64,000 bases of DNA from an uncultured Actinomycetes bacterium (GTDB lineage Bacteria > Actinomycetota > Thermoleophilia > Gaiellales > JAICJC01). The stretch lies in contig CAVPTL010000014.1 of NCBI GenBank assembly GCA_963708725.1, positions 74,497 through 138,496 of the forward strand, read 5' to 3'. Shown here one piece after another: positions 1 to 64,000 of this stretch (its first letter is position 1; each line of letters starts with the position of its first letter). A program made the position numbers and the translations under genes. The notes below the pieces were generated by a model. It was given only the letters and a program-made list of their open reading frames with translations, was not told where the DNA came from and did no database searches.

Positions 1-453
1 CGAACGCCGTCGGTGCGGCTGCTGAAGCTGCGCCGACTCGAGCTGGCGCTGGCGACGGTTGCTGCGATGGTGGTCGCGGGGATCGTCGTGGGGATCTACT
101 TCGACCTTGCCCTCGCCGTTGGCGCGGCAGTGGTGGCGTTGATCGGCGGAGTGATCGGCGAGCGAATCGTGAAACGTCGAGTCGCCGCCTGGGGCTACGC
201 CGAGCGGGAGGATGACCTGCTCGTGCGCCGCGGGGTGCTGTTCTCAAAACTCTCCGTGGTGCCGTACGGCCGGATGCAGTTCGTCGACGTCACCGCCGGC
301 CCGTTCGAGCGCTCGTTTCGGCTCGCCACCGTCAAGATGCACACCGCGGCTGCCGCCAGCGACGCCCGGATTCCCGGCCTCGAGCGGGAGGAGGCCGAGC
401 GGCTGCGTGATCGGCTCGCCGAGCTGGGAGAGGCTCAGGCGGCGGGCATATGA
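1..453 (+). CDS. Bacterial PH-domain membrane protein (YdbS-like), probably 5'-truncated by the window edge
   Basis: Two TM segments, then the bPH_2-like motif 'LLVRRGVLFSKLSVVPYGRMQFVDVTAGPFER'; the frame is open from base 1; ATGA overlap with the next gene. Confidence 0.85.
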   Translation, partial: RTPSVRLLKLRRLELALATVAAMVVAGIVVGIYFDLALAVGAAVVALIGGVIGERIVKRRVAAWGYAEREDDLLVRRGVLFSKLSVVPYGRMQFVDVTAGPFERSFRLATVKMHTAAAASDARIPGLEREEAERLRDRLAELGEAQAAGI

Positions 454-1742
454 GCCAGCCCGACGGTTGGCGACGACTCCATCCCCTGTCCCCCATCGTT
501 CGTGGAGGCCGGGGCACGATCGGCTTCATCGTCCTGCTTCTGCCGGCGATTCTGCGAGGCGGCGTCAGCCTTGGAGAGTTCATCCCCCTGGCCGCGGTGG
601 CCGTGTTCGTCGTGGTCGGATACATCTCGTGGATCGTGACCCGCTGGACGGTGGACGGCGACGATCTGCGGATCGAGACGGGCCTTTTGCGCCGCCGGTC
701 ATTGCGGTTCCCGCTGTCACAGGTACAGGCGATCGATATCGCCCGGCCGGGCCTTGCCCGGCTCCTCGGCGTGGCCGAGTTGCGTCTGCGGATGGGCGGA
801 TCGACCGGTGGGGCGGCTCGCCTTTCCTACGTTTCGGCCGGCGAGGTACAGGCGCTGCACGACCAGCTGATGACGCTCGCCCACGGCGACGCGCACGACC
901 CTGCCGCCCCGGCCCCCAAGCCGGCGGAGGCCACCGTCCTGACCACGGTTCCCACCGGTCGGCTGGTCGCCTCGATCCTCATCAGCGACGTCGGGTTCTA
1001 CGCCGAGGCGGTGTTCGTCGCGCTGGTGATCACCGCAGTCCTGGCTCCGGACATCGCCTCGGCGGTGATCAGCGGCGGCGGCCTGGTGTGGCTGATCGGC
1101 GTGGTCGCCGTCACCTGGCGGCGGTTCAATCAGGAGTACCGGCTGACCGTCTCCCAGGCCCATGACGGGCTGCGCCTCGGAGGCGGTCTGATCGCACTGA
1201 CGTCAGAGACGATCCGACCGGGCCGGGTGCAGGCGGTACGGATGGTCGAGCCGCTCCTGTGGCGGCCGTTCGGGTGGTGTCGGCTCCAGGTCGATCTGGC
1301 GGGACGCCAGCGCTCCGAGGGCGAGGGGCAGGCCCAACGACGCCAGCTGCGCACCGTGCTCCCGGTGGGTGACCGCGAACTCGTGGAGCTGCTGCTCGAC
1401 CGGATCCTCCCCGATCGCCCCCAGGAGCAATCCCCACCCCCCTCCCGCGCCCGATTCAAGAGCCCGTTGCGATACCGCATGCTCGGATGGGGCGGCACCG
1501 ACACCTGCGTGGTGACGACGTCGGGCCGGCTGCGGCGCACTACCAGCTGGGTGCCGCTCGAGAAGGTGCAGAGCCTGCGGCGCGTGCAAGGGCCGGTGCA
1601 GCGGCGGATGCGATTGGCGAGTGTCCATCTCGATACCGCCGGACGATCCGTGCACGCGACGCTTCGCGACCGAGACGTGGCCGAGGCCGACGACGCCCTC
1701 GCGCGGTTCGCCGATCTCGCCCGCGCACAGCGCCGCGCGTGA
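450..1742 (+). CDS. Bacterial PH-domain membrane protein (YdbT-like, repeated bPH_2 domains)
   Basis: N-terminal 'WRRLHPLSP'; repeated motifs 'GLLRRRSLRFPLSQVQAIDI' and 'VPLEKVQSLRRVQGPVQR'; paired with a YdbS-like gene. Confidence 0.85.
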   Translation: MSQPDGWRRLHPLSPIVRGGRGTIGFIVLLLPAILRGGVSLGEFIPLAAVAVFVVVGYISWIVTRWTVDGDDLRIETGLLRRRSLRFPLSQVQAIDIARPGLARLLGVAELRLRMGGSTGGAARLSYVSAGEVQALHDQLMTLAHGDAHDPAAPAPKPAEATVLTTVPTGRLVASILISDVGFYAEAVFVALVITAVLAPDIASAVISGGGLVWLIGVVAVTWRRFNQEYRLTVSQAHDGLRLGGGLIALTSETIRPGRVQAVRMVEPLLWRPFGWCRLQVDLAGRQRSEGEGQAQRRQLRTVLPVGDRELVELLLDRILPDRPQEQSPPPSRARFKSPLRYRMLGWGGTDTCVVTTSGRLRRTTSWVPLEKVQSLRRVQGPVQRRMRLASVHLDTAGRSVHATLRDRDVAEADDALARFADLARAQRRA

Positions 1743-1768
1743 ATAACGGTGCCAGGCACCGTTATTCA
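1740..1768. repeat. Dispersed palindrome copy 1: TGAATAACGGTGCC-A-GGCACCGTTATTCA
   Basis: Perfect 14-bp inverted arms; its first TGA is the stop codon of the 450-1742 gene. Confidence 0.95.
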
Positions 1769-1838
1769 TCGGCACGCCCGACGACGTCTCGAACGAGGCG
1801 TTCCCGGTATCGAGCGCCGTGGGGGTAGGATGGTCGCG

Positions 1839-2663
1839 ATGTCGAAGAAGCGACCCACTCGCATCCACCGCCGCCTGTACGAGGCCGAGCTGGAGCGACT
1901 GCAGATCGAGCTTGCCCGGATGCAGACGTGGGTACGCGATGAGGGCCAACGGGTTGTGGTGTTGTTCGAGGGGCGCGATGCCGCCGGCAAGGGCGGCACG
2001 ATCAAGCGCATCACCGAACCGCTGAACACACGGTTTGCGCGGGTCGCCGCGCTCGCTGCGCCGACAGAGCGGGAGGCCTCGGAGTGGTACTTCCAGCGGT
2101 ACGTCGCTCACCTGCCGGCGGCCGGTGAGATCGTCCTGTTCGATCGCAGCTGGTATAACCGCGCCGGCGTCGAGCACGTGCTCGGCTTCTGTACCGACGA
2201 GCAGTACCGCTTGTTCATGCGCCAGGTGCCCCAGTTTGAGCGAATGCTGATCGACGACGGCATCCTGTTTACGAAGTACTGGTTCTCGGTCTCCGACGAG
2301 GAGCAGAGGCGGCGGTTCCAGGATCGCATCGACGATCCGACCAAGCGTTGGAAGCTCTCGCCGATGGATCTCAAGTCACGGTCGCACTACGTCGACTACT
2401 CGCGGGCCAAGGATGAGATGTTCGAGCAGACCGACCTGCCCGGCACCGAGTGGTTCGTGGTCGAAGCCGACGACAAGCGCCGCGCGCGCCTCAACTGCAT
2501 CAACCACTTCTTGAGCCGGGTCCCGTGGGAAGACCGGACTCCGCCGCCGCCGCCCAAGCTCCCACGGCGCCAGGCCGACGGCGACTATGTGCGGCCGCCC
2601 AAGGACTCACAGAACTACGTGCCCGACCACGCCGCCGCCCTCGAACGCGAGAGCGACAAGTAA
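1839..2663 (+). CDS. ppk2: Polyphosphate kinase 2
   Basis: Walker A 'FEGRDAAGKGG', 'FDRSWYNRAGVE', 'WKLSPMD'; start placed at ATG 1839, 7 nt after TAGGAT. Confidence 0.95.
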   Translation: MSKKRPTRIHRRLYEAELERLQIELARMQTWVRDEGQRVVVLFEGRDAAGKGGTIKRITEPLNTRFARVAALAAPTEREASEWYFQRYVAHLPAAGEIVLFDRSWYNRAGVEHVLGFCTDEQYRLFMRQVPQFERMLIDDGILFTKYWFSVSDEEQRRRFQDRIDDPTKRWKLSPMDLKSRSHYVDYSRAKDEMFEQTDLPGTEWFVVEADDKRRARLNCINHFLSRVPWEDRTPPPPPKLPRRQADGDYVRPPKDSQNYVPDHAAALERESDK

Positions 2664-2678
2664 CAGCGCGGGGTCTGC

Positions 2679-3182
2679 TCAGTCGGGCTCGATGGCACCC
2701 GAGACCGTGCCGATCACCTCGCGGTAGTCGCTGTTATTGACGTTCACCACGTCGAAGTCGGTGTAGGACACATGCACCGGAATGGCTGACTGCCCCTTGG
2801 GACACTGCTCCGCGCGCGTAAACGGCGCGGTGACGAGGTCAAGGTAATAAAAGCCGCGGACGACGCCGTGCGAGTTCGCGGTATAGCCTCGCGCGTCCGC
2901 CGAGATCGCGATCGCGGATTTACTAAAGTGTTTTCGCCTGGGGAGAAACGTGTCGTCGGTGTAACAGCGATAGCTCTCAACCGCCGAAGTCGCGGTACCC
3001 GAATAGGCGTAGTTCTGCCCCGGCTTGAGGCCGCCCTCGGTGAAGTTGATCATCAACTCCTCGCCCGCGGTCTGCGCTGTGACCGTGGTGAAGTGCGGCG
3101 TCGGGGAAGCCAGCGCCTGCGCTGGTAACACCGCCGCGAGCGCAAGCGCGCCCATCGCCGCCAGGTACCGGTACGTGCCCAC
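2679..3182 (-). CDS. Secreted hypothetical protein
   Basis: Signal peptide ending 'AQALA'; SD AGGAGG upstream; two Cys; beta-rich composition. Confidence 0.7.
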   Translation of the reverse strand: MGTYRYLAAMGALALAAVLPAQALASPTPHFTTVTAQTAGEELMINFTEGGLKPGQNYAYSGTATSAVESYRCYTDDTFLPRRKHFSKSAIAISADARGYTANSHGVVRGFYYLDLVTAPFTRAEQCPKGQSAIPVHVSYTDFDVVNVNNSDYREVIGTVSGAIEPD

Positions 3183-3281
3183 GTGACCCCTCCTGCTCGA
3201 TTAAATCGAACATATCAGAGTTGTGCGAAATGTCACTCGCGTGAGGTCAGGTTTCTCCAAACAGACCCAACTCGAGGGGGG

Positions 3282-3310
3282 TGAATAACGGTGCCTGGCA
3301 CCGTTATTCA
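3282..3310. repeat. Dispersed palindrome copy 2: TGAATAACGGTGCC-T-GGCACCGTTATTCA
   Basis: Reverse complement of copy 1; terminal TCA (3308-3310) is the LysR stop on the minus strand. Confidence 0.95.
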
Positions 3311-4228
3311 CTGCGCGAGGGCGGCGATTTCAGCACGAGTCGCGGCGACCACGTCGGCGAGCCCGTCGGGGCGGCGGTCACGGTGGCTTGCGATTGCGAC
3401 GTGGCGAGGCTCGAGCGGCGGGTCGATGGTCACGCCCCGTACCCGCGGATCGCGAGTGTCCACGCTCATCCGGGGAAGGATCGCGACGCCGATCTGGGCG
3501 GCCACCAAGGCGTGGATCGTGAGGTTGTCGTCGCTGCGCGCCGCCACCGTCATCCTCACGCCGCGAGGGAGACGCTGACGGCCATGGTGGACGGGTCGCA
3601 CCTCGCGGTAGTCGATCAGCTGGTGACCGGTGAGCCCGGCGACGTCGACCGACGCCACCGAGCCCAGCGGGCCGTCGGATGCGACCAGCAGAACCAGCGG
3701 ATCATCCAGCAGGTCAACGGTCGCAAACGGACCTGAGCCGATCGGAAGCGCAACGAACGTGGCGTCGATCTCTCCCCGCGCCACCAGTTCGAGCAGGAGC
3801 CCGTCATCGGCGCGTTCGACGACCTCGATGGCGACATCGGGCCGCCTGGTCGAGAGCCGTCCGAGCACACCCGGAAGTAGCCGCGCCGCCACACTCTGGT
3901 AAATCCCGAGGCGAAGCACCGGTCGTTGCAATCGGATCCCCTCGAGGTCGGCGCGGGCCGCGGCAAACCGGGCTGCGATCTCGTCGGCGTGATCCAAGAG
4001 CCGTTGCCCCGCGGGAGTGATCGAGATCGCGCGCCGCCCGCCGGGGCGAATCACCAGCGGCTGAGCGACGAGTCGCTCCAGGCTTGCAATCTGCTCGCTC
4101 ACGGTCGAGAGGCTGTATCCGAGCCGTTCAGCGCCCCCGCGAAACGACCCGGCCGTGGCGACTGCGTGGAGGGCAACCAGATGGCGCAAGGAGATGCGTT
4201 GCCAAGATTGATCGATATCCTCGATCAT
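3308..4228 (-). CDS. LysR family transcriptional regulator
   Basis: HTH 'LVALHAVATAGSFRGGAERLGYSLSTVSEQIASLE', 'ITPAGQRL', substrate-binding domain; divergent from a dioxygenase. Confidence 0.92.
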   Translation of the reverse strand: MIEDIDQSWQRISLRHLVALHAVATAGSFRGGAERLGYSLSTVSEQIASLERLVAQPLVIRPGGRRAISITPAGQRLLDHADEIAARFAAARADLEGIRLQRPVLRLGIYQSVAARLLPGVLGRLSTRRPDVAIEVVERADDGLLLELVARGEIDATFVALPIGSGPFATVDLLDDPLVLLVASDGPLGSVASVDVAGLTGHQLIDYREVRPVHHGRQRLPRGVRMTVAARSDDNLTIHALVAAQIGVAILPRMSVDTRDPRVRGVTIDPPLEPRHVAIASHRDRRPDGLADVVAATRAEIAALAQ

Positions 4229-4300
4229 TCTGGAGAGTATATCCGGCTTTTCTCTCTCTTCCTAGTGTGTCATGCTGCCTCCATCAATCAAGGAGGAGCC

Positions 4301-5098
4301 GTGGGAACCCGCATGCTTGACGCGATCGACATTGAGCGCTATCCGATCCACGATCTCGACGGTCCCGGGGGACGCGCACTGGTGGAGCGTTGCCAGGCAG
4401 AGCTCGCCGAGCTGGGCGCCTGTGACCTCCCCGGATTCCTCGAGCGAGGCGCCGTCGATCAGATCGTGAGTGAGATTCCGAGCTGGGATGCGACGCCGTT
4501 TCGCACCGAGACGACACACAACATCGAGTTCTCGGGCCGGGAGCACGAGCTCGCCGACGACGACCCGCTCCGAATCCAGGTGCGCTCTGCCAAACAGCTG
4601 ATCGCCTACGACCAGATCCCCACCTCGTCACAGCTTCGCGACGTGTATGAGTCAGACGCACTGACCGCGTTCGTCGGTGCCGCCCTCGGGGTGAGTCCGA
4701 TCTATCGCCAGGCGGACGAGATCGGAGCCCTGACGGTGATGACCTACGGTCGCGGTGACGAGCTCGGGTGGCACTTCGACAACGCCGACTTCGTGGTGAC
4801 GCTGATGCTGCAGGCCTCTGAAGCCGGCGGGTCGTTCGAGTACGTGCCGATGCTCCGCACGCCCGACGACGACAACTCCGAGGGCGTGGCCGCGCTGCTT
4901 GGCGGCGATCGCAGCGGTGTGCGCACGATGAGCCCCGAACCTGGCACCCTGGCGCTGTTCCGCGGGCACCACAGCCCCCATCGCGTCACTCCGGTCGAAG
5001 GCGACAGACACCGGATCAACTCCGTGCTGGCCTACTCGGACAGGCCGGACTCGCGGGTCTCGCCCAGCGCGCTTCGGATCTTCTTCGGGCGCGAGTAG
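4301..5098 (+). CDS. 2-oxoglutarate/Fe(II)-dependent dioxygenase (BesD/HalD-like family, HxD type)
   Basis: 'LGWHFD' ... 'SPHRVTPV' ... 'R' triad and 2OG-binding pattern; SD AGGAGG at 4291 before GTG 4301. Confidence 0.8.
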   Translation: MGTRMLDAIDIERYPIHDLDGPGGRALVERCQAELAELGACDLPGFLERGAVDQIVSEIPSWDATPFRTETTHNIEFSGREHELADDDPLRIQVRSAKQLIAYDQIPTSSQLRDVYESDALTAFVGAALGVSPIYRQADEIGALTVMTYGRGDELGWHFDNADFVVTLMLQASEAGGSFEYVPMLRTPDDDNSEGVAALLGGDRSGVRTMSPEPGTLALFRGHHSPHRVTPVEGDRHRINSVLAYSDRPDSRVSPSALRIFFGRE

Positions 5099-5184
5099 TG
5101 CCGGCAATGTAACCCCGCCGACAAATCCCCAATCCGGCGGCCCACTTCGGGCATACTCCAAGAACACGGCCAAGGGGGATGTGG

Positions 5185-5340
5185 ATGAACATCGGAAACG
5201 ATATTCGGAGGATCCGGGTCGAGCCGCTCACGCTTCCGATCACGATCGACCAGCCCGCCGATCACCGAGTCACGGATCCGCGGGCCGACGAGCAGTGCGA
5301 TCCGAATCCGGCGCGGAGCGGTGAGCCTCGCTCCGCCTGA
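5185..5340 (+). CDS. Small hypothetical protein, 51 aa, MNIGNDIRRIRVEPLTLPITIDQPADHRVTDPRADEQCDPNPARSGEPRSA (not in the ORF track)
   Basis: Translated by hand; AAGGGGG SD-like sequence at 5172-5178 and CATACT -10-like box at about 5152; overlaps the next ORF by 20 nt. Confidence 0.6.
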   Translation: MNIGNDIRRIRVEPLTLPITIDQPADHRVTDPRADEQCDPNPARSGEPRSA

Positions 5341-5899
5341 CTATGTAGAGCCGTTCAGCGGCTGGCGAATCTGGACGGTCGTCATCCGCGATGGGCGCGC
5401 GCGGCTGCAGAGTCCCACGAGCTTCGACAACTGGACGCCGGAGGTGCCGTTCTCCGCGGAGTGCACCAGGACATCTCGGGAACGGCTTCGACCCTGGCGG
5501 GTACACCACCAACGCCACGCTCCGCCGGCCGATCACTGTACGTGCGGCGTGTACGCGATGTTCGAGCCGGGGCACCTGGCCCACTTCTTTCGCACCACCG
5601 TCATGGGGCCACGCGTCCACTACCACGTGTTCGGGCGCGTGTTCCTGTGGGGCGACGTGGTCGAAGCCGATCGAGGCTGGCGCGCGTCTGAGGCCTATCC
5701 GGCCGAGCTGTGGCTGCCTGAGATGGATTACCACATCGATCGCAGCGTCGGCCTGACGAAGGCCGCGGCCGGCCTCTATGACTACGGCGTGCCGCTGCAT
5801 GTTCGCGGCACCACTGCGCCGCGCGATCTCCTCCGCGAGCTGAACGGTGGCGAGTTACCGGCCGTCGAGACGCGCCGGTTCACGCGCCAGGCGGGTTGA
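5321..5899 (+). CDS. Hypothetical protein with C...H-x-P-x4-CxCGVYA and G-x-V-x-LWG-x-V...GWRA motifs
   Basis: Coherent globular sequence with aromatic/Gly motifs and four candidate Zn ligands. Confidence 0.75.
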   Translation: MSLAPPDYVEPFSGWRIWTVVIRDGRARLQSPTSFDNWTPEVPFSAECTRTSRERLRPWRVHHQRHAPPADHCTCGVYAMFEPGHLAHFFRTTVMGPRVHYHVFGRVFLWGDVVEADRGWRASEAYPAELWLPEMDYHIDRSVGLTKAAAGLYDYGVPLHVRGTTAPRDLLRELNGGELPAVETRRFTRQAG

Positions 5900-5961
5900 A
5901 CTTCGCCCGAGCCGAGGGCATTAGACTCACGCCAGGCCATCGACACGACGGAGAACCGCAA

Positions 5962-6345
5962 ATGACGGACACTGCATCACCCTCTCAGCAGATTGACGCG
6001 AGGATCGAGGAGCTCGACGACTGGCGGGGCGCGATGCTCGGCCGGCTGCGGGCGCTCGTCAAGGAGGCCGATCCAGAGATCGTCGAAGAGTGGAAGTGGC
6101 GAGGCGTGCCGGTGTGGGAACACGACGGCATCATCTGTACCGGCGAGACCTACAAGAGCGTCGTCAAAATGACCTTCGCCAAGGGAGCGGCGCTCGACGA
6201 CCCCGAGGGCCTGTTCAACTCCAGCCTCGAGGGGAACACGCGGCGGGCCATCGACTTCCATGAGGACGAGAAGATCAACGAGAAGGCCCTGAAGGCGTTG
6301 ATTCGCGAGGCGATCGCCCTCAACGAGTCGAAAGCCAAGAAGTAG
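5962..6345 (+). CDS. DUF1801 (YdhG-like) domain protein
   Basis: 'DWRGAMLGRLRALVKEADPEIVEEWKWRGVPVW...FAKGAAL.DP.GLFNSSLEGNTRRAID'; SD GGAG. Confidence 0.88.
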   Translation: MTDTASPSQQIDARIEELDDWRGAMLGRLRALVKEADPEIVEEWKWRGVPVWEHDGIICTGETYKSVVKMTFAKGAALDDPEGLFNSSLEGNTRRAIDFHEDEKINEKALKALIREAIALNESKAKK

Positions 6346-6346
6346 C

Positions 6347-6919
6347 TCAGACCGCGGTGTCAGCCGCCACCAGACACTCCCGGACAAGTCGCCGGAAGCC
6401 AGGGTAGAAGACGGCACCGATCAGCGGCGTCCTGGGCCAGTAGTGGGCCTCGCCGGTGGTCCCGTTCACGATCACCGGAAACGACACCTCACGCCCGAAC
6501 TCATGCGGCCCACGCTGTCTCTGCACCGCTTTTGCGAGTAACTCATCCACAGCCGGCAGCACCAGCACCGGCACGAACATGAACCGTGGTCGTCCGTGGC
6601 TAAATGATCCGCTCGGGCGCCACTCGCGCAAGCACCCGACCGCGCTGGCATACGCGCTGGGAAGGTCTCTGGTCGTCATGGTGGTGCGCGATTGGACGGT
6701 GACGAGGTTCGGAGTGGCGGGCGCGAGGGCGGCATCTCGCCAGGCGACCAGGTCGAAGCGTCCGCTCGCGCTCTCGACTGAAGGATCGATGGTGAAACCG
6801 ACCGCCGCCAGCCGGTCGGCGATCCCGTCCAGAACCCTGTTTGGCCCGGCCCAACTCGCCAGCGCGTGATGCGATTCCATCGTGGTTCCAGGTTCGGCGG
6901 CCGGGGCGGACACGGGCAT
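6347..6919 (-). CDS. Hypothetical protein (start uncertain)
   Basis: 190-aa ORF filling the gap between convergent and divergent neighbours; alpha/beta pattern. Confidence 0.6.
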   Translation of the reverse strand: MPVSAPAAEPGTTMESHHALASWAGPNRVLDGIADRLAAVGFTIDPSVESASGRFDLVAWRDAALAPATPNLVTVQSRTTMTTRDLPSAYASAVGCLREWRPSGSFSHGRPRFMFVPVLVLPAVDELLAKAVQRQRGPHEFGREVSFPVIVNGTTGEAHYWPRTPLIGAVFYPGFRRLVRECLVAADTAV

Positions 6920-7050
6920 CCCCCGGACGGGGTAGGCCCTCGTCGTGCACCGATCGGCCGAGCTTCACTCACAGAGACCGGGTGGCGAAAGGACGTCCGG
7001 CATCGCCCTATCATCACGTCGGTGTCCTCGTCGCTGGCAGCATTGGTGGG

Positions 7051-8868
7051 ATGGTGAACGCCGTTGAGCGCCTCGCCGACGGTGTGTTGGTCGGCGACGG
7101 CGGACTTGGCTCGCTGTTGTCGTTACAGCTCCCCGAGCTGAGGTTTCCCGAGGAGGCCAACCTGGTCGCGCCCGAGGCGGTGCTTGCCGCCCACGTCGAG
7201 TTCATCCGCGCCGGCGCCGACGTGATCCAGACCAACACCTACGGTGCAAACGCGGTCAAGCTGGGTGCCCACCGGTTCGAGCACCAGGTCGCCGAAATCA
7301 ACGAGGCGGGAGCCAAGATCGCGCGCGACGCCCGCGAGGTGGCCGGCCGCGACGTGCTGATCGCGGGCTCGATCGGCCCGCTGGGAACATCAATCGAATC
7401 CGTCGGCAGCGACACCTCGAGCGGTGCCGGCCAGTACGGTCGCCAGGCCGCGATACTCGAGGGCCGGGGAGTCGACCTGATCGTGCTGGAGACGTTCACC
7501 TCCCTGGACGAACTGACCGCGGCGGTGAACTCGGTGCAGGCGCAATGCCACCTCCCGCTGATCGCCCAGATCACCGTGCAGGACGACGGTGAGACGGTCA
7601 CCGGCGCGCGCGGTGGTGAGGTCGCCGTGGCCCTGGCCGGCCTCGGCGTCGCCGCCGCCGGAATCAACTGCAGCCTCGGCCCACAGTCCGCGTTGGCGGG
7701 CCTTCGCGAGATGCGCAGCGCAACTGGATTGCCGCTCACGATCCAGCCGAACATCGGCATGCCGATGTACCGCGACGGACGCGTGCTCTATCCCGACGCC
7801 TCCGAGGCCTACGCGGCCGAGTTCGCCGCCCAGGCGATCGCGCTGGATGCGCGGCTGGTGGGCGGCTGCTGCGGCACCCAGCCCCATCACATCGCGGCCA
7901 TCCGGCGGGCGGTCGACGAACATCGACCCGCGCACTTCCACTTTGCCCGACGGGAGCCGACAGCTGCTCCCACTGCCGCTGATCCGAGCGACAGCCGGCT
8001 CGCCGAGCGGCTCGCGGCCGGCGAATGGGTCGTGTCGGTCGAGCTCGACCCGCCCAAGGGAGGCAGCCTCACCCGCCTACTGGGAATCGCAGCCGAGATC
8101 CAGGCGGCCGCCGGGATCGAGTTCTTTGACATCAACGACAACCCGATGGCCCGCGCCAGAATGAGTTCGCTGATGACCTCGGCATTGGTGCAGCAGCACC
8201 TCGACGTCGAGACGATTCCCCACCTGACACCGCGCGACGCCTCAGCGCGAGGTCTGGAATCGCAGCTTTTGGGCGCGCACGCCAGCGGCATCCGAAACGT
8301 GCTGGCTGTCACCGGCGACTATCCCCCACCCGGCGATCACGGCGGTTCGGACGCCGCCTTCGAGGTCGATGCCATCGGCCTGGTCGAGATCATCGCCGCG
8401 CTCAACCGGGGTACCGACCGGGCCGGAAAGACGCTCGATGCACCCACCGCATTCTTGCCCGGAGTGGCCGTCAATCCGACCGCGGATGACGTCGGCTTCG
8501 AGCTGGAGCGGTTCGCGCGCAAGGTGGAGGCGGGCGCACGCTTTGCGATGACCCAGGTGCTGTTCGACCTCACCCCGCTCAACGAGATGCTCGAGCGGCT
8601 CGGCGGTAGGTCGCCGATCCCGATCCTGATCGGCCTCTGGCCAATCACGAGTCACGCACTCGCGCTGCGGCTGCACAACGAGGTGCCAGGGATCACCGTG
8701 CCCGAGACGATCCTCAACCGTTTTGCCCGAAATGACGCGCACGCTGCTCGCGAGGGTGTGGCCGTCGCCCGCGATCTGCTGATGCAAGCCCGCGAGCTCA
8801 CCGCCGGCGCCTATCTGGTCGCCCCGTTCGGACAGCCGGAGCGGGTGCTCGACGTGCTGGCTTCGTAG
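7051..8868 (+). CDS. yitJ: Bifunctional homocysteine S-methyltransferase / methylenetetrahydrofolate reductase (YitJ-like)
   Basis: 'GDGGLG', 'AGADVIQTNTYGAN', Zn ligands 'GINCS' and 'GGCCG'; C-terminal MTHFR domain 'SVELDPPKG...LAVTGD...KVEAGARFAMTQ'. Confidence 0.92.
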   Translation: MVNAVERLADGVLVGDGGLGSLLSLQLPELRFPEEANLVAPEAVLAAHVEFIRAGADVIQTNTYGANAVKLGAHRFEHQVAEINEAGAKIARDAREVAGRDVLIAGSIGPLGTSIESVGSDTSSGAGQYGRQAAILEGRGVDLIVLETFTSLDELTAAVNSVQAQCHLPLIAQITVQDDGETVTGARGGEVAVALAGLGVAAAGINCSLGPQSALAGLREMRSATGLPLTIQPNIGMPMYRDGRVLYPDASEAYAAEFAAQAIALDARLVGGCCGTQPHHIAAIRRAVDEHRPAHFHFARREPTAAPTAADPSDSRLAERLAAGEWVVSVELDPPKGGSLTRLLGIAAEIQAAAGIEFFDINDNPMARARMSSLMTSALVQQHLDVETIPHLTPRDASARGLESQLLGAHASGIRNVLAVTGDYPPPGDHGGSDAAFEVDAIGLVEIIAALNRGTDRAGKTLDAPTAFLPGVAVNPTADDVGFELERFARKVEAGARFAMTQVLFDLTPLNEMLERLGGRSPIPILIGLWPITSHALALRLHNEVPGITVPETILNRFARNDAHAAREGVAVARDLLMQARELTAGAYLVAPFGQPERVLDVLAS

Positions 8869-8992
8869 CGACTCAGTCCATCGACCACTGGAGGCGCGAT
8901 CGGCGATCACGAGATGGGCTCGCTGTGCGGCTAAGACGACGCGATTAGCGCGCTTGATCCCACACCGAGTTAGGTGGTCTGGCGGCGAGAAC

Positions 8993-9430
8993 CTACTCGG
9001 CGACCATCTCGCCAGAACCACCCATTTCGGCAGGAAAGTCCTTGAACTTGGGCAGGCCATCGTCGATCGCCAACACGGACGACTCGCAGTTGACGTGCAC
9101 GCCGGGGGTGAAGGGAAACGAGGGAATCGTCGCCGCGTAGACATCGACCAAGCCCCACTTCGGATGATTCGTCATGAGATGGCCACCGCAGTCAGTGCAC
9201 CATTGGCGGTAGCTGCGATCGTTCTGGTTGTACTCGCCGATCTTGTCTTCTCCCTGGGTCACCGTGACCGCGTCGGTTGGCCAGAGTGTGAACGCGTTGA
9301 CCGGGCCCGCCGACCAACTCCGGCACGAGGCGCAATGGCAGTAGCCGGCTCCCGCCGCATCGCCCGTGACCACGATCTTCACCGCACCGCAATAGCACTG
9401 CCCTTCAAAGCTCTTCTCACTCTGGCTCAC
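8993..9430 (-). CDS. GFA family (CENP-V/Gfa) zinc protein
   Basis: 'GQCYCGAV', 'CHCASCR', 'WCTDCG'; SD GGGAG before GTG 9430. Confidence 0.92.
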   Translation of the reverse strand: MSQSEKSFEGQCYCGAVKIVVTGDAAGAGYCHCASCRSWSAGPVNAFTLWPTDAVTVTQGEDKIGEYNQNDRSYRQWCTDCGGHLMTNHPKWGLVDVYAATIPSFPFTPGVHVNCESSVLAIDDGLPKFKDFPAEMGGSGEMVAE

Positions 9431-9573
9431 TACCAAACTCCCTCTGCCGAGTCGCGTGGATAGATCTTCCAACCAGACGATCGTAACGGCTGAGATCTTC
9501 CCGTGGGCACGATGTCAGCGGCGGGCGTGCTGCTCGGGGGCCAGCGTTCTGCGAACCCTACGGCTACCTGAGA

Positions 9574-9598
9574 TGGAGGCGGCGGGAATCGACCCGCG
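9574..9598 (-). repeat. Displaced copy of the tmRNA 3' end (att-like direct repeat)
   Basis: tggaggcggcgggaatcga-cccgcg matches 10116-10141 except for a 1-nt deletion in the T-loop. Confidence 0.9.
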
Positions 9599-9650
9599 GA
9601 TCGTTCTGGCCGTACGGCGCCGTCGTCAGAACGAATCTCGCGTGCAATAC

Positions 9651-9986
9651 CTAGCTCGCGACGCTTTTCTTCTGGCCAGCGATACCGATCGGGTACGAAT
9701 TCTCGTCAAACCGTGCGACCAGCTCGAGCTTCCCGCCCATGGCCTCGACATAGGCTCGCAGAGTGGAGAGATAGACGTCGTTTTCACGCTCGACCCGACT
9801 GATGTTCACCGGCGTCTGGTGCAACCGCTCGGCGACTTGAGCTTGAGTCAGTCCCTGAGCCTTACGGATGTCCTGAAGCGCGTATCCATGCTTGATTGCC
9901 TGGACACCCGCAACAACGCGCTCCTCCATGCCGGGACGTTCCGCAAGCTTACGATCCCGGACTTCCTTCCACGATGTTGTCTTCAT
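9651..9986 (-). CDS. XRE-family HTH protein, HigA-like antitoxin
   Basis: 'LQDIRKAQGLTQAQVAERL...NISRVERENDVYLSTLRAYVEAMGGKLELVARF'; SD GGGAG before ATG 9986. Confidence 0.85.
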   Translation of the reverse strand: MKTTSWKEVRDRKLAERPGMEERVVAGVQAIKHGYALQDIRKAQGLTQAQVAERLHQTPVNISRVERENDVYLSTLRAYVEAMGGKLELVARFDENSYPIGIAGQKKSVAS

Positions 9987-10115
9987 GATTCGACTCCCTG
10001 GCTGGTTGGGTGGCGGGTTCGCGGTCATCATTCCCGCGCCCAACCCGATCGGAACCGGTCAAAGATCCGAGTCCGATCGATCTCGGCTCTCGATCCCTCA
10101 CCCACAGCCAAACAG

Positions 10116-10470
10116 TGGAGGCGGCGGGAATCGAACCCGCGTCCATGACCGCACGAAGAAAGCGTCTACAAGCGTAGTCCGGGTTTGAAATTCGCCCTTG
10201 AGCTGCCCCCGAACAGGCCACCCTACGGACTAGCCCGTCTTTGAAGTCCCGGTCGGCGGCGCAGGCGCTCCGCCTTCCAGCAAGCCCGTTAGCTGACGCC
10301 GGCAATCCCTCCCACGGGCCGGAGGGGCCGACGCGCTACCTAGTTAATTAGGCAGCGAGTGCGAGATCATTTTCCGCACTTGCGGTTTTCCAGGGATTTT
10401 ACGAGGCCACCTGGAACCTCGGCTTGCAACCTTCCCCGAGAAACGACCATGTCGAAACCAGTACGCCCCC
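10116..10470 (-). ncRNA. ssrA: tmRNA
   Basis: 5' GGGGGCGTACTGGTTTCGAC, 3' GGACGCGGGTTCGATTCCCGCCGCCTCCA; acceptor stem with G3:U; tag frame 10377-10348 reads AENDLALAA*; CCA not fully encoded. Confidence 0.97.
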
Positions 10471-10486
10471 AGGAACTCGAACCCAC

Positions 10487-10492
10487 ATTGTA
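10487..10492 (-). promoter_or_regulatory. -10 box (TACAAT) of ssrA
   Basis: Near-consensus hexamer 16 nt upstream of the mature 5' end. Confidence 0.65.
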
Positions 10493-10502
10493 CCCGTCGG
10501 GG

Positions 10503-10967
10503 CTACTCGCCCTCGTAGTAGTCGACGTTGTTCGAGCGTTTCACCATCACGTCGTCCGCGCGATTCCCCGTCCAGATACCGATCTTGTCACTATCGGGAT
10601 AGACGGTCGCCGCCGGATGGGTGATGGACGAGTACATGAGCACCCGCACGGTGTCGCCGGTGTCGTTCTGCACTCTGTGCGCGCCTTCCGGGCCGCTCGG
10701 AAAGAACACGAGATCCCACTTGTCGAGCTGGTCGGATCCGTCCGGATGGCGCAGCGTCGGCCGCCCCTCGAGCACCAGCAGCCACTCCTCCTCGCCATAC
10801 TCATAGTGGTACGGGCACAGAGCCTCACCGGCCGGAATCTCATACACCGACGAGCCGGTTGACTTGGCGTCCAGCGAGGGGCCGATGCGAAACATCCCAG
10901 CCTTGAATCCATCCGGGTCTTCGCCGTCGTAGTGGAAGGTGGGATTGGCGATGTTGACGCGACGCAT
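10503..10967 (-). CDS. Cupin domain protein
   Basis: 'PYHYEYGEEEWLLVLEG' and 'FPSGPEGAHRVQN' cupin motifs. Confidence 0.9.
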   Translation of the reverse strand: MRRVNIANPTFHYDGEDPDGFKAGMFRIGPSLDAKSTGSSVYEIPAGEALCPYHYEYGEEEWLLVLEGRPTLRHPDGSDQLDKWDLVFFPSGPEGAHRVQNDTGDTVRVLMYSSITHPAATVYPDSDKIGIWTGNRADDVMVKRSNNVDYYEGE

Positions 10968-11020
10968 GTGTGGGTCATGATACCCGGGAGGAGGTTGCGA
11001 CACCGGCGACCCGCCTGCCA

Positions 11021-11773
11021 CTACTTCGTCGGCGCCTGAGCAGTGGCGTCCTGCGCCCGGGCCACCAGCCTCGCCGCCGGTTCCGCGTCGGGAAGCACAT
11101 CGCTACGCCCCTCCTGAAACTCGATCGCCGCCTCGAGCACCGAGTCATAGCCACGACCGAGCGCCCAGCGACCGCCGTCGACCTTCGAACAGATCACGCC
11201 CTCCTCGGCGAAGCGCCACACGCGGGCGGCGTTGAGGGTCTGGTAGGCGGTCGAGCCGTGCTCGAGGCCCCAATCGAGCTCGTGTCGAAACTCGGCCAAA
11301 AGCCATTCTCGGGGGATCGCGCCCACCACCTCCGTGGCCGGTGGGCCGACGAGTGCGACGCCGGCGGTGCGCACCACGGCGAGATGCAGGATCACGTCCG
11401 TCGACGGCCCGTGGCTCTCACCGAACACCGCCACGTCGCCGTCCGGCCCCGTGCTGAGGTTCAGCTCGAACGGTGACGGGTGACGCGGTCGTCGAGCCAC
11501 ATCGAGGGTGATCACGTCCAACTCGAGCCCGCACGCCGGATTGGGGATCCGTGCGTGGCTGACCGCCGCGGCCAGTTCACCCAACCGCTCGCGGCCTAGC
11601 GGCCGGCGCACCACCGCGAGTGCGTCGACATCGCTTCGGTCGACCCCAAAGCCGCCGAGTACCGCCGAGCCGTGCAGATACACCGCTTCGAGATCGCGAC
11701 CGATCACCGCAACGATCGCAGCTGCGATGTGGGCGGTGTAGTCGGCTATTGCGGGTGGCACGCTCACAGGCAC
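11021..11773 (-). CDS. Nucleotidyltransferase with AadA-like C-terminal domain (DUF4111)
   Basis: '[11 protein letters not shown]...SDVD' NTase motif; 'LNAARVW...SKVDGGRWA'; start approximate. Confidence 0.8.
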
Positions 11774-11790
11774 CCCGCAGCCTACCGAGG

Positions 11791-11817
11791 TAAATCCGCC
11801 CGTCCCGCGTCCGATCA
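11791..11817 (+). promoter_or_regulatory. Putative sigma-28 (FliA/WhiG) promoter
   Basis: TAAA-N15-TCCGATCA versus consensus TAAA-N15-GCCGATAA, upstream of an MCP gene. Confidence 0.6.
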
Positions 11818-11872
11818 TCCGATGCGTACGGCGACTCGCGCCGTGTCGCTATCGAGCACGGTGGAGGAACTC

Positions 11873-13582
11873 GTGAAACCAGGTGGATGGTCGCTCAAGC
11901 TCAAGCTCGCGGCGGGATTCGGTCTTGTGGTTGCGGTGTTTTTGGTGGCGATGGCGGCGGTGCTGTCGGCATCCCAACGCTCGGACCACGCGTGGGCCCA
12001 GACGCTCGGATGGTCGGCCGCCCAGAAGGGCGTCGCCGAGCAGATCCGCAGCACCCAGGCCCAGATGTTCGAGCAAGACGCCCTGGTGGCGACCTGGAAC
12101 CCGGTTCACATGCAGCGTTGGGAGGCGGCAGTCGCGCTTGGTGATCATGGCGCGGCGGCGGTCTCGAAGGTGCACGATCACGTGATCGCGACCGTCTCGG
12201 CGAACGCGAGCGTCGCCGACCACCACCACGACGACACCGTCCATCACCTGCTCTTCCCCGCCTTCAAGCGGGGCGACCACGCCGCCGCACTCGCCGCGCT
12301 GCTGAAAGCCAACCGCTACGTGCAGGTGCCCTACCGCGCGCTGCTTACGGTCCGCACCCGCATCGACCAACTCCGCGATCGCGACGCCGCCACGGCTCAC
12401 CGCTATGCCCGAAGAGCCCAGGTCATCGGCCTGCTCGCAGTGCTGCTGGGCGCAGTCGTGGCTGCGGTCGTCTCGATCCTGATCATCCGCAGTGTCCGGC
12501 GACCGATCGCTGCGCTGGTCGCGATCAGTGAGGCCGCCGCGGCCGGGGATCTGACCGTGCGCGCGGACGCTCGCAACGACGAACTCGGGCGACTCGGCCG
12601 GAGCTTCAACTCGATGATCGAGAACCTCGAATCGCTTGTCGACCAGATCGGTGAAGCGTCGACATCGGTACGTGGCGCCGCCGAGGAGATGTCGCAGACC
12701 AGCGCCGGCGCGGGCCGCGCGATCGACGAGATCGCGGTGTCGATGGGCGACATCGCAGCCGGCGCCGAGCGCCAGGCGCGACTCGCAGACGCCGCCCGAA
12801 CGGCGGCCGACTCGGTCGCCGACGGCATCGAGCTGAGCGCCACGAGCGCCAACGAAGCCAGCGCGGTCGCGGGCAATGCTCGGGCAGCAGCGGACGCCGG
12901 TGTCGAATCGGCGACGGCTGCGAGCGAGGCCATGGAGGTGCTGCGCGAGTCCGCCGACTCGGTCACCGCCGCGATTCGCCGGCTGGCGTCGAAGTCGGAG
13001 GAGATCGGTGGGATCGTCGAGGCCATCACCGGAATCGCGGGCCAGACCAACCTGCTGGCGCTGAACGCCGCCATCGAAGCCGCCAGGGCCGGCGAGCAGG
13101 GGCGGGGATTCGCGGTCGTCGCCGAAGAGGTACGGAAACTCGCCGAGGAATCTGAGCAGGCCGCTTCACGGATCAGTTCACTGATCGGCGAGATCCAGAT
13201 CGAGACCCAGCGCGCGGTGGAGGTCGTCGATGAATCCGCACGCCGCTCCGAGTCGGGCGCCGCAACCGTCGAGGCCGCCAAGGAGGCGTTCCTCGCGATC
13301 GGCGGTTCGGTGACCCAGGTCACGAGCCAGGTGTCCGACGTGCTGGTTGCGATCGAGGCCGTCCGCGACGGAGCACGGCGAATGACCGACAGCCTGACCG
13401 AGGTAACCGGAGTGTCGGAAGAATCCGCAACAGCGGTTCAGCAGGTGTCGGCATCCACCCAGCAGACGACGGCGTCCACCGCCGAGATCGTCACGTCAGC
13501 CGGCCGGCTGACTTCGACCGCGGGCGAGCTGGAACGGCTCGTGGCCAGGTTTCGGGTGGTTCCCGTGCCGCAGTCCGACTGA
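11873..13582 (+). CDS. Methyl-accepting chemotaxis protein (TM-sensor-TM-HAMP-MA)
   Basis: '[38 protein letters not shown]'; HAMP 'GDLTVRA...[13 protein letters not shown]'; SD GGAGG before GTG 11873. Confidence 0.95.
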
Positions 13583-13589
13583 GTTCCGC

Positions 13590-13617
13590 GAACTTCTGAC
13601 ACGTGCGGCCGGTCTGA
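13590..13617 (+). promoter_or_regulatory. Putative ECF sigma promoter GAACTT-N16-GTCTGA
   Basis: Matches the RpoE-type consensus and lies 5 nt before ATG 13623. Confidence 0.6.
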
Positions 13618-13622
13618 TGGAC

Positions 13623-14162
13623 ATGCCTCTACGAACCTCGGTTGCTGCGTTCGTGCTCTGTGCCCTCGTGGGGCTGCTCGCCACGGGGTGCTTCGGCAGC
13701 TCCAGCAGCTCGCCGCCGGCGACCTCGAAATCGACAGGCCCGACCGCAGTCGCGCCACCGGCTCCGCGCGATCAGTTCACCGTGACGTACTCGGGCCTTC
13801 GCACCGCTCGGACGAGGAGCGCCGTCCACGGACGTTGCCCACGGCTTGCCACCTGCCGGCCGGTGCGGCTGAGATTCATGACGCCGCACCTGTGGGTGCT
13901 CGCGGTCACGCGTCACCTCAGCTGCGATCCACCCGTCGGGCAGTACCGGGATCCCGGGTTGGCGTGCAAGGCGCTCCGAGACATGCGCCTGCGGCTCGGC
14001 CGACGCCATAGCGTCTGCAGCTGCCCGGCCATTCTTGCCGAACCGGCCAAAGCCGTCGGCACGCTCAAGGGACGTCTGGTGGAGGTGCCGCTCGACCCAT
14101 GCACGGCCTGCGGGCTCGGAGAGCCCGCCCAGAGAGACCTGCGTGTGCTGATTCCGATGTAG
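13623..14162 (+). CDS. Lipoprotein with a subtilisin-inhibitor (SSI)-like C-terminal domain
   Basis: Lipobox 'LLATGC', Ser/Pro linker, 'LSCDPPVG.Y.DP..ACKAL...CSCP...AVGTLKGR.V...C'. Confidence 0.6.
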   Translation: MPLRTSVAAFVLCALVGLLATGCFGSSSSSPPATSKSTGPTAVAPPAPRDQFTVTYSGLRTARTRSAVHGRCPRLATCRPVRLRFMTPHLWVLAVTRHLSCDPPVGQYRDPGLACKALRDMRLRLGRRHSVCSCPAILAEPAKAVGTLKGRLVEVPLDPCTACGLGEPAQRDLRVLIPM

Positions 14163-14187
14163 CCCACCCGGTCACTACACTCACCGG

Positions 14188-14562
14188 ATGCGTCTCGAGG
14201 TGCGATTCTCTGCGGTCCCGGTCGAGGGGTTGCGGGCGTTTTTGGAGCCATTGGGCTACCGGTTCGACTGGGGTCCGGAGCTGGAAGGGATCGGGTTTCA
14301 CTGGCTCAAGCAGCCGCTATCGGGCACGGGCGTGCGCGCGACCTACTTCCCCGACGGTACCGAGGGACTGCTGCTGCTCGAGACCGACGCGCAGGCGTCG
14401 GTCACCGACGCCGCCATGCAGGACGTGACCGCTCGGCTACTGGCGGAGCGATTCGAGAGCGTGTCGGTGTGGTGTGCCACCACCGATCGGCCGGAATACG
14501 CCGGCGGCCAGAGCTCCGAGCCGCCCGCTCCCGGCGTCGACCCACCCGCCTGGTACTCGTGA
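14188..14562 (+). CDS. Hypothetical protein
   Basis: 124-aa ORF; TACACT 6 nt upstream of the ATG; stop lies inside palindrome copy 3. Confidence 0.65.
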   Translation: MRLEVRFSAVPVEGLRAFLEPLGYRFDWGPELEGIGFHWLKQPLSGTGVRATYFPDGTEGLLLLETDAQASVTDAAMQDVTARLLAERFESVSVWCATTDRPEYAGGQSSEPPAPGVDPPAWYS

Positions 14563-14588
14563 ATAACGGTGCCTGGCACCGTTATTCA
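14560..14588. repeat. Dispersed palindrome copy 3: TGAATAACGGTGCC-T-GGCACCGTTATTCA
   Basis: Identical to copy 2; supplies the stops of both convergent genes. Confidence 0.95.
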
Positions 14589-15031
14589 CCCGCGAGCTGT
14601 TGCCAGGTCTTACCGCTGCGGACGCTGGCCGGCTGTTCGGCCACGATGTCTGAGCCTGGGCGGGCGAACTCGTCGCGCGCTTTGACGAGAATCCAGCTGC
14701 GCTCTCCCGTGCGGGTCAACCCGAACCGTCCCGAGAGCTTCTTGCCGGTGAGCTCAAACGACAGGTGATCGTGCTCCTCGCGGTCGAACTCGACGGTGCC
14801 CTCGTCCCAGATGATCACTGCGCCGGTGCCGCGCGACGAACCGGCGTGCACGCCCTCGAACTCGCCGGCCTCAAGGGAATGATCGTCGACCGGCACCGCA
14901 AGCCGGCGCTCGGCCGGATCCATCGACGGTCCCCTGGGCACTGCCCACGAGCGCAGCAGGTCGCCGACCTGGAGCCGCACGTCGTAGTGCAGTGCGGTGG
15001 CGTCATGGAGCTGCACGACAAAACGCGGCAT
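14582..15031 (-). CDS. Stand-alone LigD 3'-phosphoesterase (PE) domain protein
   Basis: 'FVVQLHDATALHYDVRL...SWAVPRGPS.DP..RRLAV.VDDH', 'IWDEG', 'G.KLSGRF.L'. Confidence 0.9.
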   Translation of the reverse strand: MPRFVVQLHDATALHYDVRLQVGDLLRSWAVPRGPSMDPAERRLAVPVDDHSLEAGEFEGVHAGSSRGTGAVIIWDEGTVEFDREEHDHLSFELTGKKLSGRFGLTRTGERSWILVKARDEFARPGSDIVAEQPASVRSGKTWQQLAGE

Positions 15032-15054
15032 CGTCTCGGTACTCTATGACCCCG

Positions 15055-15300
15055 ATGGAGACCGACGAACTCGAGCAGTATCAGCAGGAGGCCCACGCGC
15101 TTGGGCTCGAGCTCGAGCTGATCGGGTTCGATCCCTGGACGGTGATGGGTCTCGCCCTCGAGAGCGACGGCTCCACCCCGATCGAGTTCTGGCGTGCCGA
15201 GCTTCGCCGCGACGGCGATCGTGTGCTGTTCGAGGTACGCGACACCGCTTCGGCAGCCGCCGAAGCGGCTCTCAGCGCCTATCGGGAGGCAAAGCCCTAG
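15055..15300 (+). CDS. Small acidic hypothetical protein
   Basis: 81-aa ORF in the gap between the PE and ASCH genes; TACTCT 9 nt upstream. Confidence 0.55.
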   Translation: METDELEQYQQEAHALGLELELIGFDPWTVMGLALESDGSTPIEFWRAELRRDGDRVLFEVRDTASAAAEAALSAYREAKP

Positions 15301-15734
15301 CCGGGCAGGGGCCACACCAGGTCGAAGCGCTCGAGCACCATCTCGGTGGCATCCGTCAGCGGCATCCCGCAGCGCTCAAAGAATTGGATGTGGCCTTCGC
15401 GCCAGTCTGCGAGCGTACGGTCGCCCTCACCCTCGGTCCAGGCGAAGTCGGCGTCGACCTCGTCGAACCGGCGGATCTCGACCCCGGTTGTGCGGATCAC
15501 GCACACCGCGGCACCGTCGCCATCGAGGATCACGCTGTAGTCGCCGACTGCCGGGAGCGGCTCGCCTTCGGCGTACTCAGCGACAAGACCAGCGGTCGCC
15601 CGCTTGGGACCGTCCCGCACCAGCAGCCCGAGTTCGGTCGCCATCGTCGGCGAGTCTCCAAAGCCCCAGGCCGAGTACACCGCGCTCACGCCGGTGGCCG
15701 CCGAAAACTCGGCCCACAGAGCCTCGGGGGTCAC
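15297..15734 (-). CDS. ASCH domain protein
   Basis: 'WGFGD...LVRDGPKRATA...P.VGDYSVILD...FAWTEGEGDRTL..WR..H'. Confidence 0.9.
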   Translation of the reverse strand: MTPEALWAEFSAATGVSAVYSAWGFGDSPTMATELGLLVRDGPKRATAGLVAEYAEGEPLPAVGDYSVILDGDGAAVCVIRTTGVEIRRFDEVDADFAWTEGEGDRTLADWREGHIQFFERCGMPLTDATEMVLERFDLVWPLPG

Positions 15735-16198
15735 CGCCGAAACCGCTCCTTGACCTCGCGCTCCAGCTGGCGTTTGCTCTCGCGATCGGCGATCGAGCGG
15801 CGCTTGTCGACACCCTCCTTGCCCTTCGCCAGGCCCAGCTCGAGCTTCACCCGCCCGTTGGAGAAGTACAGCGCCAGCGGCACCAGCGTGTTGCCGCGCT
15901 CGGCCACCCGGCTTGCGAACTCCTCGATCTGGCGGCGATGCAGCAGCAGCTTTCGGTCTCGCAGCGGATCGTGGTTTTGCTGGTTTCCCTGCTTGTACGG
16001 CGCGATGTTCGCACCGATCAGAAACAGCTCGCCGCCGCGGGCGATGGCGTAGGCCTCGCGAATGTTGCCGCCGCCGTCGCGCAGCGACTTGACCTCTGTC
16101 CCGGTCAAGGCGATGCCCGCCTCGACCCGTTCGAGGATGTGAAAGTCGTGCCGCGCCTTGCGGTTCTCGGTGATCAGTTTTCGCGGAGAGTCGGCCAT
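15731..16198 (-). CDS. smpB: SsrA-binding protein
   Basis: 'NRKARHDF...EAGIALTGTEVKSLR...RKLLLHR...DKR'. Confidence 0.98.
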   Translation of the reverse strand: MADSPRKLITENRKARHDFHILERVEAGIALTGTEVKSLRDGGGNIREAYAIARGGELFLIGANIAPYKQGNQQNHDPLRDRKLLLHRRQIEEFASRVAERGNTLVPLALYFSNGRVKLELGLAKGKEGVDKRRSIADRESKRQLEREVKERFRR

Positions 16199-16208
16199 GA
16201 GTACCAGT

Positions 16209-17384
16209 CTAGGCGGCGACCGGCTCGAGTCCGCGCAACCGCTGGGACAGGATGAACAGCCCGCCCGCGACCGCGAGCAGCAGCGCGCACAGCGCGAACC
16301 CGACCGTGTACCCGTCGTGCTGGATCAGGTATCCGGTGAGCGGGAACAGCCACAGCATCTGGATCGAGAAGCCACCCTCGGCAATCGACATCGACGTCGC
16401 CCGGTACTCAGACCGGGTGTTGTGCTGGAGATAGGTCGAGAGCGTCACGTACACCAGCTCGGGAGCTCCCGCCACGATCATCAGCACAAGCACCGGCAGG
16501 ATCAGTCCCGGTAGCGATGGCCCCACGAGCAGCGAAAGCGACGCCGCACCGGTCGCGACCGCCACCGAGATCGGCATCGGAACGCGCTCGCCGATCCGGC
16601 CTCCGATCCAGCTGAATCCCGCACCCACCAGCATCGCTGTGCCCAGCGCGAAGCCAAGCATGGTGTCGGTCGCCCCGCGCGAGGCATAGAACGGGGCGAC
16701 ATAGAACCACCAGGCAGTGTTGGCCGCCCAGTAGAGGCTCCATGCGAAGGTGAGCGTCGCAAGCCGCGGCGAGCGCCGCAGCGCCACCAACCCGCGGCGC
16801 GCCACCGACACGCCACCGCCGACATCGCTGCGGTCGTCGGAAGGCAACTTGAGCGCGATCGCCGAGGCGATCAGGGCGCACGCGGCCGTGAGGAAGAATG
16901 CGGCGGGGCGCGACCAGTAGTGGGCAATCAGGCCCCCAGCCATGTACGAGATCGCCGTCGCGAACTGAAACACGGCCCACAGGCCTCCGAGCATGCGGGG
17001 AAACTGAGCCTGAGCGTCGTCGTGGGCGAGCGAGTCGAACAGATAGGCCTCATCGGTACCGGTGCGAAGGGCAAAGCTGATGCCATGGACAGCTCCCGCG
17101 AGGCAGATCAACCCAAACGTCGGCGCAAACACGTAGCCCAGCTCTCCCAGCGCCGTGAATCCGCCTGCCACAACCATCATCCGGCGCCGGCCGAGTGAGT
17201 CGGCCAATGCCCCGGTCGGTACCTGTGCGGCCAGCATCCCGACGTGCAGGCTCGCCTCGACCAGCCCGAACTGGGTCAGGGTCAGGCCGCGTGAGAGCAG
17301 ATAGACGGCCCAGATCGGACCGGTAAAGGCGATACCGCTGAAGAGCTGATACAGCCGAAAAATCGTTTGTGATCGCGCGTTCAC
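16209..17384 (-). CDS. MFS transporter
   Basis: About 12 hydrophobic segments; motif A 'PTGALADSLGRR'; 'YRATSMS'. Confidence 0.9.
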   Translation of the reverse strand: MNARSQTIFRLYQLFSGIAFTGPIWAVYLLSRGLTLTQFGLVEASLHVGMLAAQVPTGALADSLGRRRMMVVAGGFTALGELGYVFAPTFGLICLAGAVHGISFALRTGTDEAYLFDSLAHDDAQAQFPRMLGGLWAVFQFATAISYMAGGLIAHYWSRPAAFFLTAACALIASAIALKLPSDDRSDVGGGVSVARRGLVALRRSPRLATLTFAWSLYWAANTAWWFYVAPFYASRGATDTMLGFALGTAMLVGAGFSWIGGRIGERVPMPISVAVATGAASLSLLVGPSLPGLILPVLVLMIVAGAPELVYVTLSTYLQHNTRSEYRATSMSIAEGGFSIQMLWLFPLTGYLIQHDGYTVGFALCALLLAVAGGLFILSQRLRGLEPVAA

Positions 17385-17411
17385 TCATACCTCAAGATGT
17401 CGGTAAGGACA

Positions 17412-17462
17412 GGGGCCGGATGCGTTTGCCGCCCGTTTTTGGGCAGGCTGACGCAGGGCCCC
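17412..17462 (-). promoter_or_regulatory. Long interrupted hairpin in the MFS leader (possible attenuator)
   Basis: Nested pairings GGGGCC/GGCCCC, GCGT/ACGC, GCC/GGC, GCCC/GGGC right after the uORF stop. Confidence 0.5.
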
Positions 17463-17464
17463 GC

Positions 17465-17536
17465 TCAGTGCGAGACGCGCGAAATGGCATGCCGCAGCGA
17501 GGCAAGCTGATGGGTATGCGGGCTGCGGGTAACCAT
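17465..17536 (-). CDS. Putative leader peptide MVTRSPHTHQLASLRHAISRVSH
   Basis: ATG 10 nt after TATCCT; stop abuts the hairpin; 80 nt upstream of the MFS start. Confidence 0.45.
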   Translation of the reverse strand: MVTRSPHTHQLASLRHAISRVSH

Positions 17537-17544
17537 TGCGGCGA

Positions 17545-18321
17545 TCAGGATAGCAGGAGCGCCGAGAACGCCGCCAGATCGGCCACGTCGTAGGAGACCT
17601 CGTCCGGGCCGGGCGAGAAGCCCGAGCCCTTGCCCGTACGCACCAGGCAGGTGCGCATGCCAATCGCCCGGGCGGGCGCCAGGTCGCTGACCAGATCGTC
17701 GCCCACCATCACGGCATGCGAGGCCTCGGCGCCACACGCCGCCAGGGCGACCTCGAAGATCCCCGGTGAGGGCTTTGCCACCACCACAGCCTCCACCTCG
17801 GCGGCGTACTCGAGCGCCGCGACGATCCCACCCGCATCCATCGCCGGGCCCTCGAGCGTCGGCCACCACCGGTTTCGCTGCATCGCGACCAGAGGAGTGC
17901 CGCCCATCAGCGCCTTGAAGGTGGCGTCGAGCTTCGGGTAGTCGGTGTCGGCGGCGGGCCCGGCGACCACGATCACCCCTGCGGCGTCGGGACTGGCCAC
18001 AAGCTCGATCCCGTCGAACTCCGAAGCCGAGCCCTGCTCACCGAGCAGGTACACCGTCGCCGCGGGGAACGTCCGCCGCACCCACGCGGCGGTCGCCGAT
18101 GCCGCGGTGATCACGCGCTCGGGAGCCATCTCGATCCCCATACCCTCCAGCCGCAGGGAGATGTCATCCCGAGTGCGACCGGTGGTGTTGGTCAGCACCG
18201 CAAGCTCGATCCCGCTCGCGCGCAGGTCGCTCACCGCCTCCGCCGAGCCGGGGAGCACCCGCCAGTCGACGTGCAGCACGCCCTCCATGTCGAGGATCAC
18301 TGCCGCCGGCGGCGCGCTCAT
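17545..18321 (-). CDS. HAD-IIA family hydrolase (LHPP/HDHD2-like)
   Basis: Motif I 'ILDMEGVL', 'LTNTT', 'AKPSP', 'MVGDDLVSD', 'VRTGK'. Confidence 0.88.
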   Translation of the reverse strand: MSAPPAAVILDMEGVLHVDWRVLPGSAEAVSDLRASGIELAVLTNTTGRTRDDISLRLEGMGIEMAPERVITAASATAAWVRRTFPAATVYLLGEQGSASEFDGIELVASPDAAGVIVVAGPAADTDYPKLDATFKALMGGTPLVAMQRNRWWPTLEGPAMDAGGIVAALEYAAEVEAVVVAKPSPGIFEVALAACGAEASHAVMVGDDLVSDLAPARAIGMRTCLVRTGKGSGFSPGPDEVSYDVADLAAFSALLLS

Positions 18322-20027
18322 CCCAGCGTGTCGCGCAGGATCTGACCGGCGATCGGCGCAGCGACCTCGCCGCCGACCCCGCCTCCAGCCACCAGCACCG
18401 CGACGGCCACCGTCGGATGGTCGGCCGGTGCAAACGCGATGAACCAGGCGTCGGTGGGCCGCTTGACCCCGACCTCGGCGGTACCGGTCTTGCCGGCGAC
18501 CGTGACACCCGGTACCGCGGCGCTCGCCCCGGTGCCCTCGGAGACCACAGCCTCCATCATTGTGCGCACCTGGGTTGCGATCGAGGCGGCCAGCACGCGT
18601 TTACCCGGGTGGTAATCGGCTATCTGGTCTGGCGAGTGGACGATGTAGGGGGCGCGATAGATCCCCTTCGAACCGATCGTCGCGGCCACCGATGCCATCT
18701 GCAACGGCGTCGCGCCCACGCCGCCCTGGCCGATGCCGGCTGTCCCCAACGCGAGATCGGAGTCCAGCTGACCGACGCGCGGGGTGATGCTCGTCGGCAC
18801 TGGATATCGAATCGTGCCCTTGTGGTTGAACCCGAAGTTGTCGGCCATCGCAACCAGTCGCGTCGCGCCGACCTGATCGGCAACAGGCGCAAACACCGAG
18901 TTGCAGCTGACCGCAAAGGCGAGAATGAACGACCCGCCGCACGACTCCTTGTGGAAGTTGTGGAGCTTCCAGCCGTTGAGCTCGATGAATCGAGCGTACG
19001 GATAGCTGGTGTCGAGCGTGGCCACCTTCGATTGCAGCGCCGCGGCAGCGGTGACCGTCTTGAACGACGATCCCGGCGGCTGCAGCACCTCCATGCCGAG
19101 CCCCACCGACGCCTCCACGGCTCCCGACTTGGGATCCAACACGACCGCCCCGCCATACTTCCCACCCAGCGCATCGGCGACATCGTGCTGGGTGTGGATG
19201 CGAAGCGTGGTGACGACATCCTGCGGCTTGGCGCCGGCGCGACTGGCGAGCGTGCGGGACGAGCCGTTGCCGGAAACCGCCTGCAAATCGATCTCCGGCC
19301 GGCCGCCGAGAACTCCGTCGAGCGACTCCTCCAGCCCCGCCTGCCCGAACGGCCGGTGCGCGGGCCAGCCCTTGGCAACCCGGGCCGCCACCTGGTCAGA
19401 GGTGGGGGTCTTGACGTAGCCGGTCACATCCGAGAACGCCTCCCCTTGTGGATACTCGCGGTTGGACGCGGGGCCGCTCGCCAGCACCTCGCCGTCGCGG
19501 GCCCGGATCGCGCCTCGCGCAAACGGCGCGTGGGTATGCACCCGCAGCTGCTCGCCCGCATTCAGGCCGGGGAACACCAGCTGCGGTCCCCAAAGGACGC
19601 GAAACCCGGCGGGCACCGGCACCAACCGCAGGCTGAGATTCTGGTGAACATGGGCGAACTCGCGGGTGTTGGCCACGACCGGTGTGGTCGCGATTCCACG
19701 GCGCACGCGGGTGGCGCCGACCAACGAGATCCGCTTGAGAGTCGTGGTCTCGGCGGCCTGCTGGAAGGCCTGCTTGAACGCCGCAAACGTGATCACACGA
19801 TGCGAGTGCGGCGAGAGCAGCTGGTACATCCGCGTGTAGTTGCCGTCGCGCCAGGCCTCGGCGTACGCCCGCGCCGTGTCGGCGGGCTTGGGCTTGGTCT
19901 CGGCCGAGCTGGTATCGACAGTCGTCTTCCACACCACTCCGGCCATCGCAACGATGACCGCGACCAGCGCGAATCCCAAAGCCCAGCGCAGCCACTTGCG
20001 CCCACGGTGTGGCGGTTGCATCGTCAC
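18318..20027 (-). CDS. Class B penicillin-binding transpeptidase with NTF2-like N-terminal domain
   Basis: SxxK 'GSSFK', SxN 'SCN', 'KTGTAE'; N-terminal TM anchor. Confidence 0.92.
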   Translation of the reverse strand: MTMQPPHRGRKWLRWALGFALVAVIVAMAGVVWKTTVDTSSAETKPKPADTARAYAEAWRDGNYTRMYQLLSPHSHRVITFAAFKQAFQQAAETTTLKRISLVGATRVRRGIATTPVVANTREFAHVHQNLSLRLVPVPAGFRVLWGPQLVFPGLNAGEQLRVHTHAPFARGAIRARDGEVLASGPASNREYPQGEAFSDVTGYVKTPTSDQVAARVAKGWPAHRPFGQAGLEESLDGVLGGRPEIDLQAVSGNGSSRTLASRAGAKPQDVVTTLRIHTQHDVADALGGKYGGAVVLDPKSGAVEASVGLGMEVLQPPGSSFKTVTAAAALQSKVATLDTSYPYARFIELNGWKLHNFHKESCGGSFILAFAVSCNSVFAPVADQVGATRLVAMADNFGFNHKGTIRYPVPTSITPRVGQLDSDLALGTAGIGQGGVGATPLQMASVAATIGSKGIYRAPYIVHSPDQIADYHPGKRVLAASIATQVRTMMEAVVSEGTGASAAVPGVTVAGKTGTAEVGVKRPTDAWFIAFAPADHPTVAVAVLVAGGGVGGEVAAPIAGQILRDTLG

Positions 20028-20035
20028 ATTTTGCC

Positions 20036-21712
20036 TCAGGTTGCCGGTTCCAGAGCCACTCGACCACGAACCCTGTCAATCGAACGCACAGAAACCGTCA
20101 CCTCGTCGCCTATTCGAAGCCGATATCCACTCCGCAAACCCACGAGGGCAACGGCATGCTCGTCCAGATCGAATCGGTCATCCTGCAACGATCGCACCGG
20201 CAGCAGTCCCTCGAACACTTCGGCGAACCGTATGAACGCGCCGAAGCCCGCCACCCCCGTCACGACACCCGCAAAGCTCGATTCCCAGCCGGAGTCGTAC
20301 AGGCGATCGTGGAGCAGGTGGGCGAGGCAGATGGCCGTGCCGCGACGCTCGACAACCGCCGCCTCCCGCTCGCGAGCCGAGGTGTGGACGGCGAGCTCGG
20401 ACAGCTCGCCATGCTCGTGGCCATCCCCCGGCCCAGCGCCCAGCCGGTGCAGCAGCGCCCGGTGACAGACCAGATCGGGATACCGCCGGATCGGTGAGGT
20501 GAAGTGGCAATACGCGCGGCTCGCGAGCCCCGCATGTCCCAGGTTCTTCGGGTCATAGCGGGCAAGCTTGAGCGTTCGCAAAAGCATGGACGTGAGGCCC
20601 TCCCGGGTCGCAGGCCGATGCCGGGCATGGCGGTCGATGGCGTCGGCCAGCCGCGCCAGGTAGGCGGCGGCTGCTGCGCCATCGTGGAGCTCGGGCAGTG
20701 GCGGAGTGGCCACGTCGAGCGCAGCCAGACGCTGCACCAGCGGTTCAACTGCCTCGGGGTCGGGCGGCTCGTGGACGCGATAGAGGGCCGGCTCCTTGCG
20801 TCGTTCCAGAAGCTCGGCAACCGCCTCGTTGGCCCGCACCATCAGCTCTTCGATCATGTGATGCGCCGGCGTCGCGGATCGATCCGAGACCGCGTCTGCC
20901 ACTCGACCGTCGACGAACGTGAACACCGTCTCGGAGGTCGAGAGGTTGAGCGCGCCGTGTCGCCGGCGCGCATCGCGGTAGGCCTCGGCCGCGGCACTCG
21001 CCGATCGGACGGCGGCGGTCAGCTCGGGCGTGGCGGCATCGCCGCCGGCAATCACCGCGTCGGCCTGCTCGTAGGTGAGCCGGTGATCGCTTTGGATCAA
21101 CGAGCGCCGAAATACCGGCGGGCCGCCGCTCGGATCGAGCGTGACGGTCAGCGCGCGCCGGTCGACGCCGGGTGCGAGGCTGCACACCCCCGCCGAGAGC
21201 TGCGGCGGCAGCATCGGGTCGACCCGACCCGGCAGGTACACCGAGGTCGCCCGATCCTCGGCGTCCAGATCCAGTGGCGAGCCCACCGCAACGTGGGCGG
21301 CGACGTCGGCGATGTGAACCAGGATACGCGTGGCTCCGTTCACGACCTCCACCGACAGGGCGTCGTCGAAATCTTTCGCCGACGGCGGATCGACGGTGAA
21401 CGTGAGCAGCTCGCGCAGATCGACTCGTTCGCCCTGGCCGTCGTCGGGGTCCTCGATCGCCGGCTCGATCGGCTCGGGGTCGGCCACCCCTGAATCGAGC
21501 GCGACCGCCTCCATCATCGCGTGGATGTCGCTGGGATCGCCGATTGCCTTCACCAGCCGGCCGTTGCCGCGATTCGTCGGCTCGACCAGCACCAGTTCGC
21601 CGACCTCGAGTTCGGCCATCGCCCGCCGGCCGAGGGTGAGCGGCGCGCCGGGCTCGAAGAACGGCTCGGCGACAGCCACCCGACCACGACGGGCGACGGA
21701 ACAGACGATCAA
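20036..21712 (-). CDS. rnr: RNase R / RNB-domain exoribonuclease
   Basis: 'TVDPPSAKDFDDALS', 'HIADV', 'HFTSPIRRYPDL', C-terminal S1 domain. Confidence 0.9.
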   Translation of the reverse strand: MIVCSVARRGRVAVAEPFFEPGAPLTLGRRAMAELEVGELVLVEPTNRGNGRLVKAIGDPSDIHAMMEAVALDSGVADPEPIEPAIEDPDDGQGERVDLRELLTFTVDPPSAKDFDDALSVEVVNGATRILVHIADVAAHVAVGSPLDLDAEDRATSVYLPGRVDPMLPPQLSAGVCSLAPGVDRRALTVTLDPSGGPPVFRRSLIQSDHRLTYEQADAVIAGGDAATPELTAAVRSASAAAEAYRDARRRHGALNLSTSETVFTFVDGRVADAVSDRSATPAHHMIEELMVRANEAVAELLERRKEPALYRVHEPPDPEAVEPLVQRLAALDVATPPLPELHDGAAAAAYLARLADAIDRHARHRPATREGLTSMLLRTLKLARYDPKNLGHAGLASRAYCHFTSPIRRYPDLVCHRALLHRLGAGPGDGHEHGELSELAVHTSAREREAAVVERRGTAICLAHLLHDRLYDSGWESSFAGVVTGVAGFGAFIRFAEVFEGLLPVRSLQDDRFDLDEHAVALVGLRSGYRLRIGDEVTVSVRSIDRVRGRVALEPAT

Positions 21713-21716
21713 TGGG

Positions 21717-22610
21717 TCAGACGCGCAGGAATCGGCGCAGCGTCAGCACCGAGCTGAACGCCCCCAACACAAAGCCGAACCCGACCAAGACCAGCACCAG
21801 AGTAAAGACTCCCACCGATCGCACCGGGTCGGTGAGGCCCTCCTGGATGCTGTTCAGCGAGACGTACACGATCGAAAGCAGCGCCAGCGCGGCGACCGAC
21901 CCGGTGACGCCGGTGATCATCCCCTCGAGCATGAACGGCAGCCGCACAAACGAGTTGGTCGCCCCCACCAGCTTCATCACCTCGATCTCACGCCGCCGCG
22001 CAAAGATCGACAGCCTGATCGTATTTTGGATCAGCACCACCGCGGCGATCGCAAGCAGAATCATGAGCGCGGTCAGGAAGTACAGGATGTACTTGGTGGT
22101 GTTCAGCACCCGCTTGGTGATCTGGGAGGCGTAGGTCACGCACGGCGGCGCGTCGCAGTTACGCACGGCGGTGACCTTGCCGACCTCATCGGCGACCACG
22201 CTGGCCTTGGACGGATCGGTCAGCTTCAGCCAAAACGACGGAGGGAACGGGTTGTAGCCGATCTGCTCGGCGCTCCTCCTCATGCTGGGGCTCACGGTCT
22301 TGAGCGCGGCGGCCGGCGAGACGTAGGTGACCGTCTTCACGTACGGCAGCACCTTGATCTGGTTGATCACGTTGCCCCGCTTGATCACCGTCTTTTGGTC
22401 GTTCGAGCCGTAGTCCGACCGGCTCACGAAGGCTTTGATGGTGATGTCGTTGCGAACGCCGTTGGTGTAGTCGTACACCCACTTGCCGACCGTGACGGTG
22501 ACGCCCAGCAGGAAGGTCACGATCAGCACGGTGACCACTGCCGCGAGCGTCGTGGCCGCGTTACCACGGATCGAGTTGACGGCCTCCGATACGAAAAACC
22601 GCCATTTCAT
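21717..22610 (-). CDS. ftsX: Cell division permease FtsX
   Basis: 'NTIRLSIFARRREIEVMKLVGAT..FVRLPFMLEG'; follows ftsE. Confidence 0.95.
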   Translation of the reverse strand: MKWRFFVSEAVNSIRGNAATTLAAVVTVLIVTFLLGVTVTVGKWVYDYTNGVRNDITIKAFVSRSDYGSNDQKTVIKRGNVINQIKVLPYVKTVTYVSPAAALKTVSPSMRRSAEQIGYNPFPPSFWLKLTDPSKASVVADEVGKVTAVRNCDAPPCVTYASQITKRVLNTTKYILYFLTALMILLAIAAVVLIQNTIRLSIFARRREIEVMKLVGATNSFVRLPFMLEGMITGVTGSVAALALLSIVYVSLNSIQEGLTDPVRSVGVFTLVLVLVGFGFVLGAFSSVLTLRRFLRV

Positions 22611-23386
22611 GCCTGGTATCCCCCGCGGCGGTCGTCGCGGACGACCTTGCCGTCCTCGAGCTGGATCACTCGGCGGCGCATCTTGTCGACCATCTCCCGG
22701 TCGTGGGTCGCCATCACCACGGTGGTGCCGGCACGGTTGATGCGGTAGAGCAGCTGCATGATCCCGACCGAGGTATCCGGGTCGAGGTTACCCGTGGGCT
22801 CGTCAGCGATCAGAAGCGGTGGATGGTTGACGAACGCGCGGGCCACCGACACCCGCTGCTGCTCGCCACCTGAAAGCTCGTGTGGAAGCCGATCGCTCTT
22901 ATCGGCCAGGCCGACCAGGCCGACGATGTCGGGCACCTTGCGCCGGATCTCCGCCCGCGGCCGGCCCTGCACCTGGAGCGCATAGGCGACGTTTTGGTAC
23001 ACGGTGCGGTTGGGCAGCAGCTTGAAGTCCTGGAACACGCAGCCGATGTTTCGGCGAAGCACGGGCACCTTGGAGCGCTTCAGCTTCGGCAGCGACTTGC
23101 CGCCGACGATCAGGTTGCCGGACGACACGTCGAGCTCTTTCAAAAGCAGCTTGATGAATGTCGACTTGCCCGACCCCGACGGTCCCACCAGGAACACAAA
23201 CTCGCCCTTGTCGATCTGTATCGAGACGTCGTCGAGGCCGACCACGCCGCCCTGGTAGGTCTTCACCACGCCGTCGAACACGATCATTGCCGACGAGGCA
23301 GGGCGGGCCGCAGCCTCAATGGGCGCGGCCAGGGTCGGTGTGGGCGCCGTCTCGAGGCGCTCGTGCAGGCGGATTTCTTCAGTCAC
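22607..23386 (-). CDS. ftsE: Cell division ATP-binding protein FtsE
   Basis: 'GPSGSGKST', 'VFQDFKLL', 'LSGGEQQRV', 'ADEPTGNLD'. Confidence 0.95.
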
Positions 23387-23506
23387 TGAGAGAGATACTT
23401 CGCGCTGGAGTACTCGAATTCCTGTCGAGTCAGGGTACCTGTGTCGGCCGACAGGCGCAAACGGGTACGGAGCGTTTTTGGGTTAACCATGCTGTTTTTC
23501 AGCATA

Positions 23507-24352
23507 ATGAGACTGACGCACGCTCGTCCCTCGCTGAGCCAAACTCAGAACATCCGACCCGGCACCCGCATCGCAACTGTGGCACTCGCGCTCCTCGTCG
23601 CACTTGGAGGCGCAGGCGTCGCCGTGCACTGGCACGGGCAGTCCGCATCAGCGGACCAGGGTGGCACGGCCGGTCATTCCACACCTGCTCCCACGTCGAA
23701 CGCGACCACAAGCTCACAGGCCACCCACCGCCGCACGCGCATCTCCCTCGACCTCCGGGCCCACTCGACGACGGATCCGTCGAGCATCTGGGTGGTGGTC
23801 AACAAGACCCACCCGATCCACCCACTCGACTTCGCCCCGAGGGTCGCCATCGTCCGCGGCTACCAGGTCGCGCGGCCGGCCGCCCAACCCCTCGAGAGCC
23901 TCCTGCACGCCGGCGACCGTGCGGGATTGGGCCTCCAGATCGGAAGCGCGTTTCGATCGTACGGCTACCAGGTCTCCGTCCACGACGCCCTGGTCGAGAG
24001 CGTCGGAAGCATTGCCGCCGACCGCACCTCAGCGCGTCCCGGATACAGCGAGCACCAGACCGGACTTGCAGTCGACCTGATCACGCCTGCCCGCACTCGG
24101 TGTGACCTCCAGCCGTGCTTTGCGGCAACCCGCGCCGGGCGGTGGCTGGCCAGGAACGCGTGGCGGTACGGATTCATCGTCCGCTACACGGCCGGGAACC
24201 GGGCGATCACCGGGTACTCACCCGAACCGTGGCACATCCGCTACGTCGGGCGACCGCTGGCCGCCGCGATGAGACATGCCGGGATCGCCACGCTCGAGCA
24301 GGTCTTCCACATCAACGGCGGAAACTACCGCCGAACCGGGGATAGCTCCTAG
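23507..24352 (+). CDS. M15B D-Ala-D-Ala carboxypeptidase (VanY/LdcB-like)
   Basis: 'VVNK', 'SAFRSY', 'SARPGYSEHQTGLAVD', 'YGFIVRY', 'EPWHIRYVG'. Confidence 0.92.
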   Translation: MRLTHARPSLSQTQNIRPGTRIATVALALLVALGGAGVAVHWHGQSASADQGGTAGHSTPAPTSNATTSSQATHRRTRISLDLRAHSTTDPSSIWVVVNKTHPIHPLDFAPRVAIVRGYQVARPAAQPLESLLHAGDRAGLGLQIGSAFRSYGYQVSVHDALVESVGSIAADRTSARPGYSEHQTGLAVDLITPARTRCDLQPCFAATRAGRWLARNAWRYGFIVRYTAGNRAITGYSPEPWHIRYVGRPLAAAMRHAGIATLEQVFHINGGNYRRTGDSS

Positions 24353-25474
24353 GCGGTTGCGCGCTGCAGCAGGAAGGCGCGGATCAGCTCGTCCAGGTCG
24401 CCGTCCAGCACGCCCTGCGCGTTTCCGATCTTGACCTCTGTGCGATGGTCGTTGACCATCGTGTAGGGGTGCAGCACGTATGAGCGGATCTGGCTGCCGA
24501 ACGAGATGTCCTGAGACTCGCCGCGCTCCTTGGCGAGCGCCTGGGCACGCAGCTCGTACTCCCGCTCGATCAGCCGCGACTTGAGGATCCGCATCGCCTG
24601 CGCCTTGTTCTGGAGCTGGGAGCGCTCGTTCTGGCACTGAACGACGATATTCGTGGGGATGTGGGTGATCCGCACCGCCGAGTCGGTCTTGTTCACGTGC
24701 TGGCCACCGGCACCCTGAGCGCGGTAGGTGTCGATGCGAAGGTCGCTCTCGTCGATGTCGACATCCACGTCGTCGTCCACCAGCGGGGCCAGCTCGACCT
24801 GAGCGAAGCTCGTGTGGCGGCGGTGAGCGGAGTCAAACGGCGACAGCCGCACCAGCCGGTGGACGCCCTTCTCGGCCTGCATCAAGCCGTAGGCGTTCTC
24901 GCCGGTGAGCGTAAAGGTCGCACTCTTGAGGCCCGCCTCCTCGCCCGGAGTCGCCTCGAGAATCTCGGTCTTGAAGCCGCGCCGCTCGGCCCAGCGCAGG
25001 TACATGCGCAGAAGCATCTCGGCCCAGTCCTGGCTGTCGGTGCCGCCGGCTCCCGCGTGCACGCCGACGACCGCCGGACCGGCGTCGAACTCGCCGTTGA
25101 AGAGCGCGGCCTCCTGCATCCGCTCGACCTCGGTCGCGAGCTGTCGCAGAGTGCCGTCGAGCTCGGTGCGCCACTCGGGATCGGCCTCGGCCATCTCGAC
25201 CAGCGAGTCGAGCTCGCCCGCCTCGGCGGTCAGCCGCTCAAACGTCTCGAGCCGGCGCTGCACCGCCGAGAGCTCGGCCGAGACCTTGGCAGCCTTACGC
25301 TGGTCATCCCAGAATCCGGAGACGAGGGTTGCCTGCTCTAGCTCGGTTTTGCGGGCCTCGAGTTGAGCCGGGTCAAAGGTAATCACGAACCCAGTGAAGC
25401 TGGGCTCTGAGCTCCTCGACCGCGGTCCGCAAGTCCTCCAGCGAACGCGGTTCGTTACCGACTTCAAGCGCCAT
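24349..25474 (-). CDS. prfB: Peptide chain release factor 2, with programmed +1 frameshift after codon 33
   Basis: SPF and GGQ motifs; ORF1 25474-25373 ends YL* at CTT-TGA-C, and the +1 frame continues DPAQLE. Confidence 0.95.
25372..25378 (-). other. prfB programmed frameshift site CTT TGA C
   Basis: Canonical slippery sequence at the canonical position. Confidence 0.93.
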
Positions 25475-28049
25475 GGCACCGCTTGTATTTCTTGCCTGAG
25501 CCGCACCAGCAGGGATCGTTTCGGCCAACCGTCTTCTCGGGATCCAGCTGACGCTGCTCCACGATCGGCGGCTCGTACGGCTCGTCATCGGCGTCGGTGT
25601 CCTCATAGCCGGCGGCCAGCGCCTCGAGCGAGGCGGCGTCGGCGTGCAGATACTCGAGACCGCGCTCGGGCTGCTGCTCGAACTGGGGAGTCTGATCGAG
25701 TTCGACCTCGGCGTGCATCAGCCCGCGCACAGCCTCCTGCATGATCAACCCGTTCATCTCCTCGAACATCAGCGTGCCCTCGGACTTGTACACGACCAGC
25801 GGATCCTTCTGGGCATAGCCCTGAAGACCGACGCCCTGGCGGAAATACTCCATGTTGTCGAGGTGCTCGCGCCAGCGCGTGTCCATCACCTGCAGGACGA
25901 TCCAGCGCTCGATGTTGCGCGGCAGCTTCTCGTCCATCTCGGCCCACACCCGCTCGCGCTCCTCGTAATAGGCCACGGCGTCGTCGAACACGACGTCGAG
26001 CAGATCCTCGCGCGAGGTCTGCTTGCGATCGAGCGCGGCGATGTCAACTCGCACCGGATAGACCGAGTGCAACGCGGTGCGCATCGAATCCCAGTCCCAC
26101 TCCTCGGCGAACTCGCCCTCCATGTGGGCATCGACGACGGCCTCGATCACGTCCTCGATCCAGCCCATCACACTCTCGCGCAGATCCTCTCCTTCGAGGA
26201 TCTGACGGCGCCGTTCATACACCTGGGAGCGCTGATCGTTGAGCACGTCGTCGTACTTGACGACGTTCTTGCGGTTGACGAAGTGGAACTCCTCGACCTT
26301 TTTCTGGGCCCGTTCGATCTGATTGGTGAGCATCTTGGCTTCGATCGGCTCGCCGTCAGTCGGCCCCAGCCGGTCGAGGATCTTGTACATCCGATCACCG
26401 GCGAACAGACGTACCACCTCATCCTGGGCGGAGAGGTAAAAGCGGGTCTCGCCCGGGTCGCCCTGGCGACCGGAGCGGCCGCGCAGCTGGTTATCGATCC
26501 GGCGCGACTCGTGGCGTTCGGTGCCGAGCACGTACAGGCCACCCCGATCGAGCACACCGTCGCCCAACTTGATGTCGACGCCGCGACCGGCCATGTTGGT
26601 CGCGATCGTGACCGCCCCCAGCTGACCGGCGTCTTCGATGATGGTGGCCTCGCGCTCGTGGTTCTTGGCGTTCAGCACCTCGTGCTCGACGCCGCGACGC
26701 TCGAGCAGCCGCGAGAGATGCTCCGACACTTCGACCGAGATCGTTCCGACCAGCACCGGCTGGCCGGTGCCGTGCCGCTCGACGATGTCGTCGATGGCGG
26801 CCGCAAACTTCTCTTCCTTGGTCTTGTAGATCTGGTCGTTTTGGTCGAGCCGCACCATCGGCCGGTGGGTCGGCACCGGCACCACCTCGAGCCCGTAGAT
26901 CTCGTGGAACTCGTTGGCCTCGGTCAGCGCCGTGCCGGTCATGCCCGAGAGCTTCTCGTACATGCGGAAATAGTTCTGGATCGTGACCGTGGCGACGGTG
27001 ATGTTCTCGTCCTGGATCGGCAGGCCCTCCTTGGCCTCAACCGCCTGGTGCAGTCCCTCCGACCAGCGCCGGCCTTCCATCTTGCGGCCGGTGAACTCGT
27101 CGACGATGTGCACCTCGCCGTCCTCGACCACGTATTCGACGTCGCGGTGGTAGAGCTCCTTGGCCTTGATCGCCTGGATCAGGTGGTTCACGAGCTGGCC
27201 GTTCTCGGCGGCGTACAGGTTGTCGATCCGCAGCACCTTTTCGATCTTGGATACGCCCTCCTCGGTGGGAGCGGCGGTGTGCATCTTCTCGTCGACCTCG
27301 TAGTCGTTTTCGAGCTCGAGCTCACCGACCGCGCGAGCGAACGCGTAGTAGGTCTCGGCCGCGGCTTCGGGCTCACCCGAGATGATCAGCGGCGTCCGCG
27401 CCTCGTCGATCAAGATCGAGTCGACCTCGTCCACGATCGCAAACCAATGCCCGTTCTGGACGGTCCACTCCACCGTCGGCGCCATGTTGTCGCGCAGATA
27501 GTCGAAGCCAAACTCGGAGTTGGTGCCGTAGGTGATGTCCGACTTGTACGCAGCCCGCCGCTCGTCCTCAGGCATCATCGCCTGGATCACGCCGACCGAG
27601 ATCCCGAGCGCCTCGTACACCGGGCTCATCCAGGACGCGTCACGGCGGGCGAGGTAGTCGTTGACCGTCACGAGGTGCACGTTGACGCCGGCCAGCGCGT
27701 TGAGATAGAGCGGCAGCGTGGCCACCAGCGTCTTTCCCTCACCGGTCTTCATCTCGGCGATGCGACCCTCGTGCAGCACCATCCCGCCGATCAGCTGGAC
27801 GTCGAAGTGGCGCATACCGAGCGTCCGCTTGGACGCCTCACGCACCGCCGCAAACGCCTCGGGCAGAAGGTTGTCGAGCTCCTCGCCGGCATCGAACCGC
27901 TCCCGGAACTCGACGGTCTTGGCCGCGAGCTGCTCGTCGCTCAGCGCCTCGAGCGCCGGCTCGAAGGCGTTGATCTCGTCGACGCGCTGCTCGAGCCGCT
28001 TGAGAGTACGGCCCTCGCCGGTTCGCAGGATCTTTTGGAAGACGCTCAT
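25464..28049 (-). CDS. secA: Preprotein translocase subunit SecA
   Basis: 'EMKTGEGKT', 'DEVDSILIDEARTPLIISG', 'QLRGRSGRQGDPG', SEC-C 'CWCGSGKKYKRCH'. Confidence 0.99.
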   Translation of the reverse strand: MSVFQKILRTGEGRTLKRLEQRVDEINAFEPALEALSDEQLAAKTVEFRERFDAGEELDNLLPEAFAAVREASKRTLGMRHFDVQLIGGMVLHEGRIAEMKTGEGKTLVATLPLYLNALAGVNVHLVTVNDYLARRDASWMSPVYEALGISVGVIQAMMPEDERRAAYKSDITYGTNSEFGFDYLRDNMAPTVEWTVQNGHWFAIVDEVDSILIDEARTPLIISGEPEAAAETYYAFARAVGELELENDYEVDEKMHTAAPTEEGVSKIEKVLRIDNLYAAENGQLVNHLIQAIKAKELYHRDVEYVVEDGEVHIVDEFTGRKMEGRRWSEGLHQAVEAKEGLPIQDENITVATVTIQNYFRMYEKLSGMTGTALTEANEFHEIYGLEVVPVPTHRPMVRLDQNDQIYKTKEEKFAAAIDDIVERHGTGQPVLVGTISVEVSEHLSRLLERRGVEHEVLNAKNHEREATIIEDAGQLGAVTIATNMAGRGVDIKLGDGVLDRGGLYVLGTERHESRRIDNQLRGRSGRQGDPGETRFYLSAQDEVVRLFAGDRMYKILDRLGPTDGEPIEAKMLTNQIERAQKKVEEFHFVNRKNVVKYDDVLNDQRSQVYERRRQILEGEDLRESVMGWIEDVIEAVVDAHMEGEFAEEWDWDSMRTALHSVYPVRVDIAALDRKQTSREDLLDVVFDDAVAYYEERERVWAEMDEKLPRNIERWIVLQVMDTRWREHLDNMEYFRQGVGLQGYAQKDPLVVYKSEGTLMFEEMNGLIMQEAVRGLMHAEVELDQTPQFEQQPERGLEYLHADAASLEALAAGYEDTDADDEPYEPPIVEQRQLDPEKTVGRNDPCWCGSGKKYKRCHGA

Positions 28050-28086
28050 TGCGGTTGGATGGTACCAACCGAAGGTTGGGCCGCTC

Positions 28087-28641
28087 TCACTCGGTACGGG
28101 CGGGCTCGATCAATCCGTACTGCCCGTCGCGGCGCTTGTAGATGACGTTGATCTCATCGGAGTCCGCGTTCGTGAACATGAAGAAGTCGTGGCCGATCAG
28201 CTCCAGCTGAAGCGCCGCCTCCTCCGCTCCCATCGGCTTCAGGATGAACTGCTTTTGCTTGACGATCACGGCGGTCTCCTCGTCCTCGGGGTCGGGGGCT
28301 TCGGGCGGAGGGGAGTTGGGCGCGGGCGCGTGATGGGGCGCGCGCCGGCTGCGGCGGTCGCGGTATCGCTTGACCTGGCGTTCGAGCTTCTCGGCGACCA
28401 GGTCGATCGACGCGTACATGTCCTGCGACGATTCCCGGGCGCGCATCACCGGCCCCTTCGTCCACACGGTGGCCTCGGCGACCTGCGCGGCCGCGATGCT
28501 CGGATTGTGCTCGACTTCGAGCTCCACCTCGCAGCGGCTGTCGTCCGACAGGTACCGGGCCAGCTTGCCGAGCTTCTTCTCGGCGTGGGCGAAGAGCGCA
28601 TCGGTGACGTCGACGTTTCGCCCCTTGACCTGGAGGTTCAT
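28087..28641 (-). CDS. hpf: Ribosome hibernation promoting factor (long HPF)
   Basis: 'VKGRNVDVTDAL', 'DMYASID...KLERQ', C-terminal 'LKPM..EEA.LQLEL.GHDF'. Confidence 0.95.
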   Translation of the reverse strand: MNLQVKGRNVDVTDALFAHAEKKLGKLARYLSDDSRCEVELEVEHNPSIAAAQVAEATVWTKGPVMRARESSQDMYASIDLVAEKLERQVKRYRDRRSRRAPHHAPAPNSPPPEAPDPEDEETAVIVKQKQFILKPMGAEEAALQLELIGHDFFMFTNADSDEINVIYKRRDGQYGLIEPARTE

Positions 28642-28705
28642 CGGCATCTCCTCAGTGCGGACACGCTCCGAACGATACCGCCCGAGTTCCCCCCGCGCGA
28701 GCCAT

Positions 28706-29737
28706 TCACGCGGGCAGCTCGATCACTACCCGCGAACCCCGGCCCGGGCGGGACTCGACTCGAAGCGTGCCCCCCGCGTACCTCACGCGCTGGGTCGCGA
28801 GCTCCAGACCGCCCGGTCTTGGCGCGTGGATGGCAGTGGCTGCGGGATCGAATCCCCGGCCGTCGTCTCGCACGTCGATGCGCAGTGATCCGGGCCAGTA
28901 CTCGAATTCAACCGACACGGTGTTGGCGTCTGCGTGGCGCCGGATATTCTCGATCGCTTCGCTGACCACGGTGAATGCCAGCGCCTCGATATCCGGCGGG
29001 CAGCGGGGCACCCTCCCCACCACACTCGTGCTCCAACCGGTCGTTTCGGTCGCGTCGGCAAGCGCCGCCCGCACGCCCTCGGTGAGACCGCGGGCATGCA
29101 CGACCTGGGGACTGAGCTCAAACGTGAGCCGGGCCAGCCGTTCCATCACGTAGGCGACGGCGCGTCGCACCGAGGTCGTGTCGGCCGGCCGGCCCGCACG
29201 CGCCTCCATCAGCTCGAGCCGGTCGATCAGGACGAGCACCGCCGTCAGCACCTGGAGCCCATGGTCATGGAGCTCGTCGGCCGCGACCCGCCGTACCCGG
29301 TCGGCGGCGGCCAACGCCTCCCCCAGGGTGGCGAGCCGGCGTTCGTTGGCGGCCTGCTCGAGCCGGTGCTCGGTGATGTCAAGCAACACCCCAAGGCGTA
29401 CCCCGGGAGCCGCCAGCACCTCGTTGTCCTCGACCCAGACGGGGGCGCCGGTCGCCCCGACCAGGCGATACTCGAGCCGACAGCCCTCTCTGGCAGCGAC
29501 CGCCGCCCGATGGGCTTCGGTGACCCGGTCGCGATCGTCCGGGTGAATGTAGGCGTGCCACCGACTGGTGCCCATCCACTCGCCGGGGTCGTGCCCGGTG
29601 AGCTCCGAAAGCCAGGGGCTGACGTGGACGACGACACTCGTGGTCTCGTCGATCCGATAGCTCACGACCGGTAGCTGATCGGCCGAAGTCTGAGCCAATA
29701 CCCGCAATGCTTCGGTAGCCAAGGACCCTCTCGACAC
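28706..29737 (-). CDS. PAS-domain sensor histidine kinase (HisKA_3 type); start approximate
   Basis: PAS_3 'IHPDDR...EYRL...VWVED'; H-box 'ADELHD'; 'EAIENIRRHA', 'DDGRGF'. Confidence 0.85.
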   Translation of the reverse strand: MSRGSLATEALRVLAQTSADQLPVVSYRIDETTSVVVHVSPWLSELTGHDPGEWMGTSRWHAYIHPDDRDRVTEAHRAAVAAREGCRLEYRLVGATGAPVWVEDNEVLAAPGVRLGVLLDITEHRLEQAANERRLATLGEALAAADRVRRVAADELHDHGLQVLTAVLVLIDRLELMEARAGRPADTTSVRRAVAYVMERLARLTFELSPQVVHARGLTEGVRAALADATETTGWSTSVVGRVPRCPPDIEALAFTVVSEAIENIRRHADANTVSVEFEYWPGSLRIDVRDDGRGFDPAATAIHAPRPGGLELATQRVRYAGGTLRVESRPGRGSRVVIELPA

Positions 29738-29840
29738 TCTGCCGGTTGCACGACTGTTCAACCCTCCTCGACGGTAGCACCGCCGCCCGGCCAATCGGAT
29801 CCCCGGTTTGGAGTAATCGCGCACTTCCGCGTCAACTGCC

Positions 29841-30512
29841 TCAGGCGCGCGCAAGCGCCACCGCCTCGACCCTGACCGCCCCCGAACGCCGCAGCGCGTG
29901 GGCACAGGACTCGAGCGTCGCCCCGGTGGTGTGCACGTCGTCGACCAGCAGGATGTTTGCCGGAACCGCGGCCACCGCTCGAAACGATTCGCGCACATTC
30001 GCGCGGCGGGCGCGGACGTCGAGGCCCCGCTGCGGTGGCCGGCGACCGTGCTGGTGAAGCAGCGCCCGCGCAGGGAGCGACCAGCGCCTGCCGAGCTCGC
30101 TGGCCAGCAGCTGCGGCGGGTGGTACCCACGCCGGATCAGCCGCCACCGGTCGGGGGGCACCCAGGTCACGACGTCCACCGAGGGCGGTTCGAGCACGGT
30201 CACGATCAGGCCCGCGGCGTGAGCCGCCAGCCCGCGGATGCCACCGTCCTTGAGCGCATGAACGAGCCGGCGGGTGTCACCGTCGTAGGCCAGCGCCGCG
30301 CGGGCGCGCTCGAACCCCAGCCGGCGATCGCGACACTCCAGGCAGTTACTCAGGGTGGTGTGAGGGGGAAGATCAGGCGCCGCTGCACCGCACCGCCGGC
30401 AGACGGCGCCGGTAAGCAGCGGCAGGCCCGCCATGCACGGCGTGCACACAGGGCTTCCCACGCCCTTGCAGAGCGCGCACACCGGCGGCACGAGCAGATC
30501 CAGTAGCTCCAT
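29841..30512 (-). CDS. comF: ComF family phosphoribosyltransferase-like protein
   Basis: Double zinc ribbon (CxxC x4); 'LLVDDVHTTGATL'. Confidence 0.9.
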   Translation of the reverse strand: MELLDLLVPPVCALCKGVGSPVCTPCMAGLPLLTGAVCRRCGAAAPDLPPHTTLSNCLECRDRRLGFERARAALAYDGDTRRLVHALKDGGIRGLAAHAAGLIVTVLEPPSVDVVTWVPPDRWRLIRRGYHPPQLLASELGRRWSLPARALLHQHGRRPPQRGLDVRARRANVRESFRAVAAVPANILLVDDVHTTGATLESCAHALRRSGAVRVEAVALARA

Positions 30513-30564
30513 GGAGCCAACCTATCGACCGCGCGTTCACGAGTGTGACTCCGCGAGTCGCGGT

Positions 30565-31695
30565 TTACTCCAGAAACTGTGCCGCGTGGCGAGCGATCTG
30601 CTCGCGGCGACGCTCGAGCTCCTCCGTATCCTTGACCGGCAGAAACCTCGACCTGTCGCCGGAGCGCGGCACCTGCAAGAACCGGGAGTCAAGCGCCGAG
30701 GTCAGCTCGCCGATCAGCCGCTCGAACTGCACCGCAGAGCGCCCGTCGACCTGCTTGGAGACGAGGAAGTACGTCCACTCGAACTGAAGCTCCGCCAGCG
30801 CGACTGCGTTGACGATGAACGTGTTGGTGTTGAACACCCTGACCGCCGCGCCGTCGAACTCGTGCGGCAGCCGAAACTCCTCCAGGATCACCGGCCGGCC
30901 GTCCCAGCGCACGGGGATCCCTCCGCGATCGGTGCCCACCTTCTCGACCACCTCGACGGTCACCGGCGCTCCCTGCTCGAGGTGCCAGCCGAGCACTGCC
31001 GGATCGACCCCAGCGCCGAGGTTGTCGAGATTTGCGATCCACACATACCGACCGCCGGCCTCGATGAACCGCTGCAGCCGCCCATGCTCGCGGAGTGCGT
31101 CGACCAGGTCACCGTGACCGGTCGCGTGCGGGCTGGGACGACCATCGGCGTCGCAGAAGAGCGTTTTTTCCGGAGTCAGCCGAAGGCTCACGTACTGCCG
31201 AAAGACATCGACATCAACGCCGTCGAGACGATCGCCGAGCGCCGCCCGGATCGGGCCGTCGGTCGCGTGGCTGGTGAGCATCCACAGCGGCAGCGATGCG
31301 TCGGCGGCCCGGCTCCAGTACTCCCGCTCGGCCAGCCTGATATCCAGAAATGTGCGGCCGTCGGCCGCCTCGACCAACGCCTTGACCACCCCGCCCATGC
31401 GGGTCGCCATACCACCGGCCAGCACAACCAACGCGAGCTCACCGCGGGCAAGTGCCTGCATCCCTCGGGCCGCCAGCCTGCGCTCATCGTCACTCTCGTG
31501 CTCGGGTAAAGGCAGCACGTCGCCGGGGTCGGGGGCGGTGACCTCACCAGTCACCCGGTTCTGATCGGAGCCGCGGTCGAGCATCGCCGACCACTCGATC
31601 AGCTGCTCGGGGTCGAAGCCGTGCTCACCCAACTCGGCCAGCAGCTGCGGATCCAGCCGCGCCAGCTCCGCCCGAAGCTCAGCCGTCAAGTGCAA
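30565..31695 (-). CDS. UTP--glucose-1-phosphate uridylyltransferase of the UDPGP (eukaryote-like) family
   Basis: 'VVLAGGMATRMGG', 'TGHGD', 'NLDNLGA', 'GGIP', 'FNTN', 'RFLPVK'. Confidence 0.85.
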   Translation of the reverse strand: MHLTAELRAELARLDPQLLAELGEHGFDPEQLIEWSAMLDRGSDQNRVTGEVTAPDPGDVLPLPEHESDDERRLAARGMQALARGELALVVLAGGMATRMGGVVKALVEAADGRTFLDIRLAEREYWSRAADASLPLWMLTSHATDGPIRAALGDRLDGVDVDVFRQYVSLRLTPEKTLFCDADGRPSPHATGHGDLVDALREHGRLQRFIEAGGRYVWIANLDNLGAGVDPAVLGWHLEQGAPVTVEVVEKVGTDRGGIPVRWDGRPVILEEFRLPHEFDGAAVRVFNTNTFIVNAVALAELQFEWTYFLVSKQVDGRSAVQFERLIGELTSALDSRFLQVPRSGDRSRFLPVKDTEELERRREQIARHAAQFLE

Positions 31696-32707
31696 ACGGG
31701 GGTCGAAGAACGCCGTTCTCGGTGATGATCGCGCTGATGTTCTCGGCCGAGGTCACGTCGAAGGCCGGGTTGTAGACGCCGATATCCGCTGGAGCGTGCG
31801 AACCCGAGACCTCCGCCGGTGCGCGGTGCTCGATCGGGATTTCCGCGCCGGTCGCAAGCGTGGCGTCGATCGTCGAGGTGGGCGCCGCAACGTAGAACGG
31901 AATGCCGTGGGCGCGGGCCAAGACGCTCAGCGAGTAGGTGCCGATCTTGTTGGCGGTGTCGCCGTTTCGCGCGATTCGGTCGGCCCCGGTGATCACCGCG
32001 TCGACCTTGCGCTGCGCCATCAGCCAGCCGGCAGTCGAGTCGGTGATCAAGGTCGCGGCGATCCCGCTCTGCTCGAGCTCCCACGCGGTCAGGCGCGCGC
32101 CCTGGAACAGCGGCCGGGTCTCGTCCACCCACACATGCAGCTGAGAGTCGCGACGATGCGCAGAACGAATCACCCCAAGCGCCGTCCCATAGCCGCCGGT
32201 CGCAAGCGCTCCCGCATTGCAGTGCGTGAGCACCTGGGCGCCGGCGCGCAGCAACTCGGCCCCGTGATCGCCGATCCGCATGCAGCGATCGACCTCGGCA
32301 TGGTGCAGGTCGGACGCCGCGGACACCAGGGCCTCACGCAGCGACGCGGTGTCGTCATACGGCTCGGCGGCGACCGCGCGCATCTGGGCAACCGCCCACG
32401 CGAGGTTGACGGCGGTTGGGCGCGCCCCGGCCAGCCCCGTACAGGCACGATCGACATGAGCGCGCAGCTCGTCCAGCGACTCGGTGTCGTCGCTGAGCGC
32501 CGCCAGCGCAACGGCATAGGCGGCGGTCACACCGATTGCCGGGGCGCCCCGCACAACCATCCCGCGAATGGCGACGATCACGTCCTGCCAACGGGTGTAG
32601 CGGCGCTCCACGATCTCGCCGGGAAGCAGGGTTTGATCGAGCAGCACGAGCGAGTCCAGCTCGAGTCGGACGATCGCCTCCGGGGTGAGGCCCACAGCGG
32701 TGGACAT
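31679..32707 (-). CDS. mtnA: S-methyl-5-thioribose-1-phosphate isomerase
   Basis: 'VRGAPAIG', 'RPTAVNL', 'THCNAGALAT', 'ETRP..QGARLT', 'ANKIGT'. Confidence 0.96.
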   Translation of the reverse strand: MSTAVGLTPEAIVRLELDSLVLLDQTLLPGEIVERRYTRWQDVIVAIRGMVVRGAPAIGVTAAYAVALAALSDDTESLDELRAHVDRACTGLAGARPTAVNLAWAVAQMRAVAAEPYDDTASLREALVSAASDLHHAEVDRCMRIGDHGAELLRAGAQVLTHCNAGALATGGYGTALGVIRSAHRRDSQLHVWVDETRPLFQGARLTAWELEQSGIAATLITDSTAGWLMAQRKVDAVITGADRIARNGDTANKIGTYSLSVLARAHGIPFYVAAPTSTIDATLATGAEIPIEHRAPAEVSGSHAPADIGVYNPAFDVTSAENISAIITENGVLRPPFALDG

Positions 32708-32716
32708 CGCCCGGGG

Positions 32717-33985
32717 CTAGGTGCCCTCGTCCCAGGACGAGAGGTAGTGCGCCTGCTCGGGAGTGAGCGAATCGAGGTCGACCCCCATCGATTCGAGCTT
32801 GAGTCGCGCGACCTCGGCGTCCAGCTCGGCGGGAACGGTGTAGACCTCGTTGCGCAGGTCGGCGTGATGTTGGCACACCCACTCGGCCGAGAGCGCTTGG
32901 TTGGCGAAGCTCATGTCCATCACCGACGCGGGATGGCCCTCGGCGGCCGCAAGGTTGACCAGCCGCCCCTGGGCGAGCAGATACAGGCGCCGGCCGTCAC
33001 TCATGTCGAACTGCTCGACGTTGGGGCGCGCCACCGACTTGCCAACCGACTGCTGCTCGAGCGCGGGGATGTCGATCTCGACGTCGAAATGGCCGCAGTT
33101 TGCGAGGATCGCGCCGTCTTTCATCACCAGGAAATGTTCGCCGCGGAGGATGTGCTTGTCGCCGGTGGCGGTCACGAACACGTCCCCCACCTTGGCCGCC
33201 TCGGCGATCGGCATCACCCGAAAACCGTCCATCACGGCCTGGAGCGCACGCAACGGGTCGATCTCGAGCACGATCACGTTTGCGCCCATGCCCCGGGCGC
33301 GATCGGCAAGTCCCCGCCCACACCAGCCATAGCCGCCGACCACGAAGGTGCGACCGGCAATCAGGATGTTGGTGGCACGCAGGATCCCATCGAGCGTCGA
33401 CTGGCCGGTGCCATAGCGGTTGTCGAACAGGTGCTTGGTGTTGGCCTCGTTGATGGCAACGATCGGAAACCCGAGCACCCCGTCGGCCTGCATGGCGCGC
33501 AGCCGGATCACACCGGTGGTCGTCTCCTCCGTGCCTGCGAGCACATCGCCCAGCCGCTCGGGGTAGCGCTGATGCATCGTGGAAACCACGTCGCAGCCGT
33601 CGTCCATCGTCAGATGCGGACCGTGCTCGATCGCGGCGTCGATGTGCTGGTAATAGGTCTCATTGTCCTCGCCGTGAATCGCATACACCGAGATGCCGTA
33701 CTCCGCCACCAGCGCGGCGGCGACGTCGTCCTGGGTCGACAGTGGGTTGGACGCGCACAAAAGCACATCGGCCCCGCCGGCCTTGAGCGTGCGCATCAGA
33801 TTCGCGGTCTCAGACGTCACGTGCAGGCACGCGGCGACGCGTTTTCCCTCGAGCGGGCGTTCAGTCTCGAATCGCTCCCGCAGCGCCGATAGCACCGGCA
33901 TCTGGCGGTCGGCCCACTCGATCCGGCGGACTCCCGCCTCGGCCAGCGCGAGGTCGCGTACATGGTTGGGGATGGTCGTGCTCAT
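32717..33985 (-). CDS. ahcY: Adenosylhomocysteinase
   Basis: 'SNPLSTQD', 'EETTTG', '[13 protein letters not shown]', 'GRLVNL', '[11 protein letters not shown]'. Confidence 0.97.
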
Positions 33986-34029
33986 CTCTTGACTATAGAG
34001 CAGATGTGAACGCGCGCCGCCGAGCCGCT

Positions 34030-35004
34030 TCAGGCCATGCGCGCCTTGAGCTCGGCGATCCGGGCGATCGGTCCCGGGTCGACGCCGCGCTCCAATCCGG
34101 CGTAATAACTGACCCAGTCGCCCTGGGCCACGAGCGAGAAGGCACGTGCGGCGGGAGAGTCGCCGCGGCTCTCCACGACTGCCGTCACCGCAGCGTCGTT
34201 GGCGATCAGGGCCTGGGCGGCGTCGAGCATCGTCATGTTCGCCGCCAACTGATGGCGATCGCGCAGAAACACCGCCGCAAAATTCTGGCCATGGGCGCCC
34301 GCCCAGCCCTCGATCTCGTTGTGGCCGACCTCGGGGAACGCATGACTGAAGGCGTGCATCTTGGCGTTCTCGTTGAGCTGGGTCTTCCACCGGTAGGCCA
34401 CCACCGCCAGCGGGCCGGCGCCGTAGATCAGAGGGATGGTCGTCGCGAGCGTCGCTCCCAGCGCCCGCGCCGCGGGTTCGTCGGCCTGCTCGGCACCCAG
34501 AGCGGCTTGCTCGGCCAGGCCCTGCGGGCCGAGCCCGGCGACGCCGAGCGCCTCGGCCGTCGCACCGAACAGGTACCCGAGCGCCGCCCTGGGGTAGAGG
34601 CCACTGGGCACCTGGGCGAAGGGCACGTCCCATTCACCCGCGAGCGCACCGAGCGTGCCGCCCGCGCCCACCGCGAGAATGCTCGCTCCGCGCTCGTGGG
34701 CCTGCTGTGCGCAGGCAAGCGTCTCGGCGGTGTCGCCCGAGTAGCTCACGCACACCACCAGCGTCCCGGGCCCGACGAAGGTCGGTAGGCCAAAGCCACG
34801 CACACGTGTCACAGGCACCGGACAGGCACCGGCGATGATCCCTCGCAACAGCTCTCCGCCCACGGCCGATCCACCCATTCCAGCCAGGACGACAGCGGCA
34901 GGTAGCGGCAGACGCTCACCCGCAGCCACGCCGATGCGGCCGCCTTCGCGGAGTTGGTCGGGGAGCTGCTCGATCGCCCCCCGGATGTTGTCGCTGTCTA
35001 CCAC
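34030..35004 (-). CDS. Bifunctional phosphoglucose/phosphomannose isomerase (SIS domain)
   Basis: 'GMGGS', 'SYSGDTAET', 'PRAA', '[11 protein letters not shown]', 'PEVGHNEI'. Confidence 0.92.
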
Positions 35005-35861
35005 ACGGTTCCTTGCTCGTTGATGACGGCATTCTCTACGATCGCGCCGGGCGGGACCCGGCCCTCGGGCAGGATCACCGATCGGGAGACGTGGGCGCCA
35101 TCGCCGATCACTGCTCCCACACCCACCACCGACCCCGAAATCACCGCGCCCGGTGAGACCGAGGCCGAGGGATCGATCAGGCTCTCGGCCTCGATGCACT
35201 CGAGGTTTGCCTCGAGGTACGACGCCGGCGTTCCGATATCGATCCAGCGGCAGTCCTGGGCGAAGCCGAACAGGCCGTGTGCGACCAACTGCGGGAACAC
35301 CTCCCGCTCGATCGACACCTCCCGCCCCGCGGCAACACCGCCCAGCACGTCGGGATCGAGCACGTAGGTGCCGGCGTTGATGGTTGCCGCCGGCGCGGCT
35401 CCCTGCGGCTTCTCGACGAAGGCCGTGACCTCTCCGTCGGCCCGCGTGACCACCACGCCGTACCGGCTCGGGTCATCGACGGTGTGGAGGGCCAGCGTCG
35501 CGCGCGCCCCGTGCGCCCGGTGCTCTGCCACCAGCGCGGTCAGGTCGAGGTCGGTCAAGACATCGCCGTTGCACGCGACGAACGGCTCGGTGATACCCGC
35601 CGCCGCGTGGGCAATGGCCCCACCCGTACCGAGCGGCTCGGATTCGACGACGTACTCGAGGCGGTCGCCGAAGTGCGCCTGGATCAGGTCGGGTTGGTAC
35701 CCACAGGCGAGGATCACGCGATCGATCCCATGCTGGGTGAGGTGATCGATCTGGCGCTCGAGAAACGGCCGGTTTCCGATCGGAAGCATCGCCTTGGGCA
35801 CCGAGTCCGTCAATGGTCGCAAGCGGGTGCCGAGCCCCCCGACCAACACCACCGCGATCAT
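34998..35861 (-). CDS. NDP-sugar pyrophosphorylase (mannose-1-phosphate guanylyltransferase-like)
   Basis: 'GGLGTRLRPLT..PK', 'EPLGTGGA', 'FVEKP', 'SIERE', C-terminal hexapeptide repeats. Confidence 0.9.
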   Translation of the reverse strand: MIAVVLVGGLGTRLRPLTDSVPKAMLPIGNRPFLERQIDHLTQHGIDRVILACGYQPDLIQAHFGDRLEYVVESEPLGTGGAIAHAAAGITEPFVACNGDVLTDLDLTALVAEHRAHGARATLALHTVDDPSRYGVVVTRADGEVTAFVEKPQGAAPAATINAGTYVLDPDVLGGVAAGREVSIEREVFPQLVAHGLFGFAQDCRWIDIGTPASYLEANLECIEAESLIDPSASVSPGAVISGSVVGVGAVIGDGAHVSRSVILPEGRVPPGAIVENAVINEQGTVW

Positions 35862-37222
35862 GCGGGCGCGACCGAGCCGGGCGGATCGATCCGCGTCACA
35901 TCGTCGGGATCGCTCGGCCTTCCGACCGACTCATATGCGAATCCGGCAGCCCGGGCGGCGGCGGGATCGAGCAGGTTTCGGCCATCGACGATCAACGGCT
36001 GGGCCATGGCATTTCGCACCTCGGCCGAGGCCAGCCCGCGAAACTCGTCCCACTCGGTCACGATCACCGCCGCGTCGGCACCGGTTACCGCCTCGAGCAT
36101 CGAGCCGGCCCGCTCGACCTGACCATGCAGCAGCCGATCGGCGTTCTCCATCGCGACCGGGTCATACACCACCACGGTGGTGCCTTCGGCCCGCAGCCGA
36201 TCGCACAGCACCAGGCTGGCCGCCTCGCGCATATCGTCGGTATTTGCCTTGAACGCGAGCCCGAGCACCGCGACCCGGCGACCGCGTAGCGGCCCCAGGT
36301 GCTTCTCGAGTTTCCCGACGAGTCGGCGCTTCTGAAGCTCGTTGACCTCGATCACGGCGGTCAGCAGCTGGAAGTGGTACCCCGTATTGCCGGCCAGCTG
36401 CTTGAGCGCGCGCACGTCCTTGGGAAAGCACGATCCGCCGTAACCAATGCCGGGGCGCAGGAAATGCGGGCCGATGCGCGCATCCAGGCCCATACCCTCG
36501 GTCACCACCGACACGTCGGCGCCGACCTCCTCGCACACATTGGCGATCTCGTTCACGAACGAGATCTTGGCGGCCAGGAAGGCGTTGGACGCATATTTGG
36601 TCATCTCGGCCGAGGCGACGTCGGTGCGGATCACGGGGGCATCGATGCTGGCATAGAGCGCTTCGACCGCCGCGCCGTGGGCGGGATCGTAGGCACCGAT
36701 CACGATCCTGTCGGGATGAGCGAAATCGGTGACGGCACGCCCCTCGCGGAGAAACTCCGGATTCGACACGTACGCGATCTCGCGCCCGGCGGCCTGCAAC
36801 TCCTCACGCAACCGGTCGCCGGTGCCAACCGGCACCGTGCTCTTCATCACCAGGATCAGCTCGTCCGATGCATCCGACAGCTCGTCGATCACCGTATGCA
36901 CCCGTGACAGGTCGGCGTCACCCGAGTGCATCTGAGGCGTGTCGACGCACACGAACACAATCTGGCAGCGGCGCATCATCGACTCCAGATCGAGCGTGAA
37001 CTCGAGCCGGTTGCGGTTTCGCTCCAGCACTGGCTCGACGTCTGGCTCGTAGATCGGGAGCCGGCCCGCCCGGAGACCCTCGATGCGGTCAGCATCGATG
37101 TCGCGACAGATCACGTCGTAGCCCAGGTCGGCGAAACAGACGGCGGTGACAAGGCCCACGTAGCCCACGCCGATCACGCCGATCGGTTTCCCACCAGGCT
37201 CGGCTCTGAGGTCGGTACTCAT
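35858..37222 (-). CDS. ugd: UDP-glucose/GDP-mannose dehydrogenase
   Basis: 'GVGYVG', 'KSTVP', 'NPEFLREG', 'GGSCFPKD', 'FKANTDDMRE'. Confidence 0.95.
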   Translation of the reverse strand: MSTDLRAEPGGKPIGVIGVGYVGLVTAVCFADLGYDVICRDIDADRIEGLRAGRLPIYEPDVEPVLERNRNRLEFTLDLESMMRRCQIVFVCVDTPQMHSGDADLSRVHTVIDELSDASDELILVMKSTVPVGTGDRLREELQAAGREIAYVSNPEFLREGRAVTDFAHPDRIVIGAYDPAHGAAVEALYASIDAPVIRTDVASAEMTKYASNAFLAAKISFVNEIANVCEEVGADVSVVTEGMGLDARIGPHFLRPGIGYGGSCFPKDVRALKQLAGNTGYHFQLLTAVIEVNELQKRRLVGKLEKHLGPLRGRRVAVLGLAFKANTDDMREAASLVLCDRLRAEGTTVVVYDPVAMENADRLLHGQVERAGSMLEAVTGADAAVIVTEWDEFRGLASAEVRNAMAQPLIVDGRNLLDPAAARAAGFAYESVGRPSDPDDVTRIDPPGSVAPA

Positions 37223-37244
37223 CGGTGGAGGCTGAGTATATGGA

Positions 37245-38351
37245 TCATCCGCGAGGCCCGAGAGCAGACGCCTCGCGCAGGAACTCGCCGAGTGCGCGCC
37301 GATAGACGCCCAGCGACGCCACCTCCACGTACTCGTCGGGGCCATGATGGCCGGCTCCCACCGGGCCGAACTCGGCGCTGGGCACTCCCCGGTTGAGGAA
37401 CACAGCCGCGTCGGATGCACCGTCTCGACCCACCGGATCGGACGGGCGATCGCTGCTTCGCACCGCCCGCAGGAGCGCCGCGACGTGACTGTTCGATGCA
37501 CTGAGATCGGCCGCTGCAACCAGGTAGATGCGCTCAACCGCGACCCCCAGACCACGCACCTGTTCCACGATCTCGTCGGGGTCCTGCTCGGGCAGGAATC
37601 GGATATCAAGGTCGATGCTGCACCGGTCGGGCACCCGATTGACGGCATCGCCGCCGCTGATGCGGCCGAGGTTGACCGTCGGCCCAGCCGTAAAGAGTGG
37701 CGAACGATCCTGCGTAAACGGCAGCTGAGCGACGCGCCTGGCGATCTCGACGGCCTTCAGCACAGCGTTCTCACCCAGCCACGGCGTGGAGCCGTGGGCC
37801 GAACGGCCGTGGACGTCCAGCCGCAGAACCAGCGCTCCCTTGGCCTGGATGCCGACGTTCAGATCGGTGGGCTCACCACAGATCACGAACTCGCCGACGT
37901 AGCCTGCATCCGCGAGCCGGGCGGTGGCCTTCTCGTCGTGCCGGCGCGCCTCCGACTCCTCATCGGGGACGATCAGAAGCTGGACTCGCATGCCGTTCAT
38001 GCGTTCGGGAGTCGCAGCCGCGTCGGCCAGCGCGGCCAGCATCGCGGCCAGGGCCCCCTTCATGTCGTAGCTGCCACGGCCGTACAGGCGACCGGCGCGT
38101 TCACGAGCCGTGAACTGGGCGGGATCGCCGGGCACGACATCGATGTGGCTCGACCAAACGATCGTGCGCTCCCCCTCGCCGACGGTTGCGATCACCGACG
38201 GCCGGCCGTCGAGTTCGACCTCCTGATGCTGGATGCCGTGGGCCTCGAGCCAGCCCCCGATGAACGCGACCCCATCGCGGATACCTTCCGGCCGCGAGGT
38301 GTCGAACCCGATCAACCGCTCGGTCAGCGCGATTTCGTCGATGCTGCTCAC
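37245..38351 (-). CDS. M20 family metallopeptidase (DapE/ArgE-like)
   Basis: 'HIDVV', 'GRGSYDMKG', 'DEE', 'GEPT', 'HGPDE'. Confidence 0.9.
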   Translation of the reverse strand: MSSIDEIALTERLIGFDTSRPEGIRDGVAFIGGWLEAHGIQHQEVELDGRPSVIATVGEGERTIVWSSHIDVVPGDPAQFTARERAGRLYGRGSYDMKGALAAMLAALADAAATPERMNGMRVQLLIVPDEESEARRHDEKATARLADAGYVGEFVICGEPTDLNVGIQAKGALVLRLDVHGRSAHGSTPWLGENAVLKAVEIARRVAQLPFTQDRSPLFTAGPTVNLGRISGGDAVNRVPDRCSIDLDIRFLPEQDPDEIVEQVRGLGVAVERIYLVAAADLSASNSHVAALLRAVRSSDRPSDPVGRDGASDAAVFLNRGVPSAEFGPVGAGHHGPDEYVEVASLGVYRRALGEFLREASALGPRG

Positions 38352-38389
38352 CGCCCGATTCTGGCAGAGCCGGTAGCGTCTCGTGTCCG

Positions 38390-39589
38390 ATGGGTGAACT
38401 GTCCCTCTGGCAGCGGCGCGGCGAGCGCACCGCCTACCCCACCGCCAAGGCCGATATCAGGGCTGATGTCGTTGTGGTGGGCGCCGGGGTCACCGGCTGC
38501 GCGTGTGCGCGCAGGTTGGCCCGCGCGGGTCTGTCGGTGGCCGTCATCGAGGGCCGTGAGGTGGCGGCCGGCGCGAGCGGCCGAAACGGTGCGTTTGCCT
38601 CGACCGGCACCGGCCTCGGCTTCGATCGGCTGGTCGAACGGGTGGGACTCGAGACCGCCGTCGCCGTGCAGGAGCTGACCGAGTCGGCGATGGATCAGAT
38701 GCTGGCTCTGGCACGGGCGGCCGGCGTCGCCGCCGCGGTTCGCCGCACGGGCAGCGTGTGGCTCGCGGCAGCCGACGAGGTCGAGCTGGTCGAGAGTGCG
38801 ATCGGCGCCCTCCACGGAGCGGGCTTCCGCTGCCGGATCGACCGCACGGCGGTGCCCGAGCGGATGCGGCGGTGGTATCCGCTTGCGGCCGTGGTTGATG
38901 CCGACGGGGAGCTGCTTCCCGCCGAGTGGGTGCGCGCGCTTGCGGCGGCGGCTGCTGGAGCCGGCGCGGTGATCTACGAGCAGACGCCTGTGACCGCGCT
39001 CGCACCCGACGGGGACGGCTGGGCGGTCGGTCTTGCGGGCGGCCACACTGCCCACTGCAGCGCGGTGGCGATCGCCTGCGATGGTTTGATCCCAGCGCTC
39101 GTGCCCGAACTCGAGCGGATCGTCTACCCGGTTCGGGGCCAGGTGCTGGCGACCGAGCCGCTCGCAGACACGGTGATCACGCGGCCGACGCACTCCGACC
39201 ATGGGTACCTCTACTACCGCCCCACACCCGATTCGCGCGTCGCCCTCGGCGGCGGCCGACTCGCCGATGTCGATGCTGAGTACACGACGGTGGAACAGAC
39301 CTCGGCGCCGGTGCAGGCCGCGCTCGAGCAGTTCCTGAGCGAGCGGCTGGGGATCGACACTGGCCGGATCACCCATCGGTGGGCCGGGATCATGGGCTTC
39401 TCGGCCGACATGCTGCCGGTCGTCGGAGAGATCCCCGCGAAGCCTGGACTCTGGGTGTGCGGAGGCTACAGCGGTGTCGGCAACGTGCCGGGCTTCGCGC
39501 TCGGTCAGCTGCTGGCCGAGCGCATCGCCGGCGCCCCCGACACGGACGTCACCCGTGCCCTAAGTGTCACAAGATTCCCCCGTGAATAA
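38390..39589 (+). CDS. FAD-dependent oxidoreductase (DadA/PuuB family)
   Basis: 'VVVGAGVTG', 'GASGRNG', 'WAGIMG...LPVVG', 'GYSGVG'. Confidence 0.9.
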   Translation: MGELSLWQRRGERTAYPTAKADIRADVVVVGAGVTGCACARRLARAGLSVAVIEGREVAAGASGRNGAFASTGTGLGFDRLVERVGLETAVAVQELTESAMDQMLALARAAGVAAAVRRTGSVWLAAADEVELVESAIGALHGAGFRCRIDRTAVPERMRRWYPLAAVVDADGELLPAEWVRALAAAAAGAGAVIYEQTPVTALAPDGDGWAVGLAGGHTAHCSAVAIACDGLIPALVPELERIVYPVRGQVLATEPLADTVITRPTHSDHGYLYYRPTPDSRVALGGGRLADVDAEYTTVEQTSAPVQAALEQFLSERLGIDTGRITHRWAGIMGFSADMLPVVGEIPAKPGLWVCGGYSGVGNVPGFALGQLLAERIAGAPDTDVTRALSVTRFPRE

Positions 39590-39613
39590 ATGGTGCCTGG
39601 CACCATTTATTCA
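39583..39613. repeat. Dispersed palindrome copy 4 (variant): TGAATAAATGGTGCC-T-GGCACCATTTATTCA
   Basis: Perfect 15-bp arms; C->AT in the left arm mirrored by G->AT in the right arm; contains the TAA stop of the oxidoreductase. Confidence 0.93.
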
Positions 39614-39616
39614 GGG

Positions 39617-40020
39617 CTATTCGGTGGTGGCGACGAGGGCTTCGGCGAAGGCCAGCTCGCGGCGGGCGCTGTCGACGTCGTCCTCGGCCGCTGACTCGAC
39701 CGCGGCCTGGGCTTCCTCGAGCCGTGTGCGGGCCTCGCCGGCATCGATCTGATCCGACGCGACCGCCTCTCCCACCAGCACCAACGCCCGGTTCTCACGC
39801 ACCTGGAGGAAGCCGGCGGAGGTCGCAAACCGCAGGGTCTTCCCACCGGCGTCGATGATCTGCAGCACGCCCGCGTCCAGCAACGATACGAGCGGGGCGT
39901 GGTTTGCCAGGATGCCCAGCTTGCCCGCCGACCCTGGAGCGATCACCTGCTGGGCGTCGTCAGAAAAGGCGGAGCCCTCGGGTGTGATCAGTTCGACCGG
40001 ATACGGTGTGTATTCAGCCA

Positions 40021-40021
<1 letters not shown>
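39617..40021 (-). CDS. atpC: ATP synthase epsilon subunit
   Basis: 'ELITPE', 'GKLGILANHAPLV', 'GFLQV'. Confidence 0.95.
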
Positions 40022-41526
<1,505 letters not shown>

Positions 41527-41580
41527 GCGCAAATCAGCGGGCGTGCCCGGACATCGTGACACCGTGATACGTACCCGGGC

Positions 41581-42066
41581 TCAGCTCCCGCTGGGCGACT
41601 CCGGGATGCCGACGGGCGTGGAACCAACCGCCGGCAGATAGAGCGCAGATGCCTTGTTGCGGTGCTGATGCAGTCGCTGCAGCGGCCGCAGGTTGAAGCT
41701 GGCAAGCGAGGCCTGGGCGCCGATCCGGGGCGGCCGGCTGGGCTGATCCAGCCGCACGTTGCCGACCACCAGCGCCAGCGTGACAACCGCGGCCACGGCG
41801 ACCCCCTGAATCGCTATCCGCGCGCGGCGACGGTGGCGGGCCGGCCGCGGGACAGCGGTCACCACGGGCAGCCGCACCGGCTCCTGTGGGCGGGCGGAGC
41901 GCAGGTGGGCGGTCATGAGCGCCACCCGATCGCTGAAGCCGCGGCAGTGATGACAGGTGTTCATGTGTCGCTCGGCCGCGGCCAGCTCGATCTCTGACGC
42001 TCGACCGTCCAGATGGGCGGAGACAACTCCGCGAGTGGCAACGCATGCAGGTGAGCGAGAATTCAT
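41581..42066 (-). CDS. zf-HC2 (ZAS) anti-sigma-like membrane protein
   Basis: 'C...VSAHLDG...HMNTCHHCR' (HxxxCxxC) followed by one TM helix. Confidence 0.8.
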   Translation of the reverse strand: MNSRSPACVATRGVVSAHLDGRASEIELAAAERHMNTCHHCRGFSDRVALMTAHLRSARPQEPVRLPVVTAVPRPARHRRRARIAIQGVAVAAVVTLALVVGNVRLDQPSRPPRIGAQASLASFNLRPLQRLHQHRNKASALYLPAVGSTPVGIPESPSGS

Positions 42067-42088
42067 CAGAAATCCGGTGTGGCTGTAA

Positions 42089-43003
42089 CTAGTTGTACCG
42101 TAGGTCGGCCGATTGCCGCGCAGTCTGAAGCCATCGTGAAAATCCAGCGGCCTGCCGTTCCTTTGTCATGGTCTTGAGGATTGGCTCGCGCACCTCGTGG
42201 AACGGGGCGGTACGCGCCTTTCTCCGCCCAGTGATCTTCACCACCAGGTAAGACGACTGAATCCGCACCAAGGTTGGTACGACCTGACCCACAGGTGTCG
42301 ATTCAAGCTGCGTCCTGGCCGGGTTTGGCAAAAGGCCCGGCGCCTTCCAGCCCTGGTCGGGACCGGCCGTCTGGACCTCCGGGTCGATCGAGATCTGGCG
42401 GGCGAGCACATCGAAGTTCGCGCCGTTTCGGAGCTGACGGATCGCAAACCGGCCCTGGATCGGGTTTCGTACCTGGATGGTCGAGACGCGCACGATCTCG
42501 GGCGTGTGGAACTTGGCGATATCGCGGCGGTATCGAGCGCGGAGAGCCGCCTCGGGGATCGTCTTGGGTGCAAACGTCTGTGCCAGTGCGTTTGAGAGCA
42601 GCCCCTGCTCCAGGCGGTCTCGCAGATGCGAGAGCGGGATCCCGTAGGCCGCCAGCGCCGCCTTTGCGGAATCTCCACCGGCCGCCTGGTAGGCGCGCTC
42701 GACCGCTGCCTCCGGCACCGTCACGCCCCGGCGCTCTGCCTCCTGCTGGATCAGGACACCGTCGATGGCCTCGCGCACGATCAGCCGGTGCTGGGGCTTG
42801 CCGCCGCGAAACCGAACGTCCGCGGCCAGCAGCTCGAGCTGCGATCTCGTGACCGGCGTTCCGTTGACAACCAACGCCACCGGGTCGGTCGCCGTCGATG
42901 TCGCTGACGAGCCCGTTGAGGTGCTCGAACTGGACGACGAGTCATTGCATGCCGTCGCCATCGTGGCCACGAGCACCAGCACCACGGCGAGGGCGCGTCG
43001 CAT
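42089..43003 (-). CDS. PrsA/SurA-like peptidyl-prolyl isomerase lipoprotein
   Basis: Lipobox 'MATAC', 'VALVVNG.PVT', parvulin-like 'GANFDVLARQISIDP...GPDQGW'. Confidence 0.85.
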   Translation of the reverse strand: MRRALAVVLVLVATMATACNDSSSSSSTSTGSSATSTATDPVALVVNGTPVTRSQLELLAADVRFRGGKPQHRLIVREAIDGVLIQQEAERRGVTVPEAAVERAYQAAGGDSAKAALAAYGIPLSHLRDRLEQGLLSNALAQTFAPKTIPEAALRARYRRDIAKFHTPEIVRVSTIQVRNPIQGRFAIRQLRNGANFDVLARQISIDPEVQTAGPDQGWKAPGLLPNPARTQLESTPVGQVVPTLVRIQSSYLVVKITGRRKARTAPFHEVREPILKTMTKERQAAGFSRWLQTARQSADLRYN

Positions 43004-43008
43004 GCTGA

Positions 43009-44091
43009 TCAGGTCTGGGCTTCGACCCCGGCTCCGACGGGAGCAACGGCGGGCAGGTCGGGGAAGTGGCACGCGGTCATGTGGTCGGCCACCGCCGCGT
43101 CCTTGTGCTCGAGCGTGGGATAGGTGTGCGTGCAGATGTCCTTCGCCTTCCAGCAGCGAGGGTGGAAATGACACCCCGCCGGGGGCTTGGCCGGACTGGG
43201 CACGTCGCCCTCGAGCACGATCCGCGTGCGTTGTCGCTCCAGCCGCGGATCGGGCAGCGGCACCGCCGAGAGCAGCGCCTGCGTGTAGGGGTGCTGAGGG
43301 TTGCGGTAAAGGTCGTCGGCCACCGCGGTCTCGACGATCCGGCCGAGGTACATGACCGCGACCCGGTCGGAGACGTGCTTGACCACCGACAGGTCGTGGG
43401 CGATGAACACGTATGTGAGCTTGAACTCCTGCTGCAGGTCGTACAGCAGGTTGATGATCTGGGCCTGGATCGAGACGTCGAGGGCAGACACGGGCTCGTC
43501 GCACATCACCAGCTTCGGCCTGGCCGCCAGCGCCCTGGCCACGCCGATACGCTGGCGCTGGCCGCCGGAGAACTCGTGGGGATAGCGCGCCCCGTGATCG
43601 GGCAGCAGGCCCACGGTCTCGAGCAGCTTGGCCACCCGGGCGCGGCGCGTGCGGCCGTCCTTCTCGAGATTCATCGCGATCAGCGGCTCGGCCACGATGT
43701 CGCTGATGCGCATGCGGGGATCGAGTGACGCGTACGGATCCTGGAAGATGATCTGCATGTCGCTGCGCGCGGTCTTGAGTTCCTTGCCCTTGAGCGCGCG
43801 GATATCCGTCCCGTCGAGCATCACCTCGCCGGCAGTGGGCTCGATCAGCCGCAGGATCAAGCGGGCCGTCGTCGACTTGCCGCAGCCCGACTCACCGACC
43901 AGCCCGAGCGTCTCCCCCGGCCGCACGTCGAACGACACGCCGTCGACCGCGTACACGGAGCCGACCTGGCGGCGGAGCACCCCCGAAAGGATCGGGAAGT
44001 GCTTCTTGAGCCCACGCACCGATAGCAGGGCGTCGGGGTCGGTCGGCAGGAGTTCGGCGGGATCCACCAGCTCTTCGGGCTGCTCGGTCAC
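43009..44091 (-). CDS. Peptide ABC transporter ATP-binding protein (OppF/DppF)
   Basis: 'GESGCGKST', 'FQDPYASL', 'FSGGQRQR', 'PQHPYT', 'GCHFHPRC'. Confidence 0.95.
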
Positions 44092-45137
44092 ACCGGGCTC
44101 CCCGACGCCCGCACCGGCGTCAGCTCGCTTTCGGCGAGCGCGCGCCTGACCTTGGGCTCGAGCACGCAGGCCGCCTTGTGTGACGGCGAGACCTCGCTAT
44201 ATGCCGGAAACCCTTCCAGGCAGGCGTCGTTGACCCAGCGGCAGCGATGGGCAAACGGGCAGCGTTGGTCGTCCATGTTGAGCAGATTCGGGGGCTGACC
44301 GGGGATCGTCGCCAGCTTGGCGTCGGACGAGAGATCCAACCGCGGAACCGATCCCAGCAGGCCCCAGGTGTAGGGATGCTGCGGGTTGTAGAAGACCTCG
44401 TCGACGGTGCCCGCCTCGACCACCCGGCCGCCGTACATCACAAGCACGCGATCGGCCATTCCGGCGATCACACCGAGATCATGGGTGATCAGGATGATGG
44501 CCGATCCGAAGTCGCGCTGCATCGCCTGCATCAGCTCGAGGATCTGCGCCTGGATGGTGACGTCGAGCGCGGTCGTCGGCTCGTCGGCGATCAGAATCCG
44601 CGGCGTGTTCGCAATCGCCATCGCGATCATCGCGCGCTGCCGCATACCGCCCGAGAACTGGTACGGATATTCATCCGCGCGCGCCTTGGGGTTGGCGATT
44701 CCCACCCGGCTCAGCAGCTGCACACCCTCCGCCCAGGCCGCCTTCTTGCTCATGCCGCGATGCACTCTCAGCGGCTCGGACACCTGGTCGCCGATCTTGT
44801 ACACCGGATTCAGCGAGGTCATCGGGTCCTGGAAGATCATGGCCACGTCGTCACCGCGCACCTGTCGCAGCTGCACGTCGGTGAGCTTGGTCAGATCCCG
44901 CTCGCCGTCGTCGGAGCGCAGCACCACCTCCCCGCCCAGAATCTCGCCGGGAGGGCTGGGAATCAGGCCGAGGATCGACATCGACAGCACGGTCTTACCC
45001 GAGCCGGACTCGCCGACGATGCCCAGCGTCTCGCCGGGGTAGAGCTCGAAGGACACGTCGTTGACCGCCCGCACGATGCCGGCCTGGGTGGTGAACTGGG
45101 TTCGCAGGTTGCGGACCGAAAGTACAGGTGCGGCCAC
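44088..45137 (-). CDS. Peptide ABC transporter ATP-binding protein (OppD/DppD)
   Basis: 'GESGSGKT', '[10 protein letters not shown]', 'FSGGMRQR', 'DEPTTALD'. Confidence 0.95.
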
Positions 45138-45139
45138 GG

Positions 45140-46084
45140 TCAGTCCTTCAGCTTGGGATCGGCGGCGTCGCGCAGCGCATTTCCGAACAGGGTGATGGCG
45201 ATCAGCGTCAGCGCGATCATCAGCGACGGCGCCAGCACCTCAACCGGGTTGATGGTGAGGAACGATTCACCCTCACCGGCCATGTTGCCCCAGGTGATCG
45301 ACGGTGGTGGCACGCCTACACCGAGGAACGAGAGCGCGGCCTCGCCGGTGATGTTGGCGCCGATCGAAAGCGTCGCGAGCACCATCACCGGCGCCATCGA
45401 GTTGGGCAGCACGTGCTTCATCATGATTCGGTAGCCTCCGGCGCCCGCCGCCCGAGCCGCCTCCACATACTCGGTCTCACGCACGCCCAGCACCTGGCCG
45501 CGCAGCAGGCGTGCAAACGACGCCCAACCCGTGATCCCGAGGGCGATCAGCACCGACTCGGCGCTCGGGCCTCGCACGGCCACGATGGCGAGGGCGAGCA
45601 GGAAGAACGGGAACGACAGGAACCAGTTGGTGACCATGCTCAGCACCGCGTCGGTCTTCCCCCGCTTGAACCCGGAGATGCCGCCCACGATCACGCCAAT
45701 CACGAGCGAGATGCCGGTCGCCAGGAACGCGATCGTGATCGAAATCCGGCCGCCGATCAGAAGCCGGCTGAAGATGTCGCGGCCGAGATCGTCGGTGCCG
45801 AATGGGTGGAATGGGTGGAGGCTGGGACCCGCGTGATAGACGGCGTTGGCCGAGAGATCGATGTGGTAGGGGTCCTCGGGGCGGATGTACGGCCCAAGCA
45901 GCTGGGTCAGGAGGATGAAGATCAGAAGGCCGAGCCCGAACACGGCGCTCTTCTGCTTGAACGTACGCCGCAGAATCTCCCGGGTGGGCGAAGGCGCGGC
46001 CGCATCGTCGAGATCGCCACCGACATCCGTGATGCCGATCGGCTCGGGCGTATTGATCAGATGTCCGCCGCTTGCATCCGCCAT
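45140..46084 (-). CDS. Peptide ABC transporter permease (OppC/DppC)
   Basis: 'HPFGTDDLGRD', EAA motif 'EYVEAARAAGA', 'HVLPN', 'GNALRDA.DP'. Confidence 0.95.
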   Translation of the reverse strand: MADASGGHLINTPEPIGITDVGGDLDDAAAPSPTREILRRTFKQKSAVFGLGLLIFILLTQLLGPYIRPEDPYHIDLSANAVYHAGPSLHPFHPFGTDDLGRDIFSRLLIGGRISITIAFLATGISLVIGVIVGGISGFKRGKTDAVLSMVTNWFLSFPFFLLALAIVAVRGPSAESVLIALGITGWASFARLLRGQVLGVRETEYVEAARAAGAGGYRIMMKHVLPNSMAPVMVLATLSIGANITGEAALSFLGVGVPPPSITWGNMAGEGESFLTINPVEVLAPSLMIALTLIAITLFGNALRDAADPKLKD

Positions 46085-46085
46085 A

Positions 46086-47105
46086 TCAGTCGGAGTCCTC
46101 GAGTCGGATCTTGGGGTTCAGGAAGGCGTACAGAATGTCAACGGCGGCGTTGACGACGACGAAGATGAACGCCAGCATCATCGTCAAAACGATGGTGATC
46201 GGCACGTCCCTGGCGTTGATCGCGTTTAGCACCAGAAGGCCCAGACCGTCCCAGTTCCAGATGAACTCGGTGATCACAGCACCGCCGAGCAAGAAGGCAA
46301 AGTCGAGGCCGATCAGGGTCACCACCGGCAGCATCGCATTCTTGAGCGCATGTTTGCCGATCACCTTGCTGGGCGGCAACCCCTTGGCGTTCGCGGTCTT
46401 CATGTAGTCGGCGCGAATAACCTCGAGCAAACTCGTCCGCATCACCAGTGCGGTCGAGGCGATCGAGATCAGCGCCAGGGTGATACACGGCAACATCAAA
46501 TTCTTGACCCAGAAGGTGGGTTCGAACGAGGCTAAGAAGCTCGATGGGTTCTGGGTGTTGGCGTTGAACACGCCCGAGAAGTCCCACCCGAGGCCGGTGC
46601 CGAACACGTTGTTATGCGGCAACGCGAATACGAGCAGGATCACCGAGCCCACAACGAACACCGGCAGCGAATAGATGGCCAGGTTGCCGACCGTCACCAG
46701 CGAATCGATCTTGCGACGGTGCATGAGCGCCGAGAACACGCCCAGGCCGACCCCGAAGATGATCTCGAGGGTGATCGCGCCAATCGCCAACGCCGCGGTG
46801 CGTCCGACCTTCTCCCAGATCACGGTGGTCACAGGGGTGTAGCGCTGGACCGACCACGAGTCACCGAAGTTCATGTCCCAGGGCGGCCAGAAGCCCTTCA
46901 TGAAGTGGATGTACTGCTCAGGATACGAGCGGTCGAGGTACAGCTGATGGCGCTTCTCGGCGAGGAACGCCGGAGTTGCGTTCTTGCCGGCAAGGATCCG
47001 GGCGGGATCGCCGGGCGCGAGCTTGAGCAGGATGAAGGCGATCAGGCTGACGCCGATGAGCGTCGGAATGGCCTGCAACAACCGGCGGATGATGAACGGG
47101 ATCAT
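46086..47105 (-). CDS. Peptide ABC transporter permease (OppB/DppB)
   Basis: 'IIRRLL', 'PGDPA', 'DYMKTANAKGL', 'HALKNA', 'DILYAFLNPKIR'. Confidence 0.95.
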   Translation of the reverse strand: MIPFIIRRLLQAIPTLIGVSLIAFILLKLAPGDPARILAGKNATPAFLAEKRHQLYLDRSYPEQYIHFMKGFWPPWDMNFGDSWSVQRYTPVTTVIWEKVGRTAALAIGAITLEIIFGVGLGVFSALMHRRKIDSLVTVGNLAIYSLPVFVVGSVILLVFALPHNNVFGTGLGWDFSGVFNANTQNPSSFLASFEPTFWVKNLMLPCITLALISIASTALVMRTSLLEVIRADYMKTANAKGLPPSKVIGKHALKNAMLPVVTLIGLDFAFLLGGAVITEFIWNWDGLGLLVLNAINARDVPITIVLTMMLAFIFVVVNAAVDILYAFLNPKIRLEDSD

Positions 47106-47187
47106 GAGATGAGTTCGCCGCCTGTCACTGCCGGGTGAGAATAGCGCTCAGCGGCGCAACTTGGAAGGGGCGAGGACACGACCAACT

Positions 47188-47225
47188 GGCCTTTGCCGGC
47201 GAACCGAAGTCCGCCGGCAAAGGCC
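47188..47225 (-). terminator. Strong hairpin between the binding-protein and permease genes (17-bp stem, cUUCGg loop)
   Basis: Minus strand GGCCTTTGCCGGCGGAC-TTCG-GTTCGCCGGCAAAGGCC; no U-tract. Confidence 0.75.
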
Positions 47226-47237
47226 GATCAGGTCAGC

Positions 47238-48929
47238 TTAGGTGTGGGGCTGAGACCGATCCAGACCCATCACGGCGAAGTGGGGCGTGCCCATCTCGTC
47301 GTACTGGAAGTTGATGATCTGCGGTGACTTGACCCGCGCGACCCCGTAGAAGTAGATCGGGATCTCAGGAACGTCCTGCATGATCATCTTGCCGACCGCG
47401 TTGTAGTCGGCGTAGCGCTTGGCGGCGTCGGGCTCGGCCCGTGCCGCGAGCAGTCCAGCATCCACCTTCGGGTTGTCATAGAAGGTGTAGTTGTTGAGTC
47501 CTGCCTGCTTCGAGTCAAACAGCGGGAACAGGAAGTTGTCCATGAGCGGATAGTCGGCGAGCCAACCGAGCCGCCAGAACTCGAGCTGCCCCTTGGACAG
47601 CTTGTCCAGGAACGTGCCCCAGTCGTAGTTCGAGATCTTGACCTTGAATCCCGACTGCTCATAGCCCTGGGCGAGTGCCTCAGCGATGCGCTGGTTGCCC
47701 GGGTCGGTGTTGTAGCTGAGCTCGATCGACGGGTTCGCATCACCCGAGGACTTGACCAGCTGCTGGGCCTTGTTCGGGTCGTAGTGATACGGGGACATGC
47801 CCTTCTTGAAGCCCGGGATGCCCGGCGGCACCAGACCATCGGCTACCGAGCCGATGCCCTCGTTGATGTTGTTCACGATCGCCGGCGAGTTCGTGCCCCA
47901 AGCGAGCGCTTGACGCAGCGTCTTGTTGTGTGCCAGCTCGTTGTTGCCGTTCAGCTGGAAGCCGTAGTAGTACAGCGACAGCTCGGTTCCGGTCTGAACG
48001 TCCTTGCCGATGGTCGGGTCGGCCTGAGTGGCCTTGACCTGACCGGTCGGAATCCGGGCGTAGTCCTCCTGGCCGCTCTTGAAGGCCTGGAAGGGGGCTT
48101 CCTCGTTGGAACTCGGGTAGATCTGGAAGCTGACCTCGTTGATGTGCGCCGGCGTCCCGAAGTAGCCGGGGAACTTCTTGATCACGATCGACTTGTTCGG
48201 AACGAAGCTGACGAACTGGTACGGGCCGGCTCCGACCGGGAACTTCTCAAACGCCTTCTCCTCGGCGGACGTCCGCGCCAGCTGGGGCGGGAAGGCCCAC
48301 GTGACGGGGTGACCAAGCGTGCCGGGGAAATCGGCGAACGGGGAGGTCAGCGTCACCTGAAGCGTGGTCGGGTTGATCGCCTTGACGCCACTCAGAACCT
48401 GCTTGTTCGAGTTGGCGCAGGCGTCGAATCCGACGATCGGCTGGAGGATGTATGAGACCTCCGATGCCGTGTCCTTGGCGCAGGCGATACCCCAGTCCTG
48501 CACGAACGTGTCAGCGGTCACATCGCCGTAGTTCTCACCATTCTGCCCGGGCTGGAACTTGACCCCGGAGCGCAGGTGGAAGGTAAAGACCGTGTTCTTG
48601 GCGTTGTGCTCCCAGCTCGACGCGATCGACGGCACCGTGGCCAGCGTCGTGGGGTCATAGTCGACAAGACCGGCGAACACGCTCTTCTCGACCGTCATGC
48701 CCTGGTCTTCCTGGCCGTGGATCGGCGTCATCGACACCGGCTCGGTCAACGGCCAGTTCAGCGTGCCACCGTTCGGGATCTCCGACGGGTTCACATTCGT
48801 GGTGGCGGAACTGCTCGAGCTGGAGCCCGAACCGCATCCCGCGGCCAGCACAACCGTGGCTAACACAGCCACAGGCGCGAGCCAGCGTCCGCTGGGGATC
48901 ACAGACAGTCTCAACGCTATCTCCTTCAT
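47238..48929 (-). CDS. Peptide ABC transporter substrate-binding lipoprotein (SBP family 5); true start may be TTG 48914
   Basis: Lipobox 'LAAGC', 'FTFHLRSGVKF', 'PVGAGPY', 'LGWLADYP'. Confidence 0.95.
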   Translation of the reverse strand: MKEIALRLSVIPSGRWLAPVAVLATVVLAAGCGSGSSSSSSATTNVNPSEIPNGGTLNWPLTEPVSMTPIHGQEDQGMTVEKSVFAGLVDYDPTTLATVPSIASSWEHNAKNTVFTFHLRSGVKFQPGQNGENYGDVTADTFVQDWGIACAKDTASEVSYILQPIVGFDACANSNKQVLSGVKAINPTTLQVTLTSPFADFPGTLGHPVTWAFPPQLARTSAEEKAFEKFPVGAGPYQFVSFVPNKSIVIKKFPGYFGTPAHINEVSFQIYPSSNEEAPFQAFKSGQEDYARIPTGQVKATQADPTIGKDVQTGTELSLYYYGFQLNGNNELAHNKTLRQALAWGTNSPAIVNNINEGIGSVADGLVPPGIPGFKKGMSPYHYDPNKAQQLVKSSGDANPSIELSYNTDPGNQRIAEALAQGYEQSGFKVKISNYDWGTFLDKLSKGQLEFWRLGWLADYPLMDNFLFPLFDSKQAGLNNYTFYDNPKVDAGLLAARAEPDAAKRYADYNAVGKMIMQDVPEIPIYFYGVARVKSPQIINFQYDEMGTPHFAVMGLDRSQPHT

Positions 48930-49002
48930 TCGACGAGGCGCCCGCGGTCGGGCATACCAGGGATAAGACGCATATTCGTCAAGAAAGTTTGTGCGCCTTC
49001 AA

Positions 49003-50352
49003 TCAACGCGCGATCGCGAACCGATCGAGCCGCTCCACACCCATCACATCCACGCTCGCAAGCCGCACCCGGCGATCGACGAGAATCGACGAGAGCTCGT
49101 AGCGAAGGGGCGCGATCCGCGCATCGGCGAGCACCATCCGCTGAACTTCGTCGGGGTCTCCGAGCCGCCGGATGCCGGCTCCGGGCGCCGCCACGGCCAG
49201 CGCGCCGAGCATGCCCTCGGCAGACGGCGCCGCGGCACTGGAGTCGATCAGCCAGAGCGGTGCGCGGCGCGCGGCCGCCGCAGGCGAGTAGCGCGCCGGC
49301 GCGATTGGGAACGGACGTACCCGCAGTCCCGCGGCCGCGTATCCACCGAGGACGACCCCGGCGATCCGGCGGTGGAACGGATCATCGGGATAGGCCAGCC
49401 GCAGGTTCGAAGGTGGGCTCACGAGCAGAGACCTCGCGGCGGCCGGGTCGAACGGATACGGCGAGGCGGCGGGAAGATATTGCGGCAGGCCCTGAGGAAT
49501 CAGCCCGTCGGCGGCGATGCTCGAGCCCGGCGCGACGTCGGCCGCCGATGCCTCGGCGGGCGTGGCCAGCGCGACCGCATGCCTGACGCCGGCCGTGAGC
49601 TTGCCGATGCCGACGGCGACCAGCTCGAGTCGTGGCTGGGAGATCAGGCCGGCGGCCAGCCGCGGATCGGATTTCACGAGCGAGATCTGGCCCGGCGGAA
49701 CGCGGGCGAAATCGAGCCGGCCGGCCCGATAGTCGGCGAAGGCGTGGTTGAGGTCGTCGGGGGCGTACACATGCAGGTGGATCCGCTCGATCGACGGTGC
49801 CGGTCCCGGGAAGTCGGGATTTCGCACCAGATCGAGGCTCGATCGCCCGCGACTCGCGATTCTGTAGGAGCCGCCGCTGGGTAGCCACGCCACGGGTTGG
49901 GTGAGATAGGAGGCCCAGCCAGGATCGGGCGCCGCCAGGTGCACCACCACCACCCGGGGCGAAACCGCCGAGGCCGAAACCAGCCCGGGCAATGCTTCGG
50001 GGTGGGCTCGCACGACCGCCTTCCATCGTGCGACAAGATCGGCTGCAAGTCCACGGCGCAGCCGAAACGTGAACACCCGCGCAGCTCGGTCATGGCTCCA
50101 GCTGCGCGCAAGCATGCCGGTCACGTGCCCGGTCGCGGGGTCGAGCTGAACGGCTCCCACGCCCACCGCTTCTGCAAGCGTTGGATCATCCCGCCCATAC
50201 AGCGGAGCGTTGAGGGTTCCATGCGCCCCGCCGACCGACACCGGCTCGATCGGCGCGGCAGCCGACCGGCAACCCGTGATCGCAAGCGAGGCTGCGAGTC
50301 CGCAGAGCACCCACAGGCTGGTGCGCCCAGGTCTACTCCAGCGCGTCTGCAC
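49003..50352 (-). CDS. Second, divergent SBP family 5 lipoprotein
   Basis: Lipobox 'AITGC', 'LARSWS...FTFRLRRG', 'YPFDPAAARSLL'; SD GGAGG and GTG lie inside the atpG 3' end. Confidence 0.75.
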   Translation of the reverse strand: MQTRWSRPGRTSLWVLCGLAASLAITGCRSAAAPIEPVSVGGAHGTLNAPLYGRDDPTLAEAVGVGAVQLDPATGHVTGMLARSWSHDRAARVFTFRLRRGLAADLVARWKAVVRAHPEALPGLVSASAVSPRVVVVHLAAPDPGWASYLTQPVAWLPSGGSYRIASRGRSSLDLVRNPDFPGPAPSIERIHLHVYAPDDLNHAFADYRAGRLDFARVPPGQISLVKSDPRLAAGLISQPRLELVAVGIGKLTAGVRHAVALATPAEASAADVAPGSSIAADGLIPQGLPQYLPAASPYPFDPAAARSLLVSPPSNLRLAYPDDPFHRRIAGVVLGGYAAAGLRVRPFPIAPARYSPAAAARRAPLWLIDSSAAAPSAEGMLGALAVAAPGAGIRRLGDPDEVQRMVLADARIAPLRYELSSILVDRRVRLASVDVMGVERLDRFAIAR

Positions 50353-51208
50353 CGGCCACGACCTCCAGGATCTCCTGGGTGATCTCGGCCTGGCGGGCAC
50401 GGTTCATCTTGAGCGTCAGATCGTCGATCAGCTCGGCGGCGTTGTCGGAGGCATTGCGCATAGCGGTCATGCGCGCGCCATGCTCGGACGCGGTCGATTC
50501 GAGCAGCGCGCGGAAGATCGTCACCTCGAGGTATGCCGGCAAAAGCTCGGCGAGAATCTCGCGGCCGTCGGGCTCCTCGATGTAGGCACCCTGGATCTGC
50601 GCCACCGGTTCATCGCCGAGCACGTCTTCGGGCACCGGCAGCAGCTCCACCACGTCGAGCCGCTGCGAGAGTGCGGTGATGAAGTGGTGGTAGACCATCA
50701 CCACCTGGTCGATCTCACCCGCCACGAACTGGTCGGCCACGTCCTTGGCGATCTCCTGGGCGTTGGCGTAGGTGGGGCGATCGGTCAGCCCGATGTATTC
50801 CTGGTCGAGCGTCTGGCGGCGGAAACGCAGGGTCGAACCGCCGCGGCGGCCGATGCTGAACCAGCGCACCTCGCGGCCCTGCCCGCGCTGATCTCGTGCG
50901 ATTTCCAGCGAGCGCCGCACCACGTTGGCGTTGAACGCACCGGCCGAGCCACGATCGCCCGCGATGGCGATGATCGCGACGTTCGAGATCTGGTCGCGTT
51001 TGGCCAAGAGCGGCTGATCACCGACGCCGTACTTCTGTGCGATCTCCACCGTCAGCGACTGGAGCCGATCAGCATACGGACGCAGGGCGACGATTCGAGC
51101 CTGGGCGCGCCGCAGTCGCGACGCAGCGACAAGCTCCATCGCCTTGGTGATCTTCTGCGTGTTCTTGACCGAATGAATTCGGCGCTTGATGTCTTGCTGA
51201 GTTGCCAT
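50333..51208 (-). CDS. atpG: ATP synthase gamma subunit
   Basis: 'IKRRIHSVKNTQKITKAMELVAAS', 'SEHGARMTAM', 'RQAEITQEI'. Confidence 0.98.
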   Translation of the reverse strand: MATQQDIKRRIHSVKNTQKITKAMELVAASRLRRAQARIVALRPYADRLQSLTVEIAQKYGVGDQPLLAKRDQISNVAIIAIAGDRGSAGAFNANVVRRSLEIARDQRGQGREVRWFSIGRRGGSTLRFRRQTLDQEYIGLTDRPTYANAQEIAKDVADQFVAGEIDQVVMVYHHFITALSQRLDVVELLPVPEDVLGDEPVAQIQGAYIEEPDGREILAELLPAYLEVTIFRALLESTASEHGARMTAMRNASDNAAELIDDLTLKMNRARQAEITQEILEVVAGADALE

Positions 51209-51226
51209 CGCGTGAGGTACCGGCGC

Positions 51227-52746
<1,520 letters not shown>

Positions 52747-52750
<4 letters not shown>

Positions 52751-53313
52751 GCTTCACTCCCAACTGGAAGAGGGGTTTGCACAAGGGTGCGGCGCAGCTC
52801 TTGCAGGCGGCGCCGGATGGAGGCGTCCAGAAGGACGCCGCGGGCACGCAAGACCAGCCCGCCAATGATGTCGGGATCCACCGAAGCCTGGACGCGGGCG
52901 GTCTTGCCCACGGCGTCGGAGATCCGCTGCTGGAGTTCGGCCAGCTCGCTGTCGTTGAGGGCGATGGCGGTGGTCACCTCGATGTCGAGAATGTCCTCGT
53001 CCACCGCCGCGAGCTGGGAGTAGGCAACCTGGAGGTCGTGGAGCAGCTCCAGGCGGCGGTTGTCGACCAGGATCAACAGGCCGTTACGGGCGATGATCTC
53101 GGAGCCCTCCATCATCTTGGTGATGATGCGTTTCTTGGCCTCGGCCGGAAGCTCGGGATTGATCAGCGCCCGCAGCAGCGGCACATTGGACGCGAGCGCC
53201 TCGGTGAACTGCCGCAGGCTGGCATCGACTTCGGACACGCGGCCGCCGTCCATCGCCGCTCCGTGAAGGGCGCGGGCGTAGACATTCGCCGCCGGGTCGA
53301 TGCGCTCGGCCAT
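52747..53313 (-). CDS. atpH: ATP synthase delta subunit
   Basis: 'YARAL', 'VDPDIIGG', 'DASI'; operon position. Confidence 0.95.
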
Positions 53314-53855
53314 CAGTCTCCCGCTGCCTCGGGCGCGAACGACTCGAAGTCGACGTCTGAGAGCGCCGCATCGATCAGGCGTCGCTGCTCGGCCTCATCG
53401 AGCTTGCTGCGGACGATCTTCTCGGTCGCAGTCATGGTCAGCTCGGCGACCTGATCCTTGATCGTTGCCAGCGCGTGCCTGGTCTCGGCCGCGATCTCTT
53501 CACGAGCGCGGGCGAGCTGGCGCTCCTTGTCGGCCTCGATCGTGGCGAGCTCGGCGTGACGTTTGTCCTCCATCGCCTTGCGGGCGTCTTCGACGATCCG
53601 ACCGGCCTCCTTGCGGGCGTCCGCGAGCTGGGCGCGGTACTCGTCCAGCGCCTCCTGGGCCTCGGTGCGCGCGGTCTCGGCGGCGTCGAGGTCAGCCGCT
53701 ATCAGCTGGCGGCGTTGCTCGAGCATCTCCTGGATCGGTGTGTAGGCGTACTTTTTGAGCACGACCAGGACGACGATGAAGCACACCAGCGTCCACACCA
53801 TCAACCCGTAGTTGATGTTGATCAGGTTGGGCTTTGCGGCCTCGGCGAGGAGCAT
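53313..53855 (-). CDS. atpF: ATP synthase b subunit
   Basis: N-terminal TM helix followed by a coiled coil; operon position. Confidence 0.95.
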   Translation of the reverse strand: MLLAEAAKPNLININYGLMVWTLVCFIVVLVVLKKYAYTPIQEMLEQRRQLIAADLDAAETARTEAQEALDEYRAQLADARKEAGRIVEDARKAMEDKRHAELATIEADKERQLARAREEIAAETRHALATIKDQVAELTMTATEKIVRSKLDEAEQRRLIDAALSDVDFESFAPEAAGD

Positions 53856-53865
53856 GCAATCAGTC

Positions 53866-54108
53866 CTAGGAGATGATCGAGTATGCGACGAAGGACATAC
53901 CGAGGGCGTAGAACACGATCGCCTCGGTGAGTGCGAAGCCGAGCCACATCATGCCCTGAAGCTGGCCGCGCATCTCGGGCTGGCGGCCGACGGCCTCGAT
54001 CGTCTTGCCGAAGATGAACCCGACCCCGATACCGGGGCCGATCGCGCCGATGGCCGTCGCCAGGCCGAGCTCGATCGCTTTTGCTGCTTGGACGGTATCC
54101 GATGCCAT
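53866..54108 (-). CDS. atpE: ATP synthase c subunit
   Basis: 'GPGIGVG', 'RQPE', 'FALTEA'. Confidence 0.97.
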   Translation of the reverse strand: MASDTVQAAKAIELGLATAIGAIGPGIGVGFIFGKTIEAVGRQPEMRGQLQGMMWLGFALTEAIVFYALGMSFVAYSIIS

Positions 54109-54120
54109 TTCCCGTGACTC

Positions 54121-54996
54121 CTAGTGGTCGGGGTGGATTGCTCCACCGATGTAGATCGCAGAGAGAGAAGCGAAGATGAATGCCTGAAGGACGGCGATCA
54201 ACGTGGCCTCGAGGGCGTACAGCGCGACCCCCATGCCCAGGCCGATCGGCTGGATGAAGTAGAAACTCACGCCGCCGAGCAGCGCGCCGATGCTCAGGAA
54301 CACGGCGATCACGAGGTGACCGGCCAGCAGGTTGAAGAACAACCGGAAGCTGAGCGAAACCAGCCGCACGAGCTGCGACAGCACTTCGATGAACGCGATC
54401 AGCCCGATCAGAAGACCGATGGGCACGGCGTTCTTCCAGCTCGTGATCTTCGGCATTCCCGACGGCATCCAGCTCTTGAAGTAGCCGACGACGCCGTTGT
54501 ACCGGATGCCCTCGATATGCGTGGCGAAAAACGTGACCAGCGTCAGCGTGAACGCCACCGAGAAGTTCGCGGTCGCGGCGTAGATCTGGAGCTTCGGCAC
54601 GGTCAGCGACGTGCCCGGGATATACACGCGGTCATCGCCGAACGGCAGCGGAATGAACCCGATCACGTTGTTCATCCAGATGAACACAAACAGCGTCGCG
54701 ATGTAGGGAAACCAGAGCTTGAGCGCCTCTTCGGGCAGGCCGGCGCGCGCGATCTGGTTGAGGCAGACGTCGTAGATCGCCTCGATCGCGGTCTGCGGCT
54801 TGTCGGGGCGGTTCTTCAGCCCCTTCCGGGTAACCAGCAGCACCAGGATGATCGAAAGCGCCGAGGCCATCCACAGGTAGATCACGGCCTTGTTGATATC
54901 GAGCTGGCCCGGGAGGTCGATGTACGGGTTCTTGATGAACTGCGTGAACTCGTCGACCGGGTTGAAGTCGCTGGCTGCCAGGATCACGTTCAGCAT
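54121..54996 (-). CDS. atpB: ATP synthase a subunit
   Basis: 'N.IGFIP', 'ATAN', 'SLSFRLFFN..AGH', 'LQAFIF'. Confidence 0.96.
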   Translation of the reverse strand: MLNVILAASDFNPVDEFTQFIKNPYIDLPGQLDINKAVIYLWMASALSIILVLLVTRKGLKNRPDKPQTAIEAIYDVCLNQIARAGLPEEALKLWFPYIATLFVFIWMNNVIGFIPLPFGDDRVYIPGTSLTVPKLQIYAATANFSVAFTLTLVTFFATHIEGIRYNGVVGYFKSWMPSGMPKITSWKNAVPIGLLIGLIAFIEVLSQLVRLVSLSFRLFFNLLAGHLVIAVFLSIGALLGGVSFYFIQPIGLGMGVALYALEATLIAVLQAFIFASLSAIYIGGAIHPDH

Positions 54997-55379
54997 CAGA
55001 GCGAATCTCCCACGCCGCGCCGGTGAGTCGCGATCCGGGTGGCGATGTCGACGCTGAGCAGCAGCAACAGCAGAAGCACCGAGCTGATCGCCATCTCGCG
55101 GTTGTCCCTGGTGATCAGAAACAGCGCGAGCATCCCCACCCACGGTCGCGCCAGCATGCTGGCGCCCATCATGGCGACACCTTTGAGGCCGTCGGCCTGG
55201 GCCGCGCGCCGCTCGACAACGATGTTGACATAGCGGTTCAGCGCCCAGAACAAGGTCGCCCAGAACCACCCTTCAGCCGGCCAACCGGCCAGCAGGAACA
55301 CCGGCAACGCGAGCAGCGCGAGCAGCGCATCAATGTTGTGCGCGAGCAGGCGTGAAGCTGTCGGTTGAGTCGATGTCAC
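54996..55379 (-). CDS. AtpI-like membrane protein
   Basis: Four hydrophobic segments, directly upstream of atpB. Confidence 0.7.
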   Translation of the reverse strand: MTSTQPTASRLLAHNIDALLALLALPVFLLAGWPAEGWFWATLFWALNRYVNIVVERRAAQADGLKGVAMMGASMLARPWVGMLALFLITRDNREMAISSVLLLLLLLSVDIATRIATHRRGVGDSL

Positions 55380-55567
55380 AGATCCCTATACCGGCGGTAG
55401 ACGAGGTAGAAACTCACAGGGATTCCGATCATGGCGCCAGCGGCGCCGCCCGCGATCGGATATCCGATCGCCCATCCAACCACAAGGCCAGCCCCGGCGA
55501 AGACTACCAGGGCAGAGAGCAGAAAAATCCCCGCCGTCGCACCAGATGCGACCGGCTTTCCTGCCAC
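55376..55567 (-). CDS. AtpZ/AtpI-family small membrane protein
   Basis: Two Gly-rich TM helices; first gene of the atp operon. Confidence 0.7.
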   Translation of the reverse strand: MAGKPVASGATAGIFLLSALVVFAGAGLVVGWAIGYPIAGGAAGAMIGIPVSFYLVYRRYRDL

Positions 55568-55608
55568 GTCAACACGTCCTTTGGACGAGCACTAGGTAAC
55601 CGTCGCGA

Positions 55609-55656
55609 AGTATGCCAGAACGGAGAGCTTGTGACAACCGGGAGAGTCTGTCACAA
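55609..55656 (-). promoter_or_regulatory. Putative atp promoter (TTGTCA-N17-CATACT) overlapped by the inverted repeat TTGTGACA-N12-TGTCACAA
   Basis: Read directly; repeat arms at 55629-55636 and 55649-55656. Confidence 0.55.
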
Positions 55657-55700
55657 TCGCCGCAATCTCGCATCCCTGGCCGAATTCTGATGGTCGACGG

Positions 55701-56825
55701 TCACGCCGCCGGGCGTCTTTGTGTCACATCGTCAGACACCCCGCGAAAGAGGCCCACAGCCTGCAAATGGCGAAGTTTCAGGATTTCGAGCGTATAGATC
55801 ACATACAGGGAGGTCGCCAGCGCGAGCAGCCCCAGACTCCCCAGCACCACCACCGAAGTGGTGTCCCAACCCGTCCGGTGGCTGGGAACGAATCGCACCG
55901 CCAGCGCAAACGCCGACAGCACCAGGCACCAAGCGTACAGCGTCAGAGCGGTGCGGCGCTGACCGAAGCCGATCGATGCAAACCGATGGTGAAAATGCGA
56001 TCTGTCCGCCTGGTAGATCGGCTGGCCGTACTTCATCCGCTTGAGAATCACGAACGAGGTGTCCAGGATCGGGAGAGCGAGGATCACGAGCGGGAACACC
56101 AGCGACACGGCGGCCGCGGTCTTGAGCACGCCCTGGATCGCAATCGTGGCCAGCAGATAGCCCAGCATCAATGCGCCACAGTCGCCCATGATGATGCTGG
56201 CGGGATGGAAGTTGTACCGCAGGAACCCCAGCGACGCACCCGCCACGATCGCACTGACCGCAGCCGCGTCGGGATGCGAGAGCGACGCCGACAAGATCGC
56301 GAACGTGAGCGCGGCGATCGCGCAGAACCCCGCCGCCAGCCCGTCCATGCCATCGATGAAGTTGACGATGTTTGCGATCGCGACGACCCACAGCACGGTC
56401 ACGAGCACCGACCACCAGCCGAGATTGAACACGCCCACGAACGGCAGGGTGACGTGATCGATGCGGATCCCGAACGACACCGGCACCGCCGCGATCGCCA
56501 CCAGGCCGGCCATCTTGACGCCGGGGTGAAGCGCGTGGATATCGTCGAGCAGCCCCAGGCCCAGCATCAGCGTCGCGCCCAGCATGATCCCCCAGAAACC
56601 ATGGTGGTGGCCCAGAGCCAGCGCCGGGATCACGATGCCGGCGTAGATGGCGACACCCCCCAGCCGCGGCACCGGCTTGAGGTGCAGACGGCGGGCGTCG
56701 TTGGGCACGTCCAGCACTCCGAAATGCCATGCCGCCAGCGACACCGCCGGCGTGATCAACACCACCAGGAGCAACGCGACGACGAAGCCGACGCCGGCTG
56801 CCTGATAATCGACGAGTCCGTCCAT
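55701..56825 (-). CDS. MraY/WecA/TagO-family undecaprenyl-phosphate GlcNAc-1-P transferase
   Basis: 'VPRLGG', 'GLLDD', 'NFIDGMDGLA', 'NFHPASIIMGD', 'DRSHFHH'. Confidence 0.93.
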   Translation of the reverse strand: MDGLVDYQAAGVGFVVALLLVVLITPAVSLAAWHFGVLDVPNDARRLHLKPVPRLGGVAIYAGIVIPALALGHHHGFWGIMLGATLMLGLGLLDDIHALHPGVKMAGLVAIAAVPVSFGIRIDHVTLPFVGVFNLGWWSVLVTVLWVVAIANIVNFIDGMDGLAAGFCAIAALTFAILSASLSHPDAAAVSAIVAGASLGFLRYNFHPASIIMGDCGALMLGYLLATIAIQGVLKTAAAVSLVFPLVILALPILDTSFVILKRMKYGQPIYQADRSHFHHRFASIGFGQRRTALTLYAWCLVLSAFALAVRFVPSHRTGWDTTSVVVLGSLGLLALATSLYVIYTLEILKLRHLQAVGLFRGVSDDVTQRRPAA

Positions 56826-56865
56826 CGCTCCAAGCGTATCGCCCCCGCCCGACTGACCCCGATGG

Positions 56866-57492
56866 TCAGCGCGTTCCGAACAGGCGGTCGCCCGCGTCGC
56901 CAAGGCCCGGGAGGATGTACCCGTCGCCGTTCAGGCCCGAGTCGACGGCCACGGTGTAGACCGTCACATCGGGGAGCGCAGCGGCCACCCTGGCCACCCC
57001 CTCGGGCGAGGCGACGATCGAGAGCAGGCTCATCCGCCGGGCTCCCTGACGGGCGCATTCCGTGAGTGCGGCCACCGCCGAGCCCCCGGTGGCGAGCATG
57101 GGATCAAGCATCAGCACGTCGCGCTCACCCAGGTCGCCCGGCAGCTTGCTGTAGTACTCGACCGGCTCGAGCGTCTGCTCGTCGCGGTACAGACCAACGA
57201 ATCCCACCCGCGCCACCGGGATCAGGTCGATCACCGTATCGAGCATGCCGAGCCCGGCGCGCAGCACCGCGACCACCGCGACCTTCTTCCCCGAGATCCG
57301 CGCCACGTCGGTCGTCTGGAGCGGAGTCTCGACGGTCGAGCTCTCGAGCTCGAGGTCGCGGGTCGCCTCGTAGGCCAGAAACGCCGACAGCTCGCCCATC
57401 AGCTGGCGAAAGTCGCGGGTGGTGGTCGTACGGTCGCGCAGCAGTCCGAGCTTGTGCAACGCCAACGGGTGATCGACGATGACCAGCGGCAC
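56866..57492 (-). CDS. upp: Uracil phosphoribosyltransferase
   Basis: 'LRAGLGM', 'DPMLATGGS', 'YILPGLGDAGDR'. Confidence 0.98.
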   Translation of the reverse strand: MPLVIVDHPLALHKLGLLRDRTTTTRDFRQLMGELSAFLAYEATRDLELESSTVETPLQTTDVARISGKKVAVVAVLRAGLGMLDTVIDLIPVARVGFVGLYRDEQTLEPVEYYSKLPGDLGERDVLMLDPMLATGGSAVAALTECARQGARRMSLLSIVASPEGVARVAAALPDVTVYTVAVDSGLNGDGYILPGLGDAGDRLFGTR

Positions 57493-57498
57493 GGCGGA

Positions 57499-58794
57499 CT
57501 AGTGGAACAGCTCGGGGTACCCGTGCATGAATGCCGGATACAGCGGCCGCGCGGCAAGCAGCTCCAGCGTCCGGGCGCGCAGGCGCGCCAGATCGGCGGC
57601 CGGGTCGAGCGTCTCGAGCATGATCGCGCCGACCTCCCCCATGTCGTCCTCGGTCAAACCCCGCATCGTGACCGCGGGCGTGCCGATCCGCACTCCGGAG
57701 GCGATCGTGGGCGGACGCTCGTCGAACGGGACGGTGTTTCGGTTGACGGTGATCGCCACCTCGTGGAGCCGTTCCTCGGCGTCCTTGCCCGACCACTGGG
57801 TGCGGCGCAGGTCGAGCTGCAGCAGATGCACGTCGGTACCGCCGGTCAAAAGGTCGAGTCCGCCGTCCATCAGGGTCGTGGCCAACGCCTTGGCATTGGC
57901 CACGATCTGCCGCTGGTAGGCCTTGAAGGCGTCTGACGAAGCCAGCTTGAAGCACACGGCCTTGGCGGCGACGACATGGCACAGGGGTCCGCCCTGAAGG
58001 CCGGGGAAGACCGCCTTGTCGACTGCCTGAGCGTGCTCCTGGCGGCACAGGATCATGCCCGAGCGCGGACCGGCGAGCGTCTTGTGGGTGGTCGAGGTGA
58101 CCACGTCGGCGTGCTCCACCGGGTTGGGGTGAAGGCCGGCGGCGACCAGCCCGGCGAAGTGGGCCATGTCCACCATCAGAAGCGCGCCCACCTCGTCGGC
58201 GATCTCGCGGAACACGGCCGCGTCGATCACCCGCGGATACGCCGATGCGCCCGCGATGATCAGCTTGGGGCGGTGCTCCTTGGCCAGCTTTCGCACCTCG
58301 TCGAAGTCGATCCGCGAGTCCTCGCGGCGCACACCGTAGGAATGGATGTCATACAGCCGTCCCGAGAAGTTGACCTTGAGGCCGTGGGTGAGATGGCCGC
58401 CGTGGTCGAGCCGCAAGCCCAGCACGGCGTCGCCCGGATTCGCCAGGGCGAAGTAGGCGGCCTGGTTGGCCGGCCCGCCGGCGTGCGGTTGGACGTTTGC
58501 ATGGTCAGCGCCGAACAGCTCTTTGGCACGATCGATCGCAAGCTGCTCCACCTCGTCGATCCACTCACATCCGCCGTAGTAGCGCTTGCCCGGATAGCCC
58601 TCGGCGTACTTGTTCGTGAGCACTGACCCAACCGCCTCGAGCACCGCCGGCCAGGTGAAGTTCTCCGACGCGATCAGCTCGAGCTGAGTGCGCTGGCGCC
58701 CCAGCTCGCGATCGATCAATCCGGCGATCACCGGGTCGGTCTCGGCCAGGCCCGAGACCTGGAACGACGTCAACATCTGCTCTGTTGTGGCCAC
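57499..58794 (-). CDS. glyA: Serine hydroxymethyltransferase
   Basis: 'LIASENF', '[15 protein letters not shown]', 'GGHLTHG', 'TTHKTL'. Confidence 0.98.
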
Positions 58795-58833
58795 AGCCCC
58801 TGCCTCCTGAGATTGCGATCCGGCGACCCGACT

Positions 58834-59421
58834 CTAACGCAAGGCGGCCAGCACCGAGTCACGCCCAGGGCCGTCGCGCAGCACCACCGGCTGCGGGCCG
58901 GTGACATCGATCACCGATGACGACGTCCCGGGCAGCCGCCCGCCGTCGATCGCGACAGAGGTCGCGTCGATCAGCTCGCGGGGCACATCGGCGAAGGTCG
59001 CCGGCGCAGGCTGCCCGCGCAGGTTGGCGCTGGTGATCACGAGGCCGCCGACGGCATCGGCCAGGGCGGCCACATCGTCGGTCAGGTCGGGAACCCGCAC
59101 TCCGATGCGGGTGGCGTCCTCGCCGCACGCATAGGCGAACCGGCTTGCCGGATTCGGGATAACCAGCGTCACCGGCCCGGGGAGCACCGCGGTCAGAAGC
59201 CGGGTGATCGACCTGTCGGTCTGGGGCAGAAGAGCATCGAGCGCTGCGACCGACCCCAGCATGATCGCGGTCGCCTGTGATGCGGGCCGGAGCTTGAGCC
59301 GGTAAAGGTGCGCGACAGCCTCGGGCAGACCCGCGGCGCAGGCGATGCCATACACGGTGTCGGTCGGAAGGATCGCGAGCTCTCCGGCCAGCATTCGAGC
59401 CACCCGCTCCTCGGCGGTCAT
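58834..59421 (-). CDS. tsaC: L-threonylcarbamoyladenylate synthase (Sua5/TsaC)
   Basis: 'PTDTVYG', 'K.RP', 'PGPVT', 'TSAN'. Confidence 0.9.
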   Translation of the reverse strand: MTAEERVARMLAGELAILPTDTVYGIACAAGLPEAVAHLYRLKLRPASQATAIMLGSVAALDALLPQTDRSITRLLTAVLPGPVTLVIPNPASRFAYACGEDATRIGVRVPDLTDDVAALADAVGGLVITSANLRGQPAPATFADVPRELIDATSVAIDGGRLPGTSSSVIDVTGPQPVVLRDGPGRDSVLAALR

Positions 59422-60260
59422 ACCCGGCGCCCGATCACGAACCGCTCGACATCGGCGAAATCCCGCCGTACCCCGATATCGTCGAAGCCGGCCGCGGCCA
59501 GCGCCTCGGCGACGGCCGGGGTCTGGCCACGTCCGCACTCCAACGCGAGCCATCCACCCGCGACGATCGACCCCGGAGCCGTCTCGGCGAGCCGGCGCAG
59601 AAGCTCCAGCCCCTCTCGACCCGGACTGGTGGCGAGCCGCGGTTCCCAGATTTGCACCTCGGGTTCGAGAGTTTCGAGCTCCGCCGCGGGGATGTACGGC
59701 GGATTCGAGACGATCAGATCGAACCGGCGGTGCGCGACCGCGGTCACAAGGTCGGACCGCACCCACTCCACATCCAACCCCAGCTCGGTGCCGTTGGTGC
59801 GAGCGAGATCGAGCGCGGCCTCGGAGATGTCGCAGGCCGTGACTCGCGCCCCGGGAAGCTCCTTGGCAAGCGCCAGAGCGATCGCCCCCGAGCCGGTGCC
59901 GACGTCCAGCACCGCCGGCTTGGCCACCGCCTCGAGCAGATCGAGGCACAGGCCGACCAGCTCCTCGGTCTCGGGGCGTGGGATCAACACCCGGCGGTCG
60001 ACCGCGAGATCGAGCGAGCGAAAGCCCCAGCGGCCAAGGATGTAGGCGACCGGCTCACGCGCCGCTCGCCGCGCCACCAGCCCGTCGACCGCGACCAGCT
60101 CGGTTGCAGTCAACTCCCGGTCATGGTGGGTGTAGAGCTCGCTGCGGGTGAGCCCGAGCGCGTGCCCGGTGAGCAGCTCGGCATCCAGCCGCGCGCTGGG
60201 GCTGCCGGCGGCCTCGAGCGTGACGGTCGCGCTCGCCAGGACATCACCGACCCGGGTCAT
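59418..60260 (-). CDS. prmC: Release factor glutamine methyltransferase
   Basis: 'EPVAYI.G', 'VLIPRPETE', 'DVGTGSG', 'SNPPY'. Confidence 0.96.
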
Positions 60261-61330
60261 CCGCCGGCGGCCGCGGCCAGCTTCCGTCGCTTCTCGTCGG
60301 CCTGAAGCGCCTCGGTGAACTCGGTCAGGTCGCCCGCGAGCACTCGGTCGAGATTGTGCGTCGTAAGGCCGATGCGATGGTCGGTGACCCGGTTTTGGGG
60401 AAAGTTGTAGGTACGGATCTTCTCGGATCGCTCACCCGTGCCGATCTGCGACGAACGAGCCTCGGCCTCCTCGCGAGCGCGACGCTCGCGCTCCTGCTCG
60501 TACAGCCGGGCCATCAGGATCTTCATCGCCCGCTCCTTGTTCTGGAGCTGGGAGCGCTCGTCCTGACAGGTGACCACGGTGTTCGTCGGCAGGTGTGTGA
60601 TCCGCACCGCCGAGTCGGTGGTGTTCACCGACTGGCCGCCGTGCCCGCCGGCCCGGTAGACGTCGATCCGTAGATCGTTTTGATCGACCTTGATATCGAC
60701 GTCGCCCTCGGGCTCGGGAAGCACCGCGACCGTCGCTGTCGAGGTGTGGATGCGGCCCTGTGACTCGGTCTGTGGGACACGCTGCACTCGATGGACACCG
60801 CTTTCGAATTTGAATATCGAATATGCGCCATCGCCGCGGATCTCGAACACGAGCTCCTTGAACCCGCCCGCGTCACCGCCCGAGGTCGTCACCACGTCGA
60901 CCTTGAAACCTCGCTGGTCGGCGTAGCGCGTGAGCATCTGGTGGAGATCGCCCGCAAAGATCGCCGCCTCGTCACCGCCGGTACCGGCCCGCAGCTCGAC
61001 CAGCACGTTGTGGTCATCGGCGGGGTCGCGCTCGAGCATCTCGAGCCGCAGCTGCTCCTCCAGTCCCGGGAGCTCTGAGCGGGCCTCCTCGAGCTGCTCC
61101 TGAGCGAACGCCCGCATCTCCTCGTCACCGTCGGAGCCGATCTCGGCGGCATCGGCCAGCTGACGTTGCAGCTCACGCCATCGCTGCGCCATCTGGTGGG
61201 CGGCGCTCAACCGCTTGTGCTCACGCGCGATCGCGGCGTACCGCTGCTGATCTGCGATCGCGTCGGGATCGCCAAGCTGGCGTTCCAGCTCGGCGAATCT
61301 CCGTTCAATTTCGGCTACCAGGGCTTCCAT
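60257..61330 (-). CDS. prfA: Peptide chain release factor 1
   Basis: PxT 'VPQTE', 'GGQSVN', '[14 protein letters not shown]'. Confidence 0.98.
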
Positions 61331-61367
61331 GGCGCCCTGGATCGTACTCAGTCGGCGGTCGGAGTCC

Positions 61368-61964
61368 CTACGCCGGGCCGTAGAAGCCGGCAGCCCATGG
61401 ATCGAAGTGATCCGGCGCCTGCCAATGCGGGATCGACATCCCCGCGATATTGACCGTTCGAGCGGTCGGCTCGGCCCGATGCGCCACCGCGGCAGCGCAC
61501 GCCTGGCATGCCGGCACGCGAGCCGGCGGCTCGCCCGTCGGGGCCCAGTCGACATCGACGACCGACAGTCCGTGGGCGGGATCGAAATAACACGGCCGGC
61601 GCTGCTCGGGGGCCTCTCGACCCTCGACCGCCGCCTGCGCGCACTGGACGGCGTAGAAGCCCTCCGCAACGGCTGCCGTGGCGGCCTGTACGTCTGCGGG
61701 ATGCCGGGCACCGGCCAGCGCCTGGTTGGCCCGTCGCTCACACTCGCGAGCGTGGTCAAGCTCGGCCACCGCCTCGGGCGGGGTGCCGACCCTGCGAATC
61801 TGCTCGGTGAGCGCCGTGACATCGTGCTCGGCGAACCGCCGCACCTGATCGGTGAGCGCCGCGTCTGCGGACGAGCGGTTCTTGACGACCGTCCACACCA
61901 GCAGCAAGATCGCGGCCACGACGATCACGATCATGATCGGAATGAAGCTCGCAAATACCATCAC
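61368..61964 (-). CDS. Membrane-anchored hypothetical protein with a C-terminal C/H/C/C motif
   Basis: N-terminal TM helix, helical region, '[11 protein letters not shown]...VPACQAC'. Confidence 0.75.
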
Positions 61965-62869
61965 GCCATCACCTCCACCGTCGCGCCGTCTGAGCGCGAC
62001 TCCGCGGAGAGCACGTCGTTGAGGGCCTGGATCGAGACCTCGACCTGGTCCAGCGTCGGCTCACGCGTAGTCAGGGATTGAAGCCACAATCCCGGTTTGA
62101 GAAGCGTCTGCACAACCCTGCTATCGGGATGTCGGCTCCCAAACCTGATCAATTCATACGCAAGCCCCGCAATTACTGGCAAAAGTACGATCCGAGAAAC
62201 GATCAATGTCGGCAACGCGGGCCGGCCGACGAGTGCGAATACGAAGATGGCGATCACCATCACCCACAGGAGAAATGCGGTGCCGCAGCGCACGTGCACC
62301 TTCGAAAACGACTGCACCTTCTCGGGGGTGAGCTCGGAGCCGGCCTCGAACGCGTTGATCGCCTTATGCTCGGCCGCGTGGTACTGGTAGACCCGTCGCA
62401 GATCGGGAATCAGCGAGATCAGTGCGAGATAGCCGATCAGAAGCGCCACCCGGATGCAGCCTTCGACCACCACGAACAGCGCGGTGTCGTGGATCGGCAG
62501 GAGCGACACCAGGAGCACCGGCGAGACCTTGAACACGATCACGGCGAACCCGATCGCGATCGCAAACGCGAACGCGAGCTGGCCCTTGGTCAGCTCGGTT
62601 GACTCCTCGGACATGTCGTCGCCATCGTCGGCGGCGTAGTTGGCCGACACCGCGAGTGCCCGAAAGCCGATCGCAAGCGACTCACCAAGCGCCACCATGC
62701 CGCGGATGACCGGCAGTCGCAGTACCCGGTGACGGGCGGCGGCGCTTCGGATCGGCACGCAGATGCTCGACACTCCGCCGTCGGGACGGCGCACGGCGAC
62801 CGCCCATGACCCTGGGCTTCGCATCATCACGCCTTCCAACACAGCCTGACCGCCGACGTTGGCGCTCAC
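61961..62869 (-). CDS. DUF1385 membrane protein
   Basis: 'VGGQAVLEGVMM', 'YHAAEHK', 'H.RCGT.F', 'LQ.LTTREP'; usual rpmE-prfA neighbourhood. Confidence 0.92.
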   Translation of the reverse strand: MSANVGGQAVLEGVMMRSPGSWAVAVRRPDGGVSSICVPIRSAAARHRVLRLPVIRGMVALGESLAIGFRALAVSANYAADDGDDMSEESTELTKGQLAFAFAIAIGFAVIVFKVSPVLLVSLLPIHDTALFVVVEGCIRVALLIGYLALISLIPDLRRVYQYHAAEHKAINAFEAGSELTPEKVQSFSKVHVRCGTAFLLWVMVIAIFVFALVGRPALPTLIVSRIVLLPVIAGLAYELIRFGSRHPDSRVVQTLLKPGLWLQSLTTREPTLDQVEVSIQALNDVLSAESRSDGATVEVMA

Positions 62870-62916
62870 TGTGTGTCCCGGATGCTTTCCATCCCTGGGA
62901 CCATCGGCACGAACTC

Positions 62917-63123
62917 CTATGTGGTTGACCGCGCCTGGCGGCGACGAAACCGCTCAACGCGTCCACCGGTGTCCACGAGCTTCTGCTTGCCGGTGTAAAA
63001 CGGATGACAATCGGCGCAGATCTCGACGTGCAGCTCGGGCTTGGTGGCGCGAGTGACAAAGTCGTTTCCACACGAGCAATGGACGTGTGAGACGACGTAG
63101 TTTGGGTGAATATCCGGCTTCAT
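62917..63123 (-). CDS. rpmE: 50S ribosomal protein L31 (zinc-binding type)
   Basis: 'MKPDIHPNY...CSCG...[13 protein letters not shown]'. Confidence 0.98.
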
Positions 63124-63130
63124 CTTGATC

Positions 63131-64000
63131 TCAGCTTAGCACGAGGTTTGCCTGCTCCACGGCGGCCTCCACGGCCTCGCCGTCGACGTCCAGGTGAGTG
63201 ACGAATCGCACGGTCGTGGGACTCAGGTCGGCACACAGGACACCGACCGCGGCGAGCTCGGCCACGAGTTCGCGGGCGTTGTTGCCCTCGGCCACCCGGG
63301 CAAGCACGATGTTGGTCTGGACGGCGTCGGGATCGAACTCCAGCCGCGAGCCGCCGGCCAGTCCGAGCGCCAGAGCCCGCGCGTTTCGGTGATCCTGCTC
63401 GAGCCGATCGACGTGGTTTCGCAGGGCGTGCAGGGCCCCGGCGGCGATGATGCCCGCCTGCCGCATCCCGCCCCCGAAAAGTTTGCGATTGCGGCGGGCG
63501 CGCTCGACGAATACCTCGGTGCCGGCGACCGCCGAGCCCACCGGCGCACCCAGGCCCTTGGAGAAGCACACGCTGACCGAGTCCGCAGTGGCGGCGATCT
63601 CGGCCGGCGAAAGCCCGGTGGCGACCGCCGCATTCCAGATTCGCGCGCCGTCGATGTGCATCGCCAGGCCGTGCTCTCGAGCCCACGCCGACAGCGCGAG
63701 CAACCGTCCCTGTGGATACACCAGCCCACCCAGCTCGCCGACGGTGTTTTCGGCCCACACCAGGCTCTGGCGGGCATGGTGGATGTCGCTGGGGTCGCGG
63801 AGGTATCGCTCGAGCAGCTCGGGCTCGAGCACGCCGCCTGCACCGGTGAGGGTGCGGGGCTGGACGCCTGCCAGCGCGGCCACGCCACCCTGCTCGTGCA
63901 CGACCACGTGCGCGAGCTCGTGGACGAGCATCTCGTCTCCGGGCCGGGTGTGCGAGCGCACCGAGATCAGGTTGCCCATCGTGCCCGAGGGGACGTACAC
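63131..64000 (-). CDS. ltaE: Low-specificity L-threonine aldolase (5' end outside the window)
   Basis: 'PSGTMGN', 'ENT', 'HIDGARI', '[11 protein letters not shown]', 'GGGMRQAG'. Confidence 0.93.

Follow-up and report, generated by a model that had tools for sequence, protein, structure and literature searches.

The closest described systems are the REP sequences of bacteria and the RAYT proteins that accompany them. In Escherichia coli, the REP/BIME sequences are short palindromes that number in the hundreds and mostly follow genes, and in the so-called REPtron the Y1/HUH gene of TnpA-REP (RAYT, YafM; PDB 4ER8) lies between two inverted copies, with a REP at or just after the RAYT stop codon, as described in PMC3333891 and PMC2817692. 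According to PMC3333891, TnpA-REP depends on a 5' GTAG and on a mismatched stem, and with a perfect palindrome both binding and cleavage were lost. For the GTAG- and CGTC-tagged REP superfamilies, Di Nocera et al. (2013, PMC3733652) reported that the ends of the repeats supply stop codons; stop-supplying REP ends are thus already in print for GTAG-tagged REPs, and the property itself is not new. In the REPIN-RAYT systems of Pseudomonas and others described by Bertels & Rainey (10.1101/2021.07.10.451892), RAYTs in single or few copies are vertically inherited together with near-identical repeats, the REPIN unit being a doublet of two REPs of ~100 bp, and the REPORTH study (10.1101/2024.10.14.618302) describes 13 of 20 fully conserved spaces as holding mixed REPIN types, that is, as 'overwritten'. 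A further group, Y1 subclass 2.1 or TIRYT, carries a C-terminal HTH_23, HTH_28 or Bac_DnaA_C domain and is reported by Quentin et al. (2018, PMC6006769) with terminal inverted repeats and, in the account given there, no REP-like sequences near the gene. The same source and PMC3333891 describe for IS200/IS605 a coupling to the lagging-strand template. As for effects on expression, a study cited in PMC12306157 found ribosome stalling and reduced translation where a REP stands no more than 15 nt from the stop codon.

In a 64-kb stretch of DNA from an uncultured soil actinobacterium (hereafter the window, meaning the whole of that stretch), an earlier note had pointed out four copies of a palindrome that supplies stop codons to adjacent genes, and had proposed a REP-like mobile element. 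Here we follow this palindrome through the genome and through related genomes. It is an actinobacterial REP family, perfectly palindromic, ended by GTGA and paired with an HTH-bearing RAYT. We consider it likely that the family is spread and kept uniform by cognate RAYTs; in about four of every ten copies its ends stop a neighbouring gene. The family is unusually simple, consisting of a single perfect hairpin whose subtypes are one or two bases apart, each beside its own RAYT.

Results

The palindrome in the window

The 29-bp form, TGAATAACGGTGCC-W-GGCACCGTTATTCA, has three copies in the window and the 31-bp form has one, and G precedes each of the four (Table 1). Four matches of the 13-bp core are found in the window against 0.21 expected, a number reached in none of 100 shuffles. 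The positions described earlier for these copies and for the preceding G agree with the sequence in every detail; the five stop codons said to lie inside them are all true ORF ends, four of genes recognised by Pfam and one of the ORF at 14188-14562, and the place of the atpC stop was checked as well.

Table 1. Palindrome copies and adjoining genes in the window
Feature	Position	Strand	Stop codon and remarks	Evidence
REP copy, 29-bp form, centre A	1740..1768		bPH_2 gene stops at the left-arm TGA	
REP copy, 29-bp form, centre T	3282..3310		LysR gene (-) stops at the TGA read from the right arm (TCA)	
REP copy, 29-bp form, centre T	14560..14588		TGA for ORF 14188-14562 (+), TAA for the LigD_N gene (-)	
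REP copy, 31-bp form, centre T	39583..39613		TAA for the DAO oxidoreductase gene; atpC stop 3 nt past the right end	
bPH_2 (ydbT-like bacterial PH-domain) gene	450..1742	+	TGA 1740-1742, in REP	Pfam
LysR-family regulator gene	3308..4228	-	TGA read from 3310, in REP	Pfam
124-aa ORF, without Pfam family	14188..14562	+	TGA 14560-14562, in REP	
LigD 3'-phosphoesterase-domain (LigD_N) gene	14582..15031	-	ends ...LAGE*; TAA read from 14584, in REP	Pfam
FAD-dependent (DAO) oxidoreductase gene	38390..39589	+	TAA 39587-39589, in REP	Pfam
atpC (ATP synthase epsilon)	39617..40021	-	own stop, 3 nt from REP	Pfam

Size and build of the family

A whole-genome Hamming scan allowing at most 4 mismatches finds 208 copies in the 3.65-Mb genome, 180 of them exact, which bears out the REP-like identity first suggested from the window. 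The 29-bp form makes up 86 copies (62 exact) and the 31-bp form 122 (118 exact). Each copy is built of AT-rich outer arms, TGAATAA...TTATTCA, a spacer of 1-2 nt and a GC core, GGTGCC-W-GGCACC; the palindrome is perfect save for the single centre base, and a further G/C pair usually lies outside the arms (G at -1 in 162 of the 208 copies, C at +1 in 147). The consensus end is GTGA, i.e. this G and the TGA of the arm, and the tags GTAG and CGTC are absent. In size and number the family falls among the REPs, i.e. palindromes of 20-40 bp with more than 100 copies per genome, and so it does in location, at gene ends and between genes, mainly convergent and co-directional ones: 91 copies stand between convergent, 89 between co-directional and 26 between divergent genes, while 2 are bordered by a called gene on a single side. 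These contexts, like all counts of stop codons below, rest on gene calls from our own codon-usage caller rather than from an established annotator. The copies are solitary, with a median spacing of 12 kb and 10 neighbouring pairs less than 400 bp apart among the 208, and they do not form the REPIN doublet of two inverted REPs within ~200 bp. The same element occurs in records titled Gaiellales, Thermoleophilia or Actinomycetes.

Repeats of this kind might come from assembly or sequencing, for example from an adapter or a chimeric junction, and contigs from public runs do break or diverge at the copies, as at any repeat. However, none of the copies sits at a contig end, the nearest lying 181 bp away, whereas the earlier note had named coincidence with read or assembly junctions as a sign of artefact; species-specific subtypes are found in several separately assembled genomes; and copies lie inside conserved gene junctions and serve as stops of genes with normal Pfam domains. 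The artefact reading is refuted by these observations, and we hold its probability to be practically nil.

Stop codons supplied by the family

The stop-codon role at gene 3' ends seen in the window holds for the genome at large. At least one gene 3' end faces 181 of the 208 copies, and among the 272 ends that face a copy, 98 terminate inside the element (56 with TGA and 42 with TAA) against 1 that reads through; at an expectation of one third, the binomial probability of at most one read-through in 99 is 2e-16. At least one stop is supplied by 88 copies (42%), two stops by 10 copies, and 42 of the 421 TAA stops of the genome are element-derived. By a looser criterion, 46 of 80 copies at loci of other genomes also supply a stop. 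Convergent gene pairs have a median gap of 10 nt, and 190 of 581 overlap.

A copy landing in or just past the last codons of a gene would end that gene at once, because TGA and TAA occupy two of the three reading frames of each arm, whichever strand is read. The third, open frame is almost never seen, and a selective filter would act against it. Little room between convergent genes, together with stop-bearing arms, would lead to the large share of copies that work as stops. For annotation this means that in ~3% of genes the repeat encodes the stop together with the final one or two residues, and such stops are routine in ordinary genes, e.g. those of LigD, the LysR regulator and the oxidoreductase and, in the sister species, atpC. 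In addition, the flanking G and the TG of the element form a GTG which is mistakable for a start codon.

RAYT genes and their palindrome subtypes

A Y1/RAYT gene between two copies, which the earlier note had stated to be absent from the window and proposed to look for elsewhere, was found on contig C11; it gives the single Pfam Y1_Tnp match above cut-off in the genome (36 bits, cut-off 23). This intact ORF of 230 aa is flanked by two inverted 29-bp copies, their centre bases being A and T, one of which copies supplies both the TAA of the RAYT and the TGA of its convergent neighbour. All of 12 RAYT homologues share H60 and H62 of the HUH motif, the catalytic Y119 and, four residues further on, N123, and a profile of the 12 matches E. 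coli TnpA-REP (4er8_A, E 1.6e-5) across both the HUH and the Y motifs. Against NCBIfam REP_Tyr_transpos (NF047646) the C11 protein scores 67.7 bits, below the cut-off of 80; its C-terminal HTH matches Pfam Sigma70_r4 with 25 bits, and HTH_23 and HTH_28 come just under their cut-offs. A second RAYT, on contig C6, is 51% identical, contains two in-frame TGA codons in this assembly and terminates as RE* within a 31-bp copy.

Eight of the 18 RAYT loci examined in this genome (G000) and its relatives sit between a pair of palindromes, and in 7 of these 8 pairs the left palindrome has A and the right one T at its centre. The palindromes at the RAYT loci are of distinct subtypes, with spacer C/G in G005, TT/AA in G002 and G003 and AA/TT at the second RAYT of G003, and other palindromes of the same build are found at the loci of G004, G007 and G019. 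In G001, which has 40 copies in a genome only 54% complete, the RAYT query used gave no match. In the mechanism that we propose from these sequence relationships, RAYT genes elsewhere in the genome, each beside its own palindrome subtype, would as relatives of the HUH/Y1 single-strand DNA transposases spread the copies and keep them uniform. It counts against uniformity kept by RAYTs that the most uniform subfamily, the 31-bp form, pairs with the RAYT carrying two in-frame TGA codons.

Sites compared between species

Syntenic stretches of the sister species G003 have ~75-90% DNA identity to G000. From G003 to G000, 24 sites were anchored, of which 15 are occupied, 7 empty and 2 unclear; from G000 to G003, 19 were anchored, of which 15 are occupied, 2 more hold a variant copy, 1 is empty and 1 unclear. 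Empty orthologous sites, one of the marks by which the earlier note wished mobility to be judged, do exist in the sister species, and these differences between species suggest that the copies are mobile; in the fragmentary contigs of near-identical strains, no copy was seen to be present in one strain and absent from another. In the 17 shared pairs, the identity is 53% in the flanks, 97.5% in the arms and 99.5% in the core, the centre base is the same in 13 pairs and the spacer in 2, and at most shared sites the spacer next to the GC core differs between the two species on both arms. It is possible, and we offer this as a tentative reading, that the copies, rather than being inert remnants, are fixed and long-lived 3'-end modules of ~3% of genes, each a stop codon with a hairpin, rewritten in place from time to time by the RAYT paralogue then active, with the spacer as a specificity code between RAYT and palindrome.

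Copies stand at the oxidoreductase/atpC junction in G000, G003, G006 and, in decayed form, G005, and the DAO oxidoreductase orthologues of G003 and G006 also terminate within the REP there; the stop of atpC is the gene's own in G000 and is provided by the REP arm in G003. The bPH_2 protein falls 4 to 7 residues short of its G006 and G004 orthologues, the G003 orthologue of the LigD_N protein is 4 residues longer, and for the ORF at 14188-14562 G003 has TAG at the corresponding codon, the C-terminus being unchanged. Such ends could also come about if copies landed just downstream of genes and the original stop was later lost harmlessly, the arm offering back-ups in two frames. This would suit the age of the sites, common to species so far diverged in their syntenic DNA, the many copies 0 to 20 nt past a stop, the several element-ended proteins that exceed their orthologues by 1 to 2 residues, and the two states of the atpC junction. 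It cannot, however, yield the shortened C-termini of LigD_N and bPH_2, nor can it explain convergent genes that overlap in the empty state (site G003 C2 23196). Such stop capture is a contributing route and not an alternative identity for the element; as the whole explanation it is doubtful.

Alternatively, the element might be actively targeted to stop codons, for instance if the target of the enzyme resembled its own TGA-containing end. When element stops are set against empty sites, the C-terminus shifts by 0, 0, 0, +1, +1, -1, -1 and ~+2 residues at 8 ends and by -4 and -4 to -7 residues at two further ones, and in two cases the TGA of the element stands exactly where the empty site has TAA or TAG. 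Moreover, related REP families of the same RAYT clade also begin with TGA, and GTAG-tagged REPs are reported likewise to yield TAG stops (PMC3733652). Yet homing is unneeded when ~5 copies per nt are found at each distance of 0-17 nt past a stop, a density at which the 98 in-element stops require only ~30 nt of tolerated coding end. Nor do all copies behave as if they were so targeted: 27 of the 208 face no gene 3' end, 26 of these between divergent genes, and the orientation bias is no stronger for TGA-derived than for TAA-derived stops (38:18 vs 27:15). The small shifts themselves are read from compared empty sites ~20% diverged, at which exact insertion points are unreadable. Taking both sides together, we regard active targeting as quite improbable.

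Strand bias and a possible host function

Returning to spread by RAYTs, the centre base of the copies follows the GC skew, with A 69 : T 39 where the skew is positive and A 26 : T 74 where it is negative (odds ratio 5.0, p 4e-8). The bias persists between convergent genes (32:14 vs 15:30) and is robust to half-windows from 10 to 200 kb and to omission of contig C8; it is absent among 34 copies in 390 kb of G003 (8:8 vs 8:10), and the centre base is equally flat in the syntenic part of G000 (12:10). The strand bias fits replication-coupled mobilisation of single strands, and the RAYT process would act on single-stranded DNA at the replication fork.

On the other hand, the copies might owe their uniformity to selection for a host role and not to RAYT overwriting, being bidirectional terminators, stabilisers of mRNA 3' ends or sites for a dimeric protein, with the RAYT incidental. 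The predominance of convergent and co-directional contexts (91 and 89 of the 208) is in keeping with this, and so is a conservation of sequence far above the flanks. The predicted RNA hairpin of 13-14 pairs (-22 to -30 kcal/mol, z-scores -4.3 to -6.3) may act at the RNA level; with its GC core set between an A-rich and a T-rich arm, the element is laid out like an intrinsic terminator working in both directions, and symmetric changes in the two arms would fit a homodimer site no less than a hairpin. But the copies are not called by a simple terminator scan with the consensus, and they have no Rfam match. Besides, selection at 200 sites alone cannot shift both arms in step, for which a copying process is needed, each subtype has its own RAYT beside it, and a replication-strand bias of one central base has no obvious reading as a terminator or a dimer site. 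A host function as the sole source of uniformity is therefore, in our judgement, unlikely.

Discussion

In one genome, this family combines a strand-marked central base, sites that are conserved yet exchanged, and routine use as stop codons. If rewriting in place by RAYTs, with the spacer as specificity code, is true, it would be a minimal system, with a perfect hairpin of 29-31 nt and a strand mark of one base, in which to work out how RAYTs copy or overwrite REPs.

As compared with the REP/BIME sequences of E. coli and their TnpA-REP (PMC3333891, PMC2817692), the family likewise consists of short palindromes that recur by the hundred and are mostly placed after genes, and its Y1/HUH gene likewise lies between two inverted copies with a REP at or just after the RAYT stop. 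It differs in forming no BIME arrays, in the C-terminal HTH of its RAYT and in its actinobacterial host. The present copies are without a 5' GTAG or a stem mismatch, which, as judged from their sequence, would count against recognition in the manner of E. coli TnpA-REP. With the GTAG- and CGTC-tagged superfamilies (PMC3733652) the family shares ends that supply stop codons, whereas here the end is GTGA and both arms of one perfect palindrome carry TGA and TAA. Like the REPIN-RAYT systems (10.1101/2021.07.10.451892), it has near-identical copies and vertically inherited RAYTs in single or few copies, and the overwriting of REPINs (10.1101/2024.10.14.618302) resembles the spacer exchange by which so few shared pairs keep an identical spacer. 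However, the unit here is a single perfect palindrome of 29-31 bp instead of a doublet, and its subtypes, unlike those of REPINs, differ only in a spacer of 1-2 nt changed on both arms.

The C-terminal HTH of the RAYT would bring it near to Y1 subclass 2.1 as described in PMC6006769, but where that description has terminal inverted repeats, the gene here is flanked by high-copy REPs. The lagging-strand-template coupling described for IS200/IS605 (PMC6006769, PMC3333891) predicts a strand bias like the one seen here, although the dispersed copies contain no transposase. Finally, in the stop-proximal REPs reported to stall ribosomes (PMC12306157) and in the present family alike, a stable hairpin stands at or just after the stop codon, with the difference that here the stop lies inside the 5' arm of the hairpin.

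The palindrome in the window and in its genome

The feature under study, which the earlier note had read as a REP-like mobile palindrome, consists of TGAATAA...TTATTCA arms, a spacer of 1-2 nt, a GC core and a W centre; it is real, and that reading is supported by our analysis. The four copies lie exactly where they had been placed, and a G precedes each of them. The 13-bp core has 4 matches in the window against 0.21 expected, a number that was reached in none of 100 shuffles. All of the stop codons ascribed to the copies proved to be the ends of recognisable ORFs, with gene names backed by Pfam, and atpC, as had been claimed, ends at a separate stop, at a distance of 3 nt from the nearest copy.

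Copies of the palindrome in the window, gene ends within them and the tmRNA gene
Feature	Position in window	Strand	Support
REP copy, 29-bp form	1740-1768		
Stop of bacterial PH-domain protein	TGA at 1740		Pfam
REP copy, 29-bp form	3282-3310		
Stop of LysR regulator	TGA read from 3310	minus	Pfam
tmRNA gene	10113-10470	minus	Rfam RF00023, 188.6 bits
REP copy, 29-bp form	14560-14588		
Stop of 124-aa ORF without Pfam family	TGA at 14560		
Stop of LigD 3'-phosphoesterase-domain protein	TAA read from 14584	minus	Pfam
REP copy, 31-bp form	39583-39613		
Stop of DAO oxidoreductase	TAA at 39587		Pfam

The palindrome is far from limited to these few copies. A Hamming scan with both forms at up to 4 mismatches gave 208 copies in the source genome G000 (3.65 Mb in 20 contigs, 66.8% G+C), namely 122 of the 31-bp form (118 exact) and 86 of the 29-bp form (62 exact), two additional weak ones (6 and 7 mismatches) being excluded. 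On its plus strand the genome contains just 227 GAATAA hexamers, most of which therefore belong to the element. The copies are mostly single, with 10 close pairs among the 208, and the one nearest to any contig end is at least 181 bp away from it, which disposes of the suspicion that they coincide with assembly junctions. The centre motif CCWGG occurs 13,672 times in the genome, where composition would predict about 15,117, a count that shows neither depletion nor enrichment. The palindrome is usually one pair longer than the two forms, with G at -1 in 162 and C at +1 in 147 of the 208 copies, and a weaker pair at ±2, G/C or C/G, is specific to each family. Insertion into older hairpins had been read from the flank-extended palindrome (at least 3 extra pairs in 41/208 copies against about 4 expected); this idea was dropped, because most of the extension consists of these outer pairs, which belong to the element and are less conserved.

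As RNA, the element is predicted to form a hairpin of 13-14 bp with -22 to -30 kcal/mol; the copies are not called by a simple consensus terminator scan. No Rfam family was found at the copies, the tmRNA gene being the sole Rfam match in the window. Beyond this genome, records of at least 99 stretches contain the element, with titles of Gaiellales, Thermoleophilia or uncultured Actinomycetes bacterium. Among 41 relatives scanned, the 31-bp type is essentially restricted to the genus, where 5 of 6 other members have it.

Three of the four copies in the window (1740, 3282 and 14560) stand at edges of segments whose order or content is unlike that of genus relatives (e.g. G003:C5:178802-191276 in the sister species G003), in which the gene at 14175-14558 is followed by that at 11787-13559 and then by the LigD region, while window 2656-5976 and 6337-10112 have no counterpart in these relatives; the copies may mark rearrangement or insertion borders. 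The 1.2 kb adjoining the tmRNA gene (window 8913-10117) is 98% identical to the end of another contig (G000:C5:17446-18655), and may be the border of an element integrated at ssrA or an assembly duplicate. Elsewhere, two units of about 200 bp with similar inner sequences (G000:C8:848809-849022 and G000:C11:50096-50300) each have a 31-bp copy at either end, the centre bases of the two copies being opposite, and look like a composite mobile unit.

Supply of stop codons

Genes were called by a codon-usage score trained on the long ORFs of the genome itself; the resulting 3,224 genes, which are uncurated calls, cover 87.6% of the DNA. Convergent genes flank 91 of the 208 copies, co-directional genes 89 and divergent genes 26, and 2 have a called gene on one side only. 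The supply of stop codons to adjacent genes, proposed from the window, extends to the whole genome: 98 of the 272 gene 3' ends facing a copy terminate within its arm, 56 at TGA and 42 at TAA, and read-through in the open third frame is seen in a single gene (binomial P 2e-16 for no more than 1 case among 99 at a rate of one third). At least one stop comes from 88 of the 208 copies, and two stops come from ten of them. The element holds 42 of the 421 TAA and 56 of the 1,931 TGA stops of the genome, and the proteins using its TAA have ...E or ...GE as their last residues, which flank and arm together encode. Under a looser criterion, 46 of 80 copies at loci of other genomes also give a stop (31 TGA, 21 TAA, 2 read-through).

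Two further observations concern these codons. The flanking G together with the TG of the element makes a GTG, which is read as a start by the longest-ORF rule, so that ORFs seem to start inside the element throughout the genome (e.g. G000:C14:77778, window 3282, and C8:866699), a pitfall for annotation. In addition, the variant TGCATAA...TTATGCA, in which the two arms carry the same change, has lost the TGA and kept the TAA (G003:C1:38210-38302, G003:C29:3055-3087 and locus L189 of the relative G006); the G006 oxidoreductase still terminates at the TAA of this variant.

Selective filter or insertion at the stop

The median distance between convergent genes is 10 nt here, and 190 of 581 pairs overlap, so that an element settling there must touch coding ends. 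In the first 18 nt past a stop, copies that supply no stop have a density of about 5 per nucleotide; at that density, and if two of three frames survive, about 30 nt of tolerated coding end would account for the 98 in-element stops, and a selective filter therefore suffices. There is also some evidence for homing, in which the element inserts at the stop itself, in that the C-terminus is hardly altered where one species uses the stop of the element and the site is empty in the other. Three ends are unchanged, the TGA of the element taking the place of a TAA or TAG of the empty site, while four ends shift by ±1 and one by about +2, in a comparison where the orthologue was at some sites read by eye from alignments and other doubtful sites were omitted. 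Altered C-termini, which the earlier note had suggested looking for, do occur, LigD_N being 4 residues and the PH-domain gene 4 to 7 residues shorter. This pattern is compatible with three readings: insertion at the stop, strong selection acting on the C-terminal residues, or a later disappearance of the original stop, for which the arm served as a substitute. A prediction of homing failed, the orientation bias of TGA-taken stops being no stronger than that of TAA-taken ones.

Shared sites and exchanged sequence

Empty orthologous sites were sought in 390 kb of G003, whose syntenic stretches are 75-90% identical to G000, and they exist. From G003 to G000, anchors on both sides were obtained at 24 of 32 sites, of which G000 is occupied at 15, empty at 7 and ambiguous at 2. 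In the reverse direction, 19 of 96 copies on three contigs were anchored, the other 77 falling mostly beyond the 390 kb compared; of these, 15 have an occupied counterpart, 2 more correspond to a single variant copy (TGCATAA...), one is empty and one ambiguous.

In 17 shared pairs, the arms are 97.5% and the core 99.5% identical, against 53% for 60 columns on each side. The centre base is the same in 13 of the 17 pairs, and the spacer subtype in only 2. The junction of the oxidoreductase and atpC is likewise occupied in all four genomes having it, with the AT/AT form in G000, the TGCATAAAA form in G006, two copies in G003, one of which gives the atpC stop, and two decayed copies in G005. Point mutation cannot have produced matching changes in the two arms at most sites, so that a process of copying or overwriting is required. 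An analogous result is described for Pseudomonas REPINs in the REPORTH preprint, where mixed types are given for 13 of 20 conserved spaces. At the strain level, contigs of four public runs over window 1-20000, which holds three copies, are short, of low depth and broken at the repeats, too much so to reveal gain or loss of copies; no 29-bp omission was seen among them.

Strand bias of the centre base

The centre base is the sole asymmetry of the element, and it follows the local GC skew. On the plus strand it is A in 69 and T in 39 copies where the skew is positive, and A in 26 and T in 74 where it is negative (odds ratio 5.0, p 4e-8). The bias is present in both the 29-bp and the 31-bp form and between convergent genes (32:14 vs 15:30), is stable for half-windows of 10 to 200 kb, and persists without contig C8, on which the A/T majority flips where the skew changes sign. 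The G-rich strand is overall T-rich (correlation -0.77), so a centre A on that strand opposes the mutational bias. Such a bias is the pattern expected of Y1 elements using the lagging-strand template, as described in PMC6006769 and PMC3333891. One result runs counter to it, in that no bias was detected in the 34 copies of the compared part of G003 (8:8 vs 8:10); in G000, the part syntenic with it is just as flat (12:10).

RAYT genes and matching palindromes

A Y1/RAYT gene flanked by copies, which had been named as a thing to look for, was found outside the window, on contig C11, and is the sole gene of the genome above the cut-off of Pfam Y1_Tnp. It is an intact ORF of 230 aa that has a helix-turn-helix (HTH) at its C-terminus in addition to the HUH and Tyr motifs. 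The two 29-bp copies that flank it have centre bases A and T and hence inverted orientation, and one of them holds both the TAA of the RAYT and the TGA of its convergent neighbour. A protein search revealed a second homologue (G000:C6:115152-115790, minus strand), 51% identical to the first and with two in-frame TGA in the present assembly, whose end reads RE and then the stop, running into a 31-bp copy. This interrupted gene contrasts with the most uniform REP subtype, its presumed 31-bp form, in which 118 of 122 copies are identical.

Homologues are present in 34 of 41 related genomes searched. We inspected 18 RAYT loci across G000 and its relatives: 8 are flanked on both sides by perfect palindromes of REP build and odd length, 1 has such a palindrome on the sole available side, and 9 have none at the thresholds used. 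Irrespective of the strand of the RAYT gene, 7 of the 8 pairs have A as the left and T as the right centre base.

The REP subtype goes with the RAYT gene. The flanking spacer is C/G for the RAYTs of G000 (C11) and G005 (75% identical), TT/AA for those of G002 and G003-C18 (64% identical), and AA/TT for that of G003-C29 (59% identical), while those of G004, G007, G019 and G020 have other arms around a C-W-G centre. G004 lacks the present element, and its RAYT sits between a different palindrome. The palindromes at these last four loci (L078 in G004, L079 in G007, L080 in G019 and L186 in G020), which belong to other genera of the same order, are all odd-length and perfect; three start with TGA (TGAATAG..., GTGAAAAAAA... 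and TGAGAAT...) and one does not (GCAACAAAC...).

Residues H60, H62, Y119 and N123 are invariant in 12 RAYT homologues, and a profile of these 12 matches E. coli TnpA-REP (4er8) with E 1.6e-5 over both motifs, whereas a single-sequence search against PDB sequences gave no match. The curated NCBIfam equivalog is not reached (67.7 vs 80 bits). Judged from these sequence comparisons, the element is a REP family with putative cognate RAYTs.

Comparison with known systems

In the open-access literature searched, we found no paper linking REP, REPIN or RAYT with Actinobacteria or Gaiellales. The key point, that REP ends serve as stop codons, is already in print, since stop codons supplied by GTAG-tagged REPs are reported in the relevant part of Di Nocera et al. 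(PMC3733652). According to the account of E. coli TnpA-REP in PMC3333891, that enzyme requires GTAG and a stem mismatch, while the present copies have neither. Compared with known REPs, the element further differs in the phylum of its host, in its perfect stem and in its GTGA end, and its copies are single, unlike REPIN doublets. For the HTH-bearing Y1 subclass 2.1, the part of Quentin et al. 2018 (PMC6006769) that treats it gives no REPs nearby, whereas the HTH-bearing RAYT described here does have REPs nearby. A further difference from known REPs is that the share of gene ends is quantified here.
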